Source of the DNA: Patescibacteria group bacterium
GTDB lineage: Bacteria; Patescibacteriota; Patescibacteriia; UBA9934
Length of the DNA stretch: 64,000 nt
Reading direction: 5' to 3'
Assembly: GCA_038064675.1 (NCBI GenBank)
Contig: JBBTSM010000002.1
Location: forward strand, 145,852-209,851
Translations under genes and position numbers: made by a program
Part shown: positions 1 to 64,000 of the stretch, one piece after another
Layout: each line of letters begins with the position of its first letter
How positions within the stretch are numbered: the stretch's first letter is position 1
The notes under the pieces: generated by a model
Seen by the model: only the letters and a program-made list of their open reading frames with translations
Databases searched by the model: none
What the model was told of the DNA's origin: nothing

Positions 1-427
1 ATTTGATAATCGCGAAATGCGTCGTGCACCAAGTCTTGCTGGAGATGTGGAGATCGCGCCGCGTTCTACCTGGCAGCCAACCCCTGCATCGCGTCGTGAT
101 GATTTCCGTGGAACGACGCGTATTGCTGCGCCGCACGAAACACCATTCGAATCCCGAAAAGTTCCCTCGGCAATGCCGTCTGCACAACCGCAGATGGAGC
201 GAATGGTTCCGCAGGAGCGCGATGTGTATCAGGAGCCGGTGCCACAACAACCATCACGTGGATCGATGATGAATGACGTCATTCCATCGGAGCCACGATT
301 CCGTCAGCAGCCAGTGTCGAATCAGTCGCCGCAGCAACAGGCCCCAGCGCCAATCCAGCAGCCACCGCAAAAGAGTGAAGACGATGATTTTGGAATTCCG
401 GCATTTATCCGACGAAAAATGATGTAG
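1..427 (+). CDS. ftsZ: Cell division protein FtsZ, C-terminal part (5' end lies outside the window). Gln/Pro-rich linker followed by the conserved C-terminal peptide DDDFGIPAFIRRK.
   Basis: The frame is open from base 2. Its C-terminus, '...EDDDFGIPAFIRRKMM', matches the FtsZ conserved C-terminal tail that follows the disordered Q/P-rich linker. Confidence 0.5.
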   Translation, partial: FDNREMRRAPSLAGDVEIAPRSTWQPTPASRRDDFRGTTRIAAPHETPFESRKVPSAMPSAQPQMERMVPQERDVYQEPVPQQPSRGSMMNDVIPSEPRFRQQPVSNQSPQQQAPAPIQQPPQKSEDDDFGIPAFIRRKMM

Positions 428-437
428 CAGAGCTTCC

Positions 438-488
438 TCAATTGGTCTATTTTCGACTTGCGTCATCGTAAACTAGCCTCAATTGAGA
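438..488. repeat. Truncated copy of the dispersed palindromic MITE-like repeat (copy G).
   Basis: The sequence 'caattggtctattttcgacttgcgtcatcgtaaactagcctcaattgag' aligns with the ends of the copies at 37332-37442 and 43903-44016. Confidence 0.4.
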
Positions 489-505
489 AACCTCCGCGGA
501 TTCGT

Positions 506-964
506 ATGAGATGCCCCGTGTGCGATTATAAGTCTACGAAAGTCATCGACTCCCGCCTTTCGCAGGACGGTATGGCGGTGCGCCGGCGACGGGAATGTGA
601 GAAGGCGCGATGCGCGTTTCGTTTTAGCACACAAGAAGAAGTTGAATTGATGGATTGTGCGGTGGTGAAACGCAACGGCAGACGCGAGCCGTATTTACGA
701 GAGAAGTTGGAATCTGGACTCAAAAAATCGCTCGAGAAGCGTCCGTATACGCAAAATCAATTTCATTCATTGGTGCACAATATTGAGCGCGAAATCCAAA
801 AGGTTCGCGGGGGAGAAATTACGTCGGCACAGGTTGGAGAAATCGTCATGCAACAGTTGAAAAGATTCGATAAGGTTGCGTACATCCGTTTTGCCTCCGT
901 ATATCACTCATTTGAAGGGCTAGAGATGTTTGAAAAGGAGCTGAAGAATCTTTCGGGAAAGTAG
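506..964 (+). CDS. nrdR: Transcriptional repressor NrdR (zinc ribbon plus ATP-cone).
   Basis: MRCPVCDYKSTKVIDSRLS...RRRREC...: an N-terminal CxxC...CxxC zinc ribbon followed by an ATP-cone. The in-frame ATG is at 506. Confidence 0.85.
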   Translation: MRCPVCDYKSTKVIDSRLSQDGMAVRRRRECEKARCAFRFSTQEEVELMDCAVVKRNGRREPYLREKLESGLKKSLEKRPYTQNQFHSLVHNIEREIQKVRGGEITSAQVGEIVMQQLKRFDKVAYIRFASVYHSFEGLEMFEKELKNLSGK

Positions 965-986
965 GGAATGGTATACTTCGTGTTGT

Positions 987-2390
987 ATGCACCGCAGAAC
1001 ACGAATTGTTTGTACGATCGGCCCAGCGTCGTCTGCGCCGTCGGTTTTGGCGCGCATGATGCGGTCTGGTATGGACGTGGCGCGGTTGAATTTTTCGCAC
1101 GGAACGCATCCGGAACATGAAGTGTTGTTGCGGAATATTCGATCGAGTGCAAAAAAGGTGGGGAAGCACATTACGATTTTGCAAGATCTTCAGGGACCAA
1201 AGATTCGCGTTGGAGCGTTGCCCGACGCTGGCGTGGAATTGCATCAAGGGCAATCGATCAGCTTTTCAACTGCGGTCAAAACATACGAAACACATGGCGC
1301 GTTGCCGGTGACGTATAAGAATCTTCATCGCGACGTGAAGGCTGGCGATAGGATTCTTCTTGATGATGGATTTCTTGAGGTTGCCGTAACACGCGTCAAA
1401 GGGAAAGTGATTCACGCGAAGGTTATTCATGGCGGAGTGTTGAAATCGCGAAAGGGGATGAATTTGCCAGACACAAAAGTGAGCGTTGATCCATTCACTG
1501 AGAAGGACCACACCGATCTGTTGTTCGGCGTTGCGCATGGCGTGGATTGGCTGGTACTGTCGTTTATTGCAAGGCCAGAAGTGGTTGAGCACGTTCGTCG
1601 TGTTGCTACCGCTACGGCTCGAGCGAACGCTGTTCCGGTGCCGTGGATTATGGCGAAGATCGAGACCGCGCTCGCGGTTGAGCGGTTTGATGAAATTCTC
1701 GCGGTTGTTGATGGCATTATGCTCGGTCGCGGCGATCTTGGCCTTGAAATTCCCATGGAAGAAGTGCCGATTGTCCAAAAGGACGTGATCGAGAAGTGCC
1801 GACGGGCAGGGAAGCCTATCATTATCGCCACACACATGCTCGATTCAATGTCGCGCAACCCTCGTGCTACGCGTGCCGAGGTTTCTGATGTTGCGAATGC
1901 GGTGTTCGACCATACGGACGCGGTGATGCTTTCTGCGGAATCGGCATCGGGTCGATACCCTGCCGCTACGGTGCAAGCAATGGCATCGGTGATCGATGAA
2001 GCAGAAAAGTCACGATTCGATTTGGTGGAAATGCCAATAGACGATGTCGATAGCCCCGTTCATGCCTTCGCGCACAGCATTGCCGTGATGGCGTCGCGAG
2101 CACTTATTGATGTGGTGGTGAGCACTGTTGCGCTTCCGGACGTGGCATTGGCATTACCGCGGTATCGTCCGCACGTCCCTATTTTGGTTGGGTGTGCAAG
2201 CGCGGCCGATGCACGGCGTATTGTGCTGTATGCTGGAGTTGTTCCATTCGTTTTGCCGATCGACGCCGGCACGTTTGTTCCACGATCCCACGCATTTCTT
2301 ATCCGTCACGGGTTTGTAAGGGCTCGTGATCGCGTGGCGTATGTGGTTGGCGGCGGCGGGACGCTTTCGTTAATGATTCACGGCGGATAG
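987..2390 (+). CDS. pyk: Pyruvate kinase.
   Basis: RRTRIVCTIGPAS...MDVARLNFSHG...MAKIETA...MLGRGDLG: canonical pyruvate kinase motifs over the full 467 aa. Confidence 0.9.
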   Translation: MHRRTRIVCTIGPASSAPSVLARMMRSGMDVARLNFSHGTHPEHEVLLRNIRSSAKKVGKHITILQDLQGPKIRVGALPDAGVELHQGQSISFSTAVKTYETHGALPVTYKNLHRDVKAGDRILLDDGFLEVAVTRVKGKVIHAKVIHGGVLKSRKGMNLPDTKVSVDPFTEKDHTDLLFGVAHGVDWLVLSFIARPEVVEHVRRVATATARANAVPVPWIMAKIETALAVERFDEILAVVDGIMLGRGDLGLEIPMEEVPIVQKDVIEKCRRAGKPIIIATHMLDSMSRNPRATRAEVSDVANAVFDHTDAVMLSAESASGRYPAATVQAMASVIDEAEKSRFDLVEMPIDDVDSPVHAFAHSIAVMASRALIDVVVSTVALPDVALALPRYRPHVPILVGCASAADARRIVLYAGVVPFVLPIDAGTFVPRSHAFLIRHGFVRARDRVAYVVGGGGTLSLMIHGG

Positions 2391-2397
2391 TCATTCT

Positions 2398-2871
2398 ATG
2401 AAACGTCTTTTCTTTCTTTTTGGTGCGCTCGTTCTTCTTGGTGGGGGATGCGGGTCGTCACCAACGGTTTCACCGGCAACGACCGCAACACCCTCGGCAA
2501 CGGTATCGTCACCAATGGCTCCAATTGTGCCCGCGGACGATGCCGCAACACCTGCTGCTCTGGTTGCTACTCCGCCGGTTACTCCCTCCGTTGCAGAGCC
2601 CGAAATATTGTCGGTCGCGATGACGACGGGAAACTTTTTCTTCGATCCTGCGACGATTACCACAAGCCCGGGGCAAGAGGTATCCATTTCTTTTACGGAT
2701 AATGAAGGCACGCACACGTTTCTTATTGACGAGATTGGGTTGAAAAAGACGATCACCACCGGAACGGTTGTGACATTCACCGCGCCAACAACTCCAGGAA
2801 ACTACGCCTACTACTGCGACATCGGTGCGCATCGGAAGTTGGGGATGGAGGGTGTGTTGATTGTGAAGTGA
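2398..2871 (+). CDS. Cupredoxin-domain lipoprotein (plastocyanin/azurin-like blue copper protein).
   Basis: Signal peptide with lipobox LLGGGC. The C-terminus, 'GNYAYYCDIGAHRKLGMEGVLIV', is a typical type-1 Cu site (Cys...His...Met). Confidence 0.7.
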   Translation: MKRLFFLFGALVLLGGGCGSSPTVSPATTATPSATVSSPMAPIVPADDAATPAALVATPPVTPSVAEPEILSVAMTTGNFFFDPATITTSPGQEVSISFTDNEGTHTFLIDEIGLKKTITTGTVVTFTAPTTPGNYAYYCDIGAHRKLGMEGVLIVK

Positions 2872-3294
2872 GCTGAATTTGAATTGGCCTGAGCCTTTGA
2901 AGAGGGTGGGACGAGGAGGCAACGGCTGAGAGTATGAGGTGCTGCAACAGGAATCGATGCCCTCGAATTTTGGGGTTTTAAAACTGGGCAACGAAACGTG
3001 ATCTGAGCCTGAAATCGGGAAACAATGAAATCGATTTCGAAAATCCGTTATCGCCGATCGTAGACTGCACCATCGACAACTCTGCGCATCGTCGGGATCG
3101 ACCAGTGATTTCTTTCTGCGAAACATTCGCATTAGCAGAACACCCTCTTTGAAATCGAGTACCCATCACTCTCGCAAGCCCCCTCCTTACTCCCCCATCC
3201 CCATCCGGGGACAAGTAAATGGGGGAGAGTTGTCGCCGCTCCGCTCACAACCCCTCAAAGGTTCAGTTCAGATCCCTTATAGCAAAAAAGAAAA

Positions 3295-3317
3295 CACAGC
3301 CCTTTCGGGCTGTGTTT
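3295..3317. terminator. Bidirectional intrinsic-terminator hairpin.
   Basis: The hairpin acacagccc-tttc-gggctgtgt is flanked by A-runs on one side and T-runs on the other, and lies between convergent genes. Confidence 0.5.
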
Positions 3318-3338
3318 TTCATCGAATCGATTATAGGA

Positions 3339-3560
3339 CTATGCCTTACACATCTTGCACTTGCCGCAAAACAGCATTGCAATAGCGGAAAGACCAACGA
3401 GCATGTACACCACGTTTTCCAACGATCCTCCTGCTACGGTGCCGAGGAGTGAGTGCACAAGATTCCACTGGAAGAAACCGACGAGTCCCCAGTTCAACGC
3501 TCCAACCCAGACCAACACACCAGCGACCTTGTGTACTGAACATTCGCCTTTGCCCATCAT
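3339..3560 (-). CDS. DUF378-family small membrane protein.
   Basis: The 73-aa product contains 'GALNWGLVGFFQWNLVHSLLG', which is characteristic of DUF378. Confidence 0.65.
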   Translation of the reverse strand: MMGKGECSVHKVAGVLVWVGALNWGLVGFFQWNLVHSLLGTVAGGSLENVVYMLVGLSAIAMLFCGKCKMCKA

Positions 3561-3672
3561 AGGAAAACGATTAATGATTTAATCCTAGTAAAAGCATACA
3601 TGGAAAAAATAGACCGCCCCGGAGGCCTGTGGAAAACTTTGCTTTGCGTGCTGTGCTGTACAATGCCGATAT

Positions 3673-3984
3673 ATGGATTCACTCGGAATGTTCTTCGCAA
3701 AACGATACGGATACGCGCTCTTGTTTGCGTCGCCGATCATTCTTGGAGCGATAGCCATTGGCATGCTCTCGAATATTCTCCAGGTGCGCGGTGCGTTGCA
3801 GGGCGTACAAGACGGCGTTGCCATTGTTGGCATGCTTGTACTGATGTTGGCGCTCGGAGTCGTCATCGTTGTTCGCAAACCACTCCCTGGGATTTTCGGA
3901 CGATGGCAAGGGCTGTTGAGCAAGATTCCAACATGGCGTATGCGTTTGGCAGAGCATGCAGAGGAGCAGCGTGCGCAGCGCTAA
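3673..3984 (+). CDS. Small hydrophobic membrane protein of unknown function.
   Basis: The 103-aa ORF has two predicted transmembrane segments and no recognisable motif. Confidence 0.35.
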   Translation: MDSLGMFFAKRYGYALLFASPIILGAIAIGMLSNILQVRGALQGVQDGVAIVGMLVLMLALGVVIVVRKPLPGIFGRWQGLLSKIPTWRMRLAEHAEEQRAQR

Positions 3985-4970
3985 CGGCTGTTCATGAATG
4001 TGTCGGTAGTTGTCGCGAATGAAGCGATGGTTGATGCAAGTGTTTGAAGATCGTTTCCTTCGGTCATCACGCAGATAAGGTATGGATTTTTCGCGTAAAC
4101 GATGCCGCAGTCGTGATGCTGATACGCCGTTGTTCCATCTGGGTTTGCAAGTGTCACGTCGCCAAATTTGTGTGCAACCGCCTCTGTTGCATCAACCCCG
4201 CTCACGAGCGCATCGCGATAATCGCTCCGTGAGAGCATCTCAAGAATACGCTCAGAGTCCTGCGCGGTAAGGAGCGTGCTGTTATGCAATACACGAAGAA
4301 GACGAGAGTAGAGTCGCGGTGTGATGGTGTAGTGTTCTTCGTCTGAAAAGCTTGGCAGTTCGAGTGCGTTCAGCAGCCCGTTCAGCTCCTCAGCTTTCAT
4401 ATGTTCGATGAGAGTGTGCGACGCAACGTTATCCGAGTACGTAATCATGATGGTGAGGAGCTCTGCAACGGTGTATTGCTTGCCCGACTCGGCGGAAACT
4501 GCTGGTGGAATATTTTGGGGAGATGCTTTATATGATGGATCGACGGTAAGAACTTCATCGAGAATGGTTGGATTGTTTTCTGATTCGTTGATGTACCCGA
4601 TGAGCGTGATAATTTTCATTAGGCTTCCAGGAATATATTCGTCGTCACCGTTCACCGCGGTCCATGTGCCGCCATTCAGATCGCGAACGTAGACTCCCGC
4701 TTTTTGAATGCTGCCAGCGGCAACAGCGCGATCGACGGCGTCTTGTAATAACGATCGGAGACTATCGAGTTCTGACGATGGGATTTGTGAATCCACGCCG
4801 CAGGCAAGAAGTGGTTGTATAAGCGGAAATGCAGGATTATCAATCCGGAGCGCGTGGCCGCGGCTGGCGGTTTCTTGTACAAAAAACGCCCAGGGAACCG
4901 TAAAGCCAATTCCAATGCCGAGGAGAAGGAATCCAACGGCCAGACGAATGGTGCGTTTTGTGGGCGACAT
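3981..4970 (-). CDS. Class A beta-lactamase-like serine hydrolase (membrane-anchored or secreted).
   Basis: An N-terminal hydrophobic anchor, an SxxK motif in 'GSLMKI', an SDN motif in 'YSDNV', and a KTG-like 'HKFGD'. Confidence 0.65.
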   Translation of the reverse strand: MSPTKRTIRLAVGFLLLGIGIGFTVPWAFFVQETASRGHALRIDNPAFPLIQPLLACGVDSQIPSSELDSLRSLLQDAVDRAVAAGSIQKAGVYVRDLNGGTWTAVNGDDEYIPGSLMKIITLIGYINESENNPTILDEVLTVDPSYKASPQNIPPAVSAESGKQYTVAELLTIMITYSDNVASHTLIEHMKAEELNGLLNALELPSFSDEEHYTITPRLYSRLLRVLHNSTLLTAQDSERILEMLSRSDYRDALVSGVDATEAVAHKFGDVTLANPDGTTAYQHHDCGIVYAKNPYLICVMTEGNDLQTLASTIASFATTTDTFMNSR

Positions 4971-5068
4971 GATGCTATTTTTTCACAGTCTCCATCCTTG
5001 TCAAAAAAATCCGGCGTGGTACTATACTCGCGCTCAGGAATTTATGTGAACGTTCATATTTGTGGGTA

Positions 5069-5162
5069 GTTTCGGTGCGCTAGGAGCAAATCTCGCGAGA
5101 CGTACTTCATGGTACGTTGAGCAAGTTTGCGACGCAGCAAACCGAAAATACCCCAAATAGGG
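5069..5162. repeat. Palindromic MITE-like repeat, copy A, immediately upstream of tRNA-Asp.
   Basis: It contains the core 'gagacgtacttcatggtacgttgag' with an ACGTAC-N6-GTACGT dyad. The same core is shared with copies at 29483, 28886, 37332, 43903 and 46436. Confidence 0.6.
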
Positions 5163-5174
5163 ACGTTCACTCCT

Positions 5175-5251
5175 GGGTCGGTAGCTCAACTGGTTAGAGC
5201 GCTGCCCTGTCACGGCAGAGGTTGCGGGTTCGAGTCCCGTCCGTCCCGCCA
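5175..5251 (+). tRNA. tRNA-Asp (anticodon GTC).
   Basis: Manual fold: 7-bp acceptor stem GGGTCGG/CCGTCCC, D-arm GCTC..GAGC, anticodon stem CTGCC/GGCAG with loop CTGTCAC, T-arm GCGGG TTCGAGT CCCGT, and a terminal CCA. Confidence 0.85.
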
Positions 5252-5302
5252 GAAAACGACTTCACCTTGGTGAGGTCGTTTTCTTTTTGGGTTAGCGGAA
5301 TT

Positions 5303-6424
5303 TTATGCCGTCACGAGAGTATTCACCGTCCGATTTTGCTCCCAAGAAATAACAGTGTTGCCCGCCTGTTGCCCGGGAACCTCAATTATCGTTTCGAGAA
5401 CCTGTACCGCATCGTGAAGAGAGGCTGATGTTAGGTGGGCGTATCGCTCCGTCATCGCGATCGTGGAATGACCGAGAAGCTCCTGAATGACTCGGAGAGA
5501 GATGCCCTTTATTGCGAGATGCGAAGCGAACGTGTGGCGCAACAGATGCCAGCCCACTTTCCGATCAATTCCAGCATTCCGACAAAGGCGCTTCAATTCT
5601 CGGGTTGCTCCATCGGTACTCCACGGCTTTTCGCCCAGACCGGGGAACGGGAACATGAGTCCCCTTGGTTTGCGCTCCATATAGAGCGAGTGACGCAAAT
5701 CACCAGCGAGTGGAACATGACGAATTCTGTGACTTTTTGTTGTTGTCATTTCTCGTCGAACCCACGATCGTTGGACAGCGACGGTATTTCCCTCGAAGTC
5801 GATATCACTCCACGAAAGTCCCAGAAGCTCCCCCAGCCGCAACCCCGTCCGAAGAGCGACAAAGATCATTCTATGCAGCAATGCGGGTGCTGGCGCGGCT
5901 AGGAGCCTTACAGCTTCGTGCTCTGAAAGAAAATCCACACGTCGCGAATGCGACTTCATCAGCGCAATACGAGGTATCGAGGAGATTTTCTCCCATTCGA
6001 CCGCTGATCGTAGGCAGCGACCGAGTACTGTTAGCTGATTGTTAATCGACTTGGACGATAGCCCCTCATCGCGCTTACGCGCCTTGTATCGCTCGATGTC
6101 TTCTCCGGCAATGCGATCAATCCGTATCTTTCCAAAGAAAGGCACAAGATGTCGTTGAAGGATTGATGCCTTCATTCTGCGTTCTGAGAGTTTATTGTTT
6201 GCGGCGACATAGGAATCCATCCAGCTAACTGAGAACTCCGAAAAAATCGGAGCGTCCACGGGTTTCTCTAGATGACCATCGCGCGCGAACCTCGCTCGTA
6301 ACATCGCCTCATATGCCGCAGCACCAGCGCGACTATTTTCCGGACTTCTTTTGCGGCAACGGACACACGCTATGCTGAAGTCCACCCACCATGTGTTTCG
6401 CATTTTTCGTACGCTCATACTCAT
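5303..6424 (-). CDS. int: Tyrosine-type site-specific integrase.
   Basis: The C-terminal catalytic region has 'HLLRHTFASHLA' (HxxR) and 'LGHSTIAMTERYAHL' (catalytic Tyr). The ORF is open to 6559, but the likely start is the internal 'MSMSVRKMRN' methionine. Confidence 0.8.
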   Translation of the reverse strand: MSMSVRKMRNTWWVDFSIACVRCRKRSPENSRAGAAAYEAMLRARFARDGHLEKPVDAPIFSEFSVSWMDSYVAANNKLSERRMKASILQRHLVPFFGKIRIDRIAGEDIERYKARKRDEGLSSKSINNQLTVLGRCLRSAVEWEKISSIPRIALMKSHSRRVDFLSEHEAVRLLAAPAPALLHRMIFVALRTGLRLGELLGLSWSDIDFEGNTVAVQRSWVRREMTTTKSHRIRHVPLAGDLRHSLYMERKPRGLMFPFPGLGEKPWSTDGATRELKRLCRNAGIDRKVGWHLLRHTFASHLAIKGISLRVIQELLGHSTIAMTERYAHLTSASLHDAVQVLETIIEVPGQQAGNTVISWEQNRTVNTLVTA

Positions 6425-6629
6425 TCGACTGCGCCACGAGGTGTCTTTCAATATACGTATCAACGTCTGAACGTCGAAAACGAATATAACGAGGGAACCG
6501 ATAGAACGGAATCGACTTTCGTCCGACAATGCGGTACACAGTCTGTTCCGAAATATCAAGGAATTTGGCCAAGCCTTTTACATCGAAGAATTCCTTTTGT
6601 TCAGTTTCTACCTCGTGGCTGCCTGTCAT
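6333..6629 (-). CDS. xis: Excisionase/AlpA-like helix-turn-helix DNA-binding protein.
   Basis: 'DVKGLAKFLDISEQTVYRIVGRKSIPFYRF' is an excisionase-family HTH. The gene lies directly upstream of the integrase on the same strand. Confidence 0.55.
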   Translation of the reverse strand: MTGSHEVETEQKEFFDVKGLAKFLDISEQTVYRIVGRKSIPFYRFPRYIRFRRSDVDTYIERHLVAQSNEYERTKNAKHMVGGLQHSVCPLPQKKSGK

Positions 6630-6713
6630 ATTAATTTTGAATGAGCAACGTTCCGGGCACGATTTTTTGATCGTGTATAGGTTTGCTCATCATAGTTGAT
6701 TTAATAGATATTG

Positions 6714-6917
6714 CTAAGCGGTTCGACTATAAATTTGCACACGTTCCTCGAAGGGTAATTCTGATTTCGGTATAGATGCGTAATAGCCACAGGGTTTTTT
6801 CGCGCCACACTGAAAGTAGACGTATTTCTTTCGTCGAGTGCACCGTAACGGAGATTTTCCACACCAAAGACACGTTTTATTCCAAAGTTCACGAACCGCA
6901 CTAAATTTTCTATTCAT
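6714..6917 (-). CDS. Small Cys-rich (zinc-ribbon-like) hypothetical protein, island cargo.
   Basis: A 67-aa ORF with CLWC...C...FQC...KPC spacing. An ORF in the other frame at 6701-6901 was considered less likely. Confidence 0.25.
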   Translation of the reverse strand: MNRKFSAVRELWNKTCLWCGKSPLRCTRRKKYVYFQCGAKKPCGYYASIPKSELPFEERVQIYSRTA

Positions 6918-7112
6918 ATTCAGATTACCTTCGCTCTCCCTCAGTGCACTGAGGAAGCCGACATTGGGTTGTATTAAGAGTCATGGCCATGGGGTTGAGC
7001 CCGAGCACACTGGCGAATCCAGCTTCAGGCGTGGTAGACATGGTCACGAATATGTAGAACGTATCGTCGAAAAGTTTTAAGTCGTTCCACGGATAGTCTG
7101 GACTTGGTGAAT

Positions 7113-7397
7113 CTAATTGCCGTCGTACATTCGAGCTTTGACGAACTTCATGTGTCGAGAAAATTCCTGCGGTTCAACTCGCATTCGTCGCATCCAAAAA
7201 GATTGGATTGCCGCTTCAAGCTCTTCTGATCGTTGAATGTAAAAAGCTACTCGTCCATCCTGATCTTTTTCCGTTGCCTCGATACAAAAACCGAGAAGCG
7301 AAAGTGATGAAACAAGAATCCAATCACGAGTCACGAAGGATCTATGCCCTGAATCTTCATCGTTATTCATATATGTTTTCTTAATCGAAAAGACCAT
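7113..7397 (-). CDS. Hypothetical protein, island cargo.
   Basis: A 94-aa ORF on the same strand as the integrase, AT-rich. Confidence 0.3.
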   Translation of the reverse strand: MVFSIKKTYMNNDEDSGHRSFVTRDWILVSSLSLLGFCIEATEKDQDGRVAFYIQRSEELEAAIQSFWMRRMRVEPQEFSRHMKFVKARMYDGN

Positions 7398-7488
7398 GCG
7401 CGCAGCATGATCTTTTTTCTAAAAATAGTCGTTCGGATTTAAGCCCCTGACTAAATCCAGCAGACTTTTTATGGATTATCCGATGTTT

Positions 7489-8445
7489 TTAGGCATTAAT
7501 CTCCACTAATCCACAGCTTATTTCTGAAACGATTTGTCGAATTGTTCCTGCATCTATTTTCAGCCCACCATTTTCTGGTCTTGATAGCCAAGTCTGTAAC
7601 TTAACATCAGGATTCTTTCCGGCCGTTTTAAAAACTTGATATTGGTTATAGATTCTTACATTACGCAAGAAGTTTCTATCCGCACTCATTCTTTTGCCCT
7701 CAGGTATTGATCTTCCCGCTTTCAAGCAAAGAGAAATGCTATCCCAATTCTTTTCTATATATCCCAAGAGTTCTTCTTTTTCCGTTGTGTCGTCAAAAAC
7801 AAGCTCACAGACTTTTGGGGCAAGCTCTTTGGGCTCAGTAATCGGAAGTTTAAGCGAAGGAAAAAGCTCGCTTCCCGGTAACTTTATGGGTGTCGCTGCG
7901 AGTATCTCCAAACTTTTCGCAATATCTGCTTTGAGCTCTTCTGGGGTAAAACGAAGGATTTGATTCACTTTCCTACTCGTAACGTCGGTTTTGAAACTAA
8001 TCGTATTTGAAATGTTTGGATAAGCGAATTCCTTGCTCCAGATTTCAAATTCCAGAGAAAAGGATGGGAAGCTCTTTATATCCATCGAATGCTCGAAATA
8101 TAGATGCTCGATAATTTGAGATGCTGTTTTTACAAAGTACTCCTTTTCGTTTTCGGTAACATTTTTGAAATAATTTCCAAGAACCACACGATCCAAATAT
8201 TTTCGAATAACATCGGAAACGTCCTCATCCTTCTCGCATAACGGATAGCTCAAGCCTTTCCTCATCTTTAGATAATGTGCGTCTAAATGAAATAATAGCC
8301 CTTGAAAATCGTTTCTCAGGATAAGAACTTTGAGAGAATGAGCAACACGAAACTCTTTATTTTTAAGGAGAAATTCGTAACATCGACAGCCAAAATCATC
8401 CAACTCTATTTTTGTATTCTCATTCTTCATATTCGCATTATGCAA
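7489..8445 (-). CDS. Hypothetical protein (318 aa), island cargo.
   Basis: A long AT-rich ORF with no recognisable catalytic motif. Confidence 0.45.
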   Translation of the reverse strand: MHNANMKNENTKIELDDFGCRCYEFLLKNKEFRVAHSLKVLILRNDFQGLLFHLDAHYLKMRKGLSYPLCEKDEDVSDVIRKYLDRVVLGNYFKNVTENEKEYFVKTASQIIEHLYFEHSMDIKSFPSFSLEFEIWSKEFAYPNISNTISFKTDVTSRKVNQILRFTPEELKADIAKSLEILAATPIKLPGSELFPSLKLPITEPKELAPKVCELVFDDTTEKEELLGYIEKNWDSISLCLKAGRSIPEGKRMSADRNFLRNVRIYNQYQVFKTAGKNPDVKLQTWLSRPENGGLKIDAGTIRQIVSEISCGLVEINA

Positions 8446-8473
8446 GTATGGTAAGCAATATCACCTACAATGA

Positions 8474-8786
8474 AAATGGTAGAAAAAGGTGGAAATACGA
8501 CGTTTCAAAAATGGTAGCAAATGGTCGCATTTTGGAGAGATGGAGACTAAAAAAGGTGGGAAATGGTGGGATTTTATAAATGGTGGAAAAGGGTGGAAAT
8601 TTGAGGTTTTAAAAATGTTGGAAAAACATGGAAATTCGTGGAATTAAAAGGGTCGAAAAAGGTCGAATCTCGTTAGTGAAGAATTGGCGGAAAAAGGCGG
8701 ATACTCAATAGCTAGAAAATGGCTGGAATGGTCTGGTTTTTGAGTTATGAAAAATGGTAGGCAAAGGTAGGATTTTTATTGGAAAA
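8474..8786. repeat. Array of nine degenerate ~35-bp tandem units. Each unit carries a unit-specific GG-word duplicated across an A-tract.
   Basis: Every unit has the form atGG-W-aaaaa-GG-W-aat...aaaa with a 10-bp internal period. Examples: ggtcgAAAAAggtcgAAT; ggcggAAAAAggcggATA; ggtaggCAAAggtaggATT; ggtggAAAAgggtggAAAT; ggctggAAtggtctggTTT. Confidence 0.7.
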
Positions 8787-8853
8787 TAAGGGAACTCGCC
8801 CGATCGAAGTGTCTGCTAGCCGAAGCCTTTCTTTTTCGCTATACTCCGTCTTG

Positions 8854-8988
8854 TCGAGCTTCAACCCAAAACACGGGCAATTTTTGCCTTATCGGATCGC
8901 GCGCTATAAGCGGCACCGATAAAACAACACAGCACGATCCGTCGTGTTGGGTTGAGGCTCGACACCTTCGGTGTCGCTTTTTGTTTTT
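8854..8988 (+). ncRNA. Candidate structured RNA or leader: a ~21-bp imperfect long-range stem enclosing ~67 nt, immediately followed by an intrinsic terminator.
   Basis: The left arm 'gtcgagcttcaacccaaaacacg' (8854-8875) pairs with 'cgtgttgggttgaggctcgac' (8943-8963). A terminator hairpin gacaccttcggtgtc plus a T-run follows at 8961-8988. Confidence 0.35.
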
Positions 8989-8994
8989 AAAAAT

Positions 8995-9330
8995 ATGGAA
9001 GAGTTCATCGCATATTTCTACGTCGGGATTCCAATAATCGTTATTGTCGTTATCGCTTTTCTACGGACAAAGAAAAAGATGAAAAGGATCAAAACGATCC
9101 AATCGATTCCGGAGAAGGATCGAACAACATCTGAAAGTAAATGGTTAAAATGGATTCGCTTTCTTTTGGAAATTATCATTCCGGCATACATAATCATCGT
9201 TCAAGGCTTTTTTGCCTATTTCGGTTATGGAAGCGGGCATCTACCTTGGTCAATTCTAGCTGTCTTTGTTGGTATAGCCCTTCACTTCGCCATACGAAGC
9301 TTCTTTCGAAATAAATTCGAAAACTCCTAA
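8995..9330 (+). CDS. Small membrane protein (first gene of the four-gene island operon).
   Basis: The ATG at 8995 is chosen because the 8971 start would lie inside the terminator stem. The product has about three transmembrane segments and a basic loop. Confidence 0.45.
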   Translation: MEEFIAYFYVGIPIIVIVVIAFLRTKKKMKRIKTIQSIPEKDRTTSESKWLKWIRFLLEIIIPAYIIIVQGFFAYFGYGSGHLPWSILAVFVGIALHFAIRSFFRNKFENS

Positions 9331-9342
9331 TAGATCGCCCCT

Positions 9343-9780
9343 ATGGAGAATCAAAAGGCGATCAAAGGAATCTCCCAAGAAAATAGGAAACTCATTTCCG
9401 GAACGTTATTCTTGGTTCTTTTTCTTTGGGTTTTTAACGGAATCTACGGAACGCTTATCTCCTTTGGATTATCGGCTGTTTTTTATTGGCTGCTCGATAG
9501 GATTGGAAAAGAATATGAATTCGATTCAGCGACAAACGAAAGGCTGAGAAGGGTCGTCTGGGGCATGATCGCGGGTGCACTTATCGTTGGATCGATACTG
9601 GCATTCAACTCCAAAAACCATACAGAGTGCGATCAACAGGTGCGAACAAGGGACGGTTACGAATGTGTTGGAGATTATGTTGCCGTTAAAGGGGGAGATG
9701 TTGTTGCGGGGGTATTATTAGCTATATTCGGTATTGCAGCCGCAAAAGTCTCGATAACGAAGGCTGACAGCGAGGCGTAA
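9343..9780 (+). CDS. Small membrane protein (second gene of the operon).
   Basis: Predicted to have three to four transmembrane segments, with a 12-nt gap to the upstream gene. Confidence 0.45.
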   Translation: MENQKAIKGISQENRKLISGTLFLVLFLWVFNGIYGTLISFGLSAVFYWLLDRIGKEYEFDSATNERLRRVVWGMIAGALIVGSILAFNSKNHTECDQQVRTRDGYECVGDYVAVKGGDVVAGVLLAIFGIAAAKVSITKADSEA

Positions 9781-9795
9781 CCCAATCTTCGGCCT

Positions 9796-10575
9796 ATGCT
9801 CAGATTTCTTGTTCCTGAACGATTTGAAGGCTTGAACGAGCAGGGTCTGACGAATGACCAAGCTATAGAGGCGCTCGTGCGAAAATATATTCAAGGCTAT
9901 AAACACGAATGTCCCAATACATCCTCGATTGCGGACGAAGATGATCGAAGTGCTACCGAAACTCTTCAAATCGGCGGGAAAATGGACACCCTATACGCAC
10001 TTAGTCGTTTGTATTTTAAACATTTAGATGAATTGGTGGATTCAGAAGCTGCCAGTCGATTAAAATCAGAAATCGCACAAGGCATCGGGGAAGAAAACCT
10101 ATTCCGAGATAAAGAGAGCTCCCCCGAAGAAGACCAGCAGAAAATGATCCGTAATTTACTAGATTACGTAGAATATACGGGGGAGGATGACCGAGTGATA
10201 AGCGTCTTAGCTACTCTAAAAAGAGACGTTTATAGAAAATCTACCAAATACGTCTTGGGCGATTTTGGTGTGCCGAACCCACTCTTGACCGAGGAGGCGG
10301 AGAAAACCGTGTCTGAAGGCTCTACGCGCTTCCTGAACGCGTTTAGAAGTCTGTATCCCGACCAATTTACCGGTAATCTCGAATTAGAAAACGACGGGTT
10401 GTTTTTCGTTGGCGAAATAGTCTCTCGCACACGGGTAATCTCCCAAGGAATGTACCCAGAATATGCTGACAACATTAGTCAAAGTGTTATTTTTGAAATC
10501 CTTCTTTCCCTCGATTCGATTCTTGGATCAAGAACCGCTTGGGATCAGGAATTCTGCGCTTGGATTTGTCATTAA
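9796..10575 (+). CDS. Hypothetical acidic cytoplasmic protein (third gene of the operon).
   Basis: A 259-aa Glu/Asp-rich product with no TM segments. The gap to the next gene is 47 nt. Confidence 0.45.
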   Translation: MLRFLVPERFEGLNEQGLTNDQAIEALVRKYIQGYKHECPNTSSIADEDDRSATETLQIGGKMDTLYALSRLYFKHLDELVDSEAASRLKSEIAQGIGEENLFRDKESSPEEDQQKMIRNLLDYVEYTGEDDRVISVLATLKRDVYRKSTKYVLGDFGVPNPLLTEEAEKTVSEGSTRFLNAFRSLYPDQFTGNLELENDGLFFVGEIVSRTRVISQGMYPEYADNISQSVIFEILLSLDSILGSRTAWDQEFCAWICH

Positions 10576-10622
10576 CTAAGGAGTAATATCAAGTTAACAC
10601 TTTAATAGCTACAATTAACGCT

Positions 10623-12620
10623 ATGGAATCAATTCAGATTAAAGGTAATGGCGTTAAATCGGTGCTTCGCAAGTTCAATAGAGCCCAATCCTTCGCTGAA
10701 TATGTCTGGAACGGTTTTGATGCTGGAGCAAAGAGCGTTAACATCAACTTTAAGACTGACAACATTTTTGATTCAGTTAACGAGATCAGCATATCTGATG
10801 ATGGAAGCGGCATCCCGTACCAGTTGCTAGAGGGCAAATTCAAGCCATTCTTTGAATCTGAAAAGGCGAGATTGAATGATCCGCAACATCGATCGCTGCC
10901 ACACGGAAAGAACGGCATTGGTCGCCTAACCTTCTACACTTTTGCACGCGAAGCTACATGGGAAACGATTTACTCTAAAAACGATAAGAAATTTTCTTAC
11001 ACAATTAAAATCACACAAAAAAGCCTAGAGAATTACGAAGGTAGTCACGACGAACAGAAGGAGGTCGCCACAGAAAAAACAGGAACAACGGTGGTATTTC
11101 GTTCGATTGAAGGGCTTACTCCTAGCATCATTAGAGATGAGATTGTAGATTTTTTAAAAACTGAATTCTGTTGGTTTTTAGAGTCGAAAAAGACCGCTGG
11201 CTTTTCCTTAAAAATTAACGGAGTTGATTTGGATTATGACGATATCGTCAATAACAAGGAGCGCATAGATTTGGTGCATCCTGATTCGGGAACAAAATTC
11301 TCACTAAACTTTATTCAATGGACTCGACATTTATCGAAAGAGTATTCCCGATGGTATCTGATTGATTCAAATGGAATGGAAAAATGGAAAAACGCGACTA
11401 GATTGAATAACAAAGGTGATAACTTTTTTCATAGCGTTTTTGTTTCGAGTAGCTATTTTGATGACTTTATATACGATCCGGATAAGACAGAAGAAGATAA
11501 GACGCTTTTCGGGCATTCAAAGGGTGATCCGGAGTTTAAATACTTGTTGGAGGAATTGAACAGATTCTTGTACAAAAAACGAAAACCGTTTTTAAAAAAT
11601 TCAGCAATCAAACTTATAAAGAATTATGAAACCGAGGGAATTATCCCAAAATTCAAAGAGCCATGGGAATTACCAAGAAAAGATGAGTTAGAGACGCTTA
11701 TCCGTGGACTGTATGAAATACAGCCTCGTCTCTTTTCGAGCTCATCCATAGAGCAAAAGAGGACATTTGTCCTTCTTCTAAATGCACTACTTGACTCAGA
11801 AGATCGAGAGCAGCTTTTAGATATCATTAATAACGTTCTCGAACTGAGTAGAGAAGATAGAACGGAATTAGTTGAGTTATTGAAAGTTACAAAGCTTTCT
11901 GGGATTATTAGCACAATTAAATTAATAAAAGAACGTTATAAAACGATCGATCAAGTTAAGGAGCTAGTCTTTAACCCCACTTTAAAAGCAAATGAAAGAG
12001 ATCATTTGCAGAAAATAATTGATGCACACTATTGGATCTTTGGTGAGAAATACAATCTAGTTTCATCTACAGAAATAAAGTTCCAAAAAGTACTTGAAAG
12101 CTATCTACATTTATTAGGAATCGAAAATAAGGCAGAAGTCATAACACATGTTGATAGGAATAAAGAGATGGATATATTTCTGTGCAGACAAAATATCTCA
12201 GTCGATACAATCGAGAATGTAGTAGTTGAGCTGAAGAGTCCAACCGTACCGCTCGGAGAAAATGAGCTATCACAGGTTAAAAGATACATGAGCGTTATCC
12301 TCAGCGCTGCCCAATTCAACGCAAATAACATGCAGTGGGATTTCATTTTGATTGGAAATAAATTCGATACCAGTGGTTTTATACAAAACGAGATTAAAAA
12401 TGCGGAAAGTCACGGCGAAAAGAGTAAGGGATTAGCATTCAAAACGGATCGTTATCGTATATATGTTCGCACGTGGAGTGAGGTATTAAACGACGTAGGA
12501 ATTCGACACGACTTCTTGCAAAAGAGGCTTGAACTTGATCGAAATAAACTGACTAAAGATTACGTTTCAGCAGATGATGTCGTCATAGACGCCGGAAAGA
12601 ATCTTGAGACGGTTGCGTAA
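10623..12620 (+). CDS. GHKL-family (MORC/MutL-like Bergerat fold) ATPase fused to a C-terminal PD-(D/E)xK nuclease-like domain. Predicted defence effector.
   Basis: N-box 'EYVWNGFDAGAK', G1 box 'ISISDDGSGIP' and G2 box 'HGKNGIGRL' mark the ATPase. The C-terminus 'DIFLCRQNISVDTIENVVVELKSP' fits a D...ExK nuclease motif. Confidence 0.6.
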   Translation: MESIQIKGNGVKSVLRKFNRAQSFAEYVWNGFDAGAKSVNINFKTDNIFDSVNEISISDDGSGIPYQLLEGKFKPFFESEKARLNDPQHRSLPHGKNGIGRLTFYTFAREATWETIYSKNDKKFSYTIKITQKSLENYEGSHDEQKEVATEKTGTTVVFRSIEGLTPSIIRDEIVDFLKTEFCWFLESKKTAGFSLKINGVDLDYDDIVNNKERIDLVHPDSGTKFSLNFIQWTRHLSKEYSRWYLIDSNGMEKWKNATRLNNKGDNFFHSVFVSSSYFDDFIYDPDKTEEDKTLFGHSKGDPEFKYLLEELNRFLYKKRKPFLKNSAIKLIKNYETEGIIPKFKEPWELPRKDELETLIRGLYEIQPRLFSSSSIEQKRTFVLLLNALLDSEDREQLLDIINNVLELSREDRTELVELLKVTKLSGIISTIKLIKERYKTIDQVKELVFNPTLKANERDHLQKIIDAHYWIFGEKYNLVSSTEIKFQKVLESYLHLLGIENKAEVITHVDRNKEMDIFLCRQNISVDTIENVVVELKSPTVPLGENELSQVKRYMSVILSAAQFNANNMQWDFILIGNKFDTSGFIQNEIKNAESHGEKSKGLAFKTDRYRIYVRTWSEVLNDVGIRHDFLQKRLELDRNKLTKDYVSADDVVIDAGKNLETVA

Positions 12621-12819
12621 TCCCTTTTTAGGTTTAAAAAATGTGTCTTTCTTAACAAAACCTACTATTTACTTCTCGATGTCCACAGTTTAAGAGAATG
12701 TCGGTGTATACTATGGGTACCATCAAATGTTGACAAAATGGCTAGATTTGAGACAATATTCCGTTACAAATCGAAAACCCCGATCGACTTGAGAATCAAC
12801 GGGGCTTCGATAATGAGAG

Positions 12820-12981
12820 TTACGCCTGCAAAATGCCCTCAATCTCACGGTTGATGGGCTTTTTGAATATGTGAAGATAGTAATAGATTTCTCCATCAAC
12901 CATCGTCTTCAACACTTTGCCCGGAGGATAATCCTCAAGCTCGGTGTCCCCCCATATTCGAAGAGGGTTCGGTACAATCAT
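12820..12981 (-). CDS. Possible 53-aa small ORF (MIVPNPLRIWGDTELEDYPPGKVLKTMVDGEIYYYLHIFKKPINREIEGILQA), found by manual translation.
   Basis: It falls below the ORF-track length cutoff. A hairpin (ccccgatcgacttgagaatcaacgggg, 12776-12806) lies downstream of its stop. Confidence 0.2.
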   Translation of the reverse strand: MIVPNPLRIWGDTELEDYPPGKVLKTMVDGEIYYYLHIFKKPINREIEGILQA

Positions 12982-13421
12982 AGTGATTCCCGTTATACCC
13001 TCAGGAGCCTGAGTGCGCGCTGGAGCTTATGCGCCCCCTCTGCCAGAGATGGGGGCAAAAGGGAAGCGTAAACAAAACACACGCTCAGGGCGAAACGAGA
13101 AGCTTTCCCTTTCGGGAAGAAAATCCAGTTCCATCCTAGGCGTGCGTGTTTTGAGTACGTAGTCCATTATGGTTGTGGCCTTTCCACTTCATGTTTCGTT
13201 CATATCGATTGCTCGATACGAAGATAGAGTAGCACATTCGCCCGCCAAAATACAGCGATCACCTCCCGGACGGTGTTGCCCGCCCGTTGCCTATAAGGTG
13301 ATGGGATCTGTATTTTTGTGAGTACTCGTGATGGCTAGTGAGAAACGAGAAATTAGCCTAGCTATCGCCAACTTCGTACCTTTTCGGCCATTTTTTCTTT
13401 TTTCCTAATTTTGCGTCATCA

Positions 13422-13446
13422 GGTTCGAGTCCCGTCCGTCCCGCCA
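13422..13446. repeat. attR-like 25-bp direct repeat identical to the tRNA-Asp 3' end.
   Basis: 'ggttcgagtcccgtccgtcccgcca' is identical to 5227-5251. It is followed by the terminator hairpin atccttcagc-tttt-gctgagggat. Confidence 0.7.
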
Positions 13447-13605
13447 AAAAATCCTTCAGCTTTTGCTGAGGGATTTTTTATTATCTTGCCAAGAGCCTGA
13501 GATTAAAACTTTTTTGTTTATTTAAAACGAACATATGGCCATAGAACGACTTGCGCAAAGTCTGCCATCGTCGCAGAATGGCCCCATGGTGAGTACTGAG
13601 AATAT

Positions 13606-14616
13606 ATGAAATACATTGATGTTAAGGAGTTGAAAGAGATCGTGCAAAGTGGGCATATGAACCTACTGGTTGGTTCCGGCTGTTCGCGCGACTATCTCTC
13701 GACATTGAGCGACATTGAAGTTCGCATGAATGCCCCGGAAACCGCCGAGCAAGCGCAAAAGGATTACTGTGAGCTAATATTGAAGTCTAAGGCTGTCCTC
13801 AGCCCGAGCCGGGAGCGCAGTGCAACGGAGAATGGCCGCCTAACTAAGACGAGGGAAAATTACAACGCGTTTCTAGGCCTACTCGCCGAAATTATCACGA
13901 AACGGTCGCTGCATATCGTCAACAAGCAGGTAAATATCTTTACAACAAATTTTGACGTGTTCATGGAAGAAACGTGCGAGCGACTCGGTATTCCTTATAA
14001 TGACGGATTTTCTGGTCAGATCCACCGCGTGTTCCGTACCGCAAATTTTAACAGGATTCAGAAATATAAGAGCTTACAGTTTGACAACACTTCGGACGTA
14101 CCAATTTTTAATATCATCAAGCTTCATGGGTCCACTTCTTGGCGAGTAAGGGGAGAGGAGATCGTCTACTCGGACGGCGCACATATCGACGACGATCTTG
14201 CCGAAAAGGACAGAGAGGATTTTTTGGATGGCTACAAAAAGCAGATCGCGGTCATCAACCCCAACGCCGAGAAACATTTTGAGACAGTACTCGACACGAC
14301 GTACGCGTCGTTGCTTCGAAAGTTCACCCTAGAGTTAGAAAAAGAGAACAGCGTACTTATCGTCATCGGTTTCTCGCTTACCGATGCCCATATTAGGCAT
14401 CTTCTCTACGGGGTCATGCAGTCCAATCCCACCCTCGTGGTTATTTACTACTCGCATTCTCCCTACAACGAAATGAGTGACAAGCTCGATGAAAAGAAAC
14501 ACCAGAACCTCTACGTGATTTCGCCTGAGCCGAGCTTCACCCTCGATAAGATCACCGGGCACCTTAGAAAAGCGTGTCTCGGAGACACGGATCCAGCCTA
14601 TGGAATCGAAGAATAA
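13606..14616 (+). CDS. SIR2-family NAD-dependent protein of the SIR2-HerA anti-phage system.
   Basis: The motifs 'NLLVGSGCS', 'IFTTNFD' and 'IIKLHGSTSW' form a SIR2-like Rossmann signature. The gene overlaps the HerA gene by 17 nt. Confidence 0.75.
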   Translation: MKYIDVKELKEIVQSGHMNLLVGSGCSRDYLSTLSDIEVRMNAPETAEQAQKDYCELILKSKAVLSPSRERSATENGRLTKTRENYNAFLGLLAEIITKRSLHIVNKQVNIFTTNFDVFMEETCERLGIPYNDGFSGQIHRVFRTANFNRIQKYKSLQFDNTSDVPIFNIIKLHGSTSWRVRGEEIVYSDGAHIDDDLAEKDREDFLDGYKKQIAVINPNAEKHFETVLDTTYASLLRKFTLELEKENSVLIVIGFSLTDAHIRHLLYGVMQSNPTLVVIYYSHSPYNEMSDKLDEKKHQNLYVISPEPSFTLDKITGHLRKACLGDTDPAYGIEE

Positions 14617-16486
14617 GTATCCGCTTGACGACCAGATCACGTATGATTCGGTGTTCACCATTGGCAACGTCGAAGGCGTAAAAGGAAAGGAGATCGTCGT
14701 GAGGGTGAAGAAGGATAAGAACCTTCCCCATCTCTTTTTTCATGGGAGAACTATCAAGAACGTGTCGGTCGGTCTTTCCAATTACGTAAAGATCATGAAG
14801 GGCTTTACCGAGATTATCTGCAAGGTCGAGGGAGAATATCTCGAAGAAGATCGGTCGAATGCTCGTAAGCCATACACGAACGAAAGGGCGAAGATCAACA
14901 GGTTCCTTAACGTTTCTGTGTTCGGATTTTACGATCACGATCAGAAGTTCCAGCATGGCATAAAGGAGATGCCTCTCGTTGGGAGCGAATGCAGGCTACT
15001 TTCCAGGGAGGAGTTTGAGACGTTACACCGACTTGCAAATGCTAACGAGCTATCTGTGCGACTCGGATCACTCGTCGATGAGGAAGCACAGTCTATCTCC
15101 ATCTCGGTAAAAAATCTGTTCGCTGGTCATATCGGTATCTTTGGGAACACCGGCTCAGGAAAGTCCAACACACTGGCGAAAATGTACTCGGAGCTCTTTC
15201 ATCTCTCAAAACTAAACGGTGCATTTAAGCGAAAGTCCAAGTTTATTTTTATCGACTTCAATGGGGAGTATTCGAGGGACGGCGCGGATCAAATTTTAAC
15301 TGAAGACAAGGCCGTCTTTCGATTACAAACAAGGGGTGCCTCTGGTTCGAAGTACCCAATATCAAAAGACGAGGTAGAAAAGTTGGAACTGCTCTCAATC
15401 CTGCTGGACGCCACGGAAAAGACGCAGCAACCATTCCTTCAGCGTGCCCTTGAACGATTGTGGTTCGACACTGACAATGATTACTTCGTCAAAGAAGTCG
15501 AAAGTATCACTCGGAAAATCCGAGAAATTTTGCTGAACAAGGAATCTCGCTTCGGCGTCTCATTTCTTAACAAGTTCGTCAAGGATTTCTCACAGCTTGG
15601 CTTTACAATCGTCAATACCTCGAAAAATCTGGACGATATAAAATACCATTCAAATAACCATTCGTTTTATTTTGTTGATGGCACTGACACGACATTATAC
15701 TCGGATAGGGATATCGAAAAATTCTTCGGGGAAGAAGGCTACTTTGACATATCCGCCCCAAGCAACATGGCGGTTCTGCGCAGGATTCAGTTTAAAATTT
15801 TCGACAATTATTACTTCGAGCTAATGAACGGGTACGTCAATGAGGAGCACATCGGTCCTTTAATGGGTCGCGTGAAGAAGCGGTTTAACATGCTGGATAA
15901 AGTCTTCGAAATAGACGGGCACACGGCCGATCACGCGAACATTCACGTCGTCGATTTAAAGAACGTAAATCTCGAGATTAAAAAGGTTATTCCGCTCCTC
16001 ATCTGTAAGACGCGTTATGACGAACAGAAGGAGCGGCGCAATGAGGACCAGGAAAACTCGCTCCATATCATTATCGACGAGGCGCATAATATTTTGTCGG
16101 AAAATTCAACTCGCGAAGCAGAGTCCTGGAAGGATTACCGACTGGAGACGTTCGAAGAAATCATCAAGGAGGGTAGAAAGTTTGGTGTGTTTCTCACTAT
16201 CGCGAGTCAGAGGCCGTCTGATATCTCCCCCACGATTATTTCTCAGTTGCACAATTATTTCATTCACAGGCTCATGAATGAGAATGACCTAAAGGCGATC
16301 AACAGGGCCGTCAGTTACCTAGATAAACTTTCGTTTGATTCGATCTCCAACCTTTCGATTGGCTGTTGCTTCATTGCGGGACAGATGACGCAATTTCCTC
16401 TTTCGATAAAAGTGGAACTTCTTGAACGCATTAGGAGGCCACAGAGCGAGACAGTCAACCTAGATACACTATGGCGAATGGAATAG
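14600..16486 (+). CDS. HerA-like (FtsK/HerA superfamily) ATPase partner of the SIR2 protein.
   Basis: Walker A 'GIFGNTGSGKSNT', Walker B 'LHIIIDEAHNI', and 'FLTIASQRPSDIS' (typical of HerA). Confidence 0.75.
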   Translation: MESKNKYPLDDQITYDSVFTIGNVEGVKGKEIVVRVKKDKNLPHLFFHGRTIKNVSVGLSNYVKIMKGFTEIICKVEGEYLEEDRSNARKPYTNERAKINRFLNVSVFGFYDHDQKFQHGIKEMPLVGSECRLLSREEFETLHRLANANELSVRLGSLVDEEAQSISISVKNLFAGHIGIFGNTGSGKSNTLAKMYSELFHLSKLNGAFKRKSKFIFIDFNGEYSRDGADQILTEDKAVFRLQTRGASGSKYPISKDEVEKLELLSILLDATEKTQQPFLQRALERLWFDTDNDYFVKEVESITRKIREILLNKESRFGVSFLNKFVKDFSQLGFTIVNTSKNLDDIKYHSNNHSFYFVDGTDTTLYSDRDIEKFFGEEGYFDISAPSNMAVLRRIQFKIFDNYYFELMNGYVNEEHIGPLMGRVKKRFNMLDKVFEIDGHTADHANIHVVDLKNVNLEIKKVIPLLICKTRYDEQKERRNEDQENSLHIIIDEAHNILSENSTREAESWKDYRLETFEEIIKEGRKFGVFLTIASQRPSDISPTIISQLHNYFIHRLMNENDLKAINRAVSYLDKLSFDSISNLSIGCCFIAGQMTQFPLSIKVELLERIRRPQSETVNLDTLWRME

Positions 16487-16590
16487 CCTAAATTGATGCC
16501 GAGTTACAAACTCTGCACCGTGTGACGTACCCGACAAGTCAACACTATAAGACAAAGAATATCCGCGTAAAACTATCCTGATAGAACCAT

Positions 16591-16630
16591 AAAATGCATT
16601 CCTACTCGTTCCATCACGTCCCGCCAAAAA
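16591..16630. repeat. 37-40-bp direct repeat (copy 1) ending in an att-like 'cgtcccgcca' followed by a terminator hairpin. It is part of a larger palindrome.
   Basis: 'aaaatgcattcctactcgttccatcacgtcccgccaaaaa' is about 90% identical to the repeat at 17381-17417. It is followed by the hairpin actccgcta-atttt-agcggagga and then by the inverted segment gcggacgggatggtgggaac. Confidence 0.5.
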
Positions 16631-16749
16631 TACTCCGCTAATTTTAGCGGAGGATTTTTATATGCGGACGGGATGGTGGGAACATAATGAAAGAGATCAT
16701 TAGTTATAAGGATGGTGGTTTCGTTTGATACATGAGAAAATATCTTTGT

Positions 16750-17367
16750 ATGCAGACCATCATTTTTGATTTTGACGGCACGATTGCGAATACCTTGGAA
16801 GCAACAGTTGAAGTTTATAATGAACTCGCTCCTCGTTTTCGGTGCAAACCCGTTAGCTCGGATGATCTTGAACATCTTCGAAATGGTCGGCCGAAAGAAT
16901 TGATGGCCGAATTCGGCATTAAAGCATGGAAACTTCCTTTTATTGTTTTCGCTGTCCGTAAAGGACTCGGGGATCGCAAGGTTCTGCCTCAAATTGGAAT
17001 AATTGATACAATTCGGAAACTAAAAAACCAGGGAGCTCTTCTCGGGATTCTTACCTCAAATTCAAAAGAAAATGTCGAGCGTTTCTTAAAGGAACACGAT
17101 CTTCAAAATAGTTTTGCGTTTATCAATTCCTATCGTCGTATTTTCGGTAAACACAAGGCCTTAATAAGCATCATGAAACAACGCGGGTTGAACCAATCTG
17201 AGGTTACTTATGTGGGAGACGAAGTCCGTGATATTGAAGCGGCGGAAAAAGCGGGTGTTAAAAGCGTCGGAGTAGTATGGGGCTTCCAGACACAGGGCGC
17301 CATCAAAGACGCGGATCCGGATGTCGTTGCCATAAAGCCGTTAGATCTTCTTGAACTTACGAAATAG
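16750..17367 (+). CDS. HAD-superfamily hydrolase (phosphoglycolate-phosphatase-like).
   Basis: Motif I 'IIFDFDGTI' is followed by 'LTSNSK' and a C-terminal 'GDEVRDIEAAEKAG'. The start is taken at MQTIIFDFDGT. Confidence 0.7.
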   Translation: MQTIIFDFDGTIANTLEATVEVYNELAPRFRCKPVSSDDLEHLRNGRPKELMAEFGIKAWKLPFIVFAVRKGLGDRKVLPQIGIIDTIRKLKNQGALLGILTSNSKENVERFLKEHDLQNSFAFINSYRRIFGKHKALISIMKQRGLNQSEVTYVGDEVRDIEAAEKAGVKSVGVVWGFQTQGAIKDADPDVVAIKPLDLLELTK

Positions 17368-17380
17368 GCGTTGCGTGCAT

Positions 17381-17417
17381 AAAATGCATTCCTACCCGTT
17401 CCACCACGTCCCGCTAT
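17381..17417. repeat. Direct repeat (copy 2) flanking the HAD cassette.
   Basis: 'aaaatgcattcctacccgttccaccacgtcccgctatgaaaaaa' is followed by the hairpin atctcagc-tcac-gctgaggtt. Confidence 0.5.
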
Positions 17418-17503
17418 GAAAAAATCTCAGCTCACGCTGAGGTTTTTTCTTTTTATTACACTTGGGCTTTAAGATTTTGTGTAAACTACGAGCGAAGTCG
17501 GAG

Positions 17504-17968
17504 TTACTCCGCTTCCGGAGTTGCAGGAGGAGTACCAAACGAAGATCCTTCTGGAAGAATTTGAATCGTACTTGCAGTAACACTGCCGTTATCGTTGCTC
17601 GTTCCTGTGACGGTGATCGTCGTCCCGGTCGTCAGGTCTGTCGAGGAACCTTCCGTCATTTTGTTGATTGTTGATGCATCTGAGAAGAAGACTAACTTGG
17701 AACCGCCATCGGAAAGCTTAATGGTCATGCTTTCAGCATCCATTGAGAGAATCTCGCCACTTACGAACCCGCCACCGGCTTGGCCTCGTGTGAAGCCGCC
17801 TGGTCCTCCGGACATCCCAGATCGCTGGCTTGGGTCGAAGTTGCCGAAACGTGATGCGAGGGCACTTATATCTGAGGTTTGTGATTTGGCATACTGCATG
17901 CCACCAAAGAACGCACCTCCACCCACGATGACTGCCGTAGCAATGACACTGAGAAGGATCTTTTTCAT
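17504..17968 (-). CDS. Secreted Gly/Thr-rich protein, last gene of the efflux operon.
   Basis: Signal peptide MKKILLSVIATAVIVGGGAFF, followed by a low-complexity G/S/T-rich region. Confidence 0.45.
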   Translation of the reverse strand: MKKILLSVIATAVIVGGGAFFGGMQYAKSQTSDISALASRFGNFDPSQRSGMSGGPGGFTRGQAGGGFVSGEILSMDAESMTIKLSDGGSKLVFFSDASTINKMTEGSSTDLTTGTTITVTGTSNDNGSVTASTIQILPEGSSFGTPPATPEAE

Positions 17969-17987
17969 AGAAAAACTGGGTAAATAA

Positions 17988-19205
17988 TTATTCATAACGT
18001 AAGGCCACGATCGGGTTCAGCCCTGCGGCACGTCGTGCCGGGTAGTATCCGAAGACAATACCGATAGCGGCCGAGACGCCGAACGCAAGGAGAACCGACG
18101 ACCATGAGACGCTCGTGCTGACAATTCCCAGTGCTGAGACAACGTAGGAAATGCCAAGACCGAGCGCGATACCAATAATTCCGCCCGCCAGCGTTAACAT
18201 GATGGACTCAGCGAGAAATTGCTGTTCAATTTCTTTGCGTTTGGCGCCGATCGCCTTGCGCAAACCGATTTCTTTCGTGCGTTCCGTGACGCTGGTGAGC
18301 ATCATGTTCATGATGCCGATGCCTCCGACGACAAGGGAGATGCCCGCGACGGCGGCAAGAAGCGTGGTAAACGTTTCCGTGACACTTGATGCTGTAGCGA
18401 TAATGTCGGCTTGGTTGAGAATGCTAAAGTCTGCCGACGCCGCATCAAGGTGATGCCGGCTAAGTAAAAGATTCGTAATTTCCGTTTCCAATTCATCCAC
18501 CGTTTTTTCGCTCGTTGCCTGTACCGAGATACTCGTCACGTACTGGTCGCCGGAAAAGTATCGTTGTGCCGTTGAGAGCGGTATGAAGATCATGTCATCT
18601 TGGCTTGAGAACGAGTTGCCACCCTTCGCGACAGTAGTTCCGACGACGGTAAATTGGCTCCCATTGATACGAATTGTTTGACCAACGGGACTAACACCCT
18701 CTCCGAAGAGATCGGTGCTCACCGTTGATCCAAGTACCGCCACTTTGGCAACAGATGTATTTTGCTGATCAGTAACAAAACTCCCTTCGGCCACCTGCAC
18801 GTTTCGTACCTGCGTGTAGCTAGACGTCGTGCCAACGATAGACGTATTCGTGTTCGTTCCTTTGGCCGCTACCTGATACCGGGAGCTGACTTCCGGCGCA
18901 ACGGCTTGAGCTACCGAAATATCGTTTGCGATCGCTTGAGCATCTTCCGTGGTCAACGACTTCGCCGAACCGCGCTGGGTAGCAACGCCTCCGAATGAAC
19001 GTTGCGATCCCGGCTGGACTTGGATAAGGTTTGCGCCGATGGATTGAATGCTCGACTGAATGGACGCCTGCGATCCTTGTCCGATGGACACCATGGCGAT
19101 CACTGAGCTAATGCCAATAATGATGCCGAGGGTCGTTAAACCCGAGCGCACCTTATTACTGGAAAGCGCAAGAAATGTTTCTTCGAGCAAGTCAGAGATA
19201 ACCAT
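17988..19205 (-). CDS. ABC transporter permease, MacB/FtsX family.
   Basis: The N-terminal 'NKVRSGLTTLGIIIGISSVIAMVSIG', a large periplasmic domain and a C-terminal four-TM bundle. Confidence 0.8.
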   Translation of the reverse strand: MVISDLLEETFLALSSNKVRSGLTTLGIIIGISSVIAMVSIGQGSQASIQSSIQSIGANLIQVQPGSQRSFGGVATQRGSAKSLTTEDAQAIANDISVAQAVAPEVSSRYQVAAKGTNTNTSIVGTTSSYTQVRNVQVAEGSFVTDQQNTSVAKVAVLGSTVSTDLFGEGVSPVGQTIRINGSQFTVVGTTVAKGGNSFSSQDDMIFIPLSTAQRYFSGDQYVTSISVQATSEKTVDELETEITNLLLSRHHLDAASADFSILNQADIIATASSVTETFTTLLAAVAGISLVVGGIGIMNMMLTSVTERTKEIGLRKAIGAKRKEIEQQFLAESIMLTLAGGIIGIALGLGISYVVSALGIVSTSVSWSSVLLAFGVSAAIGIVFGYYPARRAAGLNPIVALRYE

Positions 19206-19882
19206 ACGGCTTTGTCGCTTTCGATTTTTCCATCGCGAATGAAAATGATGCGATCGGCGTGTTGGGCGACGTCGGGTTCATGCGTAATGAGAATAATGGT
19301 GCGCTTCTCATCGCGATTGAGTTTGCGGAATGTTTCAAGGACGATCAGTCCGGTGTGGGTATCGAGGTTTCCTGTGGGTTCGTCGGCGAGAATGAGAGAC
19401 GGCTGGTTTACGAGCGCACGAGCAATTGCGACGCGCTGAATCTGGCCACCGGAGAGCTGGTTGGAGAGATGGTGAAAGTATTGCTCGTCGAGTCCTGCGG
19501 ATTTCAAGGCTGCGGTAGCGATTTTTTCGCGCTCTTCTTTAGGAATCTGTTTGTAAACGAGTGGAAGCGTGACATTTCGCAGGGCGCTTGCACGCGGCAA
19601 AAGGTTAAACGCCTGAAAGACGAACCCGATATGCTCGCGACGAATGTCCGCCAACTCATCTTCTGATAACGTGGATGCATCTTTGCCGTCGAGGACATAG
19701 GCTCCACTCGTTGGCGTATCAAGCGCGCCCAAAATATGCATGAGCGTGCTTTTTCCTGAGCCAGATGGTCCCATGATCGCCACAAACTCCCCGTCGCGGA
19801 TGGTGAAGCTCACCCCTTTGAGAGCATCAAACGATCCTGCGCCAGTTACGTATGTCTTAGTGACGTTCTTTACTTCAATCAT
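19136..19882 (-). CDS. ABC transporter ATP-binding protein (MacB/LolD-type).
   Basis: Walker A 'GPSGSGKST', ABC signature 'LSGGQIQRVAIARAL' and Walker B 'LILADEPTGNLD'. The start is set at MIEVKNV. Confidence 0.9.
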   Translation of the reverse strand: MIEVKNVTKTYVTGAGSFDALKGVSFTIRDGEFVAIMGPSGSGKSTLMHILGALDTPTSGAYVLDGKDASTLSEDELADIRREHIGFVFQAFNLLPRASALRNVTLPLVYKQIPKEEREKIATAALKSAGLDEQYFHHLSNQLSGGQIQRVAIARALVNQPSLILADEPTGNLDTHTGLIVLETFRKLNRDEKRTIILITHEPDVAQHADRIIFIRDGKIESDKAVWLSLTCSKKHFLRFPVIRCARV

Positions 19883-19886
19883 AGGT

Positions 19887-21857
19887 TTAGCGAGGGAACG
19901 AGCCACTGAACCCACCAGAAGCGCCGCCTCCACCACCCAATATGCTCGAGGCAGACGAAGTGGCTGTTGACGTTGTACTGTTCGTTACCGTTCTCGTAAC
20001 CACATATTCGCCAGCGTTCAAACCGGAGACGATTTCGCTTTGTGTGTCGTTGGAAAGACCAACCCCCACGCTCACTTGGCGTGGCGGCGTGTTTGATGTG
20101 ACGCCCTGCGTGCCGCCAGTTTCCGTTGCGCCGTCGAGAACTTCAACGTAAGAGGAATCACCGTATGACTTCACCGCGCTACTCGAAACCACGACGACAT
20201 TTTGTCGAATGTCCGTGATGATGGAGATGTTGGCGCTCATGCCGGAAAGTACACGTTCATCTTCGGTATCAAGCGCGATGAGTACGTTGTAGCTCACAAC
20301 ACCCTGAGAGACGGTACCGATGGTGTCGATTTGGATGACCTTTCCAGTCGTGGTCAAATCCTCGATAGCATCGAACGTGAGCGTCGCACGGTCGTCGATG
20401 ACAACTTTCGCCACATCAACTTCATTCAGGGTCATTTGTGCCGTGAACTGGTCCGCGACAACGATTGCGAGCGCACTGCCCGACGATGCCATTTCACCAA
20501 CGTGCAAACTCACGCTCGCCAACGTTCCGCTGATCGGAGCGCGAACCGTATATTCTGCCAAGTCTTCGAGGGCATCGTTATATTTGTTGCGAGCATTCTC
20601 AAGACTCAGTTCCTGAGAACGGACATCAAGACTGTCGGTATCGACCGTAAGATCCGCAAGCTGCTGCTCTCGTTCGGCAACCGTTTCTTTAGCTTTAGCA
20701 ATCTCATCTTCGTCTGCACCGTCCATAACGTCGTCATAGTTTTCTTGTGTGGTTGCGAGACTGATCTTTGCTTCTTCAACGGTGTCTTCGGCATCCGCGA
20801 TTGAGTTTGGTGCACTCAAGTCCGTTTCCTCAATGGTATTTGCTGAAGATTGCAACGAGCTGATAATGCCATTTGTGGTAACGACATCCGCAGGAATAGT
20901 CGTCATCATTTCATCGATATGGTCGGCGATAGCAGAATTCTCATAGCCGTTATCCTCGACGCGATTCAAAAGAATCTGAGCGCTATTGAGCGCGTTGGAG
21001 ATGTCTTCGGTAACTTGAAGCGTAAGCGTAATAACCTCCACTTTGTCGTCCGTACTACTGTCTCGACTTGAGTTCTGAAACGCAGACCACGCATCGTCGT
21101 AAGAATTCTGCGCGGTGTCGTAATCGTTCAGCACATCATCGGAATACGAAGAGCTGGCCATGAGGTTGTAATACCCGATGTATTCCTCTCCGCTCTGTTC
21201 TGTGCCGATGAAATCGGACAAATCTGTCATGAGGCTCGTGATGTCCGTGAATGCTTCTGCCACGGCGTTATAGCCGTTCTCGGAAGCCGATTTGAGATCT
21301 TGTTGCGCGGAAGTCTGTATTTTGGTGAGGTTGCGCTCAGCTTGCGCAAGTGCACGCTCCGCATTATCAATTGCATCCTGCGCATCGCTTTGCTCTACGC
21401 TGGTAGGACTGTTTTCCAAATCGCTCAACGCTCTCTGTGCTTGCGCAAGAGCATTTTCTGCCTGAAGGAGCGAAAGCGTGTCGGGATCAGCCATCAGCTT
21501 TTCGTAAGCGATCTGCGCGCTCTCAAGGCTGATCCGCGCATCGCGCACGCTCTTTTGGGCATTCTTCGCATCCAGAACAGCGATGATGTCACCTTCCTCA
21601 ATCTGCTGGCCGCTTTTTGCGACGAGTTGAACAATTTTGCCAGACACCTCCGGCTTCACCTCGATTTCCGCTTCGCCTTGAACTTGTCCGGTGCCGGAAA
21701 CACTCGTCGTAAGCGTTTCTTGCGCTGCGACTTCAAGAACATACCGTGCTTGTGCGGTATCGGTGCTGAATGCTCGAACGATGAGGATTCCTCCCCCTAA
21801 CAATACAATACCGGCCAGTACTGCGGTTTTCTTTCGTTGACGGAGAAATTGATACAT
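19887..21857 (-). CDS. Unusually long (~656 aa) HlyD/MacA-type periplasmic adaptor. It has an extended coiled-coil and a C-terminal Ser/Thr/Gly-rich tail.
   Basis: A TM anchor, then a biotin-lipoyl-like 'KPEVSGKIVQLVAKSGQQIEEGDIIAVLD', a long heptad-rich region and a beta-barrel domain. Confidence 0.75.
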   Translation of the reverse strand: MYQFLRQRKKTAVLAGIVLLGGGILIVRAFSTDTAQARYVLEVAAQETLTTSVSGTGQVQGEAEIEVKPEVSGKIVQLVAKSGQQIEEGDIIAVLDAKNAQKSVRDARISLESAQIAYEKLMADPDTLSLLQAENALAQAQRALSDLENSPTSVEQSDAQDAIDNAERALAQAERNLTKIQTSAQQDLKSASENGYNAVAEAFTDITSLMTDLSDFIGTEQSGEEYIGYYNLMASSSYSDDVLNDYDTAQNSYDDAWSAFQNSSRDSSTDDKVEVITLTLQVTEDISNALNSAQILLNRVEDNGYENSAIADHIDEMMTTIPADVVTTNGIISSLQSSANTIEETDLSAPNSIADAEDTVEEAKISLATTQENYDDVMDGADEDEIAKAKETVAEREQQLADLTVDTDSLDVRSQELSLENARNKYNDALEDLAEYTVRAPISGTLASVSLHVGEMASSGSALAIVVADQFTAQMTLNEVDVAKVVIDDRATLTFDAIEDLTTTGKVIQIDTIGTVSQGVVSYNVLIALDTEDERVLSGMSANISIITDIRQNVVVVSSSAVKSYGDSSYVEVLDGATETGGTQGVTSNTPPRQVSVGVGLSNDTQSEIVSGLNAGEYVVTRTVTNSTTSTATSSASSILGGGGGASGGFSGSFPR

Positions 21858-21980
21858 ACGTTGCATATGATTTCTTCAGGAGTGGCAACACTATAAAAAA
21901 ACGCCAGTGAAGAAAGTGTAAAGAAGCGGCTACCAAAAAACGCCCGCGTGGGCGCTTTTGGAAGAACACTCCCGATGTAA

Positions 21981-22973
21981 CTAGGAAGCGCGGGAGATAG
22001 GAAGCATGATGGTGACCTTTGTTCCTTTGTCAGAAACACTCTGTATATCAATCTTGCCACGGTGGGCGCGTATCACCGCGTTGGCAATCGATAAGCCGAG
22101 CCCACTGCCGCCCGTGCCGCGAGAGCGGCTCTTTTCTGCCCGATAGAAACGATCAAATACATGCGCAATGTCTTCGGGATTCATGCCGATGCCTGTGTCG
22201 TCGATTTCAATAATGGCCTGAGACTGTGCTTCTGAAAGACGGACCTCGACGCTTCCACCAGACTTGTTGTAGCAAACAGCATTCTTGAGAACGTTGGCAA
22301 TAGCCTGCGAGAGCATCTGTTTATCGCCGAAGACGGTAACTTCAGCATCGGCGTTAACGAAGCAATCAATATTGATATCGTTTTTTGCGGCAAGTTCAGT
22401 AAATCGTTCAGTGGTTTCCCGAAGGAGCGGTGCGAGTTCCACGTTCTCCTTGTTTGGAATGTTGATATTTCGCTCCGCGAAATAAGAAAGCTGCAGCAAG
22501 TCCTCAACAAGTCGGGTCATGCGATGCACCTCTTCAAGATGACTTGTAATCTTCTTCTCCTCTTTCGTGTTCTTATTTCTTCGCAGCTGACTTTCGAGTC
22601 CTGTTTGCAAGATGGAAAGTGGTGTACGAAGTTCGTGCGAGGCATCGCCTAAGAATCGGCGTTGACGCTGATACGCGGAACGAATCGGACGCAGTGTTAA
22701 CCCCGCAAGACCGTAACTGAGTATTGCCGCAACAATAAGCAGCGCGCCATTCACCATGAGAATGGTACTTTGAAAATCTTGCTCAATATTGCGCATGTCC
22801 GGTCCGGGTGGCGGCATGAGCTCTGAAACTTCCTGCCCCGAAGTCGATTCATCAAACCGTGCGCGCAGACGTTCAGAAAAGATCGAGCGACTAATGCCAC
22901 TTGAGGAAGCCAAAATACCCGCAAGAATCATCACGTACACAACGGTGAGGACGATTCTTGTTTTGACGAACAT
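21981..22973 (-). CDS. Sensor histidine kinase.
   Basis: A TM anchor, a HisKA 'HELRTPLS' motif, and HATPase 'DDTGIGM...GGSGLGLSI'. Confidence 0.8.
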   Translation of the reverse strand: MFVKTRIVLTVVYVMILAGILASSSGISRSIFSERLRARFDESTSGQEVSELMPPPGPDMRNIEQDFQSTILMVNGALLIVAAILSYGLAGLTLRPIRSAYQRQRRFLGDASHELRTPLSILQTGLESQLRRNKNTKEEKKITSHLEEVHRMTRLVEDLLQLSYFAERNINIPNKENVELAPLLRETTERFTELAAKNDINIDCFVNADAEVTVFGDKQMLSQAIANVLKNAVCYNKSGGSVEVRLSEAQSQAIIEIDDTGIGMNPEDIAHVFDRFYRAEKSRSRGTGGSGLGLSIANAVIRAHRGKIDIQSVSDKGTKVTIMLPISRAS

Positions 22974-22977
22974 GAGG

Positions 22978-23640
22978 CTAGACGAGTCGGTAGCCTTTCC
23001 CCCAAACGGTTTCAATGCGCTGCGCATATTCTTTTGGTAACTTCTTCCGTAAATTTTTTACATGGACGTTGACCACGTTGCTGAATTCGTCATGGAACCT
23101 ATCCCACACGTGGGAAAGAATGTCTTCCCGCGTGACGACGGCTCCGTGATTACGCAGGAGAAGTTCCAGCAAGCCGAATTCCCGGAGCGTGACATCGAGC
23201 TTTTTCTTTTTTATCCAGACTTGCTGCGATCGCGTGTCGAGATGTAAGTCATCCAGCTCAAGAACGTCTCCGGTGAGTTGCGGAGTGCGCCTCAGCACCG
23301 TTCGCATGCGTGCAAAGAGTTCGTCAAAAGAAAATGGCTTTACGAGGTAGTCATCTCCGCCGATATTTAATCCGGCGATTTTATCCTCCGTCGTATCCCG
23401 TGCAGTAAGAAAGATGACGGGGGTCTGTATTCCATGCGTGCGAAGATTCTGGCATACCGCCAATCCATCACGTTTGGGAAGCATGATATCCAAGATAATC
23501 AAATCGTAGCCGTTGATTCTTGCCAACGTTTCTCCTTCTTCACCGTCGAATCCAAAATCAACCGCATAGCCGCGGTCACGCAATTCTTCCACGATGTTTT
23601 CGTTTAATTTTGGTTCGTCTTCGACGACGAGAATTTTCAT
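22978..23640 (-). CDS. OmpR-family response regulator.
   Basis: An N-terminal receiver domain ('MKILVVEDE...DLIILDIMLPKRDG') and a winged-helix C-terminus ('VWGKGYRLV'). Confidence 0.9.
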   Translation of the reverse strand: MKILVVEDEPKLNENIVEELRDRGYAVDFGFDGEEGETLARINGYDLIILDIMLPKRDGLAVCQNLRTHGIQTPVIFLTARDTTEDKIAGLNIGGDDYLVKPFSFDELFARMRTVLRRTPQLTGDVLELDDLHLDTRSQQVWIKKKKLDVTLREFGLLELLLRNHGAVVTREDILSHVWDRFHDEFSNVVNVHVKNLRKKLPKEYAQRIETVWGKGYRLV

Positions 23641-23801
23641 AGCGTAAGCACAATATACCCCGACTGGTGAAGAAATAGTGAAGCGTTCGCTGTTGTTATC
23701 ATTCTATCAGAACCATATTCTTTTATCCTGAACAACAGGAAGAGGAATTTGTTGCCCAGTAATTATTCGAACTCCATCACAATATTTGGTAAAATATCAG
23801 T

Positions 23802-24305
23802 ATGGGAAGAAAGGCTTTAATGAATCGCATGAAAATTCACAACACATTAAAACTCGTCTCCGCCATTGGTATCTCTGAGCTTGCGGGCATTATCGGATCG
23901 GTGTTCACGATGCCTTCCGTTACGAGTTGGTACGCGGAAATTGCGAAGCCAGTCATCAACCCTCCGGCATGGGTGTTCGGACCAGTCTGGACGACGCTCT
24001 TCGCTCTTATGGGCGTTGCTGCGTTTTTGGTATGGAGGAAGGGGTTGAAACGCAGGGATGTCAAAATCGCGCTCAGTATCTTTATTGGCCAGCTGATTTT
24101 CAATACGCTTTGGTCAATCATCTTCTTTGGTCTGCATAGTCCAGGTGGTGCGCTTGTGGAAATCGTGTTCCTCTGGTTTGCGATTGCGGCAACCATCATC
24201 GCCTTTGCCAAAGTCTCTAAGCCAGCCGCGTGGATTCTTGCGCCGTACATTCTTTGGGTCAGTTTCGCCGCGTATCTGAATTATTCGATTTGGATTCTCA
24301 ACTAA
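23802..24305 (+). CDS. tspO: TspO/MBR family (tryptophan-rich sensory protein).
   Basis: 'WYAEIAKPVINPPAWVFGPVWTTLFALMGVAAF' is the canonical TspO signature. Five transmembrane segments are predicted. Confidence 0.8.
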   Translation: MGRKALMNRMKIHNTLKLVSAIGISELAGIIGSVFTMPSVTSWYAEIAKPVINPPAWVFGPVWTTLFALMGVAAFLVWRKGLKRRDVKIALSIFIGQLIFNTLWSIIFFGLHSPGGALVEIVFLWFAIAATIIAFAKVSKPAAWILAPYILWVSFAAYLNYSIWILN

Positions 24306-24312
24306 TTTTTTT

Positions 24313-24771
24313 ATGAGTTTCGCCGAGTGGCTTGACGTTATAGGATTATTTTTACTTCTCGCCGGTTTTGTTATCGGTCTGGGGGCGGTGACCGTGATAG
24401 ATATCCACGGCTTTCTTGGGCGAACGTCGTTGTACTGGACCGAGGCCACAACCCGAACGCATAAAGTAACAAAGCCAATGATCTGGGCTGGCATTACTCT
24501 TGCCGTTGTTGGCGGTTTCATTTTCTACTGCGCACACGGCTTTTCCGGCATTCCGCTCGTGCATGCGTTCATCGCGTTGATCCTTGTCGTTAACGGCTTC
24601 TTTCTCTCTTTCAGCGTGAGTCCTTTCTTGCTGAAGCGTGAAAAAGAGGGTCGATCCGGAGAACTCTTGCCGGCTTCTTGGCAGAAGAAAATCATGGTTA
24701 GTCTCATTGTGTCCGATCTTGGTTGGTGGAGCGGATTGTTTTTGTTAGCTGTCTATCTTGTGGCCCGTTAA
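24313..24771 (+). CDS. Membrane protein of unknown function.
   Basis: 152 aa with four predicted transmembrane segments. Confidence 0.4.
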   Translation: MSFAEWLDVIGLFLLLAGFVIGLGAVTVIDIHGFLGRTSLYWTEATTRTHKVTKPMIWAGITLAVVGGFIFYCAHGFSGIPLVHAFIALILVVNGFFLSFSVSPFLLKREKEGRSGELLPASWQKKIMVSLIVSDLGWWSGLFLLAVYLVAR

Positions 24772-24777
24772 ATACCT

Positions 24778-25290
24778 ATGAGAAAAAAGTTTGTTACGGT
24801 GAACGATACATTTCAGCAGGGTTACAGATACGAACTCACCGAACCGGCAGGACGGAACTTTCATTCTGATTTCACGCCGGAACTTAGCCCAAAGGACATG
24901 CTTGCGCTTGGCGTCTTTGGCGGCAAGTACATGACCGACTGCCAAAAAGAGTTCCCTAAAAGCTGGTTTACGCGTGCTAAGCTTTCACCCGAGCATCACG
25001 ATGACATGATCAATTTCTTTCACAAACATGCCAGCCAACCGTTAAAGGTTTGGCAGGAAAAAGGATGGATTAACGAAGAACACGATCCTCGCGGCTGGTT
25101 TCAGTGGTATTGCCGCTACTACATGGGTAGGCGACTCGGTGTTGAAGATGAGCGACAAATCAAGAGGTGGAAAGCTATTGGGCGGCACATAGCGCAGATT
25201 CGAAAGAATTGTCGGACGAAAGATTTGACCTGCCGCCCTGCGCAAAGACAAGCTGTTCTGCACTGGGCTTACGACAGCAGGAATATATAG
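24778..25290 (+). CDS. Conserved-looking hypothetical protein (170 aa, Trp/His-rich).
   Basis: A clean ORF. Motifs such as 'GWFQWYCRYYMGRR' were not recognised. Confidence 0.4.
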   Translation: MRKKFVTVNDTFQQGYRYELTEPAGRNFHSDFTPELSPKDMLALGVFGGKYMTDCQKEFPKSWFTRAKLSPEHHDDMINFFHKHASQPLKVWQEKGWINEEHDPRGWFQWYCRYYMGRRLGVEDERQIKRWKAIGRHIAQIRKNCRTKDLTCRPAQRQAVLHWAYDSRNI

Positions 25291-25428
25291 AAAGGCTATG
25301 CCGTTATTGCCGATCTCAACAAGGATTTTGTTCGTACCTCCCACGATTGTGAACGAATACGCCATGTTTCATTTTGTAACATTTTGTCCGGTCCGTCTGC
25401 CTTTAAATTCCCCATTCGTTTATCTGCT

Positions 25429-25866
25429 ATGAAAAAATATTTTCATCCAAGCGAAGGCATATCGCAGACTCCGGAACTTTTAGAGTGCCCAAAGAGCGTC
25501 TTGGAGTATCTTAAGGAGAAGCATAAGGCGCTAAAGAGTTTTTATCGAACGCCTGACGGTCGTCATTCTGAAATTTGTAGCACGATTGCTCTGGAGATTG
25601 CTGAACTTTTCATCCAGGCTGGTTGCCGTCCTGATATTTGCGTCATTCGCGAGCGGGTTACCGAAGACGGTCTTGTTAGTTGGAAAAAACTTGTACCCGT
25701 GATGTTTCAAGGACTCGTAGAATGGTCCGCGCACATCGTGTGTTGTTACGGTGGAAAAGTATATGATCCTCTTCTTTCTGAGCCGATTCCCACAGAAGAG
25801 TACACATTGCGGATTTTTGGAGAAAGTATTCCAGTGCAGGTACTATTCCTCGAACGAGGTCGCTGA
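25429..25866 (+). CDS. Hypothetical protein.
   Basis: An ORF starting at MKKYFHP with no recognisable motif. Confidence 0.35.
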   Translation: MKKYFHPSEGISQTPELLECPKSVLEYLKEKHKALKSFYRTPDGRHSEICSTIALEIAELFIQAGCRPDICVIRERVTEDGLVSWKKLVPVMFQGLVEWSAHIVCCYGGKVYDPLLSEPIPTEEYTLRIFGESIPVQVLFLERGR

Positions 25867-25930
25867 TTCCACCGGGAGGTTAAAATAATAATCAGCTCAT
25901 CAAAGGGGCTTACTCTAAGGCGTATAAAAT

Positions 25931-26356
25931 ATGGTCACAATCAATCCCTACATCAACTTTAATGGTAATGCTGAGGAAGCATTTATGTTTTATCAATCGG
26001 TCTTTGGGGGAGAGATTGGAAAAATTATCCGCTTCAAGGACATCGCGAGTGCTGAGTTTCCAGTGCCTGAAAACGAAGCAAATAAAATAATGCGCATCGT
26101 TCTGCCTATCGGCGCAAGCGTTTTGATCGCGAACGATGTTCCAGAAAGCATGGGGTCCGTGAATGAAAACGAAAATAGATCTAAAATAGCGGTCATTGCA
26201 GAAAGCAAAGAAGAGGCAGAGAAAATATTCACCGGCCTTTCGCAGGGCGGAAGTGTAGAGATGCCTATGGGGCAGAGTCCGTGGGGCACATATTTTGCAA
26301 TGTTGCGAGATAAATTTGGTATTGAATGGACGGTGGAATTTACTGCAGAAATATAA
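25931..26356 (+). CDS. VOC-family (glyoxalase/PhnB-like) protein.
   Basis: 'INPYINFNGNAEEAFMFYQSVFGGE...' resembles PhnB/YjdN-like VOC proteins. Confidence 0.65.
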   Translation: MVTINPYINFNGNAEEAFMFYQSVFGGEIGKIIRFKDIASAEFPVPENEANKIMRIVLPIGASVLIANDVPESMGSVNENENRSKIAVIAESKEEAEKIFTGLSQGGSVEMPMGQSPWGTYFAMLRDKFGIEWTVEFTAEI

Positions 26357-26462
26357 AAGTTTAGGGTTTTTCTTTTGAAAAATACAGATGCCCGGCTCCC
26401 TATGGTGGGGGAACCGGGCATATCGTGTGGCAGCTGCCGCGTTGGCGAACTGCCGGGGTCGT

Positions 26463-27029
26463 TCACGAGGGGCGGGGCGGCACCGGGACGGGGATGGCCG
26501 CCGGTGTGGTCGGCGCCGCCGCCGGGACGCTCTTGCCGTGGCTCCGGGCCTCGGGCGCCGGGGTGGGCGCGGTCGTGGCCTCGGGCGCCGCGGGGGCGAC
26601 CGGGGCGTCGGCGGCGGCGGGCGGCACGGGGGCCGCCGCGTCGCAGCCACCGTCCCACATCACCTGACAGCGCCCGGTCACCTCGAGGTCGCCGAGCTTG
26701 ACCGGCGTCTGAGACAGGGTGAGGACGCGATTCGGGGTCAGGATGTGGCCCGCCCCGTCGGTGAGGAACCCGTCCTGGTTGTCGTCGATCGATCCGGGAG
26801 TCGCGCCGTAGACCGTGATGACCCGCTTCGCGGCCCCGTCGCAGATCTTGAGGGTCGTGATCTTCCCGTGGGGGATCGTGATCGGGAAGCGACCCTTGTC
26901 ATCGGTCGGGGTATTGGTGTCGTAGCCGTCCGCTCCGGCGACGCAGGTGGTGCCGTTGGGGCTGTGGGGGTTGTTGATACCGGACTGCGCGCAGCCGGCG
27001 GCGAGGAGGAACAGAACGAGGTAGCGCAT
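26463..27029 (-). CDS. High-GC lipoprotein with a Pro/Ala-rich C-terminal tail.
   Basis: Lipobox 'MRYLVLFLLAAGCAQ' and a PAPT-rich tail. Local GC is ~70% against ~50% in the flanks. The antisense ORF at 26388-27104 is judged a GC artefact. Confidence 0.45.
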   Translation of the reverse strand: MRYLVLFLLAAGCAQSGINNPHSPNGTTCVAGADGYDTNTPTDDKGRFPITIPHGKITTLKICDGAAKRVITVYGATPGSIDDNQDGFLTDGAGHILTPNRVLTLSQTPVKLGDLEVTGRCQVMWDGGCDAAAPVPPAAADAPVAPAAPEATTAPTPAPEARSHGKSVPAAAPTTPAAIPVPVPPRPS

Positions 27030-27245
27030 GCGATCTCCGAGGGAGGGGAGCCGGCCAGCCGAGGGGCTGGTTTGCGGCAGTTGCCCGGGAATCCGGGTGT
27101 TTGAAGGGCGAAGGAGGGCTTCGCCGCTCAAAATCCCGGACTCTCGCAGTTTCGCATGACGGGAAAGAATACCAGAAATAGTCGGAAAAGTCAATATTCA
27201 AGGAACAAAAAATCACCCCCGATTGCTCGGGAGTGATTTTTAGGT

Positions 27246-27590
27246 TTATTTAGCCGCTGCAACGATCTTTGCGAACACTTCTGGGTGCTTTTCTGCAACC
27301 TGGGCAAGAATCTTGCGGTCGATTGCGATATTGGACACCTTGAGCATGTTGATGAACCGGGAGTAGCTCAAGCCGAGTTCGTGAACTGCGGCGTTGATCT
27401 TTACGGTCCAAAGGGCACGGAAGGTGCGCTTCTTGGCACGGCGGTCGCGGAATGCGTACACACCAGCCTTGAGCATAGCCGGACGAGCGAGACGAATCTT
27501 GCTCTTTCGACCCCACTTGTAGCCCTTTACGCGAGCAAGCAGGTTCTTTCGGCGTTTTGTGTGTTGTGTACCACGTTTTACTCTTGGCAT
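27246..27590 (-). CDS. rplT: 50S ribosomal protein L20.
   Basis: 'MPRVKRGTQHTKRRKNLLARVKGY...' is a full-length L20. Confidence 0.95.
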   Translation of the reverse strand: MPRVKRGTQHTKRRKNLLARVKGYKWGRKSKIRLARPAMLKAGVYAFRDRRAKKRTFRALWTVKINAAVHELGLSYSRFINMLKVSNIAIDRKILAQVAEKHPEVFAKIVAAAK

Positions 27591-27591
27591 A

Positions 27592-27792
27592 TTAGGAAAG
27601 ATTGTATGGCATCATCGCTTTCAGAGCGCGACGGATGGTGACGCCAAAGGAGACGTCGGAGCGCTTGTTGCGCGTAGTGTTCCCGGATTCACGGGAATTG
27701 AAGTGGCCTTGGCCAGCTTTTCGCTTGATAACCTTGCCTGTTCGTGTGATACGAACACGCTTGGACATCGCCTTATGAGTTTTCATTGCCAT
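27592..27792 (-). CDS. rpmI: 50S ribosomal protein L35.
   Basis: 'MKTHKAMSKRVRITRTGKVIKRKAGQ', in the conserved infC-rpmI-rplT order. Confidence 0.9.
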   Translation of the reverse strand: MAMKTHKAMSKRVRITRTGKVIKRKAGQGHFNSRESGNTTRNKRSDVSFGVTIRRALKAMMPYNLS

Positions 27793-27862
27793 ACTGGGGT
27801 TTCTAAGATGTGCGAAGGTTAGTGGAAAACTGGCGTTCGGTCAAGGACAAGTGGGGAAGATT

Positions 27863-28420
27863 CTAGGTCTGACGAGCTAAAATCATGTTCATCCTTCCAT
27901 CAACCGCCTTTAAGGGGCTTTCAACGCGGATAGGATAATGGGTTCCCAATTGCTTCACAAAGTCATCAAATACGGCTCGGGCCACGTCGCCATGGGCGCG
28001 TTCTCGGCCGCGAAGGATCATTTCCACCTTTACTTTATCGCCTTGTTCAAAGAACTTTGCGGCCTGTTCTACACGGATCTGAAGGTCGCCGGAACCGATA
28101 CGCATGGAAAGGCGAATGCCCTTGATTTCCACCTCTTTACTTTGGGCGCGTTGCTTTCGCATCTCCTTTTCCTTCTGATATTTGAAATGGCTGTAGTCGG
28201 CGAATTTACACACTGGTGGCTCGGCTAATGGCGAAACCTCGATAAGATCCATGCCCTTCTCCCGTGCGAGTTCAATAGCCTTCGCGGTGGTCATGACGCC
28301 AAGCGGCTTACCCTCGTCATCAATAACGCGCACTTCTGGTGCGAGAATATTGTGGTTTGCCTTAAATTCCTGAATTTCGAACTTCGGCTTCTGAAATCTT
28401 CGATGTCTGTGGATGCGCAT
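27863..28420 (-). CDS. infC: Translation initiation factor IF-3.
   Basis: 'IRVIDDEGKPLGVMTTAKAIELAREKGMDLIEVSP' matches IF-3. The true start may be a non-ATG codon. Confidence 0.9.
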   Translation of the reverse strand: MRIHRHRRFQKPKFEIQEFKANHNILAPEVRVIDDEGKPLGVMTTAKAIELAREKGMDLIEVSPLAEPPVCKFADYSHFKYQKEKEMRKQRAQSKEVEIKGIRLSMRIGSGDLQIRVEQAAKFFEQGDKVKVEMILRGRERAHGDVARAVFDDFVKQLGTHYPIRVESPLKAVDGRMNMILARQT

Positions 28421-28483
28421 TTCTGTAGGGTTAAAGTTAGCGAAATGATAGACTAAAATGAAAAATTATGCTAGTATTTTGCT

Positions 28484-28882
28484 GGGCTTGACGGGTTTCG
28501 ATACTCTTCGGATCCTCACAAATCACGCCGGAAGGGCACCATATTCCGTAATCCCGTGGTGCAACGAGATACTTGCAAACGCATTCTCAAAGGTGAAGAG
28601 CATGATCGCTTCGGCGTTCAGCGTTCCTTCATTCTCATTGGTTACCGCCTAAGGGCCGCAACCCATCCACTTCGCAATGCCTCATAGCGGATGTTGGGTG
28701 CAATATTATGAGACTATAGGCGTTCTCTTGTTCGCTCAGAGAACGTAACCCGTTGCAGCGAAATCGTGTCGATGATTCTTGTTCCGTCTTATCATCGCCC
28801 CGTATCCGACGGAACTGCGCGTGGAACAAATTTGTTTGGTGAGGTGGGGTAGACGAGGGTTCAACTCCCTCCAGGTCCACCA
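28484..28882 (+). ncRNA. ssrA: tmRNA (SsrA).
   Basis: The 5' end 'GGGCTTGACGGGTTTCGAT' pairs with the 3' 'CAGGTCC-A-CCA'. The 3' tRNA-like T-arm 'GAGGGTTCAACTCCCTC' ends in CCA at 28882. A -10-like 'tagtat' lies just upstream. Confidence 0.75.
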
Positions 28883-28885
28883 TAA

Positions 28886-29000
28886 AACCCCGTAATTTCG
28901 TCCAGGACGTTGTCAGAAAACTCCGCGGCGCCTCAACGTACCATGAAGTACGCCTCGGCGCCTGCTCGTTTTCTTCCTAGTCCTGAACAAAATTACGGGG
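28886..29000. repeat. Palindromic MITE-like repeat (copy C) with terminal inverted repeats.
   Basis: The termini 'aaaccccgtaattt' and 'aaattacggggtttt' are inverted. The core 'caacgtaccatgaagtacgcc' is the family dyad in reverse orientation. Confidence 0.6.
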
Positions 29001-29013
29001 TTTTGTATTTGCC

Positions 29014-29451
29014 TTATTCGAGGTCCCGTTGAATCGCTCGGTCGAGGTCGCGCTTTTTAATCGTTTCGCGTTTTTCGTATTTGCGTTTTCCGCGGGCGAG
29101 GGCGATTTCGAGTTTTACTCTATTTCGAGTCACGAATAGTGCGATCGGCACAATCGTCAGGCGATCGGTTTCGCGTTTTGCGCGGAGGTAATCGATTTGG
29201 CGTTTGTGCAGGAGGAGCTTTCGAGTGCGAGTTGGATCGTCGGAATCTTTTGCTGGTGCTTTGGCGTATTGGCCGATGTGCATGTTGGTGACGTACGCCT
29301 CGTCGTTGCGCACCGTCACGAACGCGCCTTTCAAATTCACACTTCCAGCTTTCGCGGCTTTTGTCTCTGCGCCGGTGAGCACTAAGCCCGCCTCGAATTT
29401 CTCGAGGATTTCATAATCGTGGAATGCTTTCTTGTTTTGCGCCAAAGACAT
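29014..29451 (-). CDS. smpB: SsrA-binding protein SmpB.
   Basis: 'KKAFHDYEILEKFEAGLVLTGAETKAAK...LLLHKRQIDYL...' The start is taken at MSLAQNKK. The gene is convergent with the tmRNA. Confidence 0.9.
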   Translation of the reverse strand: MSLAQNKKAFHDYEILEKFEAGLVLTGAETKAAKAGSVNLKGAFVTVRNDEAYVTNMHIGQYAKAPAKDSDDPTRTRKLLLHKRQIDYLRAKRETDRLTIVPIALFVTRNRVKLEIALARGKRKYEKRETIKKRDLDRAIQRDLE

Positions 29452-29482
29452 AGACCGATAATGCGACTTGGGCTTTCTCGTT

Positions 29483-29590
29483 TGCGTCGAGTTTGGATGC
29501 GCGGCGAGGAAAACTTCCGAGACGTACTTCATGGTACGTTGAGGAAGTTTCCGATGGCGCAAGTCCAAAATCGGCCAAAGGAGGAAGTCC
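29483..29590. repeat. Palindromic MITE-like repeat (copy B) in the smpB upstream region.
   Basis: 'gaggaaaacttccgagacgtacttcatggtacgttgaggaagtttccgatg' forms a long imperfect palindrome around the ACGTAC-N6-GTACGT core. Confidence 0.6.
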
Positions 29591-29614
29591 AATCATGATA
29601 CACTATCAGCGATT

Positions 29615-30676
29615 ATGACCACACGCAAAACCGACGCAGTCTCTGGGGTGAAATCGATCGCAATCTCGAGCGGAACCATGTTTCGCGTGTTGATTATTGC
29701 CGCGGTTGCAACGTTTTTGTACATGATTCGCGATGTTGTCGCGATGACGCTCGTTGCAGCATTTCTTGCGGCGCTTATCGATCCATTCGCGGACATTTTT
29801 ACCCGTTGGAAGATTCCTCGCGCGCTGGCGGTGCTCGTGGTGTATCTTCTTGGATTCTCGTTTTTCGTTCTTGTAGTGTTTCTCATCGTCCCACCGCTCC
29901 TCACAGAGTTGAGTGAGCTCGCCACTGCGCTTTCACCATTCATTGCTGGTGCAAATGGATGGCTTCAGGTGGATGCGTTCCTTGCGGGAACATGGAGTTC
30001 GAACGTTGGCGAGATTGTGTCGTCCATTCGTGATAGCGGTGTTGCTGGTGCGCTTCCAAAGATCGCTGCGTTTGGATCGTCTGCTTTTGATGTTGCGCTG
30101 AGCGTTGGTGTGGTGTTGATCCTCGCATTTTATTTTATCGTGGAGAAGAACGAGATGATTCGTGGCATTGGTATTGTTGCACCGCCAGAATATCAGCCGT
30201 TTGTGATGCATATTGCATTGAAGGCTCGTGAACAGATGGGCGTGTGGCTTCGTGGCCAGCTTGCGCTGATGGGTTCGATCTTCGTTCTTATTTACGGTGC
30301 GCTTTCTATTCTTGGCATTCCGTATGCGTTGGTTCTTGCACTTTTCGCTGGCTTGCTTGAGATTATTCCGTTCGTTGGCCCGATGGTATCGGCAATCCCT
30401 GCAATTGTTCTTGCGCTTGCCGTGTCGCCGGTGCACGCATTGCTGACGGCGTTCGCGTATCTCGTCATTCAACAGATTGAGGGAAACATCCTCGTGCCAA
30501 AAATCATGCAGAAAGTTGCGGGCATCAACCCTATTGTGAGCGTGCTTGCGGTGTTGATTGGTTGGCGTGTGGGCGGTATTGTTGGTGCTGTTCTTTCCAT
30601 CCCACTTGCAATGGCGATTCTCGTCTTTATGGACGACGTATTTAAACATAAAGAGACTGCTAAAGATGTTTTATGA
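29615..30676 (+). CDS. AI-2E family transporter (PerM/UPF0118).
   Basis: Eight transmembrane segments are predicted. 'AFAYLVIQQIEGNILVPKIMQK' is the family signature. Confidence 0.85.
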   Translation: MTTRKTDAVSGVKSIAISSGTMFRVLIIAAVATFLYMIRDVVAMTLVAAFLAALIDPFADIFTRWKIPRALAVLVVYLLGFSFFVLVVFLIVPPLLTELSELATALSPFIAGANGWLQVDAFLAGTWSSNVGEIVSSIRDSGVAGALPKIAAFGSSAFDVALSVGVVLILAFYFIVEKNEMIRGIGIVAPPEYQPFVMHIALKAREQMGVWLRGQLALMGSIFVLIYGALSILGIPYALVLALFAGLLEIIPFVGPMVSAIPAIVLALAVSPVHALLTAFAYLVIQQIEGNILVPKIMQKVAGINPIVSVLAVLIGWRVGGIVGAVLSIPLAMAILVFMDDVFKHKETAKDVL

Positions 30677-31074
30677 ACGACGAACTTCCGTCACAGCGCA
30701 ATTGGTTCCCGGTGATTGTTGCAGGATTAACGATTGTTCTCGCAATCGCGTTTTATGCAAAATTTCGTCCAGGGGATTTTGCAGCGCTCGTGCAGGGCGG
30801 GGGAGACGATCAGCCGGCCACAACTTCTGTGGTGACTGAAGACGGATACAGAACTGCGGTGGCAGCGATTTTCGCTGCATATGACAACAATCAGAATCCA
30901 ACCGAGGCATACAACGCGTTAATTGCATTGCATGTGCCGGCGTCGATGCAGCAGTTTCATATTGATTGCATCATCGCACTTGGCAAGCTTATGGATGGAA
31001 ATTCCACGAACACCGACGACGCGATGGCGCGATTCAATGCGCTTCATGCGCAGTACTCTTGGTTTACCCTGTGA
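30673..31074 (+). CDS. Membrane-anchored hypothetical protein.
   Basis: An N-terminal TM segment followed by a soluble domain. Its stop overlaps the next gene's GTG start. Confidence 0.4.
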   Translation: MNDELPSQRNWFPVIVAGLTIVLAIAFYAKFRPGDFAALVQGGGDDQPATTSVVTEDGYRTAVAAIFAAYDNNQNPTEAYNALIALHVPASMQQFHIDCIIALGKLMDGNSTNTDDAMARFNALHAQYSWFTL

Positions 31075-31835
31075 TTCTCGTCCATCGCATCACGCCATTC
31101 GGCATCGCGCTCGTAAGTATTGCAGCGTTTGCATCGCTGATTTATTCCCCGTTCTTTGGGATGAAAGTGCTTATTCCTGCTGCGGCGATGCTCGTCTTTG
31201 CGTTTTCGCGTCTGCTCTTGTGGGAATTCCGCCGACCTGCATTTTGGGTATTCCTCGGTACGCCGATGTTGTTGTGGTTTTCGTCGCTCATCTTTTTTTC
31301 GTTTCTTGAGGACCCCGTGAGTAAGTGGGTTATTGCAACAACCGTGACGTTTGGTGTGGCGTTGTATGCAGAGAACGTGTTTACGTTTTATCATTTGCCA
31401 AGTGCGTATCAAGCCTACGCGCTCGAGAATTTGTCGTTGGTGTTGTATGTGTTGAGCGCGTTCTTTTTTACAAGCGGTGCATTCGGTTCTCAGCTTTTTT
31501 TGCTCTTGCCGGTGTGGATTCCGATGCTTGTGGTGTTTGTCGCCGTATTGTTTGCGACGGTTTCTGTGTTCTGGGTGAGCAAGATTGGATTTGAGACTGG
31601 GCGACCGTATGCCATTGTTGGCGCGATACTCATGGCGGAGCTGTATAGCGTTCTCTCCACGTGGCCGACGAGTTTCGTAACGAATGCGGCAACGTTTGCT
31701 GTGCTGCTCTATACGTTCCTTGTGCTATCGCGTGCAAACGTACTGGAGCGTTTGACGAAGAAGATGGTGATACGAACGGTGGTATTCTCCAGCGTTCTTC
31801 TTGCGATTATTCTCGGTTCTGCCCGTTGGCTCTAA
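31071..31835 (+). CDS. Polytopic membrane protein of unknown function.
   Basis: The GTG at 31071 overlaps the upstream stop codon (sequence GTGA). About eight transmembrane segments are predicted. Confidence 0.45.
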   Translation: MILVHRITPFGIALVSIAAFASLIYSPFFGMKVLIPAAAMLVFAFSRLLLWEFRRPAFWVFLGTPMLLWFSSLIFFSFLEDPVSKWVIATTVTFGVALYAENVFTFYHLPSAYQAYALENLSLVLYVLSAFFFTSGAFGSQLFLLLPVWIPMLVVFVAVLFATVSVFWVSKIGFETGRPYAIVGAILMAELYSVLSTWPTSFVTNAATFAVLLYTFLVLSRANVLERLTKKMVIRTVVFSSVLLAIILGSARWL

Positions 31836-31844
31836 TTTTTTTCT

Positions 31845-32987
31845 ATGACGACATCACAAACTTCTTCAGGCCGGTGGTGGGGGATTGGCCGATCTCTGAT
31901 TCTTGCCGTTGTTGCCGGCGCCGGCGCAGGAGTTGTTGCTGCGGTGTGGACATCGCGATCGCTCGACGACTATGCCGCGAGTCTGCTTGCTGGCAGACAT
32001 CTGCCGCAAGTTTCAACACAGCAGCCAACGCCAATTCCTGGAACATATGAGGAGGCGTTGAGCCGTGTTCGAGAGAACGCGCGAACCGGCGTTGCTGCGG
32101 TGATGCCCGTTTCCACGGATAGTTTTGCGGCAAAGAGTTGGCTCAGCGACACATCTGCGTTGGGTTACGGCGCTATTGTGAGCGACGACGGCTGGGTTGC
32201 GGTTGATGCGAGCGTTCTTGATGACGTGAAAAATCCGCTCAAAGATATTGAAGTATGGATGAACGGGAAACGGTATGCGGTGCAGGCGGTTGTTCGCGAT
32301 TCACAGACGAGCGCGGCGATGCTTCATACAACGGCGACTGGACTGTCTCCGCTGGGCTTTGCATCCACGAATGGTGATCATTCTGGCGAGATGATGTTTG
32401 CTGTTGACGCGCTTGGGGGAGTGTTCCCGAATGCGGTCGCGCAAAGCGACGAAGAGATAATGTCTGGCGCGCAGCACGCAGAAACGTTTACGACAGACTG
32501 GGCACTGTCGGCGTCATCGCCATCGCTCAGCTCGCCGTTGTTGAATGCCGCAGGAGAGCTTGCGGGATTCGCTCGCGCTGGCGACGTTCATGTGTTGCCG
32601 CTTCATCAGGCGCTGCACGCGATTCGTTCGGTGGTGAAGACGGGTGCCAATACGGTTGCGATGTTCGGTGCATACAGCATCGATCTTGCGCATGCATACA
32701 ATATCGACAGCGATCTTCGTCAGAATCTTCGTGCTGGTGCGTTACTCTTTTCGCCAGATGCATCGGTGCACGCAACGGTGCGTGGCGGGCCTGCGGCAGA
32801 AGCCGGATTTGCGAGCAAAGATATTATTCTCGCTGTTGATGGAGAATCGGTAACAGATTCCACATCGCTCGCGGAAATTCTCGCGTTGTATGATCCTGGT
32901 GACGTTGCGCGATGTACGGTGTTGCGTGCTGGCCAAACAATGACGATTTCCGTGACGCTCGGCGATACATCGACCCTGGTATACTAA
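31845..32987 (+). CDS. HtrA/DegP-like protein with a C-terminal PDZ domain. The trypsin-fold catalytic His and Ser appear to be substituted.
   Basis: A TM anchor. 'SLSSPLLNAAGELAGF' aligns with GNSGGPLLN with the catalytic Ser replaced, and 'VAVDASVL' aligns with TNNHV. The PDZ domain includes '...ILAVDGESVTDSTSLAEIL...'. Confidence 0.5.
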   Translation: MTTSQTSSGRWWGIGRSLILAVVAGAGAGVVAAVWTSRSLDDYAASLLAGRHLPQVSTQQPTPIPGTYEEALSRVRENARTGVAAVMPVSTDSFAAKSWLSDTSALGYGAIVSDDGWVAVDASVLDDVKNPLKDIEVWMNGKRYAVQAVVRDSQTSAAMLHTTATGLSPLGFASTNGDHSGEMMFAVDALGGVFPNAVAQSDEEIMSGAQHAETFTTDWALSASSPSLSSPLLNAAGELAGFARAGDVHVLPLHQALHAIRSVVKTGANTVAMFGAYSIDLAHAYNIDSDLRQNLRAGALLFSPDASVHATVRGGPAAEAGFASKDIILAVDGESVTDSTSLAEILALYDPGDVARCTVLRAGQTMTISVTLGDTSTLVY

Positions 32988-32991
32988 TCAT

Positions 32992-33636
32992 ATGGCCTAT
33001 CGATACGCGCAGCTTTCCCCATTGTTAAGCGGATGGGTAACCATTCTTCTTTCGGGTGTCATTGGTATGGCGCTCGCCGTTGGGTTGTCGTTTTTACGTC
33101 CGTTGGAATACAGCGCAACGACGCAGATTCTTATTACCCAAGAGCTTGGTGCAGTCGATGCGTATACCGCAAGTCGCTCTGCGGAACGCATTGCTGATGG
33201 ATTGGCGAGCGCGGTGTACTACTCAACGTTCTTCGACAAAGTGATGGCATCGGGTTACGACATTGATCCAACGTATTTTTCTGACGACGCCATCACGCTT
33301 CGGGATCAGTGGGAAAAAACCGTTACCGCAGAAGTATCGCGCAGCAGTGGGTCGCTTTCGATTACAGCGTATCATCCGGATGTTCAGCAGGCAGAACAAA
33401 TTGCCCAGGCTGTTGCATACGTGTTGACCACGGAAGGCTGGACGTACACGTCTGGTGGAAATATTACCGTTCAAGTTGTCGATGAGCCGTTGAATTCGCG
33501 ATATCCCGTTCGTCCAAACCTTTTGATTAATGGATTCTCTGGCCTCGCACTTGGCCTTCTTGGCGGAGCGGGATACCTCTTGATTGCTGCAGAACGCACA
33601 CGTCGCCGCCACCAGTTTATGCATGATGAGGATTAG
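32992..33636 (+). CDS. Wzz/chain-length-determinant-like membrane protein.
   Basis: N- and C-terminal transmembrane segments flank a periplasmic domain. The C-terminus 'GLALGLLGGAGYLLIAAERTRRR' is typical of Wzz-like proteins. Confidence 0.5.
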   Translation: MAYRYAQLSPLLSGWVTILLSGVIGMALAVGLSFLRPLEYSATTQILITQELGAVDAYTASRSAERIADGLASAVYYSTFFDKVMASGYDIDPTYFSDDAITLRDQWEKTVTAEVSRSSGSLSITAYHPDVQQAEQIAQAVAYVLTTEGWTYTSGGNITVQVVDEPLNSRYPVRPNLLINGFSGLALGLLGGAGYLLIAAERTRRRHQFMHDED

Positions 33637-34013
33637 TTGAACCGACCGAGCGTAATGAGCGATTCAACGGGTGGCGCCGAGGGAGGTCCCCGTACGGAGC
33701 GCAACGAGCACAGAGTGCTGATGATAGTTACCGCAAACGTTCATGTGCGAGCTGAGCACCGTAACGGGGTCCGAGGCGACAGGACCCGTTGATGAGCGAG
33801 AGAAGCGATTGTGAAGAGCGGTTATCCCCGTTCATTGTTGATAGATTCTTGACGCTTGCGTCTGCTTTTGGTTCCCTTTGCACACGAAAACCCCTTGAGG
33901 GGACCCTACGGAACGGTTGTGACGCCTCCTCCTCGTTGCAACCCGTCACCATAGGGTCTCCTAAACGGGTTTTTTGTTTTGGCGCATTTCCTTGTTTATT
34001 GTCGCCTAATATT

Positions 34014-34042
34014 TGACTTTTTGGCCATTTTTTGGTATGATA
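34014..34042 (+). promoter_or_regulatory. Consensus-like sigma70 promoter (TTGACT-N17-TATGAT) that would give a ~215-nt 5' UTR for the gene at 34259.
   Basis: 'ttgactttttggccattttttggtatgat'. Confidence 0.4.
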
Positions 34043-34258
34043 GTCTGTCCTTGAATAAAGGATTCCATAGGGAAATCGGCAGGGAATTGAGGTGAGTAGA
34101 GCTTTCCCATTTGAGATCAAATAGGAAGTTCTAGCGCTCTCCAGTAGTTTGGTGTCCTGGGTGTTCCCTCCAACACTCGGTCGACGCCAAACTTCTGGAG
34201 CGCGCGAAACGCCCAATTACGGCATTCGCCGCGCAGTCTCTGACCAAATCACCCTGGA

Positions 34259-35197
34259 GTGCCCATGTTCCGCAAGAGCCTTGTTTCCCTCGTTCTCGTC
34301 CTGATCGCGTCGTCGGCGTTTGCCGCCGACATCGACCCGGCCACGCTCGACGCGCTCGCGCGTCAGCAGGGCCAGATCCAGGATCTCCAGGCCGAGCGCG
34401 ATGCGCTCGCGGCCCAGTGTGCCAAGGAATGCAAGCCCGTCCCGGCCCCCAAGAAGGCCTCGACGAAGCCCACCGCCCCCAAGGCCGCCGCCGCGCCGAA
34501 GACGCCCGTGCCGACCGTCGATCCCCGGATCGCGGAGTTGGAGGAGGAGGTGCGCTTCCTCCGCGCGCAGCTCGAGTTGCCGCCGGCGCCGATCACCGTC
34601 GTGGTTGCTCCGCCGATCGTGAACGTTGCGGCTCCGATTGTGACGATCACCCCGGTGGTCGAGAGCCACACGGAGCACACCAACACCGTCGTGGTCGAGG
34701 GCACCCGAATCCAGGTCGGCCTCATCGGCGCCGGGGTGATGGCTCCTCCGCTCCCCGGGGACGACATCGTCCTCGTCGATCGCGAGAAGGTCTTCGCCCG
34801 CATCGAGCTCGACCTCGGCAATGACAACCAGGTCGGAATTGAGGGGTTCGGTGGCTACGGTTTTACCAAGGACTCCACCGAGGCCGGTGCGATGTTCGTC
34901 TACGCACGGAACCTTGGTTTCGACGTCGACTTCGTCGCCGGCGCCGGCGTGAACTACCTCTGCGAAGAGGCGTTCAGCGGTGGTTCGCTCTGCTCGGCGT
35001 CCCGGTTCGGCCCGCAGGGGCAGATCGGGTTCGACTTCCATGCGTTCGGTCCGATCAATGCCGGAATCTACGGCGGTGGCGGGTACGACATGGTCGACGC
35101 GAGTGACGCCGGCGTCGGTGGCGTGGGGTATGGCTTCCTCTCGGCCCGGTTCTTCTGGGGCGAGCTCGGCAAGGCCACCTCGTCCGCGCCCAAGTAG
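34259..35197 (+). CDS. High-GC secreted protein with a coiled-coil, a Pro/Ala/Lys linker and a Gly-rich C-terminal domain.
   Basis: Signal peptide MPMFRKSLVSLVLVLIASSAFA. The overlapping antisense ORF at 34217-35323 is treated as a GC artefact. Confidence 0.5.
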   Translation: MPMFRKSLVSLVLVLIASSAFAADIDPATLDALARQQGQIQDLQAERDALAAQCAKECKPVPAPKKASTKPTAPKAAAAPKTPVPTVDPRIAELEEEVRFLRAQLELPPAPITVVVAPPIVNVAAPIVTITPVVESHTEHTNTVVVEGTRIQVGLIGAGVMAPPLPGDDIVLVDREKVFARIELDLGNDNQVGIEGFGGYGFTKDSTEAGAMFVYARNLGFDVDFVAGAGVNYLCEEAFSGGSLCSASRFGPQGQIGFDFHAFGPINAGIYGGGGYDMVDASDAGVGGVGYGFLSARFFWGELGKATSSAPK

Positions 35198-35442
35198 TGA
35201 TCCTTCGGCCCTAGTAAGTCTCATGTCGAAGTGAGACCGACGGGCCAAGGCACGGTGACCCACGCACGGTTCGGCTGGGAGGGAAGAGGTGAAAACCTCG
35301 ACTCTCCCGGCCGTTCGCGACACTTATTGGAGTGAAAGGTTAAGATGGTTAAACGGTTAAGACGGTTATTCTGAGTAGGAATAACCGGGTTAACCGAGAT
35401 GGTAATCCATCGATTTATCGCCTTAACCGTTCCCTTCAATCA

Positions 35443-35626
35443 TTGACAAAACTCCAAATTCTTGCTATAGTACGTAGTCAAGATTTCACACCATTTCAAC
35501 ACCAGTTCTGTGCAAGCAGTGAAGCGATCCTTCACTTCTGCCACAGGCCTGGAGTACCAGGTGGCTCGTCTCATGAGAGCTGCCGGGAACCCCCTCGGCC
35601 TGTCACCACCCTCAGGAGTCTCATCA
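35443..35626 (+). promoter_or_regulatory. Promoter plus conserved ~150-nt leader (copy 1) with a TGn extended -10, a conserved hairpin and a conserved RBS.
   Basis: TTGACA(35443-35448)-N17-TGcTATAGT(35463-35471). The leader is shared with 36286-36434 and includes AGTCAAGATTTCACA, the hairpin GCAGTGAAGCGA..CTTCACTTCTGC, and CACCACCCTCAGGAG. Confidence 0.55.
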
Positions 35627-36189
35627 TGTTCGTGTTCGCTTTTCTCGCATGCTCGACCTACGGCTCTGCCGAGGAGATCGCGGCTCAACAAGTCTCGTCC
35701 GGTGCGGTCATCATGCCGACCTCCGCCGCCCCCGTGGCGTACGGACCCGAAGGAATGATGTACCTCTACTGCGCCGCCGCCGACGAAGGGTGCTACGGGA
35801 CCGCCGAGCTGAACCTGTGCGGGACGTCCCCCGACTTCCCGATCCAGTGGAAGCCCGCGCTCTGTGACGATGCCTTCGGCACCTTCACGGCGGACAGCGG
35901 CCAGATGGCCTTCGTCACTCAGATCCCGTACCCCTCGGCAGGTCGCGGCGACGCGGCCACCCCCGACGCGGTGAACGTGGCGTGGAACGAGGAAGATGGC
36001 ACTGACCTCGCGGAGGAGGGCCTGGACGACGGGTGGTTCAACCTCCCGACGACGAACGGCGTCCCCTACGTGCAGATGATCAGCGACTGTGGTCACTACC
36101 ACCCCAACATCGTGTGGGGCTGGGACGTGGATGGCGACGTCAGCCTTCCGGCGAACGTGGCCAGCTACGGCGAGGACTACTGCGGTTGA
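35627..36189 (+). CDS. High-GC secreted Cys-rich protein.
   Basis: Signal peptide MFVFAFLACSTYGSA. The ATG sits 7 nt after the conserved AGGAG. Confidence 0.5.
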
Positions 36190-36285
36190 CGATACCGGCG
36201 AGTGATCTACGGATTCTCGCCACCACGGCTGACGCCCCGGACTTGTCTGGGGCGTTTCCATTTCCAGATATTTCTCTATTCTCCA

Positions 36286-36434
36286 TTGACATTTCTTCAA
36301 TTTTCTGCTATAGTACTCAGTCAAGATTTCACAGGAATAAAAGCCAGATTGTGCAAGCAGTGAAGCGAAAACTTCACTTCTGCCACAACCTGGATCTCGC
36401 AAAGACCAGGCCTCGACCACCCTCAGGAGCAACA
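36286..36434 (+). promoter_or_regulatory. Promoter plus conserved leader (copy 2).
   Basis: TTGACA(36286-36291)-N17-TGcTATAGT(36306-36314), then the same leader blocks as copy 1. Confidence 0.55.
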
Positions 36435-37226
36435 ATGTTTTCACTCGTTCTCTCCATCGCCGCTTGCGGCGTCGATCACAGTGCCGACACCGGTTCCGAA
36501 GTCACCGCGACTGGCGGCGTGTATGGCACGCTCCCCGGCTCCGGTTCCTCCGGTTCCGGCTCGACCGACACCGCCACCGAGGACACCGGCTCGGCCGACA
36601 GCGGCGAGACCGGCGAGACCGCGGACAGCTGCGATACCGCGGACACGGCCGACAGCGGCGAGACCGGCGATAGCGACTGCACCCCCGTCACCTGGTACCG
36701 CGATGCGGACGAGGACGGGTACGGCAGTTCGACGTGGACGAGCGCGTGCGACCAGCCGACGGGCTACGTGAGCAACGATGATGACCTCGACGACAGCCTT
36801 GCGGTGGTTGGGAGCAGCCCGACCCACGTGCGGATCTGCGGCACGGTCGACATCGGCTACGAGTTCAGCTTCTGGTGGGACGACACGGAGATGTCCGAGT
36901 CCAACACCTGGCTGAGCACGACGGTCTCCTTCACCACGGCCGCGTGCGAAGACGTCGCCGACTTCCGCCCCACCCACCTGTTCGCCCTCAACGGTTACTA
37001 CAAGGGCGGCGGGAGCGAGGACGAGTGGCTCGTGGGCGCGGGGAACAACTCGCACATCACCGACGTGTACGTCATGTTCGATGACGGCTCGTTCGACGAG
37101 TACACTGTGGACTCCACTGGCACCCACACCACGATCGGCTACGCCTACTTCGTGGACAACGGTGTCGGCGGTGGCAACCTGTACTTCGAGGCCGAGCCCG
37201 ACTTCGAGGGGGAGAACAGCTACTAG
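36435..37226 (+). CDS. High-GC lipoprotein with one MopE-like Cys/Asp metal-binding repeat.
   Basis: Lipobox 'LVLSIAACG', an acidic S/G/T/D linker, and 'CTPVTWYRDADEDGYGSSTWTSACDQPTGYVSNDDDLDD'. Confidence 0.55.
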   Translation: MFSLVLSIAACGVDHSADTGSEVTATGGVYGTLPGSGSSGSGSTDTATEDTGSADSGETGETADSCDTADTADSGETGDSDCTPVTWYRDADEDGYGSSTWTSACDQPTGYVSNDDDLDDSLAVVGSSPTHVRICGTVDIGYEFSFWWDDTEMSESNTWLSTTVSFTTAACEDVADFRPTHLFALNGYYKGGGSEDEWLVGAGNNSHITDVYVMFDDGSFDEYTVDSTGTHTTIGYAYFVDNGVGGGNLYFEAEPDFEGENSY

Positions 37227-37331
37227 TTCGGTTCCGCCACGTGACGGTGACTCACGCAACGAGCGGCCTCGGCCTCTTCCTTCCCTACGCGGGTTGGTCG
37301 AGCGTCCGAGGTCGTTTGCATTTGAGAACAC

Positions 37332-37442
37332 TTTTATTTTGGCCATTTTCGGCTTGCGTCATCGCAAACTCGCTCTACGTACCGAGAAGTACGCCTCGCG
37401 AGCTTTGCTCGACGCGCACCGAAACTGACCGAAAATAAAACC
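37332..37442. repeat. Palindromic MITE-like repeat (copy D) with terminal inverted repeats, inserted inside the high-GC segment.
   Basis: The termini are 'ttttattttggccattttcgg' and 'gaccgaaaataaaacc'. The core is 'ctacgtaccgagaagtacgcc'. Confidence 0.6.
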
Positions 37443-37627
37443 GTCCTCATCCGTTGTGTATTTTCCCCAAAGTTTTCTTTACTTTTACGTGCTTTTGGAC
37501 TATTATTTTTTGTCCCCTCAATGAGTGAGTGGCGCATTGCCACAACGCCCATGTGTGGGCACGACACCTTCAAATTTGAACCCTCACTGACTGACATTCA
37601 CGCTCACCGATCCCAGGAGATCACCTC

Positions 37628-39760
37628 ATGAATCGTTTCAGCTTCCGTTCCCTCGTCGCCCCGATCCTCACGATCGTCGGCGACAGCCTTCCTTCCATCC
37701 CCACCGTCGCTGTTTCTGGCGTTCTCGCCCTCGTGCTCACTGGCTGCAATCTGCCCTCGGGCGACTGCACGAAGTCGAGTGATGGCTTCTTCGGAACAGC
37801 CACGATCGTGCTCGACTGCGGCAAGGCCGATACTGGCAACACGGTGGTGGATTCCGGAGACACCGGCGACTCGGTTCCAGACTCGAACGCCGAGACCGGT
37901 GAAACGGATTCGGGTGAGATCGATGAGACCAATTCGGACACAGACACCGCTGCTCAGCCCACCGATGCGGACGGCGACGGTTTCAACACCGACGACGATT
38001 GCAACGACCACGACACGGCGATCAATCCGGATGCCACGGAGATCTGCGACGGCGTGGACAACAACTGTGACGACGTCATCGACACCGATGCGGCGGACCA
38101 GACCACGTACTACGCGGACACGGACAGCGACGGCTACGGCGACGCGACGGTGATCGTGGACGACTGTTCGGCTCCCGCCGGGTACGTCGAAGACGACACC
38201 GACTGCGACGACGCGGATGCCACCATCCATCCGTACGCGGACGAGGACTGCACGGCGATGGAAGATCTCAACTGCGACGGCTCGTTCGGCTACGCGGATG
38301 CCGACGGTGACTTGGTTCCCGCGTGCGAGGACTGCGACGACACCAACGCAAACGCCTACCCCGGTAACACGGAAGTGTGCGACGGGGTGGACAACGATTG
38401 CGAAGACACCGTCGACGAAGACGCCGCGGACGAGCTCACTTGGTACGAGGATCTCGATGGAGACACGTACGGCGATTCGGATTCCACCACCTTCGCCTGC
38501 GACGAGCCCATTGGCTACGTGGCCGACTCCGCCGACTGCGACGACGCCGCCGCCACCGTCAACCCGGGAGCCGCAGAGGTCTGCAACGACGTGGACGACG
38601 ACTGCGACGGCGGTACGGACGAGGACCTCGCGGTCACCGTCTACTACACCGACGCGGACGGCGATGGGTACGGGGCGGGCAGCGGGTCCTCCGAGTGCGC
38701 CGATCCCGGCGCCGGCTACAGCACGGTCAACACCGACTGCGACGACACCAACGGGGCCATCAACCCCGCGGCGGTGGAGACGTGCGACGGCGAAGACAAC
38801 GACTGTGAAGGCACCGTCGATGAAGGCGCCGTGGATGCGCTCACCTGGTTCGCGGACGGCGACAACGATGGCCACGGCAACGCTGCCATCAGCGTCTTGT
38901 CCTGCAGTGAGCCTTCCGGCTACACCGCGGACGACACCGACTGCGATGACACGGACAACGATGTCTACCCGGGCGATGCCGAGTGGTGCGATGGCAAGGA
39001 CAACGACTGCGACGGCGTCATCGATATCAACGACGGCGACGGCGACGGCGTCGATGCCTGTAGCGGGGACTGCGACGACGGCGACGCCGCCGAATTCCCC
39101 GGGAACCCCGAAGTTTGCGACGGCCTCGACAACGACTGCGACGGCGGCGTGGATGACGGTCTGACCGGAACCTACTACCGCGACAGCGACGGCGACACGT
39201 ACGGCGACCCGTCGGTGTCCACCACCGCGTGCAGCGCTCCGAGCGGGTACGTGTCCAACAACACCGACTGCGACGACGGCGACTCCGGAATCAACCCCGG
39301 GGGAACCGAAGTCGTGGGCAACGGCGTGGACGACGACTGCAGCGGAACGGAGCTGGTCTTCACGACCGACTTCGGGATGTCCACCGGCGTGTGCCGTCTC
39401 GACGGCGCATACACCTCGACGGGTGCCGCCGTCCGTCAGGCCGGCGGGTGCTACATCTGGGTAGAAGGGTACGGGAGCCTCACGGCTCCTGCGGTGTCCG
39501 TGGATATCGACGTCGCGGGCCTCACGGCTGGCGATGAGTACATCTTCTCCTGGGACGTCGGGAACGCGAGCGCGTCCACCACCACGTTCGTCGGCGCGTT
39601 CACCGGCTCGTCCATCGAGTCGCTGTCCCTCGGGACGGGAACCTCCGGCGTGCTGGAGGACATCGTGACTGTCGGGTCCACCACCGTGACCGCCAGCATC
39701 TGGCACACGGGGACGAACGACTACGACGGATACCTGACCGGGTTCACCGTCGAACGGTAG
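37628..39760 (+). CDS. High-GC secreted lipoprotein with ~8 tandem MopE-like repeats (putative metal-binding Cys/Asp repeats).
   Basis: Lipobox 'LALVLTGC'. The repeat unit is 'W/YYxDxDGDGYGxxxxxxxACxxPxGYVxxxxDCDDxxxxxxPGAxExCDGxDNDCDGxxDE'. The 805-aa antisense ORF is rejected as a GC artefact. Confidence 0.65.
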   Translation: MNRFSFRSLVAPILTIVGDSLPSIPTVAVSGVLALVLTGCNLPSGDCTKSSDGFFGTATIVLDCGKADTGNTVVDSGDTGDSVPDSNAETGETDSGEIDETNSDTDTAAQPTDADGDGFNTDDDCNDHDTAINPDATEICDGVDNNCDDVIDTDAADQTTYYADTDSDGYGDATVIVDDCSAPAGYVEDDTDCDDADATIHPYADEDCTAMEDLNCDGSFGYADADGDLVPACEDCDDTNANAYPGNTEVCDGVDNDCEDTVDEDAADELTWYEDLDGDTYGDSDSTTFACDEPIGYVADSADCDDAAATVNPGAAEVCNDVDDDCDGGTDEDLAVTVYYTDADGDGYGAGSGSSECADPGAGYSTVNTDCDDTNGAINPAAVETCDGEDNDCEGTVDEGAVDALTWFADGDNDGHGNAAISVLSCSEPSGYTADDTDCDDTDNDVYPGDAEWCDGKDNDCDGVIDINDGDGDGVDACSGDCDDGDAAEFPGNPEVCDGLDNDCDGGVDDGLTGTYYRDSDGDTYGDPSVSTTACSAPSGYVSNNTDCDDGDSGINPGGTEVVGNGVDDDCSGTELVFTTDFGMSTGVCRLDGAYTSTGAAVRQAGGCYIWVEGYGSLTAPAVSVDIDVAGLTAGDEYIFSWDVGNASASTTTFVGAFTGSSIESLSLGTGTSGVLEDIVTVGSTTVTASIWHTGTNDYDGYLTGFTVER

Positions 39761-39866
39761 TGAGGGTTCGTCACCTCGGGCCGGCGTACGCAGCGCCAGC
39801 CAACGAAGCTCTCGATCACCGCAAGGTGATCGGGGGCTTCTTCGTTTCCGATGGTATACTTTCTGT

Positions 39867-41399
39867 ATGATTCCCGATTTTCGTTCGTTGTATCGTGCGT
39901 CGGAAGAGCATGCGCGTCTTGCGTTCTTCGGATTTACTGCGCTTCTTGCACTTGGTTTTCTCGGGACGGTATTCTTTTCGTCTACGCTTGTTGTTGCGGC
40001 TGTCGTCGTGATCATTGGCATCGCCTTTACGTTTGCACGGCCGACGTGGACGCTGGCTGCCTTTGCCGTGTATCTCCCATTTGAGCCGTTTTTGTTGAAA
40101 TGGGTTCCGGACGATGTGTACGTGTTTGCACGCTATGGTTCCGAGCTTATCGTGTATTTGCTCCTTGCGGTTGTTGTGTGGCGAATGATCACCGGATCGA
40201 TTACGTTCAAGCGTACGCCGCTCGATGTTGCCTTTTGTGTCGTGATTTTTCTTGCACTCGTTTCTGTTGCGATTAACGCTCTTTCGCCGTGGGTTGCACT
40301 TCTTGGCCTTCGGCAAATTTTCCGATTCGTCTTACTGTTTTTTATCGTCGTGTACCTCTCGCCGTCAAAAGAACTTCTTCGAAAATTGCTGGTCGCAATG
40401 TTTGTTATCGTCACCATTCAGGCAGCGCTCGGATACGCTCAGCGTTTGCTTGGCGAGCCAATCGATACATTCCTTCTTCCGTCTGCACAGCGTACGCTTG
40501 GAAGCTTGCAGCTCACGTCCGGTACTACGCAATTTTGGGATCCTGGTCAGCGCGTGTTCGGTACGCTTGGCCGATATGATCAGTTAGGAACATTCATGGC
40601 GTTCTTCCTGATTCTTTTGGTAGCGTTTTTGTACGAACGCGCTCTTGCGAAACATGAGGAGCTTCCGGCGTGGTTCATCTTACTTTTTTCTGTTCCTGTT
40701 GTGGGATTAGCGTACTCGCGCTCTGCGTGGTTTGGTTTTGCGCTCGCATTCTTTTTTATCGCCCTTGTTGTAAAGCGCGACAAGCGTGTTCTTGCGGCAA
40801 CGCTCATTGGTGCATCGCTGGTTGGCGGATATCTTTCCATTTCTGGACTTGTCGTGAATCAACTTATTGATTCTTCAAGCCAAACATTGAGCGAGCGGTT
40901 TTTTGAGGCGTTTTCTTACGCGCGATGGCAGGGTGAATATTTCGGGCTCGGTCGTGTGTATTGGATGGCGCAAACCGTGTGGACTGTGGTGCCGTCGTCG
41001 CCGTTGTTCGGCCATGGCCCAGGAACATTCGGCGGTGGAGCGGTTGCGGCGCTTGGGAATACCGATGTGTATGACCGGCTCGGCTTGCCGTTTGGTGTGT
41101 ATGGAACGGAGGGCTACATCGACAACAATTGGTTTAGCATGTGGGGTGAACTTGGTACATTGGGGCTTGGCGCGTATCTCGTGATGTACGTGACGTTGTT
41201 CTTGGTGTGCTTACGGGTGTACCGCGAATCGAAGGATCCCGAGGTACGCGCGTTTGCCCTTGGTGTAGCCGGAGCAATGCTCGCGGTTGCGGTGAACGCA
41301 TTTCTTGCGACATTTTTGGAAGCGCGAACGCTCGCTCCGTATCTGTGGATTATGGGCGGCTCTGTGGTTGCGTTCGGAAAGAAGGAGGAGATTCTATGA
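39867..41399 (+). CDS. O-antigen ligase/polymerase (Wzy_C) family membrane protein.
   Basis: About twelve transmembrane segments are predicted, with a 'GLAYSRSAWFGFALAFF' Wzy_C-like region. Confidence 0.7.
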   Translation: MIPDFRSLYRASEEHARLAFFGFTALLALGFLGTVFFSSTLVVAAVVVIIGIAFTFARPTWTLAAFAVYLPFEPFLLKWVPDDVYVFARYGSELIVYLLLAVVVWRMITGSITFKRTPLDVAFCVVIFLALVSVAINALSPWVALLGLRQIFRFVLLFFIVVYLSPSKELLRKLLVAMFVIVTIQAALGYAQRLLGEPIDTFLLPSAQRTLGSLQLTSGTTQFWDPGQRVFGTLGRYDQLGTFMAFFLILLVAFLYERALAKHEELPAWFILLFSVPVVGLAYSRSAWFGFALAFFFIALVVKRDKRVLAATLIGASLVGGYLSISGLVVNQLIDSSSQTLSERFFEAFSYARWQGEYFGLGRVYWMAQTVWTVVPSSPLFGHGPGTFGGGAVAALGNTDVYDRLGLPFGVYGTEGYIDNNWFSMWGELGTLGLGAYLVMYVTLFLVCLRVYRESKDPEVRAFALGVAGAMLAVAVNAFLATFLEARTLAPYLWIMGGSVVAFGKKEEIL

Positions 41400-42625
41400 G
41401 AATTGTTCACGTCCATAAATATTTTCACTCTCGCGACGGCGCAAGTCGGTACGAGCGTGGGTTGATGCGTTTGCAGGAGGAGGCGGGGAACGCTGTTGCG
41501 CCATTTGCGATGCACGACGACCGAAATGAACCAACGCCGTGGAGCGAATATTTTGTTTCCAATCTTGAGACGAAGCGTGCGGTGATTGGTCTGAGTGCGT
41601 TCCGACAAGCCGCGAGAGCATTGTGGTCCAGGGAGGCGGAAAAGAAATTTGATCGCATGCTTGAGGTGTTTCGCCCCGACGTCATCCACGTTCACAACAT
41701 TTATACGCATCTTTCGCCGTCGGTGCTTGCGGTTGCCAAGCGAAGAAAAATTCCCGTCGTCATGACCGTGCACGACTATGCATTGATGAGTGCGAATTAT
41801 TCGTTGTGGGACGAGTCCAATATGCGGTCGATGGATCTGAACGACATCGGTATTCTTGCTACAGCGCGAACGAAATTCATGAAAGGATCGTTTCTCGCAA
41901 CACTCGTGCTTGAGATGATCTTGAAAATTCATCATGCATTCAAATGCTACGATTCTGCGATTTCGCACTACACGACGTATTCCAACTTTGTTCGCGATGT
42001 GATGGTGCGCTCGGGAATTCCCGCAGAGAAGATTGCTGTGCTCCATGCGTTCGCGGAGCCGTTGATGCATCCGGACATATCGATACCCGCAAAGGCGAAG
42101 GAACCTTTCGTGCTCTTCGCTGGCCGTCTCGAATCGTACAAGGGTGTTCATGTTCTCCTTGAGGCGTTGCGATATTTGCCATCGACGACGCGCATAAAGA
42201 TTGTGGGTGTGGGGCCTGATGAGGATCGATTGAAAATTATGATCGGGAAGGACCATCGAGTTGAATTCCTTGGTTTTGTTCCGGGGGCTGACCTCTGGAA
42301 GATGATGGCGCAGGCGGCTGTTGTGGTTGTTCCCTCCATTTGGAACGAGCCGTACGGGCTTGTCGCGCTTGAGGCGATGTGCCAAGGCACGTCGATTATT
42401 GTTGCGAAGAGCGGGGGACTGCCGGAGATTGTGGGGGAGTCGGAAGCAGGAATCGTGGTGTCGGCGGGCGATCCGAGGGCGTTGGCACGAGCCATAGAAC
42501 GAATACTTGATGATCCCGATCGTGCAAAGGTCATGGGAAGGGCGGCATATGAGCGTGCGCGGGCTATTGGGAATCCACAGGAGCACCTTGCAAAGATCAT
42601 GGAGATATACTCACGGTGTGGATAA
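41396..42625 (+). CDS. Family 4 glycosyltransferase (GT4).
   Basis: 'MRIVHVHKYF' at the N-terminus and a C-terminal 'VPSIWNEPYGLVALEAMCQGTSII' (EX7E). Confidence 0.85.
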   Translation: MRIVHVHKYFHSRDGASRYERGLMRLQEEAGNAVAPFAMHDDRNEPTPWSEYFVSNLETKRAVIGLSAFRQAARALWSREAEKKFDRMLEVFRPDVIHVHNIYTHLSPSVLAVAKRRKIPVVMTVHDYALMSANYSLWDESNMRSMDLNDIGILATARTKFMKGSFLATLVLEMILKIHHAFKCYDSAISHYTTYSNFVRDVMVRSGIPAEKIAVLHAFAEPLMHPDISIPAKAKEPFVLFAGRLESYKGVHVLLEALRYLPSTTRIKIVGVGPDEDRLKIMIGKDHRVEFLGFVPGADLWKMMAQAAVVVVPSIWNEPYGLVALEAMCQGTSIIVAKSGGLPEIVGESEAGIVVSAGDPRALARAIERILDDPDRAKVMGRAAYERARAIGNPQEHLAKIMEIYSRCG

Positions 42626-42733
42626 GACCAGAATCCTATTATAAATATCGCTAATACTAGCGATATTTTATTTGTATTTCCCGAAGGCGCTTCGTTGACC
42701 AAATGGCTAAAAACTGATAGGCTACTCGGTCTT

Positions 42734-43894
42734 ATGAAAATTGCCATGATTGGACAGAAAGGGATTCCGGCACAGTTTGGCGGCGTGGAAACCCACGTCG
42801 TCGAGCTTGCAACTCGCCTTGCGCGCCTTGGCCATACGGTCACGGTGTATGGCCGTACGTGGTACGTCCCAAAGCGGACGGACCGGGTAAACGGAATTCG
42901 CGTGGTTCGCACGCCAAGCATCCGCACGAAGCACCTTGATACTATTACGGCGTCGTTTTTTGCCGTGCTTCATGCAACGATGTTCGTCCGTCCAGACGTC
43001 TATCATTTTCACGGCGTTGGCCCCTCGCTCTTGGCGTGGATTCCTCGAATCTTTGCACCTCGGGCAACAGTGGTCACCACGTTCCACTCTATCGACCGTA
43101 CTCACGAAAAGTGGGGAGCGTTCTCTCGCCTTGCTCTTCGGCTTGGTGAACGCGCATCGTTTGCATTCGCCGACGAAACCATTGCTGTGAGCAAGACGCT
43201 CGCCAAGTATGGTGAGCGTGAATATGGCCGCCGTGCAACATATATTCCAAATGGCATCACGCCGGTTCACACTTCCGTCGAGCCATTGCTCTTGTCGCCA
43301 TTCGGTTTGGAACCGTTTCATTACGTCGCGATGATCGCACGTTTGGTTCCGCATAAGGGAGCGCACACACTCATCGCTGCATGGCAGATGGCACATAAAC
43401 GCCAGCCTGATGTCATGAAAGGCATCAAGCTTGCTATTGTTGGCGGAAGTGCGTTCACCGATGCATATGTCCGTAAACTTCATGCCATGGCATCGCATGA
43501 TGATTCTATTGTCTTCACTGGTTTTCAACGCGGCGATACATTGACTGCGTTGTTCTCTGGCGCGCGATTTATGGTGCATCCTTCCACTAGCGAGGGATTG
43601 CCAATCGCGGTGCTTGAAGAAATGAGCCACGGTAAAGCGGTTATCGCTGCAGATATTCCAGAAACCATGGAAGTTGTTGGCGAATACGGCGTGCCGTTCT
43701 CCCAGGGCGATATCACCACGCTCGCAGACTGCATCATCGATCTTGCAAAGGATCCAATGCAGGCTGCGGCAATCGGACATGCTGCGCGAACGTTCGTGGA
43801 AGACGAATATCATTGGGACGACATTGCGCAGGAAACTGCCGCGCTCTATCGTCGTCGTGCGATGGTTCGTCAAGGAGTATTCGCTGTTCGATAA
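42734..43894 (+). CDS. Family 4 glycosyltransferase (GT4).
   Basis: 'MKIAMIGQKGIPAQFGGVETHV...' at the N-terminus and a C-terminal 'HPSTSEGLPIAVLEEMSHGKAVIA'. Confidence 0.85.
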   Translation: MKIAMIGQKGIPAQFGGVETHVVELATRLARLGHTVTVYGRTWYVPKRTDRVNGIRVVRTPSIRTKHLDTITASFFAVLHATMFVRPDVYHFHGVGPSLLAWIPRIFAPRATVVTTFHSIDRTHEKWGAFSRLALRLGERASFAFADETIAVSKTLAKYGEREYGRRATYIPNGITPVHTSVEPLLLSPFGLEPFHYVAMIARLVPHKGAHTLIAAWQMAHKRQPDVMKGIKLAIVGGSAFTDAYVRKLHAMASHDDSIVFTGFQRGDTLTALFSGARFMVHPSTSEGLPIAVLEEMSHGKAVIAADIPETMEVVGEYGVPFSQGDITTLADCIIDLAKDPMQAAAIGHAARTFVEDEYHWDDIAQETAALYRRRAMVRQGVFAVR

Positions 43895-43902
43895 AAACAG
43901 GA

Positions 43903-44016
43903 CTTCCTCATTTGGCCGATTTTGGGCTTGCGCCATCGGAAACTTCTTCAACGTACCAAGAAGTACGTCTCGGAAGCTTTCCTCGCCGCGCACCCAAACT
44001 CGTCACAAATGAGAAA
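43903..44016. repeat. Palindromic MITE-like repeat (copy E) with terminal inverted repeats.
   Basis: The termini are 'cctcatttggccgattttggg' and 'cccaaactcgtcacaaatgag'. The core is 'caacgtaccaagaagtacgtc'. Confidence 0.6.
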
Positions 44017-44246
44017 CTCCTGGTCGTTACATAAAACCGAGTCTGAAAAGACTCGGTTTTGTGTTGGAGAGGGGGCCTGAACTGAATCTTGAAAATGGTT
44101 GTGACGGGAAGTTGGCGACGACGAACTGGAGTCATCGCCGAGATCGGCATGTGTGTTTTTCGATAAGACCGATGTTAGGTAAATATAAGATTTCACTCAT
44201 CGATTCATTGAGCTTTTCGCAGATAAGATGTTAGGTCCACACCCAT

Positions 44247-45479
44247 TCAAAGATTCACGTCAGATCGTAGTACTTCTTTCACGATTCGCTTACTTACAAA
44301 ATCCGGTATGCGGCCGACGATGTGTTTTGATCGGAGGAATGGAATGTGCGCGATGCTGGCGTGGCCGGCAAAGAGGGTTGGGAGAATCTCGGATTCACCG
44401 AACGCGTCGATCGTCTGGCGGACTTGGATCAGACCTGATCGATAGAGATGATCGCGACGAAAGCCGAGGCCGGCGGTGTTCGGATGATGAATACCGCGAG
44501 ACACACGAAGCATGAGCCGCCATGCGGTATCGAATGCCTCCTCATCGGCGTGATTAATGTTGAGCGCGATGTTGAGTTTGCGGCGTGCGTCGCGGATGAT
44601 TTCAAAAGCCGATCGGAAATCCGCTTCCTTCGAAAGTGCAGCAGCCCAAGCATCCCAGAACCCAGGGTCCATGGATTCTTCGGTTTTGAGTTTTTGTTGC
44701 ATCGCGACGGCGAGGCCTTCGTCGGTGGCGATATATCCGGCTAATCCCCGGCCAAGCAGGAGTATCGGCGATGTCATGCCGTTCGCTGTTCGCAACGCGT
44801 GAACCTCGATTTCGTGAGTGAGCAATCGTGCGGCACGAGCTCTGGACGCAAGAAAGTTTTTTGGGATCTTCACCGTTGGTGCGCGGTCGAGCGAATCGCC
44901 GCGTGAAACGGAAACGCTTGGTCGATTGATGAACCGTGTTGTCCAATCGGTCATGCCGTAATGATCAAGCGTCGCGCGGACCATGCGCTCGAATATGACG
45001 GTATCCACTCGGTCTTGATGGGTATGGAGTTCGTGCGATCGTGCCAAGAGGGTTGTGAATTCATCGGCGAGCTCGGCGCCCGTTTGGACGCATGGTCCGA
45101 AGAGATGATCTGCGAGTGCGGAAACTGCGGTGTCGTCTTTCCGTTTCATTGCACTAACAATCTGCGCACGGGTTGTGAGCTCGGCAAGTTTCTCGAGATA
45201 GAGTGCGCGAATATCTTCGGAGGCTGGAATCGAGGCGATGCGATCATGAACGGATCGGAGCGCGGTGAGATATGCGACGTCATCAAAACGATCGAGACGG
45301 TGATATATGAACGTTGGTGTTGTGCGATCGGCGACGAATTGGTTTCGTGCAACTCGGGCGGCTGCGCGATTTTGACGAACAAGGTTTGCAAACGGAAATG
45401 CTGGGAGGGTTTGGAACGTCTTAAACAATGGGGCGTCGAGCGGCTCCATATCTAGGTACGTTCTGTGGGGATCTTCCAC
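44247..45479 (-). CDS. HExxH-motif protein resembling the DUF1704 (QEGLA-motif) putative metallopeptidase family.
   Basis: 'LLTHEIEVHALRT' provides the HExxH motif, and 'IATDEGLAVAMQQ' is QEGLA-like. Confidence 0.45.
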   Translation of the reverse strand: MEDPHRTYLDMEPLDAPLFKTFQTLPAFPFANLVRQNRAAARVARNQFVADRTTPTFIYHRLDRFDDVAYLTALRSVHDRIASIPASEDIRALYLEKLAELTTRAQIVSAMKRKDDTAVSALADHLFGPCVQTGAELADEFTTLLARSHELHTHQDRVDTVIFERMVRATLDHYGMTDWTTRFINRPSVSVSRGDSLDRAPTVKIPKNFLASRARAARLLTHEIEVHALRTANGMTSPILLLGRGLAGYIATDEGLAVAMQQKLKTEESMDPGFWDAWAAALSKEADFRSAFEIIRDARRKLNIALNINHADEEAFDTAWRLMLRVSRGIHHPNTAGLGFRRDHLYRSGLIQVRQTIDAFGESEILPTLFAGHASIAHIPFLRSKHIVGRIPDFVSKRIVKEVLRSDVNL

Positions 45480-45700
45480 TTGTCTACAAACTGGCCGATA
45501 CCGTCTTTGGCGAGCTTGTGGCGAACGGTTGTAGTCTTGTCAGCCCAGTCTAAAAGGGAGGCGAGATCGATCTTGTATCGATTTTGAACCACAATACACT
45601 CCACCGCTTTGTCGGTAATTGCTCGGCGGATCGTTCGTTGGCTCACCCCGAAGAACTTCGCGGCTTCGGAAACGGAGAGTCGGATGGAAGTGTCTTCCAT
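45452..45700 (-). CDS. Small helix-turn-helix DNA-binding protein (excisionase/MerR-like HTH).
   Basis: 'LSVSEAAKFFGVSQRTIRRAITDK'. Confidence 0.5.
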   Translation of the reverse strand: MEDTSIRLSVSEAAKFFGVSQRTIRRAITDKAVECIVVQNRYKIDLASLLDWADKTTTVRHKLAKDGIGQFVDKWKIPTERT

Positions 45701-45876
45701 AGGGTGTAATGATCCTGAATCTTTTACGTCTTTTGCGAACCTTAGCCAAATTTCTTCTCCAGGAGGCCTGAAGGCTACCCTATACCCTTGAGATTATATA
45801 CTTTTCTTCAAAATCCTGCTAAGGTTCGTGCTAATTTTGGCACTGTAATACTTTGTCGCGTCTTGCGTCTTAATAC

Positions 45877-46410
45877 ATGTCAACACTTCGGGAAAAATTT
45901 CTTGCCTTCCGCGTGTACCGCCATCAGGACAGCGTGGCGTACGGCGAAATCTACGACATGTTCGCGGACCGCATCCGACGCTTTCTGGCGTTTAAGCTTC
46001 CGCGAAACGAAGACGCGGATGAGCTTACTGGAGAAGTCTTTCTCCGAGGGTGGGAATACATGACGAGTAGCGCCGTGAATAACCTCAACGCATTCTTCTT
46101 CCGCATTGCTCGAAACTTGGTGGCCGACTTCTATCGGAAGTATAAGGTTACCGAGGAGCTCGATGCGGCATCAGAAAAGGCGAGCGGCGTATCTGTTTCG
46201 GAAGAAGTCGCCACGAAGATCGAAAGCGATGAGCTCATCGAATCGCTTCGAGGGATAAAGGATGAATATCGCGAAGTTCTGGTCATGCGTTACTTGAGTG
46301 AAATGGAAGTGGGGGAGATTGCGTCTGCTTTAGAGAAGACGTCCAACAGCGTTCGTGTGCTCCTGCACCGGGCAAAAAAAGCGTTACAAGAAAAGATGAA
46401 AATAGATTGA
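45877..46410 (+). CDS. ECF-subfamily RNA polymerase sigma-70 factor.
   Basis: Region 2 'ELTGEVFLRGWEY' and region 4 'YREVLVMRYLSEMEVGEIASALEKTSNSVRVLLHRAKKAL'. Confidence 0.8.
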   Translation: MSTLREKFLAFRVYRHQDSVAYGEIYDMFADRIRRFLAFKLPRNEDADELTGEVFLRGWEYMTSSAVNNLNAFFFRIARNLVADFYRKYKVTEELDAASEKASGVSVSEEVATKIESDELIESLRGIKDEYREVLVMRYLSEMEVGEIASALEKTSNSVRVLLHRAKKALQEKMKID

Positions 46411-46435
46411 CTTTTAGGACTTTCACATTTGAGGC

Positions 46436-46521
46436 TAGTTTCGATGAAGATCGAGGAAAGCTCGCGAGGCGTACTTATGTGTACGTTGAGCGAGTTTCCG
46501 ATGATCTGAGTCGAAAATAGA
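46436..46521. repeat. Palindromic MITE-like repeat (copy F).
   Basis: 'gctcgcgaggcgtacttatgtgtacgttgagcgagttt' with termini 'tttcgatgaagatc' and 'gatctgagtcgaaaa'. Confidence 0.55.
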
Positions 46522-46543
46522 CCAAATGGGGAAGTCATAAATT

Positions 46544-47668
46544 ATGAACAAGATCGCCGCACAACTCCGCGCCGCAAAAAATCGACCAGCTGCTGGTGGA
46601 TTTTCTGTTGACGCGCAGGCTGCGGCAAAACGATCATTGATGCTTGCGATTGGTGCGGACGTTTCAGTGCCATCGATCGAACCGGCAGTACATTTGAAAA
46701 CACGCTATATCCTTTGGTTGTCGCAATCTTTCATTTCACGTCCGGTCGCGATCGGTGTTGCGGGAATTGTTCTTTCGGTGAGCGGTTTGATGACCACGGT
46801 GAATGCGGCACAGCAGAGCTTGCCTGGCGACGCGTTGTATACGGTGAAGCTGATTAACGAGCGCGCGCAGCTTCAGCTTGCATCGCTCGACCGTAAGGCG
46901 GTGCTTCACACAGAGTTCGCTGAGACGCGTCTGAAGGAAGTTGCGAAGTTGCAGTCGGACACATCGGGTCGCGATACGAATCTTGTTGCACAAACTATCG
47001 ATGCCTACACGCAAGAAGTCGCGTCGGCGAATCAAAATCTTCGTGAACTTCAGGCGTCCGGCAACGCAACAACTGTTGCGACGGCGAGCGAGGTACAGCA
47101 GAACCTTGTCGCGCTCGATTCCACTATCACGAATTCTGTCGGTCCGGCTGCATCGTCAGCAGAGTCGGCTGCGGTTACATCGGCTCAAACCACAACGCAG
47201 GTCGCTCAAGACGACAGTGTTACGGTCGCGGTCGAGGCGCACAACGACGCGAATTCTGAACGATCTACGCGAGAGTTAAACGACATGTTCCTTCGTCAGT
47301 TTGCAGCGATCGGTACACGAAAAACATTCGACATACATCGTATCGCGGTGATTCGTGCATCGCTTCAGGCTCATGCGGATCTCCTCGGTGCGTCGGGAAT
47401 GATGACGGAGACTGATCTTCGTCGCCTTGAGCGAAGCATCAATATCGCTGTTGCGGATGTTGCTCCGGCGATGGACACCTTTGCGATGGGTGGATATCGA
47501 TCCGCATTCGACGTATTGAAGCATGCAGACACGGTGCTCAGGGGTATTGAGGCGACGCTCGCTGATGCGGAGACCGCTATCACTGCCGCGCTCATGCAAG
47601 CTCCGCCACCGGCTCCAGTCACCGATCCACAGTCCGCCGTTCCAGTGTCTGATCCTCTAGTACAATAG
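46544..47668 (+). CDS. Membrane-anchored protein downstream of the ECF sigma factor (possible anti-sigma or regulatory partner).
   Basis: A single TM segment at about residues 70-90, a long Ala/Gln-rich extracytoplasmic region, and its position next to the sigma factor gene. Confidence 0.4.
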   Translation: MNKIAAQLRAAKNRPAAGGFSVDAQAAAKRSLMLAIGADVSVPSIEPAVHLKTRYILWLSQSFISRPVAIGVAGIVLSVSGLMTTVNAAQQSLPGDALYTVKLINERAQLQLASLDRKAVLHTEFAETRLKEVAKLQSDTSGRDTNLVAQTIDAYTQEVASANQNLRELQASGNATTVATASEVQQNLVALDSTITNSVGPAASSAESAAVTSAQTTTQVAQDDSVTVAVEAHNDANSERSTRELNDMFLRQFAAIGTRKTFDIHRIAVIRASLQAHADLLGASGMMTETDLRRLERSINIAVADVAPAMDTFAMGGYRSAFDVLKHADTVLRGIEATLADAETAITAALMQAPPPAPVTDPQSAVPVSDPLVQ

Positions 47669-47862
47669 GCCCCATCGTTCATATCGCATTTCCTTCAGCG
47701 CCGATCTCGTCCGGAGATCGGTGCACAAGGGATTGTGAAGACACAATTCCCGCACCCCGATATGCATTGTAGGAGAGCCCGCTCTCTTAAAGGTCGAGAC
47801 CGCACGGTCATGTATATCGGTAATCTTCTTCCCTATTTTGGGAAAAAAAGACTTCAGAAATT

Positions 47863-50800
47863 ATGACAAACGTTCTTCAAACTGGGAAACGTGCGTTGTC
47901 TGTAGCAGTCGCTGCAGCAACCATGCTCTTCTCTGTCGGTGCTGGCCTTTTGCAGCCTTCGGTTGCAGCAGCAGCATCTGCTGGAGACCTCATCAAGGGC
48001 ACCTCGCTCTCGACGGTCTACTACTACGGTTACGACGGGATGCGCTACACGTTCCCGAACGAAAAGACATACATGACGTGGTACTCGGATTTCTCCGGAG
48101 TTTCCACGATCTCTGACAGTGCGCTTGCGGATCTTTCTCTCGCAGGCAATGTCGTATACCGCCCAGGTTCGTACTGGATCAAGGTTCAGTCCGACGACAA
48201 GGTGTACGCAGTGTCCACGGATGGAAGCATCCACTGGATTGAATCTGAGACTGTTGCATCGAACTACGCTGGTTCCTCATGGGCTAGCCGCGTTCAGGAC
48301 GTTCCAGATGTCTTCTTCACAGACTACACCGTTGGTTCTTCGCTCATGACGGCAACCGCATTTGACGGCATGTTGTACATGGATGGCGGAAGCTACTACC
48401 TTTCTTGGAACGGTGCAAAGCGAATGGTCAGCTCTGCTGGTCGTTCGGCAAACGGTCTCCAGGCTGGATTCTTCCTTTCTGGTACCGGAATCGATGACAG
48501 CGACCTCGTTGCTGGCGACGATATCACTTCTGAAGTTAGCTCCGTTGTGGATGCTGCTCAGACCGTTTCCTCCGATGTTACTGCAACTGGCAGCGTGAGC
48601 GTTTCGCTCGCATCTTCCACTGCAGCTTCGACATCAATCCCAGATGCTGCATCTGGCGTGAATGTTGCAACGTTCAAGATGACAGCTGGTTCTTCAGCTG
48701 CTTCAGTTGACGTGATGAAAGTCTCTTTGATGGGTCTTTCTGCAACTTCGCACTTCACATCAAGTGGCGTGTACCTTTACGAAGGTAACGTTCGTTTGAC
48801 TGATGGAAAGAGCTTCAACTCTTCTACACGTCAGGCAACCTTCGGCTCCCTTGGTCTCGAGTTCGCAGCAGGCGAAACTCGTTACATCTCGGTGCTCGTG
48901 GATATGCTTGATGGATCAACGACTTCAACCTTCTCGGTTGGAATTGAAGGTTCTTCAGACGTGGAAGCAGGAGGATCGGTCTCTGGCTCGTTCCCAATTT
49001 CTGGAAACACCATGAGCATCGTCGACTCCGCGGTTGGTGGCGTAACGATCATCGATACTGGATCCCTCTCGAACCCAGTCATCGGTGAACAGAACGCAAC
49101 CATCAGCAAGTTCAAGTTGACGGCATCTTCAGTAGAAGATGTCACTCTTGAGCACATCACATTGAAAATTGATGACGAATCCGATCACAGCGACTTCCAG
49201 CTCTACCAGGGAACTACATGGTTGGCTGAAGGTTCGAGCATCGATAACAAGCTCGTGATGTTTGATCTTGGTTCAAACGCATTCTCTATCGAAAAGGGAT
49301 CTGATCGCACCTTCACGGTGACGGCAGACATCGGTGGAAACGCAGCTGACACCATCACAACTCACTTGGACAACGCTGCAGACCTTTACGTGACTGGTGA
49401 CGATTTCGGTTTCGGCGTCTCTGTGACTGACGCTGATTTCGACACCGCCGCAGAAGGTTCTACGGTAACAATTCAGGGCGGTGACTTGACGGCTTCTTTC
49501 AGCGGTCCTTCCGCTTCAGACGTCAGCAACACCACTCAGAACTTCTCTCTCTTTGAGGGAACATTGGTCGCAGAACGTGCAATGACCATCACTGCAATGC
49601 CAATGATCTTGACCATGGTCGAGACAAGCGGCGGAAATGACAGCACGCTTGAGCATGATCCAATTTCGGACATCCGAATTGTGAATGCTGACACCGGTGC
49701 ATTGTTGATGGGTCCTATCGACCTTTCTGAGACTGCAGACGGAGACTTGTCTGCAGACCTCGCATTCACCGATGACTTCGACATGGATGCTGGTGAAACC
49801 TTGAACTTCAAGGTTACTGCAGACATGGAGAGCACTGCAGACGCAACAGATACCTTCACCATAACCATGGATCTTACTTCCGGATTGGCGGCAGAAGACA
49901 TGGATGGCGATGCGATCACGAGCGTGATCCCAACAGCAAGCTTGGCGGGTAACGCACAGACTGTTGTCGCATCTGGCTTGACTGTTTCGTTGGCTTCAAC
50001 CCCAACAGGCACCAAGACATACGTTCGTGGTACTTCCGATGTGGTGTTCGCTTCCTTCAACTTTGCAGCAGCAAACGGCGGCGCAATTGAAGTAACCGAC
50101 TTCAGCCCATCGATCTACGTCGACCACAACGCAGGAGGAACATTCGCTGCAGGACAGGAGAGCACCACGCTTTCTACTGAGCGCATTACTTCTTGCTCGT
50201 TGTACGATGGAAGCACATTGGTTTCCGGACCAGAATCGATTGCATCCGCAACGACTGGAAAGGTGAACTTCAACGACTTCTCGTACTCAGTTTCTGCAGG
50301 AACCACCGAAACATTGAGCGTGCTCTGTAACTTGGCGAACATCGACCCAAGCACAGCTGACTACTTTGCGGCAACAGTCGTTGCAACATCGGATGTCACA
50401 GCATTGGACTCAGAAGGTGACTCCGCAACTGTGACTGGTTCGAGCATCAACACGACGCCAACGGTCATCATCAACGTGACGAACTCTGGTTCGCTCGCGG
50501 TGACCGCGGCATCTGACACCCCTTCTGCAGACTTCGTATTGTCTGGTTCTTCCAGCAACACTGTCTCGAAGTTCCGCTTCGACGCAACAAGCGAAGCATT
50601 CGTTGTCGATCGTTTGACGATCGAAGAGCAGCAGGCTGCCGCAGATACTGGTTCTGCAAACTCCACAGCGTACTCGAATAACGTGTCGCTCGTGACGGTT
50701 TCGTACCCAGATTCTACTGGCGCAACTCAGACTGCGACTGGTGCACTTACCAACAACGGTCTCACCTTGAACGGTCTTACCTTCTACGTTGCTAAGGATA

Positions 50801-51894
50801 GCCACGCTGAAGTGACCGTGAAGATCGACGTCCCAAGCACGGATCGCTCTGGCGGTTCGGCAACGTCGAACGAGCGCATTCGTATGGTTCTCGACGACGG
50901 CACTGGTGAACTCCGCGCAGTGGGTCAGGGCTCTGGCCAGACACTCGCTGATAGCGCAGTAACCACTGTTGACACCGCTGGAACCACCATGAACAAGTTC
51001 GTGGTTCGCGAAACCAAGCCAACCATCGCCTTGAACTCTGTGTCCCCATCGGGAAGCAACAAGACTCCAGGCAACCAGGAAACGCTTCGTTTCAACGTGA
51101 CCGCAGCATCTGGTGAGGATGTCATTCTCAAGAACGTCGTCTTCTCATTCAGCGCTTCGGACAACGGAGGCCCAACACTTTGGGACAACTGTGACACCGA
51201 CGTGACTGACGGATCGGAAATCCTCGCTTCTGGCGCAGACTTCCACATCTACAACATGAACAAGGAAGGCACCGCAACCGCATTGGACGCAGCAAACGAC
51301 TTCACCATCTTGAAGTCGACCGGCGCAGTGTGTGACGGAACGGATGCTGACGTTGCATTCATCAAGTTGTCGCTTACCACCGCGGAAGTTATTCCAGCTG
51401 GATCTACATATGCATACGCGTTGTACTTCAACTCGGATAGTGCTTCTTCGGTGAACAACGACTCCGTACAGATCGGTCTCGCATCGGATCCAATCACGGC
51501 CAGCTACATCGAAGTTGCTAACGCAACCAACGAAACAGCGATCGCGATCGCCGATACAACCATCGACGTTGACACTGGCGCAACCTACAATGTTGGCGAT
51601 GTCATCGCGTACGACGAAACTGATGGCGACGGCGGAGCCGCTCCATCGTCTTCTGAGCGCATCCTCGTGACGGGCATCTCGTCGAACACCCTTACGGTTG
51701 TTCGCGGATACCTTGGAACGACTCCTGTGGCTTACGCATCGTTGAGCAACACTGCCGACGATATGTACCGCCTCCCAGGTGCAATGCTCTGGCAGGATGA
51801 CGGTTCCACTGCTATTACTACCTCTAACCAGGAGTACTACGGTGCACACCTCGTCGATAGCCTTCCAATCACTGGAAACAGCATCTCGTTCTAA
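47863..51894 (+). CDS. Very large (1343 aa) secreted or cell-surface protein with Ser/Thr/Asp/Gly-rich repetitive beta-domains.
   Basis: Signal peptide 'LSVAVAAATMLFSVGAGLLQPSVAAA', followed by an uninterrupted 4-kb ORF of low-complexity adhesin-like composition. Confidence 0.7.
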   Translation: MTNVLQTGKRALSVAVAAATMLFSVGAGLLQPSVAAAASAGDLIKGTSLSTVYYYGYDGMRYTFPNEKTYMTWYSDFSGVSTISDSALADLSLAGNVVYRPGSYWIKVQSDDKVYAVSTDGSIHWIESETVASNYAGSSWASRVQDVPDVFFTDYTVGSSLMTATAFDGMLYMDGGSYYLSWNGAKRMVSSAGRSANGLQAGFFLSGTGIDDSDLVAGDDITSEVSSVVDAAQTVSSDVTATGSVSVSLASSTAASTSIPDAASGVNVATFKMTAGSSAASVDVMKVSLMGLSATSHFTSSGVYLYEGNVRLTDGKSFNSSTRQATFGSLGLEFAAGETRYISVLVDMLDGSTTSTFSVGIEGSSDVEAGGSVSGSFPISGNTMSIVDSAVGGVTIIDTGSLSNPVIGEQNATISKFKLTASSVEDVTLEHITLKIDDESDHSDFQLYQGTTWLAEGSSIDNKLVMFDLGSNAFSIEKGSDRTFTVTADIGGNAADTITTHLDNAADLYVTGDDFGFGVSVTDADFDTAAEGSTVTIQGGDLTASFSGPSASDVSNTTQNFSLFEGTLVAERAMTITAMPMILTMVETSGGNDSTLEHDPISDIRIVNADTGALLMGPIDLSETADGDLSADLAFTDDFDMDAGETLNFKVTADMESTADATDTFTITMDLTSGLAAEDMDGDAITSVIPTASLAGNAQTVVASGLTVSLASTPTGTKTYVRGTSDVVFASFNFAAANGGAIEVTDFSPSIYVDHNAGGTFAAGQESTTLSTERITSCSLYDGSTLVSGPESIASATTGKVNFNDFSYSVSAGTTETLSVLCNLANIDPSTADYFAATVVATSDVTALDSEGDSATVTGSSINTTPTVIINVTNSGSLAVTAASDTPSADFVLSGSSSNTVSKFRFDATSEAFVVDRLTIEEQQAAADTGSANSTAYSNNVSLVTVSYPDSTGATQTATGALTNNGLTLNGLTFYVAKDSHAEVTVKIDVPSTDRSGGSATSNERIRMVLDDGTGELRAVGQGSGQTLADSAVTTVDTAGTTMNKFVVRETKPTIALNSVSPSGSNKTPGNQETLRFNVTAASGEDVILKNVVFSFSASDNGGPTLWDNCDTDVTDGSEILASGADFHIYNMNKEGTATALDAANDFTILKSTGAVCDGTDADVAFIKLSLTTAEVIPAGSTYAYALYFNSDSASSVNNDSVQIGLASDPITASYIEVANATNETAIAIADTTIDVDTGATYNVGDVIAYDETDGDGGAAPSSSERILVTGISSNTLTVVRGYLGTTPVAYASLSNTADDMYRLPGAMLWQDDGSTAITTSNQEYYGAHLVDSLPITGNSISF

Positions 51895-51997
51895 CGAACG
51901 CGTGCGTTTTACAGCAATTGGTTAGGAACCAAGCCCCCGCAGCAATGCGGGGGTTTTGGTTGCTCACTTTGGTGAATTCCGATATTCTTCTTCTCAT

Positions 51998-52708
51998 ATG
52001 ATGAACCGTTTTACTCGGAAGCAGGTGGTTCTTGGCGTATCTATTCTCGTGGTGCTGCTTGTTGCTGGATACGTTTTTTGGCAAAAGGAGGGCAGAAAGC
52101 TGGTTGATCCGTACTACGGACTTGTAACGTCGATTGATGTGCAGATGGAGGATTCAACTCGTGTGTTGCTCCAGCAGCGTTTGGCCACCGCACAGGCGTC
52201 GTTGTCGTCGCAGATCTCGTCTGGTGCTGATGTCGATAAACAGCTCTATCTCGTCATTGCCGAGAACGAGAAAATGCTCGGCGATTTGGTTGCATCACGA
52301 AAAATGTACGAAACATATCTTGATGTAATGCCAACATCGTACGTCGCGTGGAATTCGTATGCAGTGCTCTTGGAGATGATGAAGGATTATCCAATGGCAG
52401 AAACAGGATACAAGAAGTCGCTCGAACTTTTGAAGACGGAAGAATACTATCGAGACTACGTTGAATTCCTCAAGCTGCATTATCCAGATCGTCGCGACGA
52501 CGTGAAGGTGTTGCTAGACGACGCGTATAAGAACTTGCTTCAAACGCCGTGGACCATGACTGCGCTTGGTGATTGGTTTTTCGAGACTGGGGATTGCGAT
52601 CAAGGCAAGGCGCATTACGATGTCGCAATATCCATTACATCGCAGGACACCGCAACATTAAAGCAGGATCAGCAAGAAAAACTCGCCACGTGCGAAGCGC
52701 CTCGATAA
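51998..52708 (+). CDS. Membrane-anchored TPR-like repeat protein.
   Basis: A TM anchor 'VVLGVSILVVLLVAGYVFW' followed by helical repeats. Confidence 0.45.
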   Translation: MMNRFTRKQVVLGVSILVVLLVAGYVFWQKEGRKLVDPYYGLVTSIDVQMEDSTRVLLQQRLATAQASLSSQISSGADVDKQLYLVIAENEKMLGDLVASRKMYETYLDVMPTSYVAWNSYAVLLEMMKDYPMAETGYKKSLELLKTEEYYRDYVEFLKLHYPDRRDDVKVLLDDAYKNLLQTPWTMTALGDWFFETGDCDQGKAHYDVAISITSQDTATLKQDQQEKLATCEAPR

Positions 52709-52780
52709 ATAGGAAAGAACGGTGTCTGTGGGTACCGTTCTTTTGTTTCCAAACTGCGCGTGGGATAATCGCACTACTCT

Positions 52781-54868
52781 ATGCGATATCGCTTTTTTTC
52801 GCGTGCCATTATTGCTGCAGCTTCCGCTGCGCTTATCCCATCGCTCGTTCTTGCGCAAACACCCAATGATCCTCGGTATGCGGAACAGCAGTGGTACCTG
52901 GACGCCATTCACGCCCCAGCAGCGTGGGATGTAACAACAGGATCATCTTCGGTCATCGTCGCGGTGCTTGATACCGGGCTCGATCTCACGCATGAAGATA
53001 TCGCCGACAATCTTTGGGTAAACACCAAAGAAATTTTCGGCAACGATATCGACGACGACGCAAATGGTTTTGTGGACGACGTGAACGGCTGGGACTTTAT
53101 TGACGGCGATAACGACCCTTCGCCGAGTCCTGTGGCAGGATCATCGGAGGACGCAATCTCGCACGGAACGCTTATCGCTGGAGAAATTGGCGCAGTTGGC
53201 GACAATCATCTTGGTATTTCTGGCGTGAATTGGTCGGTGAAAATTATGCCGGTGCGCATGTTGGATGATCAGGGTGGTGGAACGGAGTACGACGCCGCGA
53301 ATGCTATTCGATACGCCGTACGAAATGGTGCGAAGGTGATTAACTTGAGCTTTGCAGGGAATGAGGCACACGCAGCCCTGCAGAGTGCGGTAAAAGATGC
53401 GTTTACGAAAGGTGTGGTGATTGTTGCAGCAATGGGGAACGACGCTCGCGACACGAACGCGAATCCTGTGTATCCAGCGTGTCTGCGAACAACGGATGAG
53501 GATTGGGTGATTGGCGTTACCGCGATTGATGAGACGGATCGCGGCGCGTCGTTTACGAACTACGGAACGATTTGTGCCGACGTTGCCGCGCCAGGAACGA
53601 ACGTGTATGGATTGGCGTATCACAACGTCAGTGCAGGGTACGCGGATCTCTATCAGGGGGGATGGAGCGGAACATCGATGGCATCGCCGCTTGTTGCCGG
53701 TGCGGCGGCATTACTTTTCTCTCGATTCCCAAGTCTTTCCGCGGCCAACGTACGGAATATTCTGAAGCTTTCGGTGGATCCGGTGAATATTACTGGATTT
53801 ACCTCCGGTCAACTTGGTGCGGGTCGCCTGAACATCGATCGTGCGCTTGCGATGGCGTCCTCATATGCTCCGGCGGTCACCGTTGATACATCAGCTCCTA
53901 CGGCGTCCGAACCATCGACTACAGGATCTGAACCCGCAAAATCCGACGTCGCAACGGGATCTGATGATGTACTGCGGTATTCGTTCGCTGTTTTTGGTGC
54001 GCCGTCTGGCGTTGCGCCGGAAGTTGACGTTCGGCGAGCGGATGGGTCGGAATATGCAAGATTTGCTGCATACTCTAGCAATTTCCGTGGGGGAGTCCAT
54101 GTCGCAACGATCAATAATGATCACGATGGAATTCCAGAAATTGTCACCGGGGCCGGGGAGTCCGGCGGCCCGCATGTTCGAGTCTTTAAAGCCTTTGGAT
54201 CAGTAGACCATGAATTTTTTGCCTACGACAAAGCATCGAGTCACGGCGTTTCCGTTGCAGTTGGAGATATCAATGGCGACGGCGAAGACGACATCGTTAC
54301 CGCTGTGGGAGAGGGCGTGAGCCAGGATATTGTTACGTGGAGTGAAGGTGGGGAAGAGATTTTCCGATTCCCAGCGTCGGTGTTTCCTGTGGCCTCGGCG
54401 CTTTCTGTTTCAACCGCCGATATCGATGAGGATCCTGCGGACGAAGTTGTGGTCAGCGGTCTTATCGATGGCGTCATTCATGTCGCCGTTTACGACAACG
54501 ATGGAAGATATCTTGTGGACTTTGTTCCATTCCCGAGCGCGGCCGCGGTCAGTGTATCGGCAGGCGATCGCGACGGCAATCTTATCGACGACATCTTTGT
54601 GAGCAACTTGTCTTCGGGCAACACGGTGAATGTTGTGCGAACGATCGGTTCGCTTGTTGGAGTGTTCACGCTTCAGGACCAGGCGCCTTCTGGAACGGCA
54701 ACAGTCGGCACGGATCTCGATCTTGATGGCTGGGATGATATGATGACGATGGAAAACGTTGATGCTGGCTTAGTCACGCTAACGGTATCTGACGGGAAAA
54801 CCGTTCTTGGGTCGTGGCATGCGCCAACATTTGGGTCAACTTCCGGCGCGTTCTTTGCGGGATGGTAG
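52781..54868 (+). CDS. S8-family subtilisin-like serine peptidase with C-terminal FG-GAP/VCBS-like repeats.
   Basis: Catalytic Asp 'VAVLDTGLD', His 'HGTLIAG' and Ser 'GTSMASPLVAG'. The C-terminal repeats include 'DINGDGEDDIV' and 'DHDGIPEIVTGAG'. Confidence 0.85.
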   Translation: MRYRFFSRAIIAAASAALIPSLVLAQTPNDPRYAEQQWYLDAIHAPAAWDVTTGSSSVIVAVLDTGLDLTHEDIADNLWVNTKEIFGNDIDDDANGFVDDVNGWDFIDGDNDPSPSPVAGSSEDAISHGTLIAGEIGAVGDNHLGISGVNWSVKIMPVRMLDDQGGGTEYDAANAIRYAVRNGAKVINLSFAGNEAHAALQSAVKDAFTKGVVIVAAMGNDARDTNANPVYPACLRTTDEDWVIGVTAIDETDRGASFTNYGTICADVAAPGTNVYGLAYHNVSAGYADLYQGGWSGTSMASPLVAGAAALLFSRFPSLSAANVRNILKLSVDPVNITGFTSGQLGAGRLNIDRALAMASSYAPAVTVDTSAPTASEPSTTGSEPAKSDVATGSDDVLRYSFAVFGAPSGVAPEVDVRRADGSEYARFAAYSSNFRGGVHVATINNDHDGIPEIVTGAGESGGPHVRVFKAFGSVDHEFFAYDKASSHGVSVAVGDINGDGEDDIVTAVGEGVSQDIVTWSEGGEEIFRFPASVFPVASALSVSTADIDEDPADEVVVSGLIDGVIHVAVYDNDGRYLVDFVPFPSAAAVSVSAGDRDGNLIDDIFVSNLSSGNTVNVVRTIGSLVGVFTLQDQAPSGTATVGTDLDLDGWDDMMTMENVDAGLVTLTVSDGKTVLGSWHAPTFGSTSGAFFAGW

Positions 54869-54884
54869 CCTCTTACTTTCTTCT

Positions 54885-55895
54885 ATGTCGCTCGAACAAA
54901 AAACATCAGTAGTCACGGGAGGTGCGGGATTCATTGGTTCATTTTTGTGTGAGGCATTGTTGCGAGAAGGGAACCGGGTGATTTGTATCGATAACTTTTC
55001 CACCGGGCATGTTCGAAATATTGAAGGACTTCTTCGGAATCCTGATTTTCAGTTTCTGCGCATCGATGTGAATGACGCGTTCGATCTTGGATCGTTTGCC
55101 GAGCTTGAACCGTTTAAGGTGAAGTTTATCGGTGTGCATGAGATCTATCACCTTGCGATGCCAACAATTTCTAAAGGATTTGAAGAGTTCCGTATTCCAA
55201 CGCTCCTTACGAATAGCGTTGGTACACGAAACATGCTCGATATTGCTGTAAAATATAAGGCGAAGTTTTTGCTTGCGTCGAGCGCGGTGATTTACGGAAA
55301 TCGCATCGCCGACACCAAACTGTTCAACGAAGACTACCTCGGAATCGTGAACCACCTTACACCGCGTGCTGCGTATAACGAAGGGAAGCGATTTGCGGAA
55401 ACCATGGTGACGACGTACGCAAGTGTTCATCACTTGGATGCAAAGATCGCGCGAATCTTCCGGACGTTTGGCCCACGAATGCCATTGTTCCAGGGGCACC
55501 AAATTCCAGATTTTGTGCTTTCTGCGCTCGACAATAAGCCGCTCGCTATTTCCGGTGACGAATCGACGACGACGGCGTTGATTTATGTGTCCGATGTTGT
55601 GGATGCGTTGATTCGATTAATGCGCGCTGAACCAAGTGTTGGTCCGGTGAATATCGGAAGCGATGTTGAGCTGCCAATGCGCGACGTTGCATCCAGCATT
55701 ATTAAGCTTGCTGAAAGTACATCGGAAGTGGTGTACGAACCTGCTCCACCGTTTTTGACGCAGATGGGCCTTCCGGATCTTACGAAAGCTCGGAATCAGC
55801 TCAGCTGGATCCCTCTGGTCCGTTTAGAGGACGGTTTGGCAAAAACAATTGACTACGTTCGTGCGAATAAGCTTCTCTTGACGAACGGGGACTAG
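54885..55895 (+). CDS. NAD-dependent epimerase/dehydratase (UDP-glucuronate decarboxylase/UXS-like).
   Basis: 'VVTGGAGFIGSFLCEALL' Rossmann motif plus a YxxxK SDR core. Confidence 0.8.
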   Translation: MSLEQKTSVVTGGAGFIGSFLCEALLREGNRVICIDNFSTGHVRNIEGLLRNPDFQFLRIDVNDAFDLGSFAELEPFKVKFIGVHEIYHLAMPTISKGFEEFRIPTLLTNSVGTRNMLDIAVKYKAKFLLASSAVIYGNRIADTKLFNEDYLGIVNHLTPRAAYNEGKRFAETMVTTYASVHHLDAKIARIFRTFGPRMPLFQGHQIPDFVLSALDNKPLAISGDESTTTALIYVSDVVDALIRLMRAEPSVGPVNIGSDVELPMRDVASSIIKLAESTSEVVYEPAPPFLTQMGLPDLTKARNQLSWIPLVRLEDGLAKTIDYVRANKLLLTNGD

Positions 55896-55925
55896 GCCGC
55901 CACTATAGGCTAAAAGTAATGAATT

Positions 55926-56603
55926 ATGCGTATTGTCGCCGTGGTTCCAGCGTATAACGAAGGGAAGAGAGTCGTCGCGGCAATCGCTGATGCGAAACAG
56001 TTTGTTGATCACGTCGTCGTCGTTGACGATTGTTCGAGTGACGATACTGGTGCTGCAGCAAAAAGCGCTGGAGCGATTGTTCTTCGCCATATCATCAACC
56101 GCGGGCAAGGCGCGGCATTACAGACGGGAACAGACTACGCAATCAAAACACTCATCGCGGACGTTGTCGTTCATTTTGACGCGGATGGTCAGATGCGTGG
56201 CGACGAAATTCCGATGATGATCGCACCAATTGCAAGCGGCGAAGCAGACATCGTTCTCGGCTCGCGCTTCCTCGGCAAGCAGGCGCTCAATATGCCAATG
56301 ATGCGCAAGGTGATGATCCGTTTTGGAACGTTGTTTACTATTTTGCTTTCTGGAATTCGTGTTACCGATACGCACAATGGTTTCCGTGCGCTTTCACGCA
56401 AAGCGGCAATAGAGATGCGCATTACACTCGACCGCATGGCGCATGCGTCGGAAATTCTCGACCTCGTCAAAACAAAACGTTTGCGATATGTGGAGCGTCC
56501 GGTAACGATTTCGTACTCCGCGGAAACGCTGCAGAAGGGCCAGTCCACGGTGAAGGCGATGCTTACCGCGAAGGACATCATTAAGAAAAAAATTGTTGGC
56601 TAA
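55926..56603 (+). CDS. Family 2 glycosyltransferase (polyprenyl-phosphate sugar transferase-like).
   Basis: 'MRIVAVVPAYNE...VVVVDDCSSDDT...VHFDADGQ' (DxD). Confidence 0.85.
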   Translation: MRIVAVVPAYNEGKRVVAAIADAKQFVDHVVVVDDCSSDDTGAAAKSAGAIVLRHIINRGQGAALQTGTDYAIKTLIADVVVHFDADGQMRGDEIPMMIAPIASGEADIVLGSRFLGKQALNMPMMRKVMIRFGTLFTILLSGIRVTDTHNGFRALSRKAAIEMRITLDRMAHASEILDLVKTKRLRYVERPVTISYSAETLQKGQSTVKAMLTAKDIIKKKIVG

Positions 56604-56934
56604 TATGGTGTTTAAGATTTTTTTGATCGTGTTCTCGTTGTACGCCATTGCTCGTGCAAAGAAGCAGTACGAAAAGCGTGAGGCCTCGTGGTACTGGGCG
56701 GTGGTGTGGTCGTTCATGTGGGTGGTGGTGATTGCGGTTGCGCTCATGCCGCAGGCAACGGATGCGGTGGCTGCATTTGCTGGTGTTGGTCGTGGCGCAG
56801 ATTTGTTGGTGTATCTTGCGGTGATTTTCTTGTTGTACGCAACCTATCGCTCCATGGTGCATCAGCAAAAGATGAGCGAAGACATTACCGAATTGGTTCG
56901 CAAGATTGCTGTTGATCGACCGGAACGTCCGTAA
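56593..56934 (+). CDS. DUF2304-like small membrane protein, a typical partner of GT2 enzymes.
   Basis: 113 aa with three transmembrane segments, overlapping the GT2 stop. Confidence 0.5.
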   Translation: MLANMVFKIFLIVFSLYAIARAKKQYEKREASWYWAVVWSFMWVVVIAVALMPQATDAVAAFAGVGRGADLLVYLAVIFLLYATYRSMVHQQKMSEDITELVRKIAVDRPERP

Positions 56935-56941
56935 AATCTTT

Positions 56942-58063
56942 GTGGAGCGATCATTGCGCATCGCTATTGTTACTCCAGTCTATCCGCCATACCGCGGCGG
57001 CATTGGGACAGTTGCGGATCACGATGCGCGGTGTTTGCGAGCGCTTGGCCAGACTGTCGATGTCTTTACTCCGACGCATAATGTTCCCACGAAGGCCGAG
57101 GCGGGAATTACCCGGCTTCAGCCGTTTTATGCGTGGGGGAACGGCGCGGTGCTCCTCGATCTCGTGAGGAAGCTGCGAGGATACGACATTGTGCATCTCC
57201 ATTATCCTTTTTTTGGAAGCGATATTCTTGCAGCATTTGCGGCGAAGCTGTGGAGCATCCCACTCGTCGCGACGTATCACATGCGTCCAAAAGCATCGGG
57301 AATTCTCGGGTTTACGTTTCGCGCGTACCGATTCGTTCTTGAGCGATTTGTTTTTCAATCGGCAAAAGTGCTTTTAGTGAGTTCAAAAGAATACGCACAG
57401 GAACACGGCGTGCGCCATAGGAATATCGAAGCGCTTCCATTCGGGATCGATACGGAGCGATTCGTGCCGGGTGATCGAATCGCTGCTCGGAAAACTTTTG
57501 GGTTGAAAGAAGATATTCCAACAATCCTTTTTGTTGGCGGACTCGATCGTGCGCACTATTTTAAAGGCGTCGACGTGTTGCTCTCTGCATGTTCCGCGAT
57601 GACGATGCCGTGGCAGCTCCTCGTTGTTGGCGACGGGAACAATCGAAAGACGTTCGAGGCGCTTGCTGCTGATCTCGGTATCGCCGATCGTGTGCGTTTT
57701 GCTGGTTCGGTTCCGTTTGAGGACTTACCACGTGCATATCAGGCGGCAGAAGTTCATGTTCTTCCGTCTATCGATCGATCGGAGGCGTTCGGGCTCGTCA
57801 CGCTCGAGGCGATGTCGAGCGGCGTTCCGAGCATTGTTTCCGATCTTCCCGGCGTTCGATCGTTGATTATTCCTCATGAAACGGGAAGCCTTGTGATTCC
57901 GGGCGATGCCGCTTCGCTCACGAAGGCGCTCGATCAATATTGTGGTGACGAAAACTTCGCAAAGCACTGCGGAGAACATGCACGAATTCGCGCTTGTGCA
58001 CTTTACGACGAGCGCATTCTTGCGAAACGTCTCGTTGAGGTATACAACAGATGCATCGTATGA
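56942..58063 (+). CDS. Family 4 glycosyltransferase (GT4).
   Basis: 'LRIAIVTPVYPPYRGGIG...' and a C-terminal 'LPSIDRSEAFGLVTLEAMSSGVPSI'. A GTG at 56942 is proposed as the start; the listed ORF begins at a TTG at 56906. Confidence 0.75.
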   Translation: MERSLRIAIVTPVYPPYRGGIGTVADHDARCLRALGQTVDVFTPTHNVPTKAEAGITRLQPFYAWGNGAVLLDLVRKLRGYDIVHLHYPFFGSDILAAFAAKLWSIPLVATYHMRPKASGILGFTFRAYRFVLERFVFQSAKVLLVSSKEYAQEHGVRHRNIEALPFGIDTERFVPGDRIAARKTFGLKEDIPTILFVGGLDRAHYFKGVDVLLSACSAMTMPWQLLVVGDGNNRKTFEALAADLGIADRVRFAGSVPFEDLPRAYQAAEVHVLPSIDRSEAFGLVTLEAMSSGVPSIVSDLPGVRSLIIPHETGSLVIPGDAASLTKALDQYCGDENFAKHCGEHARIRACALYDERILAKRLVEVYNRCIV

Positions 58064-59274
58064 AAATTGGAATCGTCACCAATCTCTATCCACCGCATGC
58101 ACGTGGCGGTGCAGAAAACGTCATTGTCCGCACGGTTGAGCAGCTTTTAGGCATGGGGCATGATATTTTTATCATTACCGGCCAGCCAAAGGAGAAAGGC
58201 GTTGGTATTTCCGTTGGGCAAATGAGTGTTGAGCGCGTGTATCGGTTTTTTCCAAAAAACGTGTATTTTACCATCGACGATTATAAACATTCCTGGCCTG
58301 TACGCTTGCTTTGGCACATCATCGACGCATTCTCATTCAGTGGGAGTTCAGCGGTTTCGGAGATTCTTGCAGACGAGAAGCCTGATGTTGTCGTAACTCA
58401 TAACCTGAAAGGCATCGGCTTGCGAATTCCTGGGGCGATTCAGGCAATGAACATTCCGCACGTGCATATCATGCACGACTTGCAACTCGTTATTCCTTCC
58501 GGACTTCGAATGTTCGGACAGGAAAAGGAGCCATGGTATTCAAAGCCTGGATATATCATCTACCGAGCAATTTGTCGTGCTCGGCTCGGTAAGCCTTCGC
58601 TAGTCATCTCTCCTTCACAATTTCTTATCGATGAATATAAGAAGGTTGGATATTTTAAGAATGCCGATGTTCGATTCGTCCCAAATCCATCGCCAAAACC
58701 TTCCGATGTTCTTCGCGATCCGCATCGTTCCGGCCCACTGCGACTCTTGTTTATTGGACAGTTGGGGTATCACAAAGGCCTGGCGTTTTTACTCGACGCG
58801 TTTTCAAAGTACGAAGGTGATGCGCGATTACAAATCGTTGGTGGCGGTCCGCTAAGGGCTTTGGTCGAGGAACGCGCCCAGCACGATAAGCGTATTGTGT
58901 ATTTGGGATACACGCCGCAGGAGGAGGTGATGAAATGTATTGCTGCGGTGGACGCAGTGGTGGTTCCAAGCCTGTGCTATGAGAATTCTCCAACCGTGAT
59001 TTACGAAGCGTTGTCGGCAGGTATTCCGTTGATTGCATCAAGGATTGGCGGTGTTGGTGAATTGATCCAAGATGGGAAAACGGGTTTGCTTTTCACGCCT
59101 GGCGATGAATCCGATGTGTTGCGTGCTATCCGAAGAATGGACGCCGAAAAGGATGCGTATGCGACTCGTGGAGAAGTCATGCGAGAGAGTATCGCTCCGT
59201 ACGTCCTCTCAAAATATGCAGAACGATTCGTCGAGCTTCTTACTGAGGCTATTGCGCACTCTCTTCGTTCGTAA
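58060..59274 (+). CDS. Family 4 glycosyltransferase (GT4).
   Basis: 'MKIGIVTNLYPPHARGGAENV...' and a C-terminal 'VPSLCYENSPTVIYEALSAGIPLIA'. Confidence 0.8.
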   Translation: MKIGIVTNLYPPHARGGAENVIVRTVEQLLGMGHDIFIITGQPKEKGVGISVGQMSVERVYRFFPKNVYFTIDDYKHSWPVRLLWHIIDAFSFSGSSAVSEILADEKPDVVVTHNLKGIGLRIPGAIQAMNIPHVHIMHDLQLVIPSGLRMFGQEKEPWYSKPGYIIYRAICRARLGKPSLVISPSQFLIDEYKKVGYFKNADVRFVPNPSPKPSDVLRDPHRSGPLRLLFIGQLGYHKGLAFLLDAFSKYEGDARLQIVGGGPLRALVEERAQHDKRIVYLGYTPQEEVMKCIAAVDAVVVPSLCYENSPTVIYEALSAGIPLIASRIGGVGELIQDGKTGLLFTPGDESDVLRAIRRMDAEKDAYATRGEVMRESIAPYVLSKYAERFVELLTEAIAHSLRS

Positions 59275-61255
59275 AGATAAACACCGTTGTTTTTCCGCCA
59301 TCAACAGCAAACCAGTCGTCGGTTTGCTGTTTTGCGTTTTCAATAATGGCATCGCTCTTCCACCAATAATCGCTTACGACGAAATACGCCTTTGGAACGC
59401 CGGCGAGAGCCATTGCTGAGCCCACCGTTTCCTTCGTGGGTGCGGTGTTGACCATGGAAAGATATGACTGGTAGAGCGCTCCTCCTGTTGGAATCGGGTA
59501 ATAGAAGATATCGGTGTGATAGTACTTTCGGAACCCAAATTCTTGGAGCGCGGCTGCAGCGGTTGCTTGATTAGAAAGCACGATGTAATCTGCGTTATCG
59601 GCCTCGCGTTGGTGGATGGCGTATACCGTATCGAAGTCGGCTTGACTCACATTGAATGCGGCGGAACGAACGTAGCCATCGTGGCGAGGATATAGACCGT
59701 AGACTGTTGCTGTACTCACAATGAAAAGCGCAACGAATGCAGCAGCAGATCGAGATCGCGAGGAATAGCCTGCGTAATCGACGATCGTTCGAATCGTTTC
59801 ATCTGCAATCGGAAGCGCAAAAATTGTTGCGAGCAGCAAAAGGCGAAGCGCAAAGTCTTGGCGTTCGTAGTTGATGAGATATGAGAAATCGATTCCCAGT
59901 GAGACGATGATGAACGAGACGAAGAGACTCATCATCAAGATTCCTGAATCATTTGTTGACGGAGTTTTTGATCGGCGACGCATGATTATGCCAGCGAGAC
60001 CAAGGACGAGAATGATGGATGAAAGGTTCCCAACAACGAGGTACATCCCATCGAGCCATGTACTGCCGTGAGAGAAGAGAAATCCGGAGAGCGGAAGCTC
60101 ATTGAGTTTCCAAAGGTTGCTCAAAGAAAAAGATACTGGCGCGTGGCTGATGACGGCCTGTGCAGCGAACATCATTGGCAGCGCGAGGGCCGCGCCAATT
60201 GTGAGAAGCGATCGCGCGGCTGTTTTTATCACTGACGGATTCCAAGTGCGTGTTGCGCAGAACGCCACAAAGAAACATGCTGGAACTCCGGCAATCGGGT
60301 GCGTGATGAGCGCTGCGAGTGCAAAGATGGACGGTGCAACGAGATCGCGATATCGGGTGATGGCCTTTGGAACGGTTACGATTGTGAGGATAGTAAAAAG
60401 ATACGCCAACGATTGTGGCGTTGTTGTTACAAAATTGCTTAAGGCGATGAGGAGAATGGCAATGCCGATTGGGAGTCGGCGTGCAGCGATTGTGAGTGTT
60501 ATTGCCGCAATCAGCGGCACGAGGAATGCATCGATGACAGCGATGGGAATTCCACCAAGAATATTTCCAAAAAGTTCAATCGCGTACTCGCCAATGTAGT
60601 ACAGCGGCTTTGGCGTAATTGTTCCATGCTCGGCAATGTGTGCGATTGTTGCGCGGTGAAGAAACGGATCGAAGCCATAGCCGAGTGGGAAGAGCGCAGT
60701 TGCTGATGCGAAGATCGAAAAGAGTGTGGCAAAAAGCGCGAGGGATCCGAAGAGCTTGGCTTCACGATGCAGAAGAACGAAGCTTGCGACAAGCGCTACC
60801 GCTGGGGCGATGATGCTGATTGGTGAAAGAACGAGCCATGGGGATCGAGCTGCGGCCGCGATTGGTGTAGAAAGAATCGCCTGCCACCAGGCTGCAAGAG
60901 AAATGACAGTGACGAGGAGAAGGGCGGCGGTTTGACCTCGATGTTCTCCGAGGAGTGTTTGAGGAGGGCTCTGCACCACCTGCGACCGCCATCGTCGCGT
61001 CGCGTATACGATTCCGCCGATCGTGGCGATTGCAGCGGCTCCGAGCGTCAGAACATTCACGGATGTGAGGTAATAAACCGCGGAACCGGAAAGAGAGAAA
61101 CACGCTACGGCGAGAAGGACACCAATCGCGGTTGAGAGGCCTTTCGTTTCGTTGGGGAAGAGCGTTGCACCAATTCTGCGGCCAAGAACCGTCAAAAGGC
61201 CAAAGATGAGGACTAAGCTCAAGAAAATGACAGCCATAGCGTATACTGTAATCAA
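59249..61255 (-). CDS. Large polytopic membrane protein (668 aa), possibly a GT-C-type or polysaccharide-associated membrane protein.
   Basis: About twelve transmembrane segments are followed by a ~200-aa soluble C-terminal domain. It lies within the glycan locus. Confidence 0.5.
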   Translation of the reverse strand: MITVYAMAVIFLSLVLIFGLLTVLGRRIGATLFPNETKGLSTAIGVLLAVACFSLSGSAVYYLTSVNVLTLGAAAIATIGGIVYATRRWRSQVVQSPPQTLLGEHRGQTAALLLVTVISLAAWWQAILSTPIAAAARSPWLVLSPISIIAPAVALVASFVLLHREAKLFGSLALFATLFSIFASATALFPLGYGFDPFLHRATIAHIAEHGTITPKPLYYIGEYAIELFGNILGGIPIAVIDAFLVPLIAAITLTIAARRLPIGIAILLIALSNFVTTTPQSLAYLFTILTIVTVPKAITRYRDLVAPSIFALAALITHPIAGVPACFFVAFCATRTWNPSVIKTAARSLLTIGAALALPMMFAAQAVISHAPVSFSLSNLWKLNELPLSGFLFSHGSTWLDGMYLVVGNLSSIILVLGLAGIIMRRRSKTPSTNDSGILMMSLFVSFIIVSLGIDFSYLINYERQDFALRLLLLATIFALPIADETIRTIVDYAGYSSRSRSAAAFVALFIVSTATVYGLYPRHDGYVRSAAFNVSQADFDTVYAIHQREADNADYIVLSNQATAAAALQEFGFRKYYHTDIFYYPIPTGGALYQSYLSMVNTAPTKETVGSAMALAGVPKAYFVVSDYWWKSDAIIENAKQQTDDWFAVDGGKTTVFIFTNEESAQ

Positions 61256-61279
61256 TTATCCTCATGGTACACGTTTCGC

Positions 61280-61867
61280 TTGCTTATGTCTCAGCGAGGT
61301 TTTGCAAAGCTCTATCCGCATGATCACGTCATGCGATATACGTTCGTTCCCCTGGTTCCGCGATGGATGACGCCAAACCACATCACGCTGTTCCGCATGG
61401 TTTTGACGCCGTTTGTGGTGTGGATTTTGTTTCTTGGGGACTACGCGTTGGGCATTCCGCTCTTTGTGCTTGCAGCGTTTACGGACATGCTCGACGGTTC
61501 TGTTGCGCGATTGCGGCATCAAATTACTCCGTGGGGAATATTCTTCGATCCCGTTGCCGACAAAATGCTGGTTGGCGGAGTTGCGCTCACGGTTGCATTG
61601 AAATATTTCCATCCCGTTCTTGTGTTCGTCGCTATTGCTCTGGACTTGCTTCCGGCGCTCGTCTTTCTCTCACGAAAAAATCCCGGCGGCGAGATGATGA
61701 AGGCGAATGTGTGGGGAAAGGTGAAGATGGTGCTGCAGTTTTTTGCGCTTACTGCGCTCCTTTTTGGAATATTCGTCGGGTCATCGGGACTGATTACTGC
61801 GGGTGAGGTTATTTTGGGAATTTCTTTGGGATTTGCGCTTATCGCTGCAGTCACGTATTCATTGTAG
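61280..61867 (+). CDS. CDP-alcohol phosphatidyltransferase family protein.
   Basis: 'DMLDGSVARLRHQITPWGIFFDPVADKM' matches the D-G-x2-A-R-x8-G-x3-D-x3-D motif. Confidence 0.8.
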   Translation: MLMSQRGFAKLYPHDHVMRYTFVPLVPRWMTPNHITLFRMVLTPFVVWILFLGDYALGIPLFVLAAFTDMLDGSVARLRHQITPWGIFFDPVADKMLVGGVALTVALKYFHPVLVFVAIALDLLPALVFLSRKNPGGEMMKANVWGKVKMVLQFFALTALLFGIFVGSSGLITAGEVILGISLGFALIAAVTYSL

Positions 61868-61870
61868 CGT

Positions 61871-63457
61871 ATGAATACTCGTTTTCGGTGGGCATTGCGC
61901 GTTGTAGCACTTGGCGCCGTTTTGATAACGATGACCTGGTTGACGGTGGGAACTCAAGGGGTTTTTGCGTCGCCAGACGAAAGCGCGAACGCTTTTTTTG
62001 CTCGAACGTTTGCGGAAACGGGATCGATGGTGGCATCCGAACCGTTGAACGCTGTTGCGCAGGGCGTTATCCATCCGCGATCAATGATCGCCCCGGGCAC
62101 CGCGATTCTTCCAACAAGTTTTCTGGGATTCCCGTTTGTCTCCGGCGGTCTCCGATACATTTTTGGAGAATTCATTCAGTATTTCTTTACGCCGATTATT
62201 GCTGCGCTCGCCATTGCGGCGCTGTGGTGGACGGTTCGTAAGCTGAGTAATAATGAGTTGCTCGCAGACTGTTCAGCATTCTTCGCGCTGATTCATCCGG
62301 CATTTTGGTACTACGGCGCGCGAGTGATGATGCCGAACGTTGCCTTTGTTTCGATGCTGATGGTCGGCGTTGCTGCGTTTGTTCTTGCATGTTCGAAACG
62401 ATCGAGCATCATTGGGTTCATTGCAGGTTTGATTTTTGCGACTGGCTTAACGATGCGCCTCGTCGAAGCACCAATGATGATGGCCGTTGTCGCCGTCGTT
62501 CTCGTCGCGTACCGAAAATCGTTGCCGTGGAAAGTGTTGTGTGGCGTTGCGATTGGTGGTGCGATTGTTCTCGGCGCGTACCTTGTTGGGAACTCTGCAC
62601 TCTACGGATCTGCATTGACGACGGGATACACACTACCGGATGCCCGATCGACTACAGACGCGGTTGTGGCGATTTCGCCGATTGCCTCTATCGGTCATTT
62701 ACTCCTTCCATTCGGATTCCATCCTCGCGCAATGGTGACGAACGTGTTTCATTACGGCTGGTGGTTGTATCCGGTTTCATCGACACTCGCCGTTATCGGT
62801 GCGTGGTTTGCGTGGACAGCAAAAGAACATCGAAAGGCATGGCGGACGTTTGTGGTATGTCTTGGTGTTGCTGCGGTTTGGATGGCGGTGGTATACGGAA
62901 GCTGGTCTGTTGCTGATAATCCGGATCCGAAAGCGATCACCATCGGCAATTCACATGTTCGATATTGGCTGCCGCTGTTCTTTGCTTCCAGTGTTCTTGT
63001 TGCGCTCGGCGTTCTTCGTATTCGAAAGAAGATGACGCACGGCCTCAAATCGACCGTTGGATCAATCATGCTCGTCGTGATTATTGCAACCTTGAGCGCA
63101 CAAACGGTGTTCTTAGGCTCCGATGGGCTTATTGCTGCCCGTGCTGCGGCAATCGCGTCCATCGAGAAACGCGCTGGAGTTCTTGCAGATACTGAGTACA
63201 ACGCCGTTGTTATCGTCGATCGTGCGGATAAATATCTTTTCCCGTATCGTCGGGTTATTGTTCCATTGCGGTCGGATTCTACGTACGCTGCAATGCCGAT
63301 GCTCGCGCCAATCGTTCCGCTCTATTACTTTGGTATTACATTCCCGCAGTCCGATCTTGAATACTTAAACAGCGAAAAGCTCGGTGCGATGGGGCTATCG
63401 ATTTCCCCGGTTGTAACGATTCAGGACGAGACGTTGTATCGAATTCAATTGAAATAG
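61871..63457 (+). CDS. GT-C superfamily (ArnT/PMT-like) membrane glycosyltransferase.
   Basis: An N-terminal 'SPDE' (DE motif) in the first loop, about eleven transmembrane segments, and a C-terminal soluble domain. Confidence 0.55.
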   Translation: MNTRFRWALRVVALGAVLITMTWLTVGTQGVFASPDESANAFFARTFAETGSMVASEPLNAVAQGVIHPRSMIAPGTAILPTSFLGFPFVSGGLRYIFGEFIQYFFTPIIAALAIAALWWTVRKLSNNELLADCSAFFALIHPAFWYYGARVMMPNVAFVSMLMVGVAAFVLACSKRSSIIGFIAGLIFATGLTMRLVEAPMMMAVVAVVLVAYRKSLPWKVLCGVAIGGAIVLGAYLVGNSALYGSALTTGYTLPDARSTTDAVVAISPIASIGHLLLPFGFHPRAMVTNVFHYGWWLYPVSSTLAVIGAWFAWTAKEHRKAWRTFVVCLGVAAVWMAVVYGSWSVADNPDPKAITIGNSHVRYWLPLFFASSVLVALGVLRIRKKMTHGLKSTVGSIMLVVIIATLSAQTVFLGSDGLIAARAAAIASIEKRAGVLADTEYNAVVIVDRADKYLFPYRRVIVPLRSDSTYAAMPMLAPIVPLYYFGITFPQSDLEYLNSEKLGAMGLSISPVVTIQDETLYRIQLK

Positions 63458-63502
63458 CCTGTTATTATTGATCCAAGTGTTAAAGCTTAGCTTTGCCAGA
63501 TT

Positions 63503-64000
63503 GTGAAGAATACGATTGCAAAATCTCTCATTGTCTTCGCGGCGTTGTTGCCGTTCATTTGGCTTTCATTGCTTTCGTCGTCACCGAGTGGGGAGCGGTC
63601 GGTTTCGTGGATCCCGGGATCGTTATCGCCGTTTGTACAGTCGCCGTTACCCGCCGAACGCGTCTCCGGGGCTCAAGATTCCGATCGCGGTGCATACGTT
63701 TCTATTGAGAGCGAACCGGTATATTTCTCCGTCTTTCCGCCGTCGGATGATTTTACGAGCGCAGAGGTTTCTTTGGAATTTGATCCGCACGATGCGTTTG
63801 CGGTGGAGCTCGGAGGCATGACGAATCTTGCGGCGTACGCATTCGACTTCCGCGCACTGTCGAATGCAAAGCTCGAGAACCTCTCATGGAATATTCTTCC
63901 GAACGCTGATTCGGAATCGGCGCTTACCGTATTCGCGAAAGACGACGTGAAGGCTGCTGTTCAAGACTTTGTGCTCCATCAGCCGGCTCGAACCGCTGTG
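63503..64000 (+). CDS. Partial secreted or membrane-anchored protein (3' end outside the window).
   Basis: Manual translation from the GTG at 63503 gives VKNTIAKSLIVFAALLPFIWLSLLSS... and stays open to the window end. Confidence 0.35.
   Translation, partial: MKNTIAKSLIVFAALLPFIWLSLLSSSPSGERSVSWIPGSLSPFVQSPLPAERVSGAQDSDRGAYVSIESEPVYFSVFPPSDDFTSAEVSLEFDPHDAFAVELGGMTNLAAYAFDFRALSNAKLENLSWNILPNADSESALTVFAKDDVKAAVQDFVLHQPARTAV

Follow-up and report, generated by a model that had tools for sequence, protein, structure and literature searches.

A widespread family of strand-specific hairpin elements often found next to tRNA and tmRNA genes in bacteria

The dispersed palindromic repeats in a 64-kb stretch of DNA from a Candidatus Uhrbacteria/CPR relative (the window) belong to a widespread, hitherto unannotated family of non-coding hairpin elements of about 125 nt. 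The reading that we consider best, and probably correct, is that of a mobile hairpin which is non-autonomous and strand-specific and has the ends of tRNA-like genes as its targets.

Copies in the window and distribution of the family

The window contains six full copies of around 125 nt and one internally deleted copy, and no others. The original prediction of a dispersed palindromic family with seven members was borne out by a repeat search and a covariance model. The repeat search yielded direct and inverted matches of 112-127 nt among 5044-5167, 29464-29590, 37335-37450, 43900-44026 and 46416-46536, the pairwise identity of these copies being 74-90%. The covariance model, trained on 119 members of the family and run over both strands of the window, recovered exactly the six full copies on one strand each (89-111 bits), versus 12-17 bits on the opposite strand for the three copies that reached the E<=1 cut-off there. 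The core dyad ACGTAC-N6-GTACGT matched six times with one mismatch allowed, where 0.04 matches are expected by chance. It had been ascribed to all copies, which holds for the six full ones and fails for the partial one, which lacks the conserved core and joins the base of its 5' arm straight to the 3' arm. The full copies are somewhat longer than predicted (about 120-127 nt). The copies and the features next to them are as follows.

433..497, minus strand: internally deleted copy (covariance model match of 26 bits at 423-501; also seen by alignment and as repeat pairs)
4998..5025, plus strand: sigma-70-like promoter upstream of the 5047 copy (TTGTCA-16-TACTAT, extended TG)
5047..5170, plus strand: full copy with Uhrbacteria-type arms (model match 5041-5175, 107.5 bits; hairpin of -66.6 kcal/mol, z -9.9)
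5175..5251, plus strand: tRNA-Asp, with an intrinsic terminator downstream (5251-5284)
28484..28882, plus strand: tmRNA, neighbour of the 28884..29004 copy
28884..29004, minus strand: variant copy with the same core and arms of the CTAGG...ACAACG type (model match 28878-29010, 89.2 bits; hairpin of -78.5 kcal/mol, z -13.5)
29464..29590, plus strand: full copy filling the divergent intergenic region between smpB and an AI-2E transporter gene (111 bits)
37335..37450, minus strand: full copy in the high-GC segment (108.9 bits)
43900..44026, minus strand: full copy between convergent GT4 glycosyltransferase and MATCAP-like genes (Pfam; 107.6 bits)
46416..46536, plus strand: full copy between ECF sigma factor and DUF5667 genes (Pfam), sense (109.8 bits)

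As predicted, all copies are intergenic and occur in both orientations. The variant copy next to the tmRNA has only the core in common with the others, its arms being wholly different yet still paired, and the 29464..29590 copy is 90% complementary to the one at 43900-44026. The copy reported inside the high-GC segment is real: it occupies a syntenic position with a copy in a related contig (L075:6658-6792) and is antisense to the flanking plus-strand genes (strand inferred from GC3 and a MopE domain match). The copy that had been placed in the 5' UTR of the ECF-sigma operon actually lies within the operon, separating the ECF sigma gene from the one that follows; it begins 6 nt past the stop codon and finishes 8 nt short of the following start codon. 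The near-identical spurious peptides that had been pointed out (..LADFGLAPSETSSTY[QH]EVRLGSFPRRA..) exist as well, and are encoded on the antisense strand of the copies. The hairpin element itself contains no promoter and no ORF.

Outside the window, the tip of the hairpin recurs at more than 112 loci of GTDB species representatives, versus about 0.1 expected by chance. The hosts are Patescibacteria, Nitrospirota, Syntrophales, Geobacterales, Acidobacteriota, Rokubacteria and one Negativicutes isolate, and the matching loci include complete chromosomes and megabase contigs of Nitrospirota and Terriglobia. The GC content of the copies follows that of the host, from 0.37 to 0.72. The tip was not found in viral contigs, plasmids or E. 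coli, the element matched no family in Rfam, and no description of it was found in the literature.

A covarying stem, a nearly invariant tip and one favoured strand

Each copy consists of a single imperfect stem of ~50 bp, the arms of which vary between copies so long as pairing holds. Folding and a search for covariation, both proposed with the original prediction, gave long hairpins for all full copies in the window (z-scores of -7 to -13 relative to shuffles) and massive covariation of the arms. The supposedly shared terminal inverted repeats turned out to be the copy-specific base of this stem, without a common terminal sequence. Across 75 copies, pairing was retained in 78.6% of cells, compared to 54.6% in shuffles and ~38% with slid partners, and the same copies held 948 double-sided changes versus 367 in shuffles. 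In the outer stem, each of the 17 basal-helix pairs covaries, whereas the apical 26 nt are nearly invariant. The tip reads 5'-(C/U)GAG-RCGUAC-YY-loop-GUACGY-YGA(G/A)-3' and comprises a 5-bp CGUAC/GUACG helix, which G.U or A-U pairs extend, with a tandem G.A/A.G internal loop closing it. Five of the eight pairs of the apical helix are essentially unchanged, and the other three vary one-sidedly between wobble and Watson-Crick pairs. The apparent invariance of the core is inflated, as the loci were gathered by a pattern with a fixed core; the 16 copies that were found by the covariance model alone soften this bias, and in copies outside the selection by the scan pattern the pair beside the G.A loop covaries from C-G to U-A.

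The sense strand gave the better fold in 111 of 113 copies, with a mean advantage of 13 kcal/mol. In the arms, G.U pairs exceeded A.C (238 versus 162) and purine-purine mismatches exceeded pyrimidine-pyrimidine ones (448 versus 154), and at core positions G.U interchanges with G-C or A-U. Given that the wobble and purine-purine features are found on one strand only, these sequence patterns show that the unit recognised or selected is a single strand, either RNA or ssDNA, and not duplex DNA. We also considered the tip as a duplex-DNA operator of a dimeric regulator, for which symmetric half-sites and A.C mismatches as frequent as G.U are expected; neither was seen.

Placement at tRNA and tmRNA genes, gain and loss

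The frequent location beside RNA genes, already remarked upon in the original prediction, proved to be a strong and polar association with the ends of tRNA and tmRNA genes, which we judge to be the most important feature of the family. Around a fifth of the copies (28/148) lie within 12 nt of such an end. In 17 of these the element is on the strand of the tRNA, with its 3' end facing the 5' end of the tRNA; at least 7-9 lie on the opposite strand and have their 3' end facing the 3' end of the tRNA; and there is a single pure exception to the rule that the 3' end points toward the tRNA. The polarity is present in Patescibacteria and in Nitrospirota. In the window, the 28884..29004 copy has its 3' end 1-2 nt from the tmRNA CCA, on the opposite strand and between the convergent tmRNA and smpB genes, an arrangement that is repeated in locus L115. 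Relative to protein genes no orientation bias was found (10 antisense and 5 sense in co-directional contexts). The alternative that the repeats are one conserved regulatory UTR motif finds no backing, as both a consistent gene association and a consistent sense orientation are lacking. Considering that about 80% of the copies lie away from tRNA genes, and that generic hairpins were not enriched at the 3' flank of the copies, the target rule is incomplete.

At tRNA-Asp the gene order is promoter (4998-5025), element, tRNA-Asp, terminator, the 5047..5170 copy being on the same strand as the tRNA and ending 4 nt (TCCT) upstream of its +1. The position of the promoter implies that this copy is transcribed within the pre-tRNA-Asp leader. 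In relatives without the element, a promoter can be read from the sequence at an equivalent distance from tRNA-Asp. In locus L113 the tmRNA promoter likewise lies upstream of the element, and a promoter-like site was seen just upstream of 5/17 copies located 5' of a tRNA, as against 8/118 other copies.

Comparison with related loci gave three sites that are empty in the window and filled elsewhere, two from L068 and one from L113:

27592-27593: empty site at the rpmI/rplT junction, filled in L068
27802-27841: empty site in the infC/rpmI spacer, filled in L068
28421-28483: empty site, the 63-nt spacer upstream of tmRNA, filled in L113

The infC-rpmI-rplT operon of the window is thus without copies where that of L068 has two. 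One L068 insertion shows a plausible 8-bp duplication, TCACCTA(A/T), and the other as well as the L113 insertion have at most 2-6 ambiguous duplicated bases, so that no TA or otherwise consistent target-site duplication emerged from the filled and empty sites; the flanks of the copies held no motif. Some lineages have numerous copies and their sister lineages none. Only 7 were found in 330 kb around infC (72 related loci) versus 7 in the 64-kb window, and the Uhrbacteria-type loci contained 45 in 212 kb. Clustering of the ORFs of 112 loci, with a Pfam scan of 150 of the 436 neighbours, revealed no recurrent transposase, reverse transcriptase or recombinase. In Nitrospira, some copies 5' of tmRNA keep the same site though the flanks are only 70-90% identical between species, which could mean that they serve a host function rather than persist selfishly.

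In the mechanism that we propose, an enzyme acting in trans would recognise the folded single strand by its conserved tip and move the element. Insertion would strongly favour positions on either side of a tRNA or tmRNA gene, about 0-9 nt beyond the end that forms the acceptor stem, always with the 3' end of the sense strand toward the tRNA. Copies on the 5' side would sit between the promoter of the gene and its mature 5' end and, judging from this gene order, may be transcribed at tRNA-like levels, and cutting of the precursor by RNase P would free an RNA of leader and hairpin, the 3' end of which would be defined. Copies in operon spacers and in divergent or convergent regions would be passengers, with effects set by their orientation.

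Alternative readings and known systems

An alternative that we hold to be unlikely puts host utility first: a structured RNA, made as a ~125-nt hairpin from tRNA/tmRNA promoters and released by RNase P, the tip of which binds a conserved protein or RNA, copies far from tRNA genes being decaying or secondary. Structure-preserving covariation, the invariant tip, and the G.U and tandem G.A pairs are as in protein-binding RNA motifs; the element lies downstream of a promoter in the pre-tRNA-Asp leader, the site 5' of tmRNA is kept in at least five Nitrospira species and is also used in L113 and L116, and the lack of an own promoter makes expression dependent on tRNA promoters. Against it, close relatives differ in presence, most sister lineages having no copy near tmRNA or tRNA-Asp, and orthologous copies are decayed or chimeric (the arms in L009 and L039 retain no match). 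One third of the tRNA-adjacent copies lie at the 3' end on the opposite strand, so that their sense RNA would not be made together with the tRNA, the orientation to protein genes is unbiased, and it would be unusual for a trans-acting RNA gene to reach dozens of copies in a small genome.

The original prediction favoured a MITE/Correia-like element. An ordinary MITE, in which a DDE transposase with its gene elsewhere in the genome mobilises two fused IS ends, appears improbable. The copies are indeed short, non-coding, palindromic, dispersed in both orientations and insertion-polymorphic; like Correia/NEMIS, RUP, ERIC/IRU and RPE they measure about 100-150 nt, form long hairpins, and are intergenic and co-transcribed with neighbours. 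One insertion with a plausible duplication and one DDE transposase among 150 neighbouring ORFs point the same way. The family nevertheless conserves its centre and not its termini, the opposite of a MITE defined by terminal inverted repeats, and it combines a common core with differing arms across many phyla, whereas bacterial MITEs are restricted to one genus or family. If duplex termini were recognised, one would not expect wobble and purine mismatches specific to one strand; neither a target motif nor a duplication is consistent, and no full-length IS or transposase with matching ends was found in the 112 loci. The polar targeting of tRNA ends sets the family apart from known bacterial MITEs. 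Slightly less probable still are REP- or terminator-like hairpins that serve termination or protection of mRNA 3' ends and owe their spread to recombination or a RAYT-type enzyme. With its 26 nt, the imperfect palindrome of the core has the size of a REP, convergent contexts are frequent, and in copies not of the Uhrbacteria type A-/T-tracts in the lower stem place T5 after the hairpin on either strand. The tmRNA-proximal copy of the window lies between convergent genes and ends in GGGGTTTT on both strands. REP/REPIN systems with RAYT (Y1 HUH) also share the conserved asymmetry, the recognition of a folded single strand and movement in trans by a single-copy enzyme, REPINs being long hairpins. 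However, Uhrbacteria-type copies lack a U-tract and were not called by a terminator scan, and termination would be harmful in the leaders and operons that carry copies (tRNA-Asp, tmRNA in L113 and Nitrospira, infC-rpmI-rplT, sigma/anti-sigma). REPs are species-specific, measure 20-40 nt and bear a GTAG or CGTC tag, which is absent here, and REPINs have conserved REPs at the stem ends and a variable loop, unlike a ~125-nt element with a conserved tip; no RAYT was seen nearby.

For the preferred reading, a tRNA-end-targeting mobile hairpin, partial likenesses exist in other systems. Integron attC sites are imperfect palindromes of 57-141 nt in which the folded single-strand structure is conserved while the sequence is free, and unpaired bases decide the choice of strand. 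Conservation in attC is at the stem base (R''/R' boxes, GTTRRRY) instead of the tip, and the sites occur in cassette arrays beside intI, neither of which is seen here. Group IIC introns insert with fixed polarity beside a folded structure (terminator or attC hairpins) and not at a sequence motif, but these retroelements exceed 600 nt, have six domains, usually encode an RT, and target generic hairpins, whereas the element is polar only at tRNA-like genes. Ty3 and the Dictyostelium TRE5/TRE3 elements integrate position-specifically by tRNA genes, which offer safe havens and strong promoters; these are autonomous elements of eukaryotes, with Pol III factors as their tether, and we know of no bacterial counterpart of such retrotransposons. 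Finally, a multi-copy intergenic repeat family that recurs among Deltaproteobacteria has a central palindrome which, like the core, starts with GRCGTA but is otherwise different (GRCGTAGCGCTGCTACGCC).

Hairpin copies in the window and their consensus fold

The repeat family put forward in the original prediction proved to be real: with one mismatch allowed, the window contains six occurrences of the core dyad ACGTAC-N6-GTACGT, where 0.04 would be expected. A repeat search linked the stretches at 5044-5167, 29464-29590, 37335-37450, 43900-44026 and 46416-46536 by matches of 112-127 nt with 74-90% identity, joined 28884-29004 to the other copies via the core only, and recovered 433-477 as a half copy. 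A covariance model of the family, run over the 64 kb, returned six full copies (89-111 bits) and one partial copy at 423-501 (26 bits), and no further copies in the window. Alignment revealed the partial copy to be an internal deletion, in which the base of the 5' arm (TTTCTCAATTGAGGCTAGTTT) is fused to the 3' arm and the core is gone. The full copies are listed below, with the strand that carries the sense sequence (CGAG-RCGTAC-loop-GTACGY-YGAG) and the flanking genes as assigned by Pfam, tRNA and Rfam scans. Both the repeat search and the model strands bear out that the element occurs in both orientations.

Full copies of the element in the window
5047-5170, + strand, between a beta-lactamase-family gene (-) and tRNA-Asp (+)
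28884-29004, - strand, between tmRNA (+) and smpB (-)
29464-29590, + strand, occupying the divergent smpB / AI-2E-transporter spacer
37335-37450, - strand, in the high-GC segment, antisense to the neighbouring genes
43900-44026, - strand, between the convergent GT4 and MATCAP-like genes
46416-46536, + strand, between the ECF sigma gene and the next gene, DUF5667

Folded individually, the full copies each give one long hairpin (-59 to -79 kcal/mol; z -7 to -13 versus dinucleotide shuffles). The load amounts to around one copy per 9 kb, or more than 1% of the 64-kb window, and a ~1-Mb CPR genome would devote a similar share (>1%) to the element if this density held genome-wide. The near-identical spurious peptides that had been noticed earlier were found again and are encoded by the antisense strand of the element; such conserved peptides can contaminate protein databases, and a covariance model of the repeat would serve to remove them. 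In the 29464 copy, the 3' arm terminates in AGGAGGAAG (within 29580-29620), and a 7-codon ORF starts eight bases further, at 29596, with its TGA overlapping the ATG of the AI-2E transporter (ATGA). Judged from this arrangement, the element may supply the transporter gene with a Shine-Dalgarno sequence and a coupled leader ORF.

Over syntenic genes the window shares ~82% DNA identity with a Candidatus Uhrbacteria contig (CALRCK010000002.1, locus L075), which identifies it as part of a CPR/Patescibacteria genome. The copy placed inside the high-GC segment is indeed there, at 37335-37450(-), and is shared with L075. Its antisense assignment follows from the GC3 of 0.75-0.87 and from a protein with MopE metal-binding repeats, which together put the real genes on the + strand. 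The segment itself (34000-40000) has a GC content of 0.60-0.66 versus ~0.51, carries its genes on the + strand and is matched by L075:3500-7500; being conserved in this related contig, it is not a recent transfer into the present genome alone. It encodes a 710-aa protein with seven Cys-rich MopE-type repeats (37628-39760), the gene of which contains direct repeat families of 31-110 nt (D1, D2, D4). The segment also holds a 50-nt direct repeat (35441-35490 / 36284-36333, 82% identical), present in L075 as well, that includes a near-consensus promoter, TTGACA-17-TATAGT.

A consensus structure was derived from per-sequence folds, converted into a covariance model and used to realign 75 copies; this procedure replaced RNAalifold on a MAFFT alignment, which misaligned the arms and yielded 13 apical pairs only. 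Across the 75 copies, standard pairs filled 78.6% of the cells, versus 54.6% in column shuffles and 35-40% when partners were slid by 1-3 columns. The covariation check proposed at the outset gave 948 cells with two-sided changes versus 367 in shuffles (covariation score 0.563 versus 0.177), figures to be read with the fact that the alignment was fitted by the model and that palindromic DNA may likewise hold its arms complementary. The basal helix covaries in 17 of 17 pairs and its terminal sequence is not conserved. Conservation peaks at the centre, where the CGUAC/GUACG pairs of the apical helix are constant and the next two pairs switch between G.U and G-C or A-U. A symmetric 2x2 loop, GA opposite GA, borders the core, and among copies not picked by the scan pattern the pair outside this loop covaries, C-G changing to U-A. 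The non-Uhrbacteria types and the tmRNA-proximal copy of the window show another internal loop, of lower conservation, with AAGG or TAGG in the 5' arm versus AACG in the 3' arm. Given the covarying basal helix and the constant apical helix, the conserved part of the element is the tip, and the proposed terminal inverted repeats are the copy-specific base of the stem.

The two strands are not equivalent. The sense strand folds better than its complement in 111 of the 113 copies among the matches listed, by a mean of 13.4 kcal/mol, and in all six window copies, by 7-26 kcal/mol. Outside the core, wobble pairs on the sense strand outnumber antisense-only A.C pairs by 238 to 162 (higher in 45 copies, lower in 16), purine-purine mismatches outnumber pyrimidine-pyrimidine ones by 448 to 154, and the covariance model scores the sense strand ~90 bits over the antisense strand. 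This asymmetry argues for a folded single strand, RNA or ssDNA, as the unit that is recognised or selected, and against a duplex operator or terminal inverted repeat. RNA and ssDNA both tolerate G.T pairs and tandem G.A, so that the two cannot be separated here.

Spread across phyla and turnover of copies

A scan of one genome per GTDB species yielded at least 112 loci with the core pattern CGAGRCGTACTTNNNNGTACGTNGAG, versus ~0.1 expected by chance (our own estimate, for 21 fixed bases in 1.2e12 positions). The matches listed include Patescibacteria (Uhrbacteria, Parcubacteria, Saccharibacteria, Paceibacterota and Kerfeldbacteria), Nitrospira/Nitrospirota, Syntrophales and other deltaproteobacterial orders, Geobacterales/Desulfuromonadales, Terriglobia/Acidobacteriota, Rokubacteria, a Pseudobdellovibrionaceae MAG and the isolate Lucifera butyrica. 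Complete genomes and large assemblies among the carriers include OY970378.1 (Parcubacteria), CP070843.1, UPPP01 (Lucifera butyrica) and megabase contigs of Nitrospirota and Terriglobia. Considering the megabase contigs and complete chromosomes among the carriers, mis-binning cannot explain this breadth. In nearly all listed loci the two 60-nt stretches beside the core pair with each other and form this long hairpin; despite the common fold, different lineages have unrelated arm sequences, and the GC content of the copies (0.37-0.72) tracks that of the host. The core pattern had no match in the IMG/VR viral contigs, and blastn with full-length copies found none in the PLSDB plasmids or in complete E. 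coli genomes. Dispersed palindromic repeats are usually lineage-specific. A 26-nt tip that is invariant between Patescibacteria, Nitrospirota, Acidobacteriota, deltaproteobacterial orders and a Negativicutes isolate therefore points to a very conserved partner, an enzyme or binding protein, to wide horizontal spread, or to both.

Some loci deviate. In eleven Terriglobia loci (L019, L041, L042, L044, L058, L069, L077, L080, L088, L093 and L112) the core lies within a larger composite repeat, the flanks of which are 85-100% identical within and between genomes and several copies of which lack the full long hairpin. Three loci come from MAGs labelled Gammaproteobacteria: the copies of L003 and L010 have Uhrbacteria-type arms and that of L070 is of the TAGG type, found mostly in Patescibacteria. 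L010 and the Uhrbacteria locus L012 share 89% identity in RecG, and for L010 at least, mis-binning of a CPR contig is probable.

Comparison with relatives gave three orthologous filled/empty pairs. Uhrbacteria TrH-25oct19-103 (L068) carries copies in the infC/rpmI and rpmI/rplT spacers, both antisense to the operon; the corresponding spacers in the window, of 40 nt and an uninterrupted ~21 nt, respectively, contain no copies. In L113, a relative with 92% identical IF3, a copy separates the tmRNA promoter from the tmRNA +1; in the window this spacer is 63 nt long and uninterrupted. An 8-bp target-site duplication, TCACCTA(A/T), is plausible at one L068 site, and the other two sites show only 2-6 ambiguous repeated bases; a TA duplication was not seen in the three comparisons, nor a flank motif around 118 copies. 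Copy density varies widely: 72 metagenomic infC loci from relatives (330 kb) hold only seven copies, compared to seven in the 64-kb window, 45 in 212 kb of Uhrbacteria-type loci and five within 8 kb of L099. Other copies are old: the window copy at the tmRNA 3' end is common to the related metagenomic locus L115, the high-GC-segment copy to L075, and Nitrospira species retain a copy 5' of tmRNA in flanks that have diverged to 70-90% identity. Among orthologous copies, the arms are mismatched in L009 and appear swapped between copies in L039.

Adjacency to tRNA and tmRNA genes

The original prediction placed copies often next to RNA genes, and this is borne out well beyond the window, where both RNA genes adjoin a copy. 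Among the loci listed (ARAGORN and model hits), 28 of 148 copies are no more than 12 nt away from the end of a tRNA or tmRNA gene, and 30 of the 44 tRNA/tmRNA genes have a copy directly at them. For ~45 tRNA genes per genome we estimate that random placement would give fewer than one such case genome-wide, or ~6 if confined to intergenic DNA. Two arrangements can be discerned. In the first (17 copies) element and RNA gene share a strand, and 1-9 nt separate the 3' end of the element from the mature 5' end that follows it; this concerns tmRNA in five Nitrospira loci and the related metagenomic locus L116, tRNA-Asp in the window and, in other loci, tRNA-Ser, Lys, Leu, Val, Ile, Pro, Thr and Gln. 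L113 is arranged likewise and was not counted, as it is a short locus without a callable tmRNA. In the second, with at least 7-9 copies, the element is on the opposite strand and only 0-4 nt separate its 3' end from the complement of the encoded CCA, as at tmRNA in the window and L115 and at tRNA-Ala, Arg, Pro, Leu and Ile elsewhere. In both cases the 3' end of the element is thus aimed at the acceptor-stem end, from a similar distance on either side.

The polarity is ~26 to 1, where random intergenic placement predicts none. L037 holds the sole copy with its 5' end alone toward a tRNA, and the remaining apparent exceptions are wedged between two tRNAs. The association is found in at least two phyla. 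A generic hairpin as target was dropped, as a first 70-nt test (p=0.016) was followed by one without enrichment; given that the other copies showed no enrichment of generic hairpins on their 3' side, the association is specific to tRNA-like genes. We know of no bacterial repeat with a polar association, on the scale of nucleotides, with both ends of tRNA/tmRNA genes. Such an association would indicate a structure-guided targeting mechanism. The densest case is L099:140-800, in which three copies and two tRNA genes share 660 nt in the order tRNA-Ser(-), element(-) 5' of tRNA-Ser, element(+), tRNA-Pro(+), element(-), with every element 3' end toward a tRNA. The window tmRNA (28484-28882) encodes an unusually long tag of 25 residues (ANAFSKVKSMIASAFSVPSFSLVTA) that lacks the usual ..LAA ending; L115 and L116 have close variants of it.

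In the window, a promoter-like TTGTCA-16-TACTAT with extended TG (4998-5025) is followed by the element (5047-5170), tRNA-Asp (5175-5251) and a terminator (5251-5284). Element-free relatives show promoter-like hexamers at a matching distance from the tRNA, as read from the alignment, and the inserted copy of L113 likewise follows the tmRNA promoter. Of the 17 copies in the first arrangement, 5 have a promoter-like site immediately upstream, compared with 8 of 118 others. Neither strand of the element itself carries a sigma-70-like promoter (1 and 2 weak matches in 148 copies). From the order promoter-element-tRNA we infer that the sense hairpin should be transcribed within pre-tRNA and pre-tmRNA leaders. 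RNase P cuts at the mature tRNA 5' end and would free the hairpin from these leaders. Present in such leaders and in core operons, the element probably shapes RNA processing in these unculturable organisms.

Nature of the element

The element is an unannotated, cross-phylum structured repeat with polar tRNA/tmRNA adjacency that is abundant in a CPR genome, and it fails the defining tests of the MITE, Correia, REP/RAYT, attC and terminator families. The original likening to MITEs and Correia elements holds in so far as the copies are short, non-coding, multi-copy and insertion-polymorphic; it does not hold for the conserved terminal inverted repeats, and the 112 loci listed contain no IS with matching ends. 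A literature search by core sequence and keywords found no description of the element. The genome paper of G. metallireducens reports another multi-copy family with the central palindrome GRCGTAGCGCTGCTACGCC, which differs from the core and may or may not be related to the element (PMC2700814). Rfam 15 returned no family over the window copies at the gathering threshold, no match at E<=1 for six loci drawn from several phyla, and likewise nothing at E<=10 for the two copies at 28870-29610; a resemblance of arm motifs to 5S or 4.5S RNA, noticed by eye, was dropped as unsupported by Rfam.

The reading we favour, and consider fairly probable, is a non-autonomous, strand-specific mobile hairpin element with a conserved tip that serves as handle for a trans-acting factor and a preference for tRNA-like gene ends. 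Like a MITE or REPIN it is short, palindromic and non-coding and would be moved in trans. An ordinary DDE-type MITE fits less well and seems improbable to us. One DDE transposase turned up in a Pfam scan of 150 neighbouring ORFs, and a recurrent transposase, the cognate enzyme that had been proposed for checking, was not found near the copies of the listed loci. All-against-all clustering of 1,931 ORFs from the 112 listed loci recovered no recurrent mobile-element protein, and the recurrent Pfam families of the 150 ORFs included no Y1 transposase, reverse transcriptase or integrase. The RecG and PNPase clusters reflected generic helicase or RNase PH similarity, or one species, and the HEAT-repeat matches came from orthologous Nitrospira loci. 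Very improbable is a role as REP or terminator. REP/REPIN-RAYT systems have a 20-40-nt imperfect palindrome with a GTAG or CGTC tag and a RAYT gene between copies, whereas the 26-nt imperfect palindromic core borders CGAG/TGAG and the top families of the 150 ORFs include nothing RAYT-like. Intrinsic terminators are GC-rich hairpins with a U-tract at the 3' ends of transcription units, whereas the window copies gave no terminator-like calls and several copies lie in leaders or within operons. Integron attC sites, with R''/R' boxes (RYYYAAC...GTTRRRY) at the stem base and cassette arrays with intI, were likewise rejected, as the consensus lacks such boxes and the copies are scattered singly.

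The main rival, which we judge unlikely, is a host-useful hairpin RNA released by RNase P. The covariation-backed secondary structure on one strand, subject to the model-fitted alignment, is as expected of a structured non-coding RNA. The orientation to protein genes speaks against a conserved regulatory UTR motif, the alternative raised beforehand, and against a simple role at the mRNA level: neither a naive ORF caller nor the self-trained codon model that followed it (simple codon-position discriminants being unreliable for gene strand) gave a sense bias, and with codon-model genes in Uhrbacteria-type loci the co-directional copies were antisense in 10 cases and sense in 5, next to 5 convergent and 4 divergent ones. 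A replication-strand bias was discarded as well, the window orientations being +++--- while the cumulative GC skew is monotonic. Transcription or replication asymmetry does not explain the mirror-symmetric polarity at tRNA genes. In the mobile-element reading that we prefer, this polarity would fit structure-guided targeting of the acceptor end; alternatively, and speculatively, the 3' end of an element RNA could be joined to tRNA ends by tRNA-primed or template-switching reverse transcription, which would leave integration unexplained. More tentative, and in our view rather doubtful, is an undescribed class of mobile elements: a promoter-less hairpin homing to tRNA/tmRNA acceptor-stem ends in many phyla, minimal CPR genomes included, for which tRNA promoters and RNase P would produce a defined, abundant hairpin RNA. 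That RNA could be a transposition intermediate, in which case the element would be a bacterial SINE-like retro-element that gets its 3' end joined to tRNA ends, or else an RNA of a new, widespread kind with a conserved protein-binding tip.

The sole integrase in the window is part of a genomic island that has integrated at the 3' end of tRNA-Asp (5175-13451), as a tyrosine integrase gene at 5303-6559(-). GC falls to 0.36-0.47 over ~6-13 kb, and a 30-nt copy of the tRNA-Asp 3' end (97% identical) at 13422-13451 is the apparent far att site. Inside this island lie six iteron-like 27-nt direct repeats (AAAAATGGTAG.AAATGGT...; 8472-8776), which may be a replication or partition site of an integrated plasmid or phage. 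Finally, a 37-nt direct repeat, 95% identical, occurs at 16588-16624 and 17378-17414, 790 nt apart.

Follow-up and report, generated by a model that had tools for sequence, protein, structure and literature searches.

Integrative elements accrete in tandem together with CIMEs (cis-mobilizable elements), for example in the ICESt1/ICESt3-related arrays of Streptococcus (PMC5704250), and tycheposons integrate at tRNA genes in the streamlined genome of Prochlorococcus, according to the part of their description drawn on here (bioRxiv 10.1101/2020.12.28.424599). The window analysed here, a stretch of 64,000 nucleotides from an uncultured Uhrbacteria (CPR) genome, holds an array 3' of a tRNA-Asp gene, in which an 8.2-kb integrase-carrying element and two integrase-less cassettes, one with SIR2-HerA and one with a HAD hydrolase, lie in series (Table 1). 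Each of the three units ends in the last 9-10 bases of tRNA-Asp. The genomes of CPR/Patescibacteria are tiny, and the ways in which these bacteria gain accessory and defence genes are poorly understood; to our knowledge, few tandem accretions at tRNAs have been described in the phylum. The locus represents a concrete acquisition route, with one tRNA gene as the landing pad for a full element and for minimal cassettes that carry a shared, recognisable end sequence. We think it likely that the array arose by tandem site-specific accretion at tRNA-Asp, and that this accretion included integrase-less cassettes of a CIME-like or integron-like kind.

Table 1. Coordinates of the array 3' of tRNA-Asp and of the adjoining segment (window positions)
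Feature	Position	Strand	Remarks
tRNA-Asp (GTC)	5175-5251	+	last 25 nt (5227-5251) are the attL core
Module 1, integrative element	5252-13446		8.2 kb; attL and attR share 25 nt with tRNA
Terminator T_a	5251-5290	+	proximal (P') arm of int element; int stop codon directly after
Tyrosine integrase (int)	5303-6304/6559	-	called 333 aa (5303-6304); homologues about 370 aa
HTH_17/excisionase-family protein	6333-6629	-	98 aa
DUF5659 protein	7113-7397	-	module 1
318-aa protein, function unknown	7489-8445	-	module 1
Iteron-like array	8472-8764	no strand	divergent intergenic region of int element
AT-rich cargo of int element	8971-12620	+	ORFs of 119, 145 and 259 aa; 665-aa GHKL ATPase
Conserved segment near distal end of int element	13258-13304	+	shared with L014, L009
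attR core of int element	13422-13446	+	exact 25-nt copy of tRNA 3' end
Module 2, SIR2-HerA cassette	13447-16626		integrase-less; from T_c to D4a
Terminator T_c	13446-13479	+	proximal end of SIR2-HerA cassette
SIR2	13606-14616	+	PADLOC SIR2, 164 bits, 1.4e-48
HerA	14600-16486	+	PADLOC HerA PDLC04097, 581 bits, 6.1e-175
D4a	16588-16626	+	28-29-nt D4 arm and 10-nt core CGTCCCGCCA; distal end of SIR2-HerA cassette
Module 3, HAD cassette	16627-17416		0.8 kb; integrase-less
Conserved 5' module of HAD cassette	16627-16731	+	T_d, inverted D4-like box, leader
Terminator T_d hairpin	16633-16652	+	inside HAD-cassette 5' module
Inverted D4-like box GCGGACGGGATGGTGGGAAC	16664-16683	+ module	HAD-cassette 5' module
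HAD-IA hydrolase	16732-17367	+	211 aa; cargo of 0.8-kb cassette
D4b	17378-17416	+	D4 arm and core CGTCCCGCTA; distal end of HAD cassette
Terminator T_b	17417-17454	+	39/39 against terminator directly 3' of tRNA-Asp in L008
Segment absent at locus in L005	17455-26365	no strand	8.9 kb

The integrase-carrying element

The terminal 25-mer of tRNA-Asp, GGTTCGAGTCCCGTCCGTCCCGCCA, occurs exactly twice in the window, as attL and attR, with 0 matches expected in shuffles even at 3 mismatches. The exact repeat and the int/xis pair at the tRNA-proximal end of the element, both described in an earlier note made from the sequence alone, are as stated there, and the int element is genuine. The stop codon of int lies 52 nt from the end of tRNA-Asp, and int is the only integrase found in the window. 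Its product matches Phage_integrase (1.1e-30) and phrog_1 (7e-63). An assignment to IntI was rejected, with 68.8 bits against TIGR02249 (cutoff 265) and 43.7 against NF011946 (cutoff 435), both matches being limited to the C-terminal catalytic stretch. The cargo is AT-rich, as had been noticed (GC 0.41, against 0.52 in the left flank), and its GHKL ATPase matches HATPase_c_3 and phrog_6203, with a weak N-terminal match to BbrUII/HgiDII restriction enzymes. Upstream of it, the iteron-like array has a 35-nt period and a 10-nt sub-period (AAAAGGTGG-like). The motif GTGTTGCCCGCC of the conserved distal segment recurs near attL (5355-5366), which makes it a candidate arm-type integrase site.

Related elements were recovered on six contigs that reach the tRNA (L009, L010, L011, L012, L013 and L015) and on L014, which holds the distal end only. 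In all of the recovered contigs reaching the tRNA, an integrase 59-83% identical to that of the window lies at tRNA-Asp, or at its 3' end, and T_a sits beside int as it does here. The 25-nt repeat is present wherever the distal end is on the contig (L009, L014), and the arm GTCATCA just 5' of the attR core is found in L014 as well. At the place corresponding to that in the window, the related elements carry a DUF5659 gene beside a protein of unknown function (170-254 aa). Module 1 is thus probably a complete integrative element, with tyrosine integrase, excisionase and a conserved core module, and there is good reason to regard the tRNA-Asp 3' end as a hotspot for site-specific recombination in this Uhrbacteria clade. 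No circular or excised form was observed, the same-population contigs L001, L002 and L022 all having the arrangement of the window; nor was an attP-type contig present among the viral contigs scanned, where searches with D4, the 25-nt tRNA core and the integrase gave no matches or only 27%-identical integrases.

The D4 site and the integrase-less cassettes

The two distal cassettes end in a distinct site of 38-39 nt, D4, which consists of CATAAAATRCATTCCYACCCGTTCCACCA and CGTCCCGCCA. The two copies in the window are 95% identical over 37 nt, with 0 expected by chance. The earlier note had taken them for degenerate copies of the tRNA end; the repeats exist, but D4 overlaps the tRNA in its last 9-10 nt only (CGTCCCGCCA, or CGTCCCGCTA in the second copy), a short identity for a core. 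The 28-nt D4 arm reaches a score of 5 against the tRNA, equalled or beaten by 68% of random genomic 28-mers, and against the 3' 40-mer of the tRNA the first copy scores at background and the second below the reporting threshold. With arm and local scores at chance level, we rejected D4 as a decayed tRNA 3' end; neither the tRNA nor the int element's own P arm has detectable similarity to the D4 arm. A remote tRNA origin of D4 is nevertheless possible, because a shortened variant (v3 of L021) aligns somewhat better with the tRNA. Measured by the refuting condition that the earlier note set itself, similarity to the tRNA 3' end beyond chance, the sites at 16.6 and 17.4 kb come close to failing; serial integration, as put forward in that note, survives because of comparative evidence and not because of likeness to the tRNA.

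Other identities for D4 were also discarded. Rfam yields tRNA as the sole family above the gathering score, the remaining matches being at chance level (E about 0.6), so D4 is not a known RNA. It is not an integron attC either: read directly, it has no R''/L''/L'/R' architecture and no GTTRRRY box, and D4 with its flanks has GTT on the 5' side and AAC on the 3' side, the opposite of the attC arrangement. A transposon with terminal inverted repeats and target-site duplication was rejected because the flanking duplications are inconsistent (TAT/TAT in the window, none in L006); an inverted box exists for the T_d cassette and is absent from the T_b and T_c cassettes. The D4 copy at 16.6 kb lies, as had been noticed, inside a larger palindrome (ssDNA fold -22.7 to -24 kcal/mol, z = -5 to -6). 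The palindrome is missing at several D4 junctions, namely those leading into T_a or T_b, where the outer stem is absent.

An A-run, a hairpin and a T-run follow within 0-7 nt of all four sites (5251-5284, 13446-13479, 16633-16652 and 17418-17449), in agreement with the earlier note. In another explanation, the two D4 copies would have nothing to do with recombination: they would stem from a local duplication or belong to a conserved 3' UTR/terminator element, and their 10-nt match to the tRNA would be coincidental. D4 is indeed not tRNA-like beyond the last 10 nt by sequence statistics, and the 8-mer CGTCCCGC shows no significant enrichment in the window (6 observed, 3.45 expected). However, the four plus-strand copies of CGTCCCGC all fall in the array region, each immediately 5' of a terminator; in L008, L006, L005 and L020 the same terminators come after a genuine tRNA end or other arms instead of D4; and the Rfam result offers no further family. 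This explanation is already disfavoured, and we give it very little credence.

D4 is conserved, at up to 37/37 positions, in six other contig contexts (L008, L006, L007, L020, L021 with three variants, and L027/L028), in which the cargo genes before it and the terminators after it differ. D4b matches L007 at 37/37, though the adjacent beta-lactamase-like proteins are only about 52-56% identical. In L021, three D4-type sites lie in series behind DUF4238, an OLD-family nuclease and HAD, and one-ORF cassettes are seen in L006 and L007. Some contigs with D4 cassettes have no integrase within reach (L006, L007, L020 and L021), and an integrase-bearing element with a D4 arm was not found among the recovered contigs.

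In module 2, the SIR2 (SIR2_2) and HerA genes are adjacent, with a 17-nt overlap, and from their strong profile matches the pair is predicted to be an anti-phage SIR2-HerA system, a family that acts against phages via NAD+ depletion. The proteins are unremarkable, with many homologues at 72% identity in various phyla; the novelty lies in the att-bounded cassette that packages them. In the two other Patescibacteria contexts compared, the islands that hold homologues (at most 72% identical) have neither D4 nor the tRNA core, and it is only the cassette boundaries that suggest mobility of the SIR2-HerA cassette. The description of the locus as a defence island fits SIR2-HerA and plausibly the GHKL-ATPase gene of the int element, but not the HAD hydrolase, which nothing ties to defence.

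In module 3, the block of core, T_d, HAD, D4 and core recurs with 93% nucleotide identity over 825 nt in L027/L028 and with 77.5% over 841 nt in L020, between unrelated flanks and with homology stopping at the cores; across these contexts, the HAD cassette evidently moves as a unit. Homologues of T_d and the inverted box lie at L006:154-204, L020:7980-8040 and L027:145-226, and the leader is kept in L020. Within the T_d module, the window and L006 have a small leader ORF of 13-14 codons, which was dropped as a candidate, since it is missing in L020. The same ends enclose other cargo: between the T_d module and D4, the window carries HAD, whereas L006 carries an unrelated 201-aa ORF.

The cassettes might instead be decay products only, derived from former full tRNA-Asp elements with a second, "D4-arm" integrase family whose integrase was deleted, in which case the array would document, like a fossil, several independent integrations of full elements, and the cassettes would not be mobile as such. 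Decay of a full element to a CIME is a textbook route (PMC5704250), and remnants abound at the locus: the int 3' end in L008, about 190 bp in L005 and L006, and a T_a remnant in the window (26354-26381). Against this origin, no D4-arm element bearing an integrase was found, integrase debris is absent beside T_c or T_d, and the boundaries of the HAD cassette are identical and precise in three unrelated contexts at 77-93% identity. In addition, the T_d 5' module and D4 enclose different cargo in L006; the same minimal unit around HAD and the L006 cargo makes independent deletions an unlikely source. We therefore regard decay as improbable, and favour accretion of the cassettes themselves.

Reassortment at the tRNA core and a proposed mechanism

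Boundary sequences of the array recur around different cargo in other Uhrbacteria and metagenome contigs, in keeping with the proposed split into an int element, a SIR2-HerA cassette and a HAD cassette. The last 9 nt of tRNA-Asp, GTCCCGCCA, form an invariant core, present at all 21 junctions compared (as GTCCCGCTA in D4b). The left arms of these junctions are of the types tRNA, P1, armX, armY and D4, and the right arms T_a, T_b, T_c, T_d, T_e, T_f and T_g. T_a is found after tRNA, D4 and armX, and T_d after D4, armX and armY; T_b, identical at 39/39 positions, follows the tRNA in L008 and D4 in the window. Left and right arms thus reassort exactly at GTCCCGCCA. In L008, a methyltransferase cassette (T_b to D4) lies between tRNA-Asp and T_a with an int 3'-end remnant of roughly 30-90 nt, an order that indicates insertion next to the tRNA.

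The cassettes could instead be exchanged by homologous recombination: if D4, about 40 nt long, and the terminator/5' modules, of about 50-100 nt, served as homology arms, DNA taken up from relatives would replace the cargo, with no need for a site-specific recombinase. CPR genomes commonly encode DNA-uptake machinery, and the cassette ends are far better conserved than the surrounding genes. Yet unrelated arms are joined over a shared 9-10 nt, a stretch that does not suffice for RecA-type exchange but is classically left by site-specific recombination, and the 8.2-kb element in the array has an integrase and an exact 25-nt att duplication. We consider this route quite improbable.

Relatives supply both comparisons that the earlier note had called for, namely alternative cargo between the same repeats (for example the 201-aa ORF) and a near-empty tRNA-Asp site. 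In the closest species (L005), no integrase lies at tRNA-Asp, and only about 190 bp of att remnants separate it from the homologue of window position 26378 onwards; this cargo-less remnant is shared with L006. The variable region relative to L005 is therefore about 21 kb and not 12 kb. While the core idea of serial site-specific integrations holds up in the cross-genome comparison, the distal cassettes lack an integrase, and the variable region extends to about 26.36 kb. Its distal 8.9 kb encodes DUF5666, a MacB/ABC/HlyD efflux set, a histidine kinase and response regulator, TspO, three unknown ORFs and a glyoxalase; an exact-protein look-up of MacB (17988-19205) found nothing. At the right end of the segment there is no att core, only the T_a remnant. 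Since this segment lacks an att boundary, not all variability here stems from the cassette mechanism.

On the accretion reading, the window would be a tandem array formed by successive insertions at the tRNA-Asp 3' end. Modules 2 and 3, each with its own terminator module at the start and the conserved 38-nt D4 at the end, would circularise to carry a junction of D4 arm, core and terminator. Strands could then be exchanged within GTCCCGCCA, with the tRNA end or another D4 site as partner, by a tyrosine recombinase acting in trans; the simplest candidate is the resident tRNA-Asp integrase. Each insertion would shift older modules distally, and D4 x D4 or D4 x tRNA recombination could excise or reshuffle cassettes. 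The repeats, the module boundaries and their conservation, the reassortment between genomes and the transfer of the HAD cassette as one block are observed, whereas the enzyme acting on D4, the position of strand exchange and continuing activity of the array are the steps that we infer; because the D4 arm resembles neither the tRNA nor the int P arm, the resident integrase is no more than a candidate for recognising D4.

It is conceivable, though we hold it with some doubt, that D4 cassettes are a previously undescribed cassette system of Patescibacteria, integron-like and anchored on tRNA-Asp, in which the tRNA-Asp integrase captures, stacks and reshuffles small cassettes in trans. These cassettes, each without an integrase and limited to a single gene or operon, would include several with anti-phage cargo (SIR2-HerA, OLD-family nuclease), and part of the substrate for recombination may be the extended hairpin, in which D4 arm and core are paired with the box on the far side of the terminator. 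If the cassettes are mobilised in trans, D4 (CATAAAATRCATTCCYACCCGTTCCACCACGTCCCGCCA) would be a searchable marker for a mobile gene pool that includes defence systems, and this would be a second natural dedicated cassette-capture system beside integrons. If they are not, the locus still offers a clean example, with well-defined bounds, of accretion in tandem at a tRNA.

Comparison with known systems

The likeness to tycheposons, as far as the consulted part of their description goes, holds for island-building behaviour only: in both cases successive integrations drive older elements into the island, and partial tRNA repeats and degraded elements are scattered through it. Tycheposon repeats are described there as partial tRNAs, whereas D4 is a distinct sequence that shares only the last 9-10 nt of the tRNA, and a conserved cassette-end site is not among the features given in that part.

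In CIME arrays, as here, a single target gene has several elements lined up at its 3' end, each bounded by att repeats, and distal units without integrase or transfer genes sit beside an integrase-bearing element; modules 2 and 3 have core-containing sites on both sides, and their only genes are SIR2, HerA and HAD. Unlike CIMEs, the units without an integrase are very small here, at 0.8-3.2 kb with a single gene or operon; their identity with the target is limited to 9-10 nt, and they have a dedicated, conserved 28-nt D4 arm that the integrase-bearing element lacks. They recur with many cargos, and so give the impression of a family of cassettes and not of isolated decay products. As regards an origin by deletion from an ICE or IME with the same att, the cassettes lack integrase debris, and their D4 arm differs from the int P arm. 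In contrast to the Streptococcus CIMEs, the host is a CPR bacterium, and no conjugation module is in sight.

With integrons, the array shares single-gene or single-operon cassettes in series, mostly in the same orientation, and a conserved recombination site at the cassette 3' end, 3-100 nt after the stop codon. Arrays of an ORF plus a 3' recombination site, by which integrons are recognised, are present at D4a/D4b, at the three L021 sites and as one-ORF cassettes in L006 and L007; L021, an array with no linked integrase, recalls the CALINs, and some sites lie within long imperfect palindromes, as in integrons. The differences are that the integrase is not IntI, that D4 lacks attC architecture and, at junctions with T_a or T_b, the palindrome, and that the array is anchored on a tRNA gene, with sites that share the tRNA terminus.

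Insertion and rearrangement at the tRNA-Asp locus

The window matches a contig of GCA_964357295.1 (Candidatus Uhrbacteria, CPR/Patescibacteria, a groundwater MAG), and the nearest other species in the genome collection also belong to Uhrbacteria. The locus from the closest of them, L005, and the window are collinear to either side of the variable region. In L005, about 190 bp of att remnants (terminator T_e, the left arm armX with a 21-nt core, and terminator T_a) come after tRNA-Asp; immediately beyond them stands the counterpart of the window sequence from 26378 on, which carries L20/L35/IF3, tmRNA and SmpB. Relative to L005, the window therefore holds about 21.1 kb of extra sequence (5252 to about 26365), made up of three att-bounded modules (an integrase element, a SIR2-HerA cassette and a HAD cassette) and a further 8.9 kb. 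This last segment is host-like in GC (0.495) and lacks an att core on the right, where a T_a-type terminator remnant stands alone, coinciding exactly with the resumption of L005 homology. Either an old insertion or a loss in L005 may account for the segment.

Compared with the window and L005, the tRNA and island are inverted relative to their flanks in L008, L006, L007, L012 and L015; in these relatives the 5' side of the tRNA faces L20/IF3/tmRNA and not the beta-lactamase-like gene. Thus, the locus is a hotspot for rearrangement as well as for insertion. A conserved 'cargo-less' module of ~190 bp (T_e, a small hairpin, and armX with the 21-nt tRNA core), common to the two species represented by L005 and L006, resembles an element reduced to its two arms by an internal deletion.

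Features of the tRNA-Asp locus in the window and in compared loci (L numbers)
Feature	Position	Remarks
tRNA-Asp (GTC)	5175-5251	ARAGORN and Rfam
Tyrosine integrase gene	5303-6304/6559	minus strand; stop codon 52 nt from tRNA
HTH_17/excisionase-family gene	6333-6629	
Iteron-like repeat array	8472-8764	35-nt period, 10-nt AAAAGGTGG-like sub-period, about 6 copies
GHKL ATPase gene (665 aa)	10623-12620	HATPase_c_3; phrog_6203 at 1.2e-64
Conserved stretch near distal end of integrase element	13258-13304	
Second copy of tRNA 25-mer	13422-13446	
D4a	16588-16626	
Inverted copy of core or D4 arm	16664-16683	
D4b	17378-17416	
8.9-kb segment	17455-26365	DUF5666, MacB/ABC/HlyD, histidine kinase and response regulator, TspO, three unknown ORFs, glyoxalase/bleomycin-resistance-family protein
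T_a-type tRNA-Asp terminator remnant	26354-26381	TAAAAGTTTAGGGTTTTTCTTTTGAAAA; lacks hairpin centre and att core
tmRNA gene, long tag peptide	28484-28882	ANAFSKVKSMIASAFSVPSFSLVTA; adjoins SmpB and L20/L35/IF3 genes
'Cargo-less' module	L005:8488-8673; L006:1-154	
Inverted copies of core or D4 arm	L006:192-210, 1038-1049, 3-12; L020:~8017-8036	
Copper-resistance set	L008:4263-11096	CsoR-type repressor, CopA-like P-type ATPase, HMA-DsbD, DsbA, DUF3105
D4-type sites in series	L021:2759-2797; ~5110-5155; ~6525-6557	
Right-hand core of HAD cassette	L027:906-960	CGTCCCACCA (G to A), then sequence without terminator

The integrase element and its family

The exact repeat of the last 25 nt of tRNA-Asp described in the earlier note was recovered as the one further copy, and shuffled sequences gave no match even at three mismatches. 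Between the two copies lie the integrase gene, an HTH_17/excisionase-family gene, a DUF5659 gene, a gene for a 318-aa protein, and AT-rich cargo (GC 0.41 versus 0.52 in the left flank) that includes the GHKL ATPase gene, preceded by three small unknown ORFs. The N-terminus of this ATPase weakly matches BbrUII/HgiDII restriction enzymes; the protein also gives a weak HSDR_N_2 hit, and it may be restriction-like defence cargo. The 318-aa gene and the cargo operon diverge from an intergenic region that contains the iteron-like array. This array may serve as an origin of replication or bind a regulator, and would then suggest that the element replicates after excision.

The 8.2-kb element is a member of an integrative-element family. 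Relatives of its integrase are 59-83% identical, and, counting every recovered contig that reaches the tRNA, the integrase lies beside tRNA-Asp or its 3' end, with T_a between, in L009, L010, L011, L012, L013 and L015. A DUF5659 gene stands upstream of the integrase gene in most of these contigs, and an HTH_17 gene in several. The 10.2-kb element of L009 is closed by a 25-nt repeat identical to that of the window, and L014 ends in the GTCATCA arm and 25-mer found at window 13415-13446. The stretch near the distal end of the window element is conserved in L014 and L009, and its motif, which recurs near attL, may be an arm-type integrase site.

D4 as a cassette end

Beyond the integrase element, the observations of the earlier note are confirmed: two further repeats are present, all four sites run directly into an A-run, hairpin and T-run, the 16.6-kb copy does lie in a palindrome (z = -5 to -6), and SIR2-HerA (with strong PADLOC matches) and a HAD-IA hydrolase occupy the two distal intervals. 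Its interpretation of serial insertions is partly supported: right in its main thrust, though not in taking the distal repeats for copies of the tRNA end. These are two copies, 95% identical, of a single 38-39-nt sequence (D4, a 28-nt arm plus core; consensus CATAAAATRCATTCCYACCCGTTCCACCACGTCCCGCCA), which matches the tRNA only in its last 10 nt (CGTCCCGCCA in the first copy, CGTCCCGCTA in the second). Of random genomic 28-mers, 68% match the tRNA at least as well as the arm does; against the tRNA 3' 40-mer, D4a scores at background and D4b falls below the reporting threshold. By the similarity measure that the earlier note itself proposed, the link between tRNA and D4 is therefore weak, and the case for D4 as a putative recombination site rests on comparison with other genomes.

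A single metagenome scan for D4 led to L008, from a different Uhrbacteria species of the same aquifer whose shared genes are 71-77% identical to the window in nucleotide sequence. D4 was also found in L006 and L007 on re-reading loci fetched for other reasons, and the contexts of HAD homologues yielded it in L020, L021 (three variants) and L027/L028. D4b is identical to the L007 copy at 37/37 positions, while the adjoining beta-lactamase-like proteins are merely about 52-56% identical. A gene or operon always lies 3-100 nt upstream, and its identity varies: HerA and HAD in the window, an inverted SAM methyltransferase gene in L008, a 201-aa ORF in L006 and a 178-aa ORF in L007. Across these genomes, D4 is a conserved cassette end. 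In L021 (236-6557), three D4-type sites stand in series: the first behind DUF6978/DUF1828-1829/DUF4238, the second behind KTSC and an OLD-family (AAA_15/AAA_21/TOPRIM) nuclease, and the third behind HAD and a 183-aa ORF. The series resembles a defence-rich cassette array, and the 10.9-kb contig contains no integrase.

The HAD cassette has relocated as a unit, in the order core, terminator T_d, inverted box, HAD, D4, core. It recurs in L027/L028 at 93% nucleotide identity over 825 nt, with both flanks differing from the window and a left-hand neighbour that ends, as in the window, in a D4 variant, and in L020 at 77.5% over 841 nt, beside prophage-like genes; outside the cassette, none of these contigs resembles the window. 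The ORF that lies between T_d, with its inverted box (about 50-80 nt), and D4 in L006 is unrelated to HAD. The L027 copy may be decaying, since its core is altered, the terminator is absent and the HAD gene has a premature stop (182 aa).

Beyond several terminators, the core or D4 arm recurs in inverted form (T_d, GCGGACGGGATGGTGGGAAC; T_f, GGCGGATGGGAA; T_e in L006, GGCGGGACGG; more weakly, T_a). An extended imperfect hairpin spans the junction in three contexts of T_d, although their left arms differ. Candidate readings are part of a recombination substrate, a scar of inversions, or simply an extended terminator.

Reassortment at the core and its possible mechanism

All 21 junctions listed contain GTCCCGCCA (in D4b as GTCCCGCTA). 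To its left stands one of five arms (the tRNA body, P1 of the integrase element, armX, armY or D4), and to its right one of several terminator modules. T_a is preceded by the tRNA (window, L009, L012, L015), D4 (L008) or armX (L005); T_d by D4 (window), armX (L006) or armY (L020); and T_b, 39/39 identical, by D4 (window) or by the tRNA itself (L008). Such joining of unrelated sequences, in every combination, at one fixed 9-nt position is the signature of site-specific recombination. That the cassettes arose by pure decay of full elements is unlikely, as vertical decay does not produce arms that reassort at a fixed point, and cassette swapping by homologous recombination is more doubtful still, there being no homology at the junctions to work with. 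We give least credence to D4 as a coincidence or an element unconnected with recombination.

The comparisons show the module boundaries, their conservation, the reassortment and the relocation of a whole cassette. In the mechanism proposed from them, a tyrosine recombinase would exchange strands within GTCCCGCCA, with a cassette junction (D4 arm, core and terminator) as one partner and either the tRNA end or a second D4 site as the other. The methyltransferase cassette of L008 (T_b to D4) lies between tRNA-Asp and T_a with a remnant of the integrase gene 3' end, an arrangement that insertion of a cassette circle at the tRNA end of a resident integrase element would produce. The obvious choice for the recombinase is the resident tRNA-Asp integrase, the sole one in the window. 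The D4 arm resembles neither the tRNA nor the integrase element's own arm, and no integrase was seen on several of the contigs with D4. We put the chances that this integrase mobilises D4 cassettes in trans at about even. Behind the D4 site and integrase remnant of L008, a copper-resistance set is alternative cargo at the same hotspot.

Like the cassettes of an integron array, those of the window share a dedicated conserved end; the locus is not an integron, its integrase not being IntI (68.8 bits against a cutoff of 265) and D4 lacking attC boxes. Arrays in which CIMEs flanked by att sites and lacking an integrase have accreted in tandem are well known (PMC5704250), and tycheposons are described as elements stacked at tRNAs with scattered partial-tRNA repeats (10.1101/2020.12.28.424599). 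The window locus works like both systems but differs in that its integrase-less units are minimal cassettes with a dedicated conserved end.

Follow-up and report, generated by a model that had tools for sequence, protein, structure and literature searches.

A nine-unit array of paired repeats between divergent transcription units of a Patescibacteria island, and its possible role as a set of protein-binding sites

RDF operator sets and an array in a Patescibacteria island

The sites recognized by recombination directionality factors (RDFs) are direct repeats one helical turn apart. Some RDFs also act as regulators of transcription, and for both Apl and RdfS the sites are found at att as well as at promoters (PMC7498355, PMC11963761). 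Binders of the Apl/Cox type are small HTH RDFs that bend DNA and bind cooperatively; Apl of phage 186 uses a group of five attP sites and another of seven located between pR and pL, contiguous and spaced by 10–11 bp, and three adjacent sites are needed (PMC7498355). RdfS of ICEMlSymR7A, a winged-HTH RDF, binds attP and promoters of its own element, occupying extended DNA of low sequence conservation, probably through indirect readout and oligomerization (PMC11963761). At X1-X1.5-X2 and at the L5 sites, lambda Xis and gp36, respectively, bind as head-to-tail monomers to direct repeats ~10 bp apart in the int-distal att arm, which is bent (PMC7498355).

An array that shares part of this arrangement is located in a Patescibacteria MAG from Hainich groundwater, inside an island of about 8.2 kb (5252–13446) at tRNA-Asp that is flanked by identical 25-bp direct repeats. 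All coordinates refer to the window, the whole 64-kb (64,000-nucleotide) stretch of DNA that was analyzed. The features that the comparison draws on are as follows.

5175–5251: tRNA-Asp
5227–5251, plus strand: attL core, at the tRNA-Asp 3′ end; 25-bp direct repeat shared with attR
5303–6304, minus strand: tyrosine integrase, 333 aa in the public gene call (Phage_integrase, 1e-30)
6333–6629, minus strand: 98-aa excisionase-family HTH_17 protein (HTH_17 / TIGR01764 'excise', 6e-10); putative RDF that may bind the array units
7113–7397, minus strand: DUF5659 protein, conserved alongside 313-aa-family members in related islands
7489–8430, minus strand: 313-aa protein encoded by the first leftward gene; small uncharacterised family with an HTH-like C-terminal stretch of ~55 aa; candidate array binder
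8437–8464, minus strand: promoter-like site GTGATA-16-CATAAT of the 313-aa gene, from a scan plus direct reading
8852–8985, plus strand: structured RNA-like element plus intrinsic terminator (folding z = -7.3), which bounds the array on the right
13355–13397, minus strand: tenth, inverted unit, GAAAAAATGGCCGAAAAGGTACGAAGTTGGCGATAGCTAGGCT, from a PWM scan and unit alignment; it ends 24 bp from the attR core
13422–13446, plus strand: attR core, the identical 25-bp repeat, which sets the island limit

Like the Apl boxes of phage 186 and the Cox boxes of P2-like phages, the array consists of short same-orientation repeats one turn apart, lies between promoters and is represented at att, in an island that carries a tyrosine integrase and an excisionase-family gene. 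The direct-repeat spacing agrees with the 10–11 bp of RDF operators, as the second GG core of a unit follows the first by 10 bp in eight of the nine units and by 9 bp in the remaining one (U8), always on the plus strand. The motif also recurs in an att arm (13355–13397), and the integrase is accompanied by a small HTH excisionase. Runs of at least three contiguous sites, which in such operators support cooperative filament binding, are not the rule in the array, whose sites are grouped in pairs. Unlike the Apl sites, those described here form nine separated pairs with a 35-bp period over 313 bp in total, and att has a single unit. The promoters here are divergent and outside the array, whereas those of Apl are face to face and overlapped by sites; in addition, the words described below co-vary within pairs, and binding is predicted. 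The clear repeated scaffold also sets the array apart from RdfS sites, which lack a consensus motif. Direct repeats ~10 bp apart in the int-distal att arm are shared with the lambda Xis and L5 gp36 sites, but those are confined to att and have no large internal array of the kind seen in this island.

Anatomy of the array and its surroundings

The initial annotation described nine units of ~35 bp, and this description was borne out. The units occupy 8472–8790 on the plus strand, with approximate starts at 8472, 8507, 8549, 8576, 8611, 8645, 8680, 8715 and 8750, and the first GG cores of U1–U9 were located at 8478, 8513, 8555, 8582, 8617, 8651, 8686, 8721 and 8756. The core-to-core periods along the array are 35, 42, 27, 35, 34, 35, 35 and 35 bp, and alignment of the units with MAFFT gave six invariant columns. 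Tandem Repeats Finder reported period 35 at 8551–8660 and period 10 for several of the within-unit pairs. Each unit runs from an A-tract through a GG-W, a second A-tract and a second GG-W into an A/T-rich, weakly conserved tail of ~15 nt (consensus aAAAATGGT.GaAAAaGGTgGaAtTTtga....t.a). The two half-sites of a unit have the form AAAWGG-W, and all 18 are on the plus strand. Successive pairs are set apart by 25 bp instead of forming continuous 10–11-bp runs, with a third site at +10 in U5, weakly before U8 and nowhere else, and the pair-to-pair period of 35 bp corresponds to 3.33 turns.

Mean identity between units is 57% overall, with 77% over the first A-tract and GG, 66% over the second and 39% in the tail, compared to 30% expected by chance from composition; the variable stretches are the words (3–4 nt) and the tail (7–20 nt). 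Copies of the motif AAA[ATG]GGNN(N)G, which is confined to the plus strand, number 14 in the 350-bp bin with the array and no more than two in every other bin of the 64 kb. The array is non-coding; a coding repeat was rejected because 35 bp is not divisible by three and stops interrupt all six frames. The plus strand of the array is composed of 37.7% A, 30% G, 25.6% T and 6.7% C, with GC skew of up to +0.59 and about 17 GGA motifs by direct reading. As RNA, neither strand of the array folds better than shuffled sequences (z = -1.26 and -1.23), and Rfam gave no match to the array, either at gathering thresholds over the whole window or at E<=10 over 8300–9100. A sigma-54 -24/-12 promoter was rejected as the identity of a pair, the spacing being 10 bp here and 12 bp there, and a two-tetrad G-quadruplex pattern was rejected since it fits only five of the nine units.

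Strong curvature from phased A-tracts, which had been expected across the array, is predicted for its left third only. Our own wedge-model script (Bolshoy/Trifonov-type parameters) ranks 8471–8600, at the left end (~120 bp), first in curvature among all 120-bp segments of the 64 kb, a level shared by the sequence upstream of the tmRNA gene. Predicted curvature of the rest of the array is moderate at 8631–8731 (about the 2nd–9th percentile) and elsewhere unremarkable (about the 20th–75th). The AA/TT periodicity of the array is the strongest such signal in the window and peaks at 11.5–11.75 bp (35/3, ~11.7) rather than at 10.5 bp; with an A/T period of 11.7 bp, the expected phasing is borne out only in part.

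That a GG-word is duplicated in each unit and differs between units was likewise confirmed in part, namely as a statistical tendency (p~1e-5) that is not exact in four of the nine units. Identity of the 4-nt word after GG is 3.44/4 within units versus 2.22/4 between units, and the observed total was reached in 1 of 100,000 permutations. The words match exactly in U3, U4, U6, U7 and U9, three units are one base off and those of U8 are a 1-nt insertion plus a substitution apart (GGCTGG versus GGTCTGG). In every one of the five exactly matching units, the two halves differ in the base immediately 5′ of GG, which makes recent copying of the whole 10-mer a poor explanation of the matching.

A PWM built from the nine 23-nt pair motifs was used to scan both strands of the 64-kb window. 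The best match outside the array, AAAAATGGCCGAAAAGGTACGAA at 13373–13395 on the minus strand, scored 22.5 bits compared to 13.3 bits for the next best. It is part of the tenth unit beside attR, which aligns over the full unit length and has the tail 8-mer ATAGCTAG at the same offset as in U7; the two words of this unit are unequal. When 300 64-kb sequences of island-like composition were simulated, 0.7% reached 22.5 bits anywhere, and the chance of such a match landing beside an att core is far lower. The vicinity of attL contains neither a unit nor a half-site cluster, and the rest of the island is at background half-site density.

The array had been placed between a divergent island gene and a downstream operon, and this position is correct: it fills the whole spacer between two divergent transcription units and overlaps neither core promoter. 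Leftward from the array, the operon encodes, in order, the 313-aa HTH protein, the DUF5659 protein, the excisionase-like protein and the integrase. U1 adjoins the -35 side of the promoter-like site, and the ATG of the 313-aa gene is 7 nt past the -10 element, so that the 313-aa mRNA may be leaderless. Direct reading also picked out a degenerate unit-like stretch, ATGGTAAGCAAT, in the promoter region immediately left of U1, and a weak promoter-like site is present at 8383–8412 on the plus strand. The SAM-like core-binding domain of the integrase begins near residue 21; lambda-type integrase arm sites are unlikely, as the 333-aa protein is too short to accommodate an arm-binding domain. On the right side of the array, a TATACT -10-like hexamer (8840–8845) precedes the RNA-like element (8852–8963), which is very stable and multi-branched, with a 17-bp closing stem around three hairpins. 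An intrinsic terminator follows at 8960–8985, and CGAC is common to the terminator and the closing stem. The rightward cargo comprises four genes, for a 111-aa membrane protein, a 145-aa near-orphan, a 259-aa near-orphan and a GHKL ATPase of 665 aa whose C-terminus is nuclease-like. A SIR2-HerA system at 13606–16486 lies beyond attR (13422–13446) and hence outside the island. No convincing similarity to an internal relic att core was found beside the array.

Related islands and similar repeats

The 313-aa protein has no homologue by a word-indexed protein search and 25 distant relatives (26–46% identity) by a full HMMER scan; for the 259-aa protein, the word-indexed search gave one short-contig match. 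Six metagenomic loci have a conserved core consisting of a 313-aa-family gene, DUF5659 and a recombinase, which adjoins tRNA genes and faces variable cargo. The recombinase of L109 and L114 is a large serine recombinase, and the cargo of L109 is a type III restriction-modification system. In L110, L112 and L114, a divergent LOOT RNA (Rfam RF03000, 72–91 bits) lies 70–140 bp upstream of the 313-aa-family gene, a position that matches that of the RNA-like element in the window; the latter is not LOOT according to Rfam. The orphan LOOT RNA family is now tied to a conserved island core module.

The array was found in none of the relatives, comprising L109, L110, L112 and L114 (where the region upstream of the 313-aa-family gene was covered), two P0023 loci, L115 and L116, and the inter-promoter spacer in relatives is only 70–140 bp. 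This absence marks the array as a lineage-specific expansion of the inter-promoter spacer that is dispensable for the core module. All examined assemblies that carry the island, independent assemblies included, have an identical array.

Blastn against annotated phages and plasmids detected no DNA similar to the array. Scans for two adjacent canonical units in IMG/VR and in one genome per GTDB species returned no true relative among the matches listed, which were chance singletons, 10-bp microsatellites and the viral repeat L018; the scans used exact patterns, and the window's own genome is apparently absent from the GTDB representatives, so that there was no positive control. L018 is a 30-bp repeat (IMGVR_UViG_3300032050_008803) with an almost identical half-site motif, in which AAAAATGGTTGG and AAATGGTCGG are followed by a third, non-GG segment, AAATACCG. 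Unlike those of the array, the L018 units are nearly identical, have a 30-bp period, are arranged in blocks of 7 and 5 and belong to an unrelated phage fragment. Integrase relatives in IMG/VR, at 27% identity, were uninformative.

A possible set of protein-binding sites and competing explanations

We favour the view that the array is cis-acting DNA and not a gene. As to its function, we prefer, although tentatively and with somewhat less than even confidence, a set of sites that an island HTH protein would bind both at the att arm and at the promoter region. Of the initial suggestions, the best supported are a platform for regulation or protein binding and a site with a part in recombination, backed by the tenth unit beside attR; nothing specific favours a xenogeneic-silencing target or a replication site, which had also been suggested. 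We infer the binding of a protein, its identity and the regulatory outcome; the reading is put forward because the island encodes an integrase, an excisionase-family protein and a further HTH protein, and has one unit in its int-distal att arm and the array at a control region. Several properties of the locus argue for it. Conservation is position specific although the units have diverged overall (77% and 66% for the A-tract–GG blocks versus 39% for the tails), the 18 half-sites are in a single orientation with 10-bp pairing, and there is no folding signal on either strand. Furthermore, the sole strong pair-motif match elsewhere in the 64 kb sits 24 bp from the attR core, and the array lies exactly between the leftward promoter-like site and the rightward RNA element. 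Against it, attR has one unit and attL none, whereas known RDF sets at att have 3–5 sites; the pairs are 25 bp apart; the related loci named above lack the array; the word matching is left without a role and the words of the attR unit are unequal; and the strand asymmetry (6.7% C) would equally suit an RNA.

In the proposed mechanism, an island HTH protein would bind each pair as two head-to-tail protomers, the likeliest candidate being the 98-aa excisionase-family RDF and the alternative the adjacent 313-aa HTH protein. At the tenth unit, the same protein would bend the att arm at attR for excision, and at the array it would control how strongly the leftward int/xis core operon and the rightward RNA element with its cargo are transcribed. 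Apl of phage 186, Cox of P2 and RdfS of ICEMlSym combine the two processes in this manner. Wrapping of the DNA would be helped by the A/T tracts and by the curvature predicted at the left end. The array is genuine and unusual, and most likely a new architectural variant of RDF/regulator operator sets in a Patescibacteria island.

It is credible, although unlikely, that the array is instead a neutral or nearly neutral higher-order minisatellite that grew through slippage, starting from a AAATGGNNGG-type repeat of 10 bp or from the promoter-proximal segment, has at most a promoter-spacing function and owes its matched words to exchange between neighbouring 10-mers. Tandem arrays of the 10-bp AAATGGNNGG are common in unrelated genomes and phage contigs, where variants often occur beside an identical copy (L022, L074, L101 and L102), viral contigs that are otherwise near-identical differ in how many copies of (GGAAATGGAT)n they carry and some units of L018 have the same variant in both halves. 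The absence of the array from all related islands and the degenerate ATGGTAAGCAAT left of U1 would also fit such an origin. Slippage does not, however, predict a full-length tenth unit beside attR, and units old enough to be 57% identical still keep the 35-bp register and position-specific conservation; the differing base 5′ of GG in all five identical-word units and the invariance of the array across the independent assemblies examined also speak against it. Plasmid and phage iterons, and centromere repeats such as F sopC and pSK41 parC, are protein-binding repeats arranged in tandem and in one orientation, frequently combined with A-tracts and curvature, that adjoin the gene of their binder; iterons are usually 17–22 bp long, near-identical and spaced by ~22 bp. 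By this analogy, the array would be a replication origin or partition centromere of the excised island and the 313-aa protein its initiator or centromere binder, which we regard as improbable. The same-orientation repeats, A/T tracts and predicted curvature beside a gene for a DNA-binding-like protein are as this analogy would have them, and, for half-sites whose W is TGG, the minus-strand sequence TTTTCCACC matches the strict DnaA box TTATCCACA at 7/9 positions and the relaxed form TTWTNCACA at 8/9. This likeness is found in a minority of half-sites, those with W = TGG only, and an identity as DnaA boxes was rejected for that reason. The island has no detectable Rep, primase, helicase or ParA/ParM gene, and unlike iterons and centromere repeats the array has neither an adjacent Rep gene of a known family nor Par genes. 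The neighbouring 313-aa gene has homologues without arrays, the units are far from identical (57%) with a period of 35 bp versus the ~22 bp of iterons, and the att-proximal unit would be unexplained. Iterons had initially been dismissed since the units are not identical; this argument does not hold, as non-identity excludes neither iterons nor operators, and known RDF operator sets are themselves degenerate (PMC7498355, PMC11963761).

Purely architectural DNA, in which an AT-rich curved segment stimulates or silences the flanking promoters through the RNA polymerase alpha-CTD or nucleoid proteins and has no island-specific binder, appears distinctly improbable. It would account for the top predicted curvature of 8471–8600 among the 120-bp segments of the window, for the strongest AA/TT periodicity and for U1 adjoining the -35 side of the leftward promoter-like site. 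Curvature is nevertheless predicted for only part of the array, the period is 11.7 and not 10.5 bp, and A-tract curvature requires neither the GG..G cores, nor matched words, nor a copy at attR. We consider very unlikely a transcribed RNA array that is cut into ~35-nt units, serving as TIGR-like or ToxI-like guides or antitoxins or as a purine-rich sponge that titrates an RNA-binding protein. Patescibacteria frequently carry TIGR systems (PMC12045711). In a TIGR array, edge and loop repeats of 8–12 nt alternate and are set apart by two spacers of ~9 nt, and both repeats begin with box D (UG) and close with box C (CCA). The array resembles them in its host, its ~35–36-nt unit (36 nt for tigRNA and ToxI units) and its two internal repeats per unit; all units are on one C-poor strand with about 17 GGA motifs, and the promoter-like site at 8383–8412 (plus strand) and the terminator at 8960–8985 could bracket a transcript. 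TIGR anatomy nevertheless fails: the conserved blocks are 10 nt apart rather than ~18 nt, two spacers of ~9 nt are lacking and UG...CCA framing of both repeats is seen on neither strand, as on the minus strand the first half-sites alone read ...ACCA. A Nop-domain Tas protein was not found near the array, leaving it without a partner protein. Type III toxin-antitoxin ToxI, whose tandem repeats are near-identical and directly precede the gene of a ToxN/AbiQ-family endoribonuclease, was rejected on the 57% unit identity and because neither Pfam nor PADLOC gave a ToxN/AbiQ match for the downstream proteins. The low unit identity, the lack of a folding signal on either strand and the inverted, isolated tenth unit at attR weigh against an RNA array in general. 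The initial judgement that the locus is not CRISPR-like was sound, as there is no conserved repeat of CRISPR size (24–48 nt) and PADLOC found no cas genes among the flanking proteins scanned.

The word matching within pairs and the difference between units are unexplained by the favoured set of protein-binding sites, and this is the single feature of the array that could hide something new. The matched words may be functional, each unit then serving as an 'address' of its own, with halves that have to be identical. Possible forms of this idea include graded or combinatorial sites that a tandem dimer reads through the word, with an occupancy counter timing excision versus cargo expression, and ~35-nt RNAs, or elements of single-stranded DNA, that act with the island's orphan proteins, five units fitting the two-tetrad G-quadruplex pattern. 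Both forms are very improbable; if either were true, the array would be of a kind so far undescribed. The word matching is a clean statistical signal that could reveal exchange between very short neighbouring repeats or an unrecognised constraint on tandem-dimer sites.

The PWM of the unit provides a sequence handle for finding control regions in similar islands. If the array is indeed a set of binding sites for an island HTH protein, a compact mobile island in the poorly studied Patescibacteria would be reusing a recombination-site motif as a large internal control array, and excision would be linked to the expression of the integrase operon and of defence-like cargo.

Island boundaries and the conserved core module

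The 3′ end of the tRNA-Asp gene is repeated exactly as a 25-bp direct repeat (window 5227-5251 and 13422-13446), and these repeats bound the 8.2-kb island. A SIR2-HerA defence pair (13606-16486) lies just beyond the island edge; the locus may therefore be a composite defence hotspot. Within the island, the gene for the 313-aa protein that heads the leftward operon is followed by those for a DUF5659 protein and a recombinase (5303-8430, minus strand), an order conserved in the metagenomic loci L109, L110 and L114. The recombinase varies between tyrosine and large serine types. These cores adjoin tRNA genes, and their divergent side holds variable defence-like cargo. The 313-aa family is small, with about 25 members among 1.8 billion representatives, and gave no Pfam or PDB match except for a C-terminal HTH-like domain.

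The initial annotation placed a divergent island gene at 8445. In the public gene call the 313-aa protein begins at ATG 8430, and position 8445 corresponds to an in-frame TTG upstream. A −10-like CATAAT ends 7 nt ahead of this ATG, so the mRNA may be leaderless.

Array unit U5, related repeats and curvature

Among the nine units of the array (8472-8790), U5 (8611-8632) does not follow the GG-W rule for half-sites and carries GTTGG and CATGG instead. The cause is an inverted repeat, ATGTT-GGAAA-AACAT, made up by the two halves of the unit. In the centroid fold, the U5 hairpin is the only stable local hairpin of the array.

A repeat with the same build and half-site motif as the array units was found on the phage contig L018 (IMGVR_UViG_3300032050_008803, approximately 80-590). 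Its 30-bp unit, AAAAATGGTTGG-AAATGGTCGG-AAATACCG, occurs in two blocks of 7 and 5 copies with common flanking sequences. A 10-bp microsatellite, (GGAAATGGAT)n, was also detected in IMG/VR loci (L004, L008, L014-L017 and L108) and in genomes (L067, L104 and L105), and near-identical contigs differ in its copy number. Viral members of the set carry it directly ahead of a Shine-Dalgarno sequence (GGAGGT) and an ATG, and it may be a slippage-tuned spacer for translation or a promoter.

Besides the array, predicted curvature in the window is highest at 28400-28540, directly upstream of the tmRNA gene (28484-28882) and overlapping its start, and at 12180-12700, where it takes in the 3′ end of the gene for the GHKL ATPase together with the intergenic stretch behind it.

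RNA and RNA-like elements next to the core module

RNA-like element in the window and RNAs in related metagenomic loci:
Window 8840-8985, plus strand: RNA-like element with an upstream TATACT −10-like hexamer (predicted fold)
L110:2029-2150, minus strand: LOOT RNA (Rfam RF03000)
L112:674-795, minus strand: LOOT RNA (Rfam RF03000)
L114:5300-5430, minus strand: LOOT RNA (Rfam RF03000)

The element to the right of the array has a very stable predicted fold (−61.9 kcal/mol, z = −7.3), in which three hairpins sit inside a 17-bp closing stem (GTCGAGCTTCAACCCAA/TTGGGTTGAGGCTCGAC). CGAC is common to this stem and an intrinsic terminator, and this layout is riboswitch-like. A 111-aa membrane-protein gene starts 10 nt downstream. 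An Rfam search of the window returned no match for this element.

The three LOOT matches scored 72-91 bits. Each LOOT RNA has its own promoter, TTGAC(G/A)-N17-CATAAT, and a terminator with a T-run, behind which a gene follows. In all three loci LOOT lies divergent to the 313-aa homologue genes, 70-140 bp upstream of them, which connects this RNA family with a conserved core module of integrative islands.
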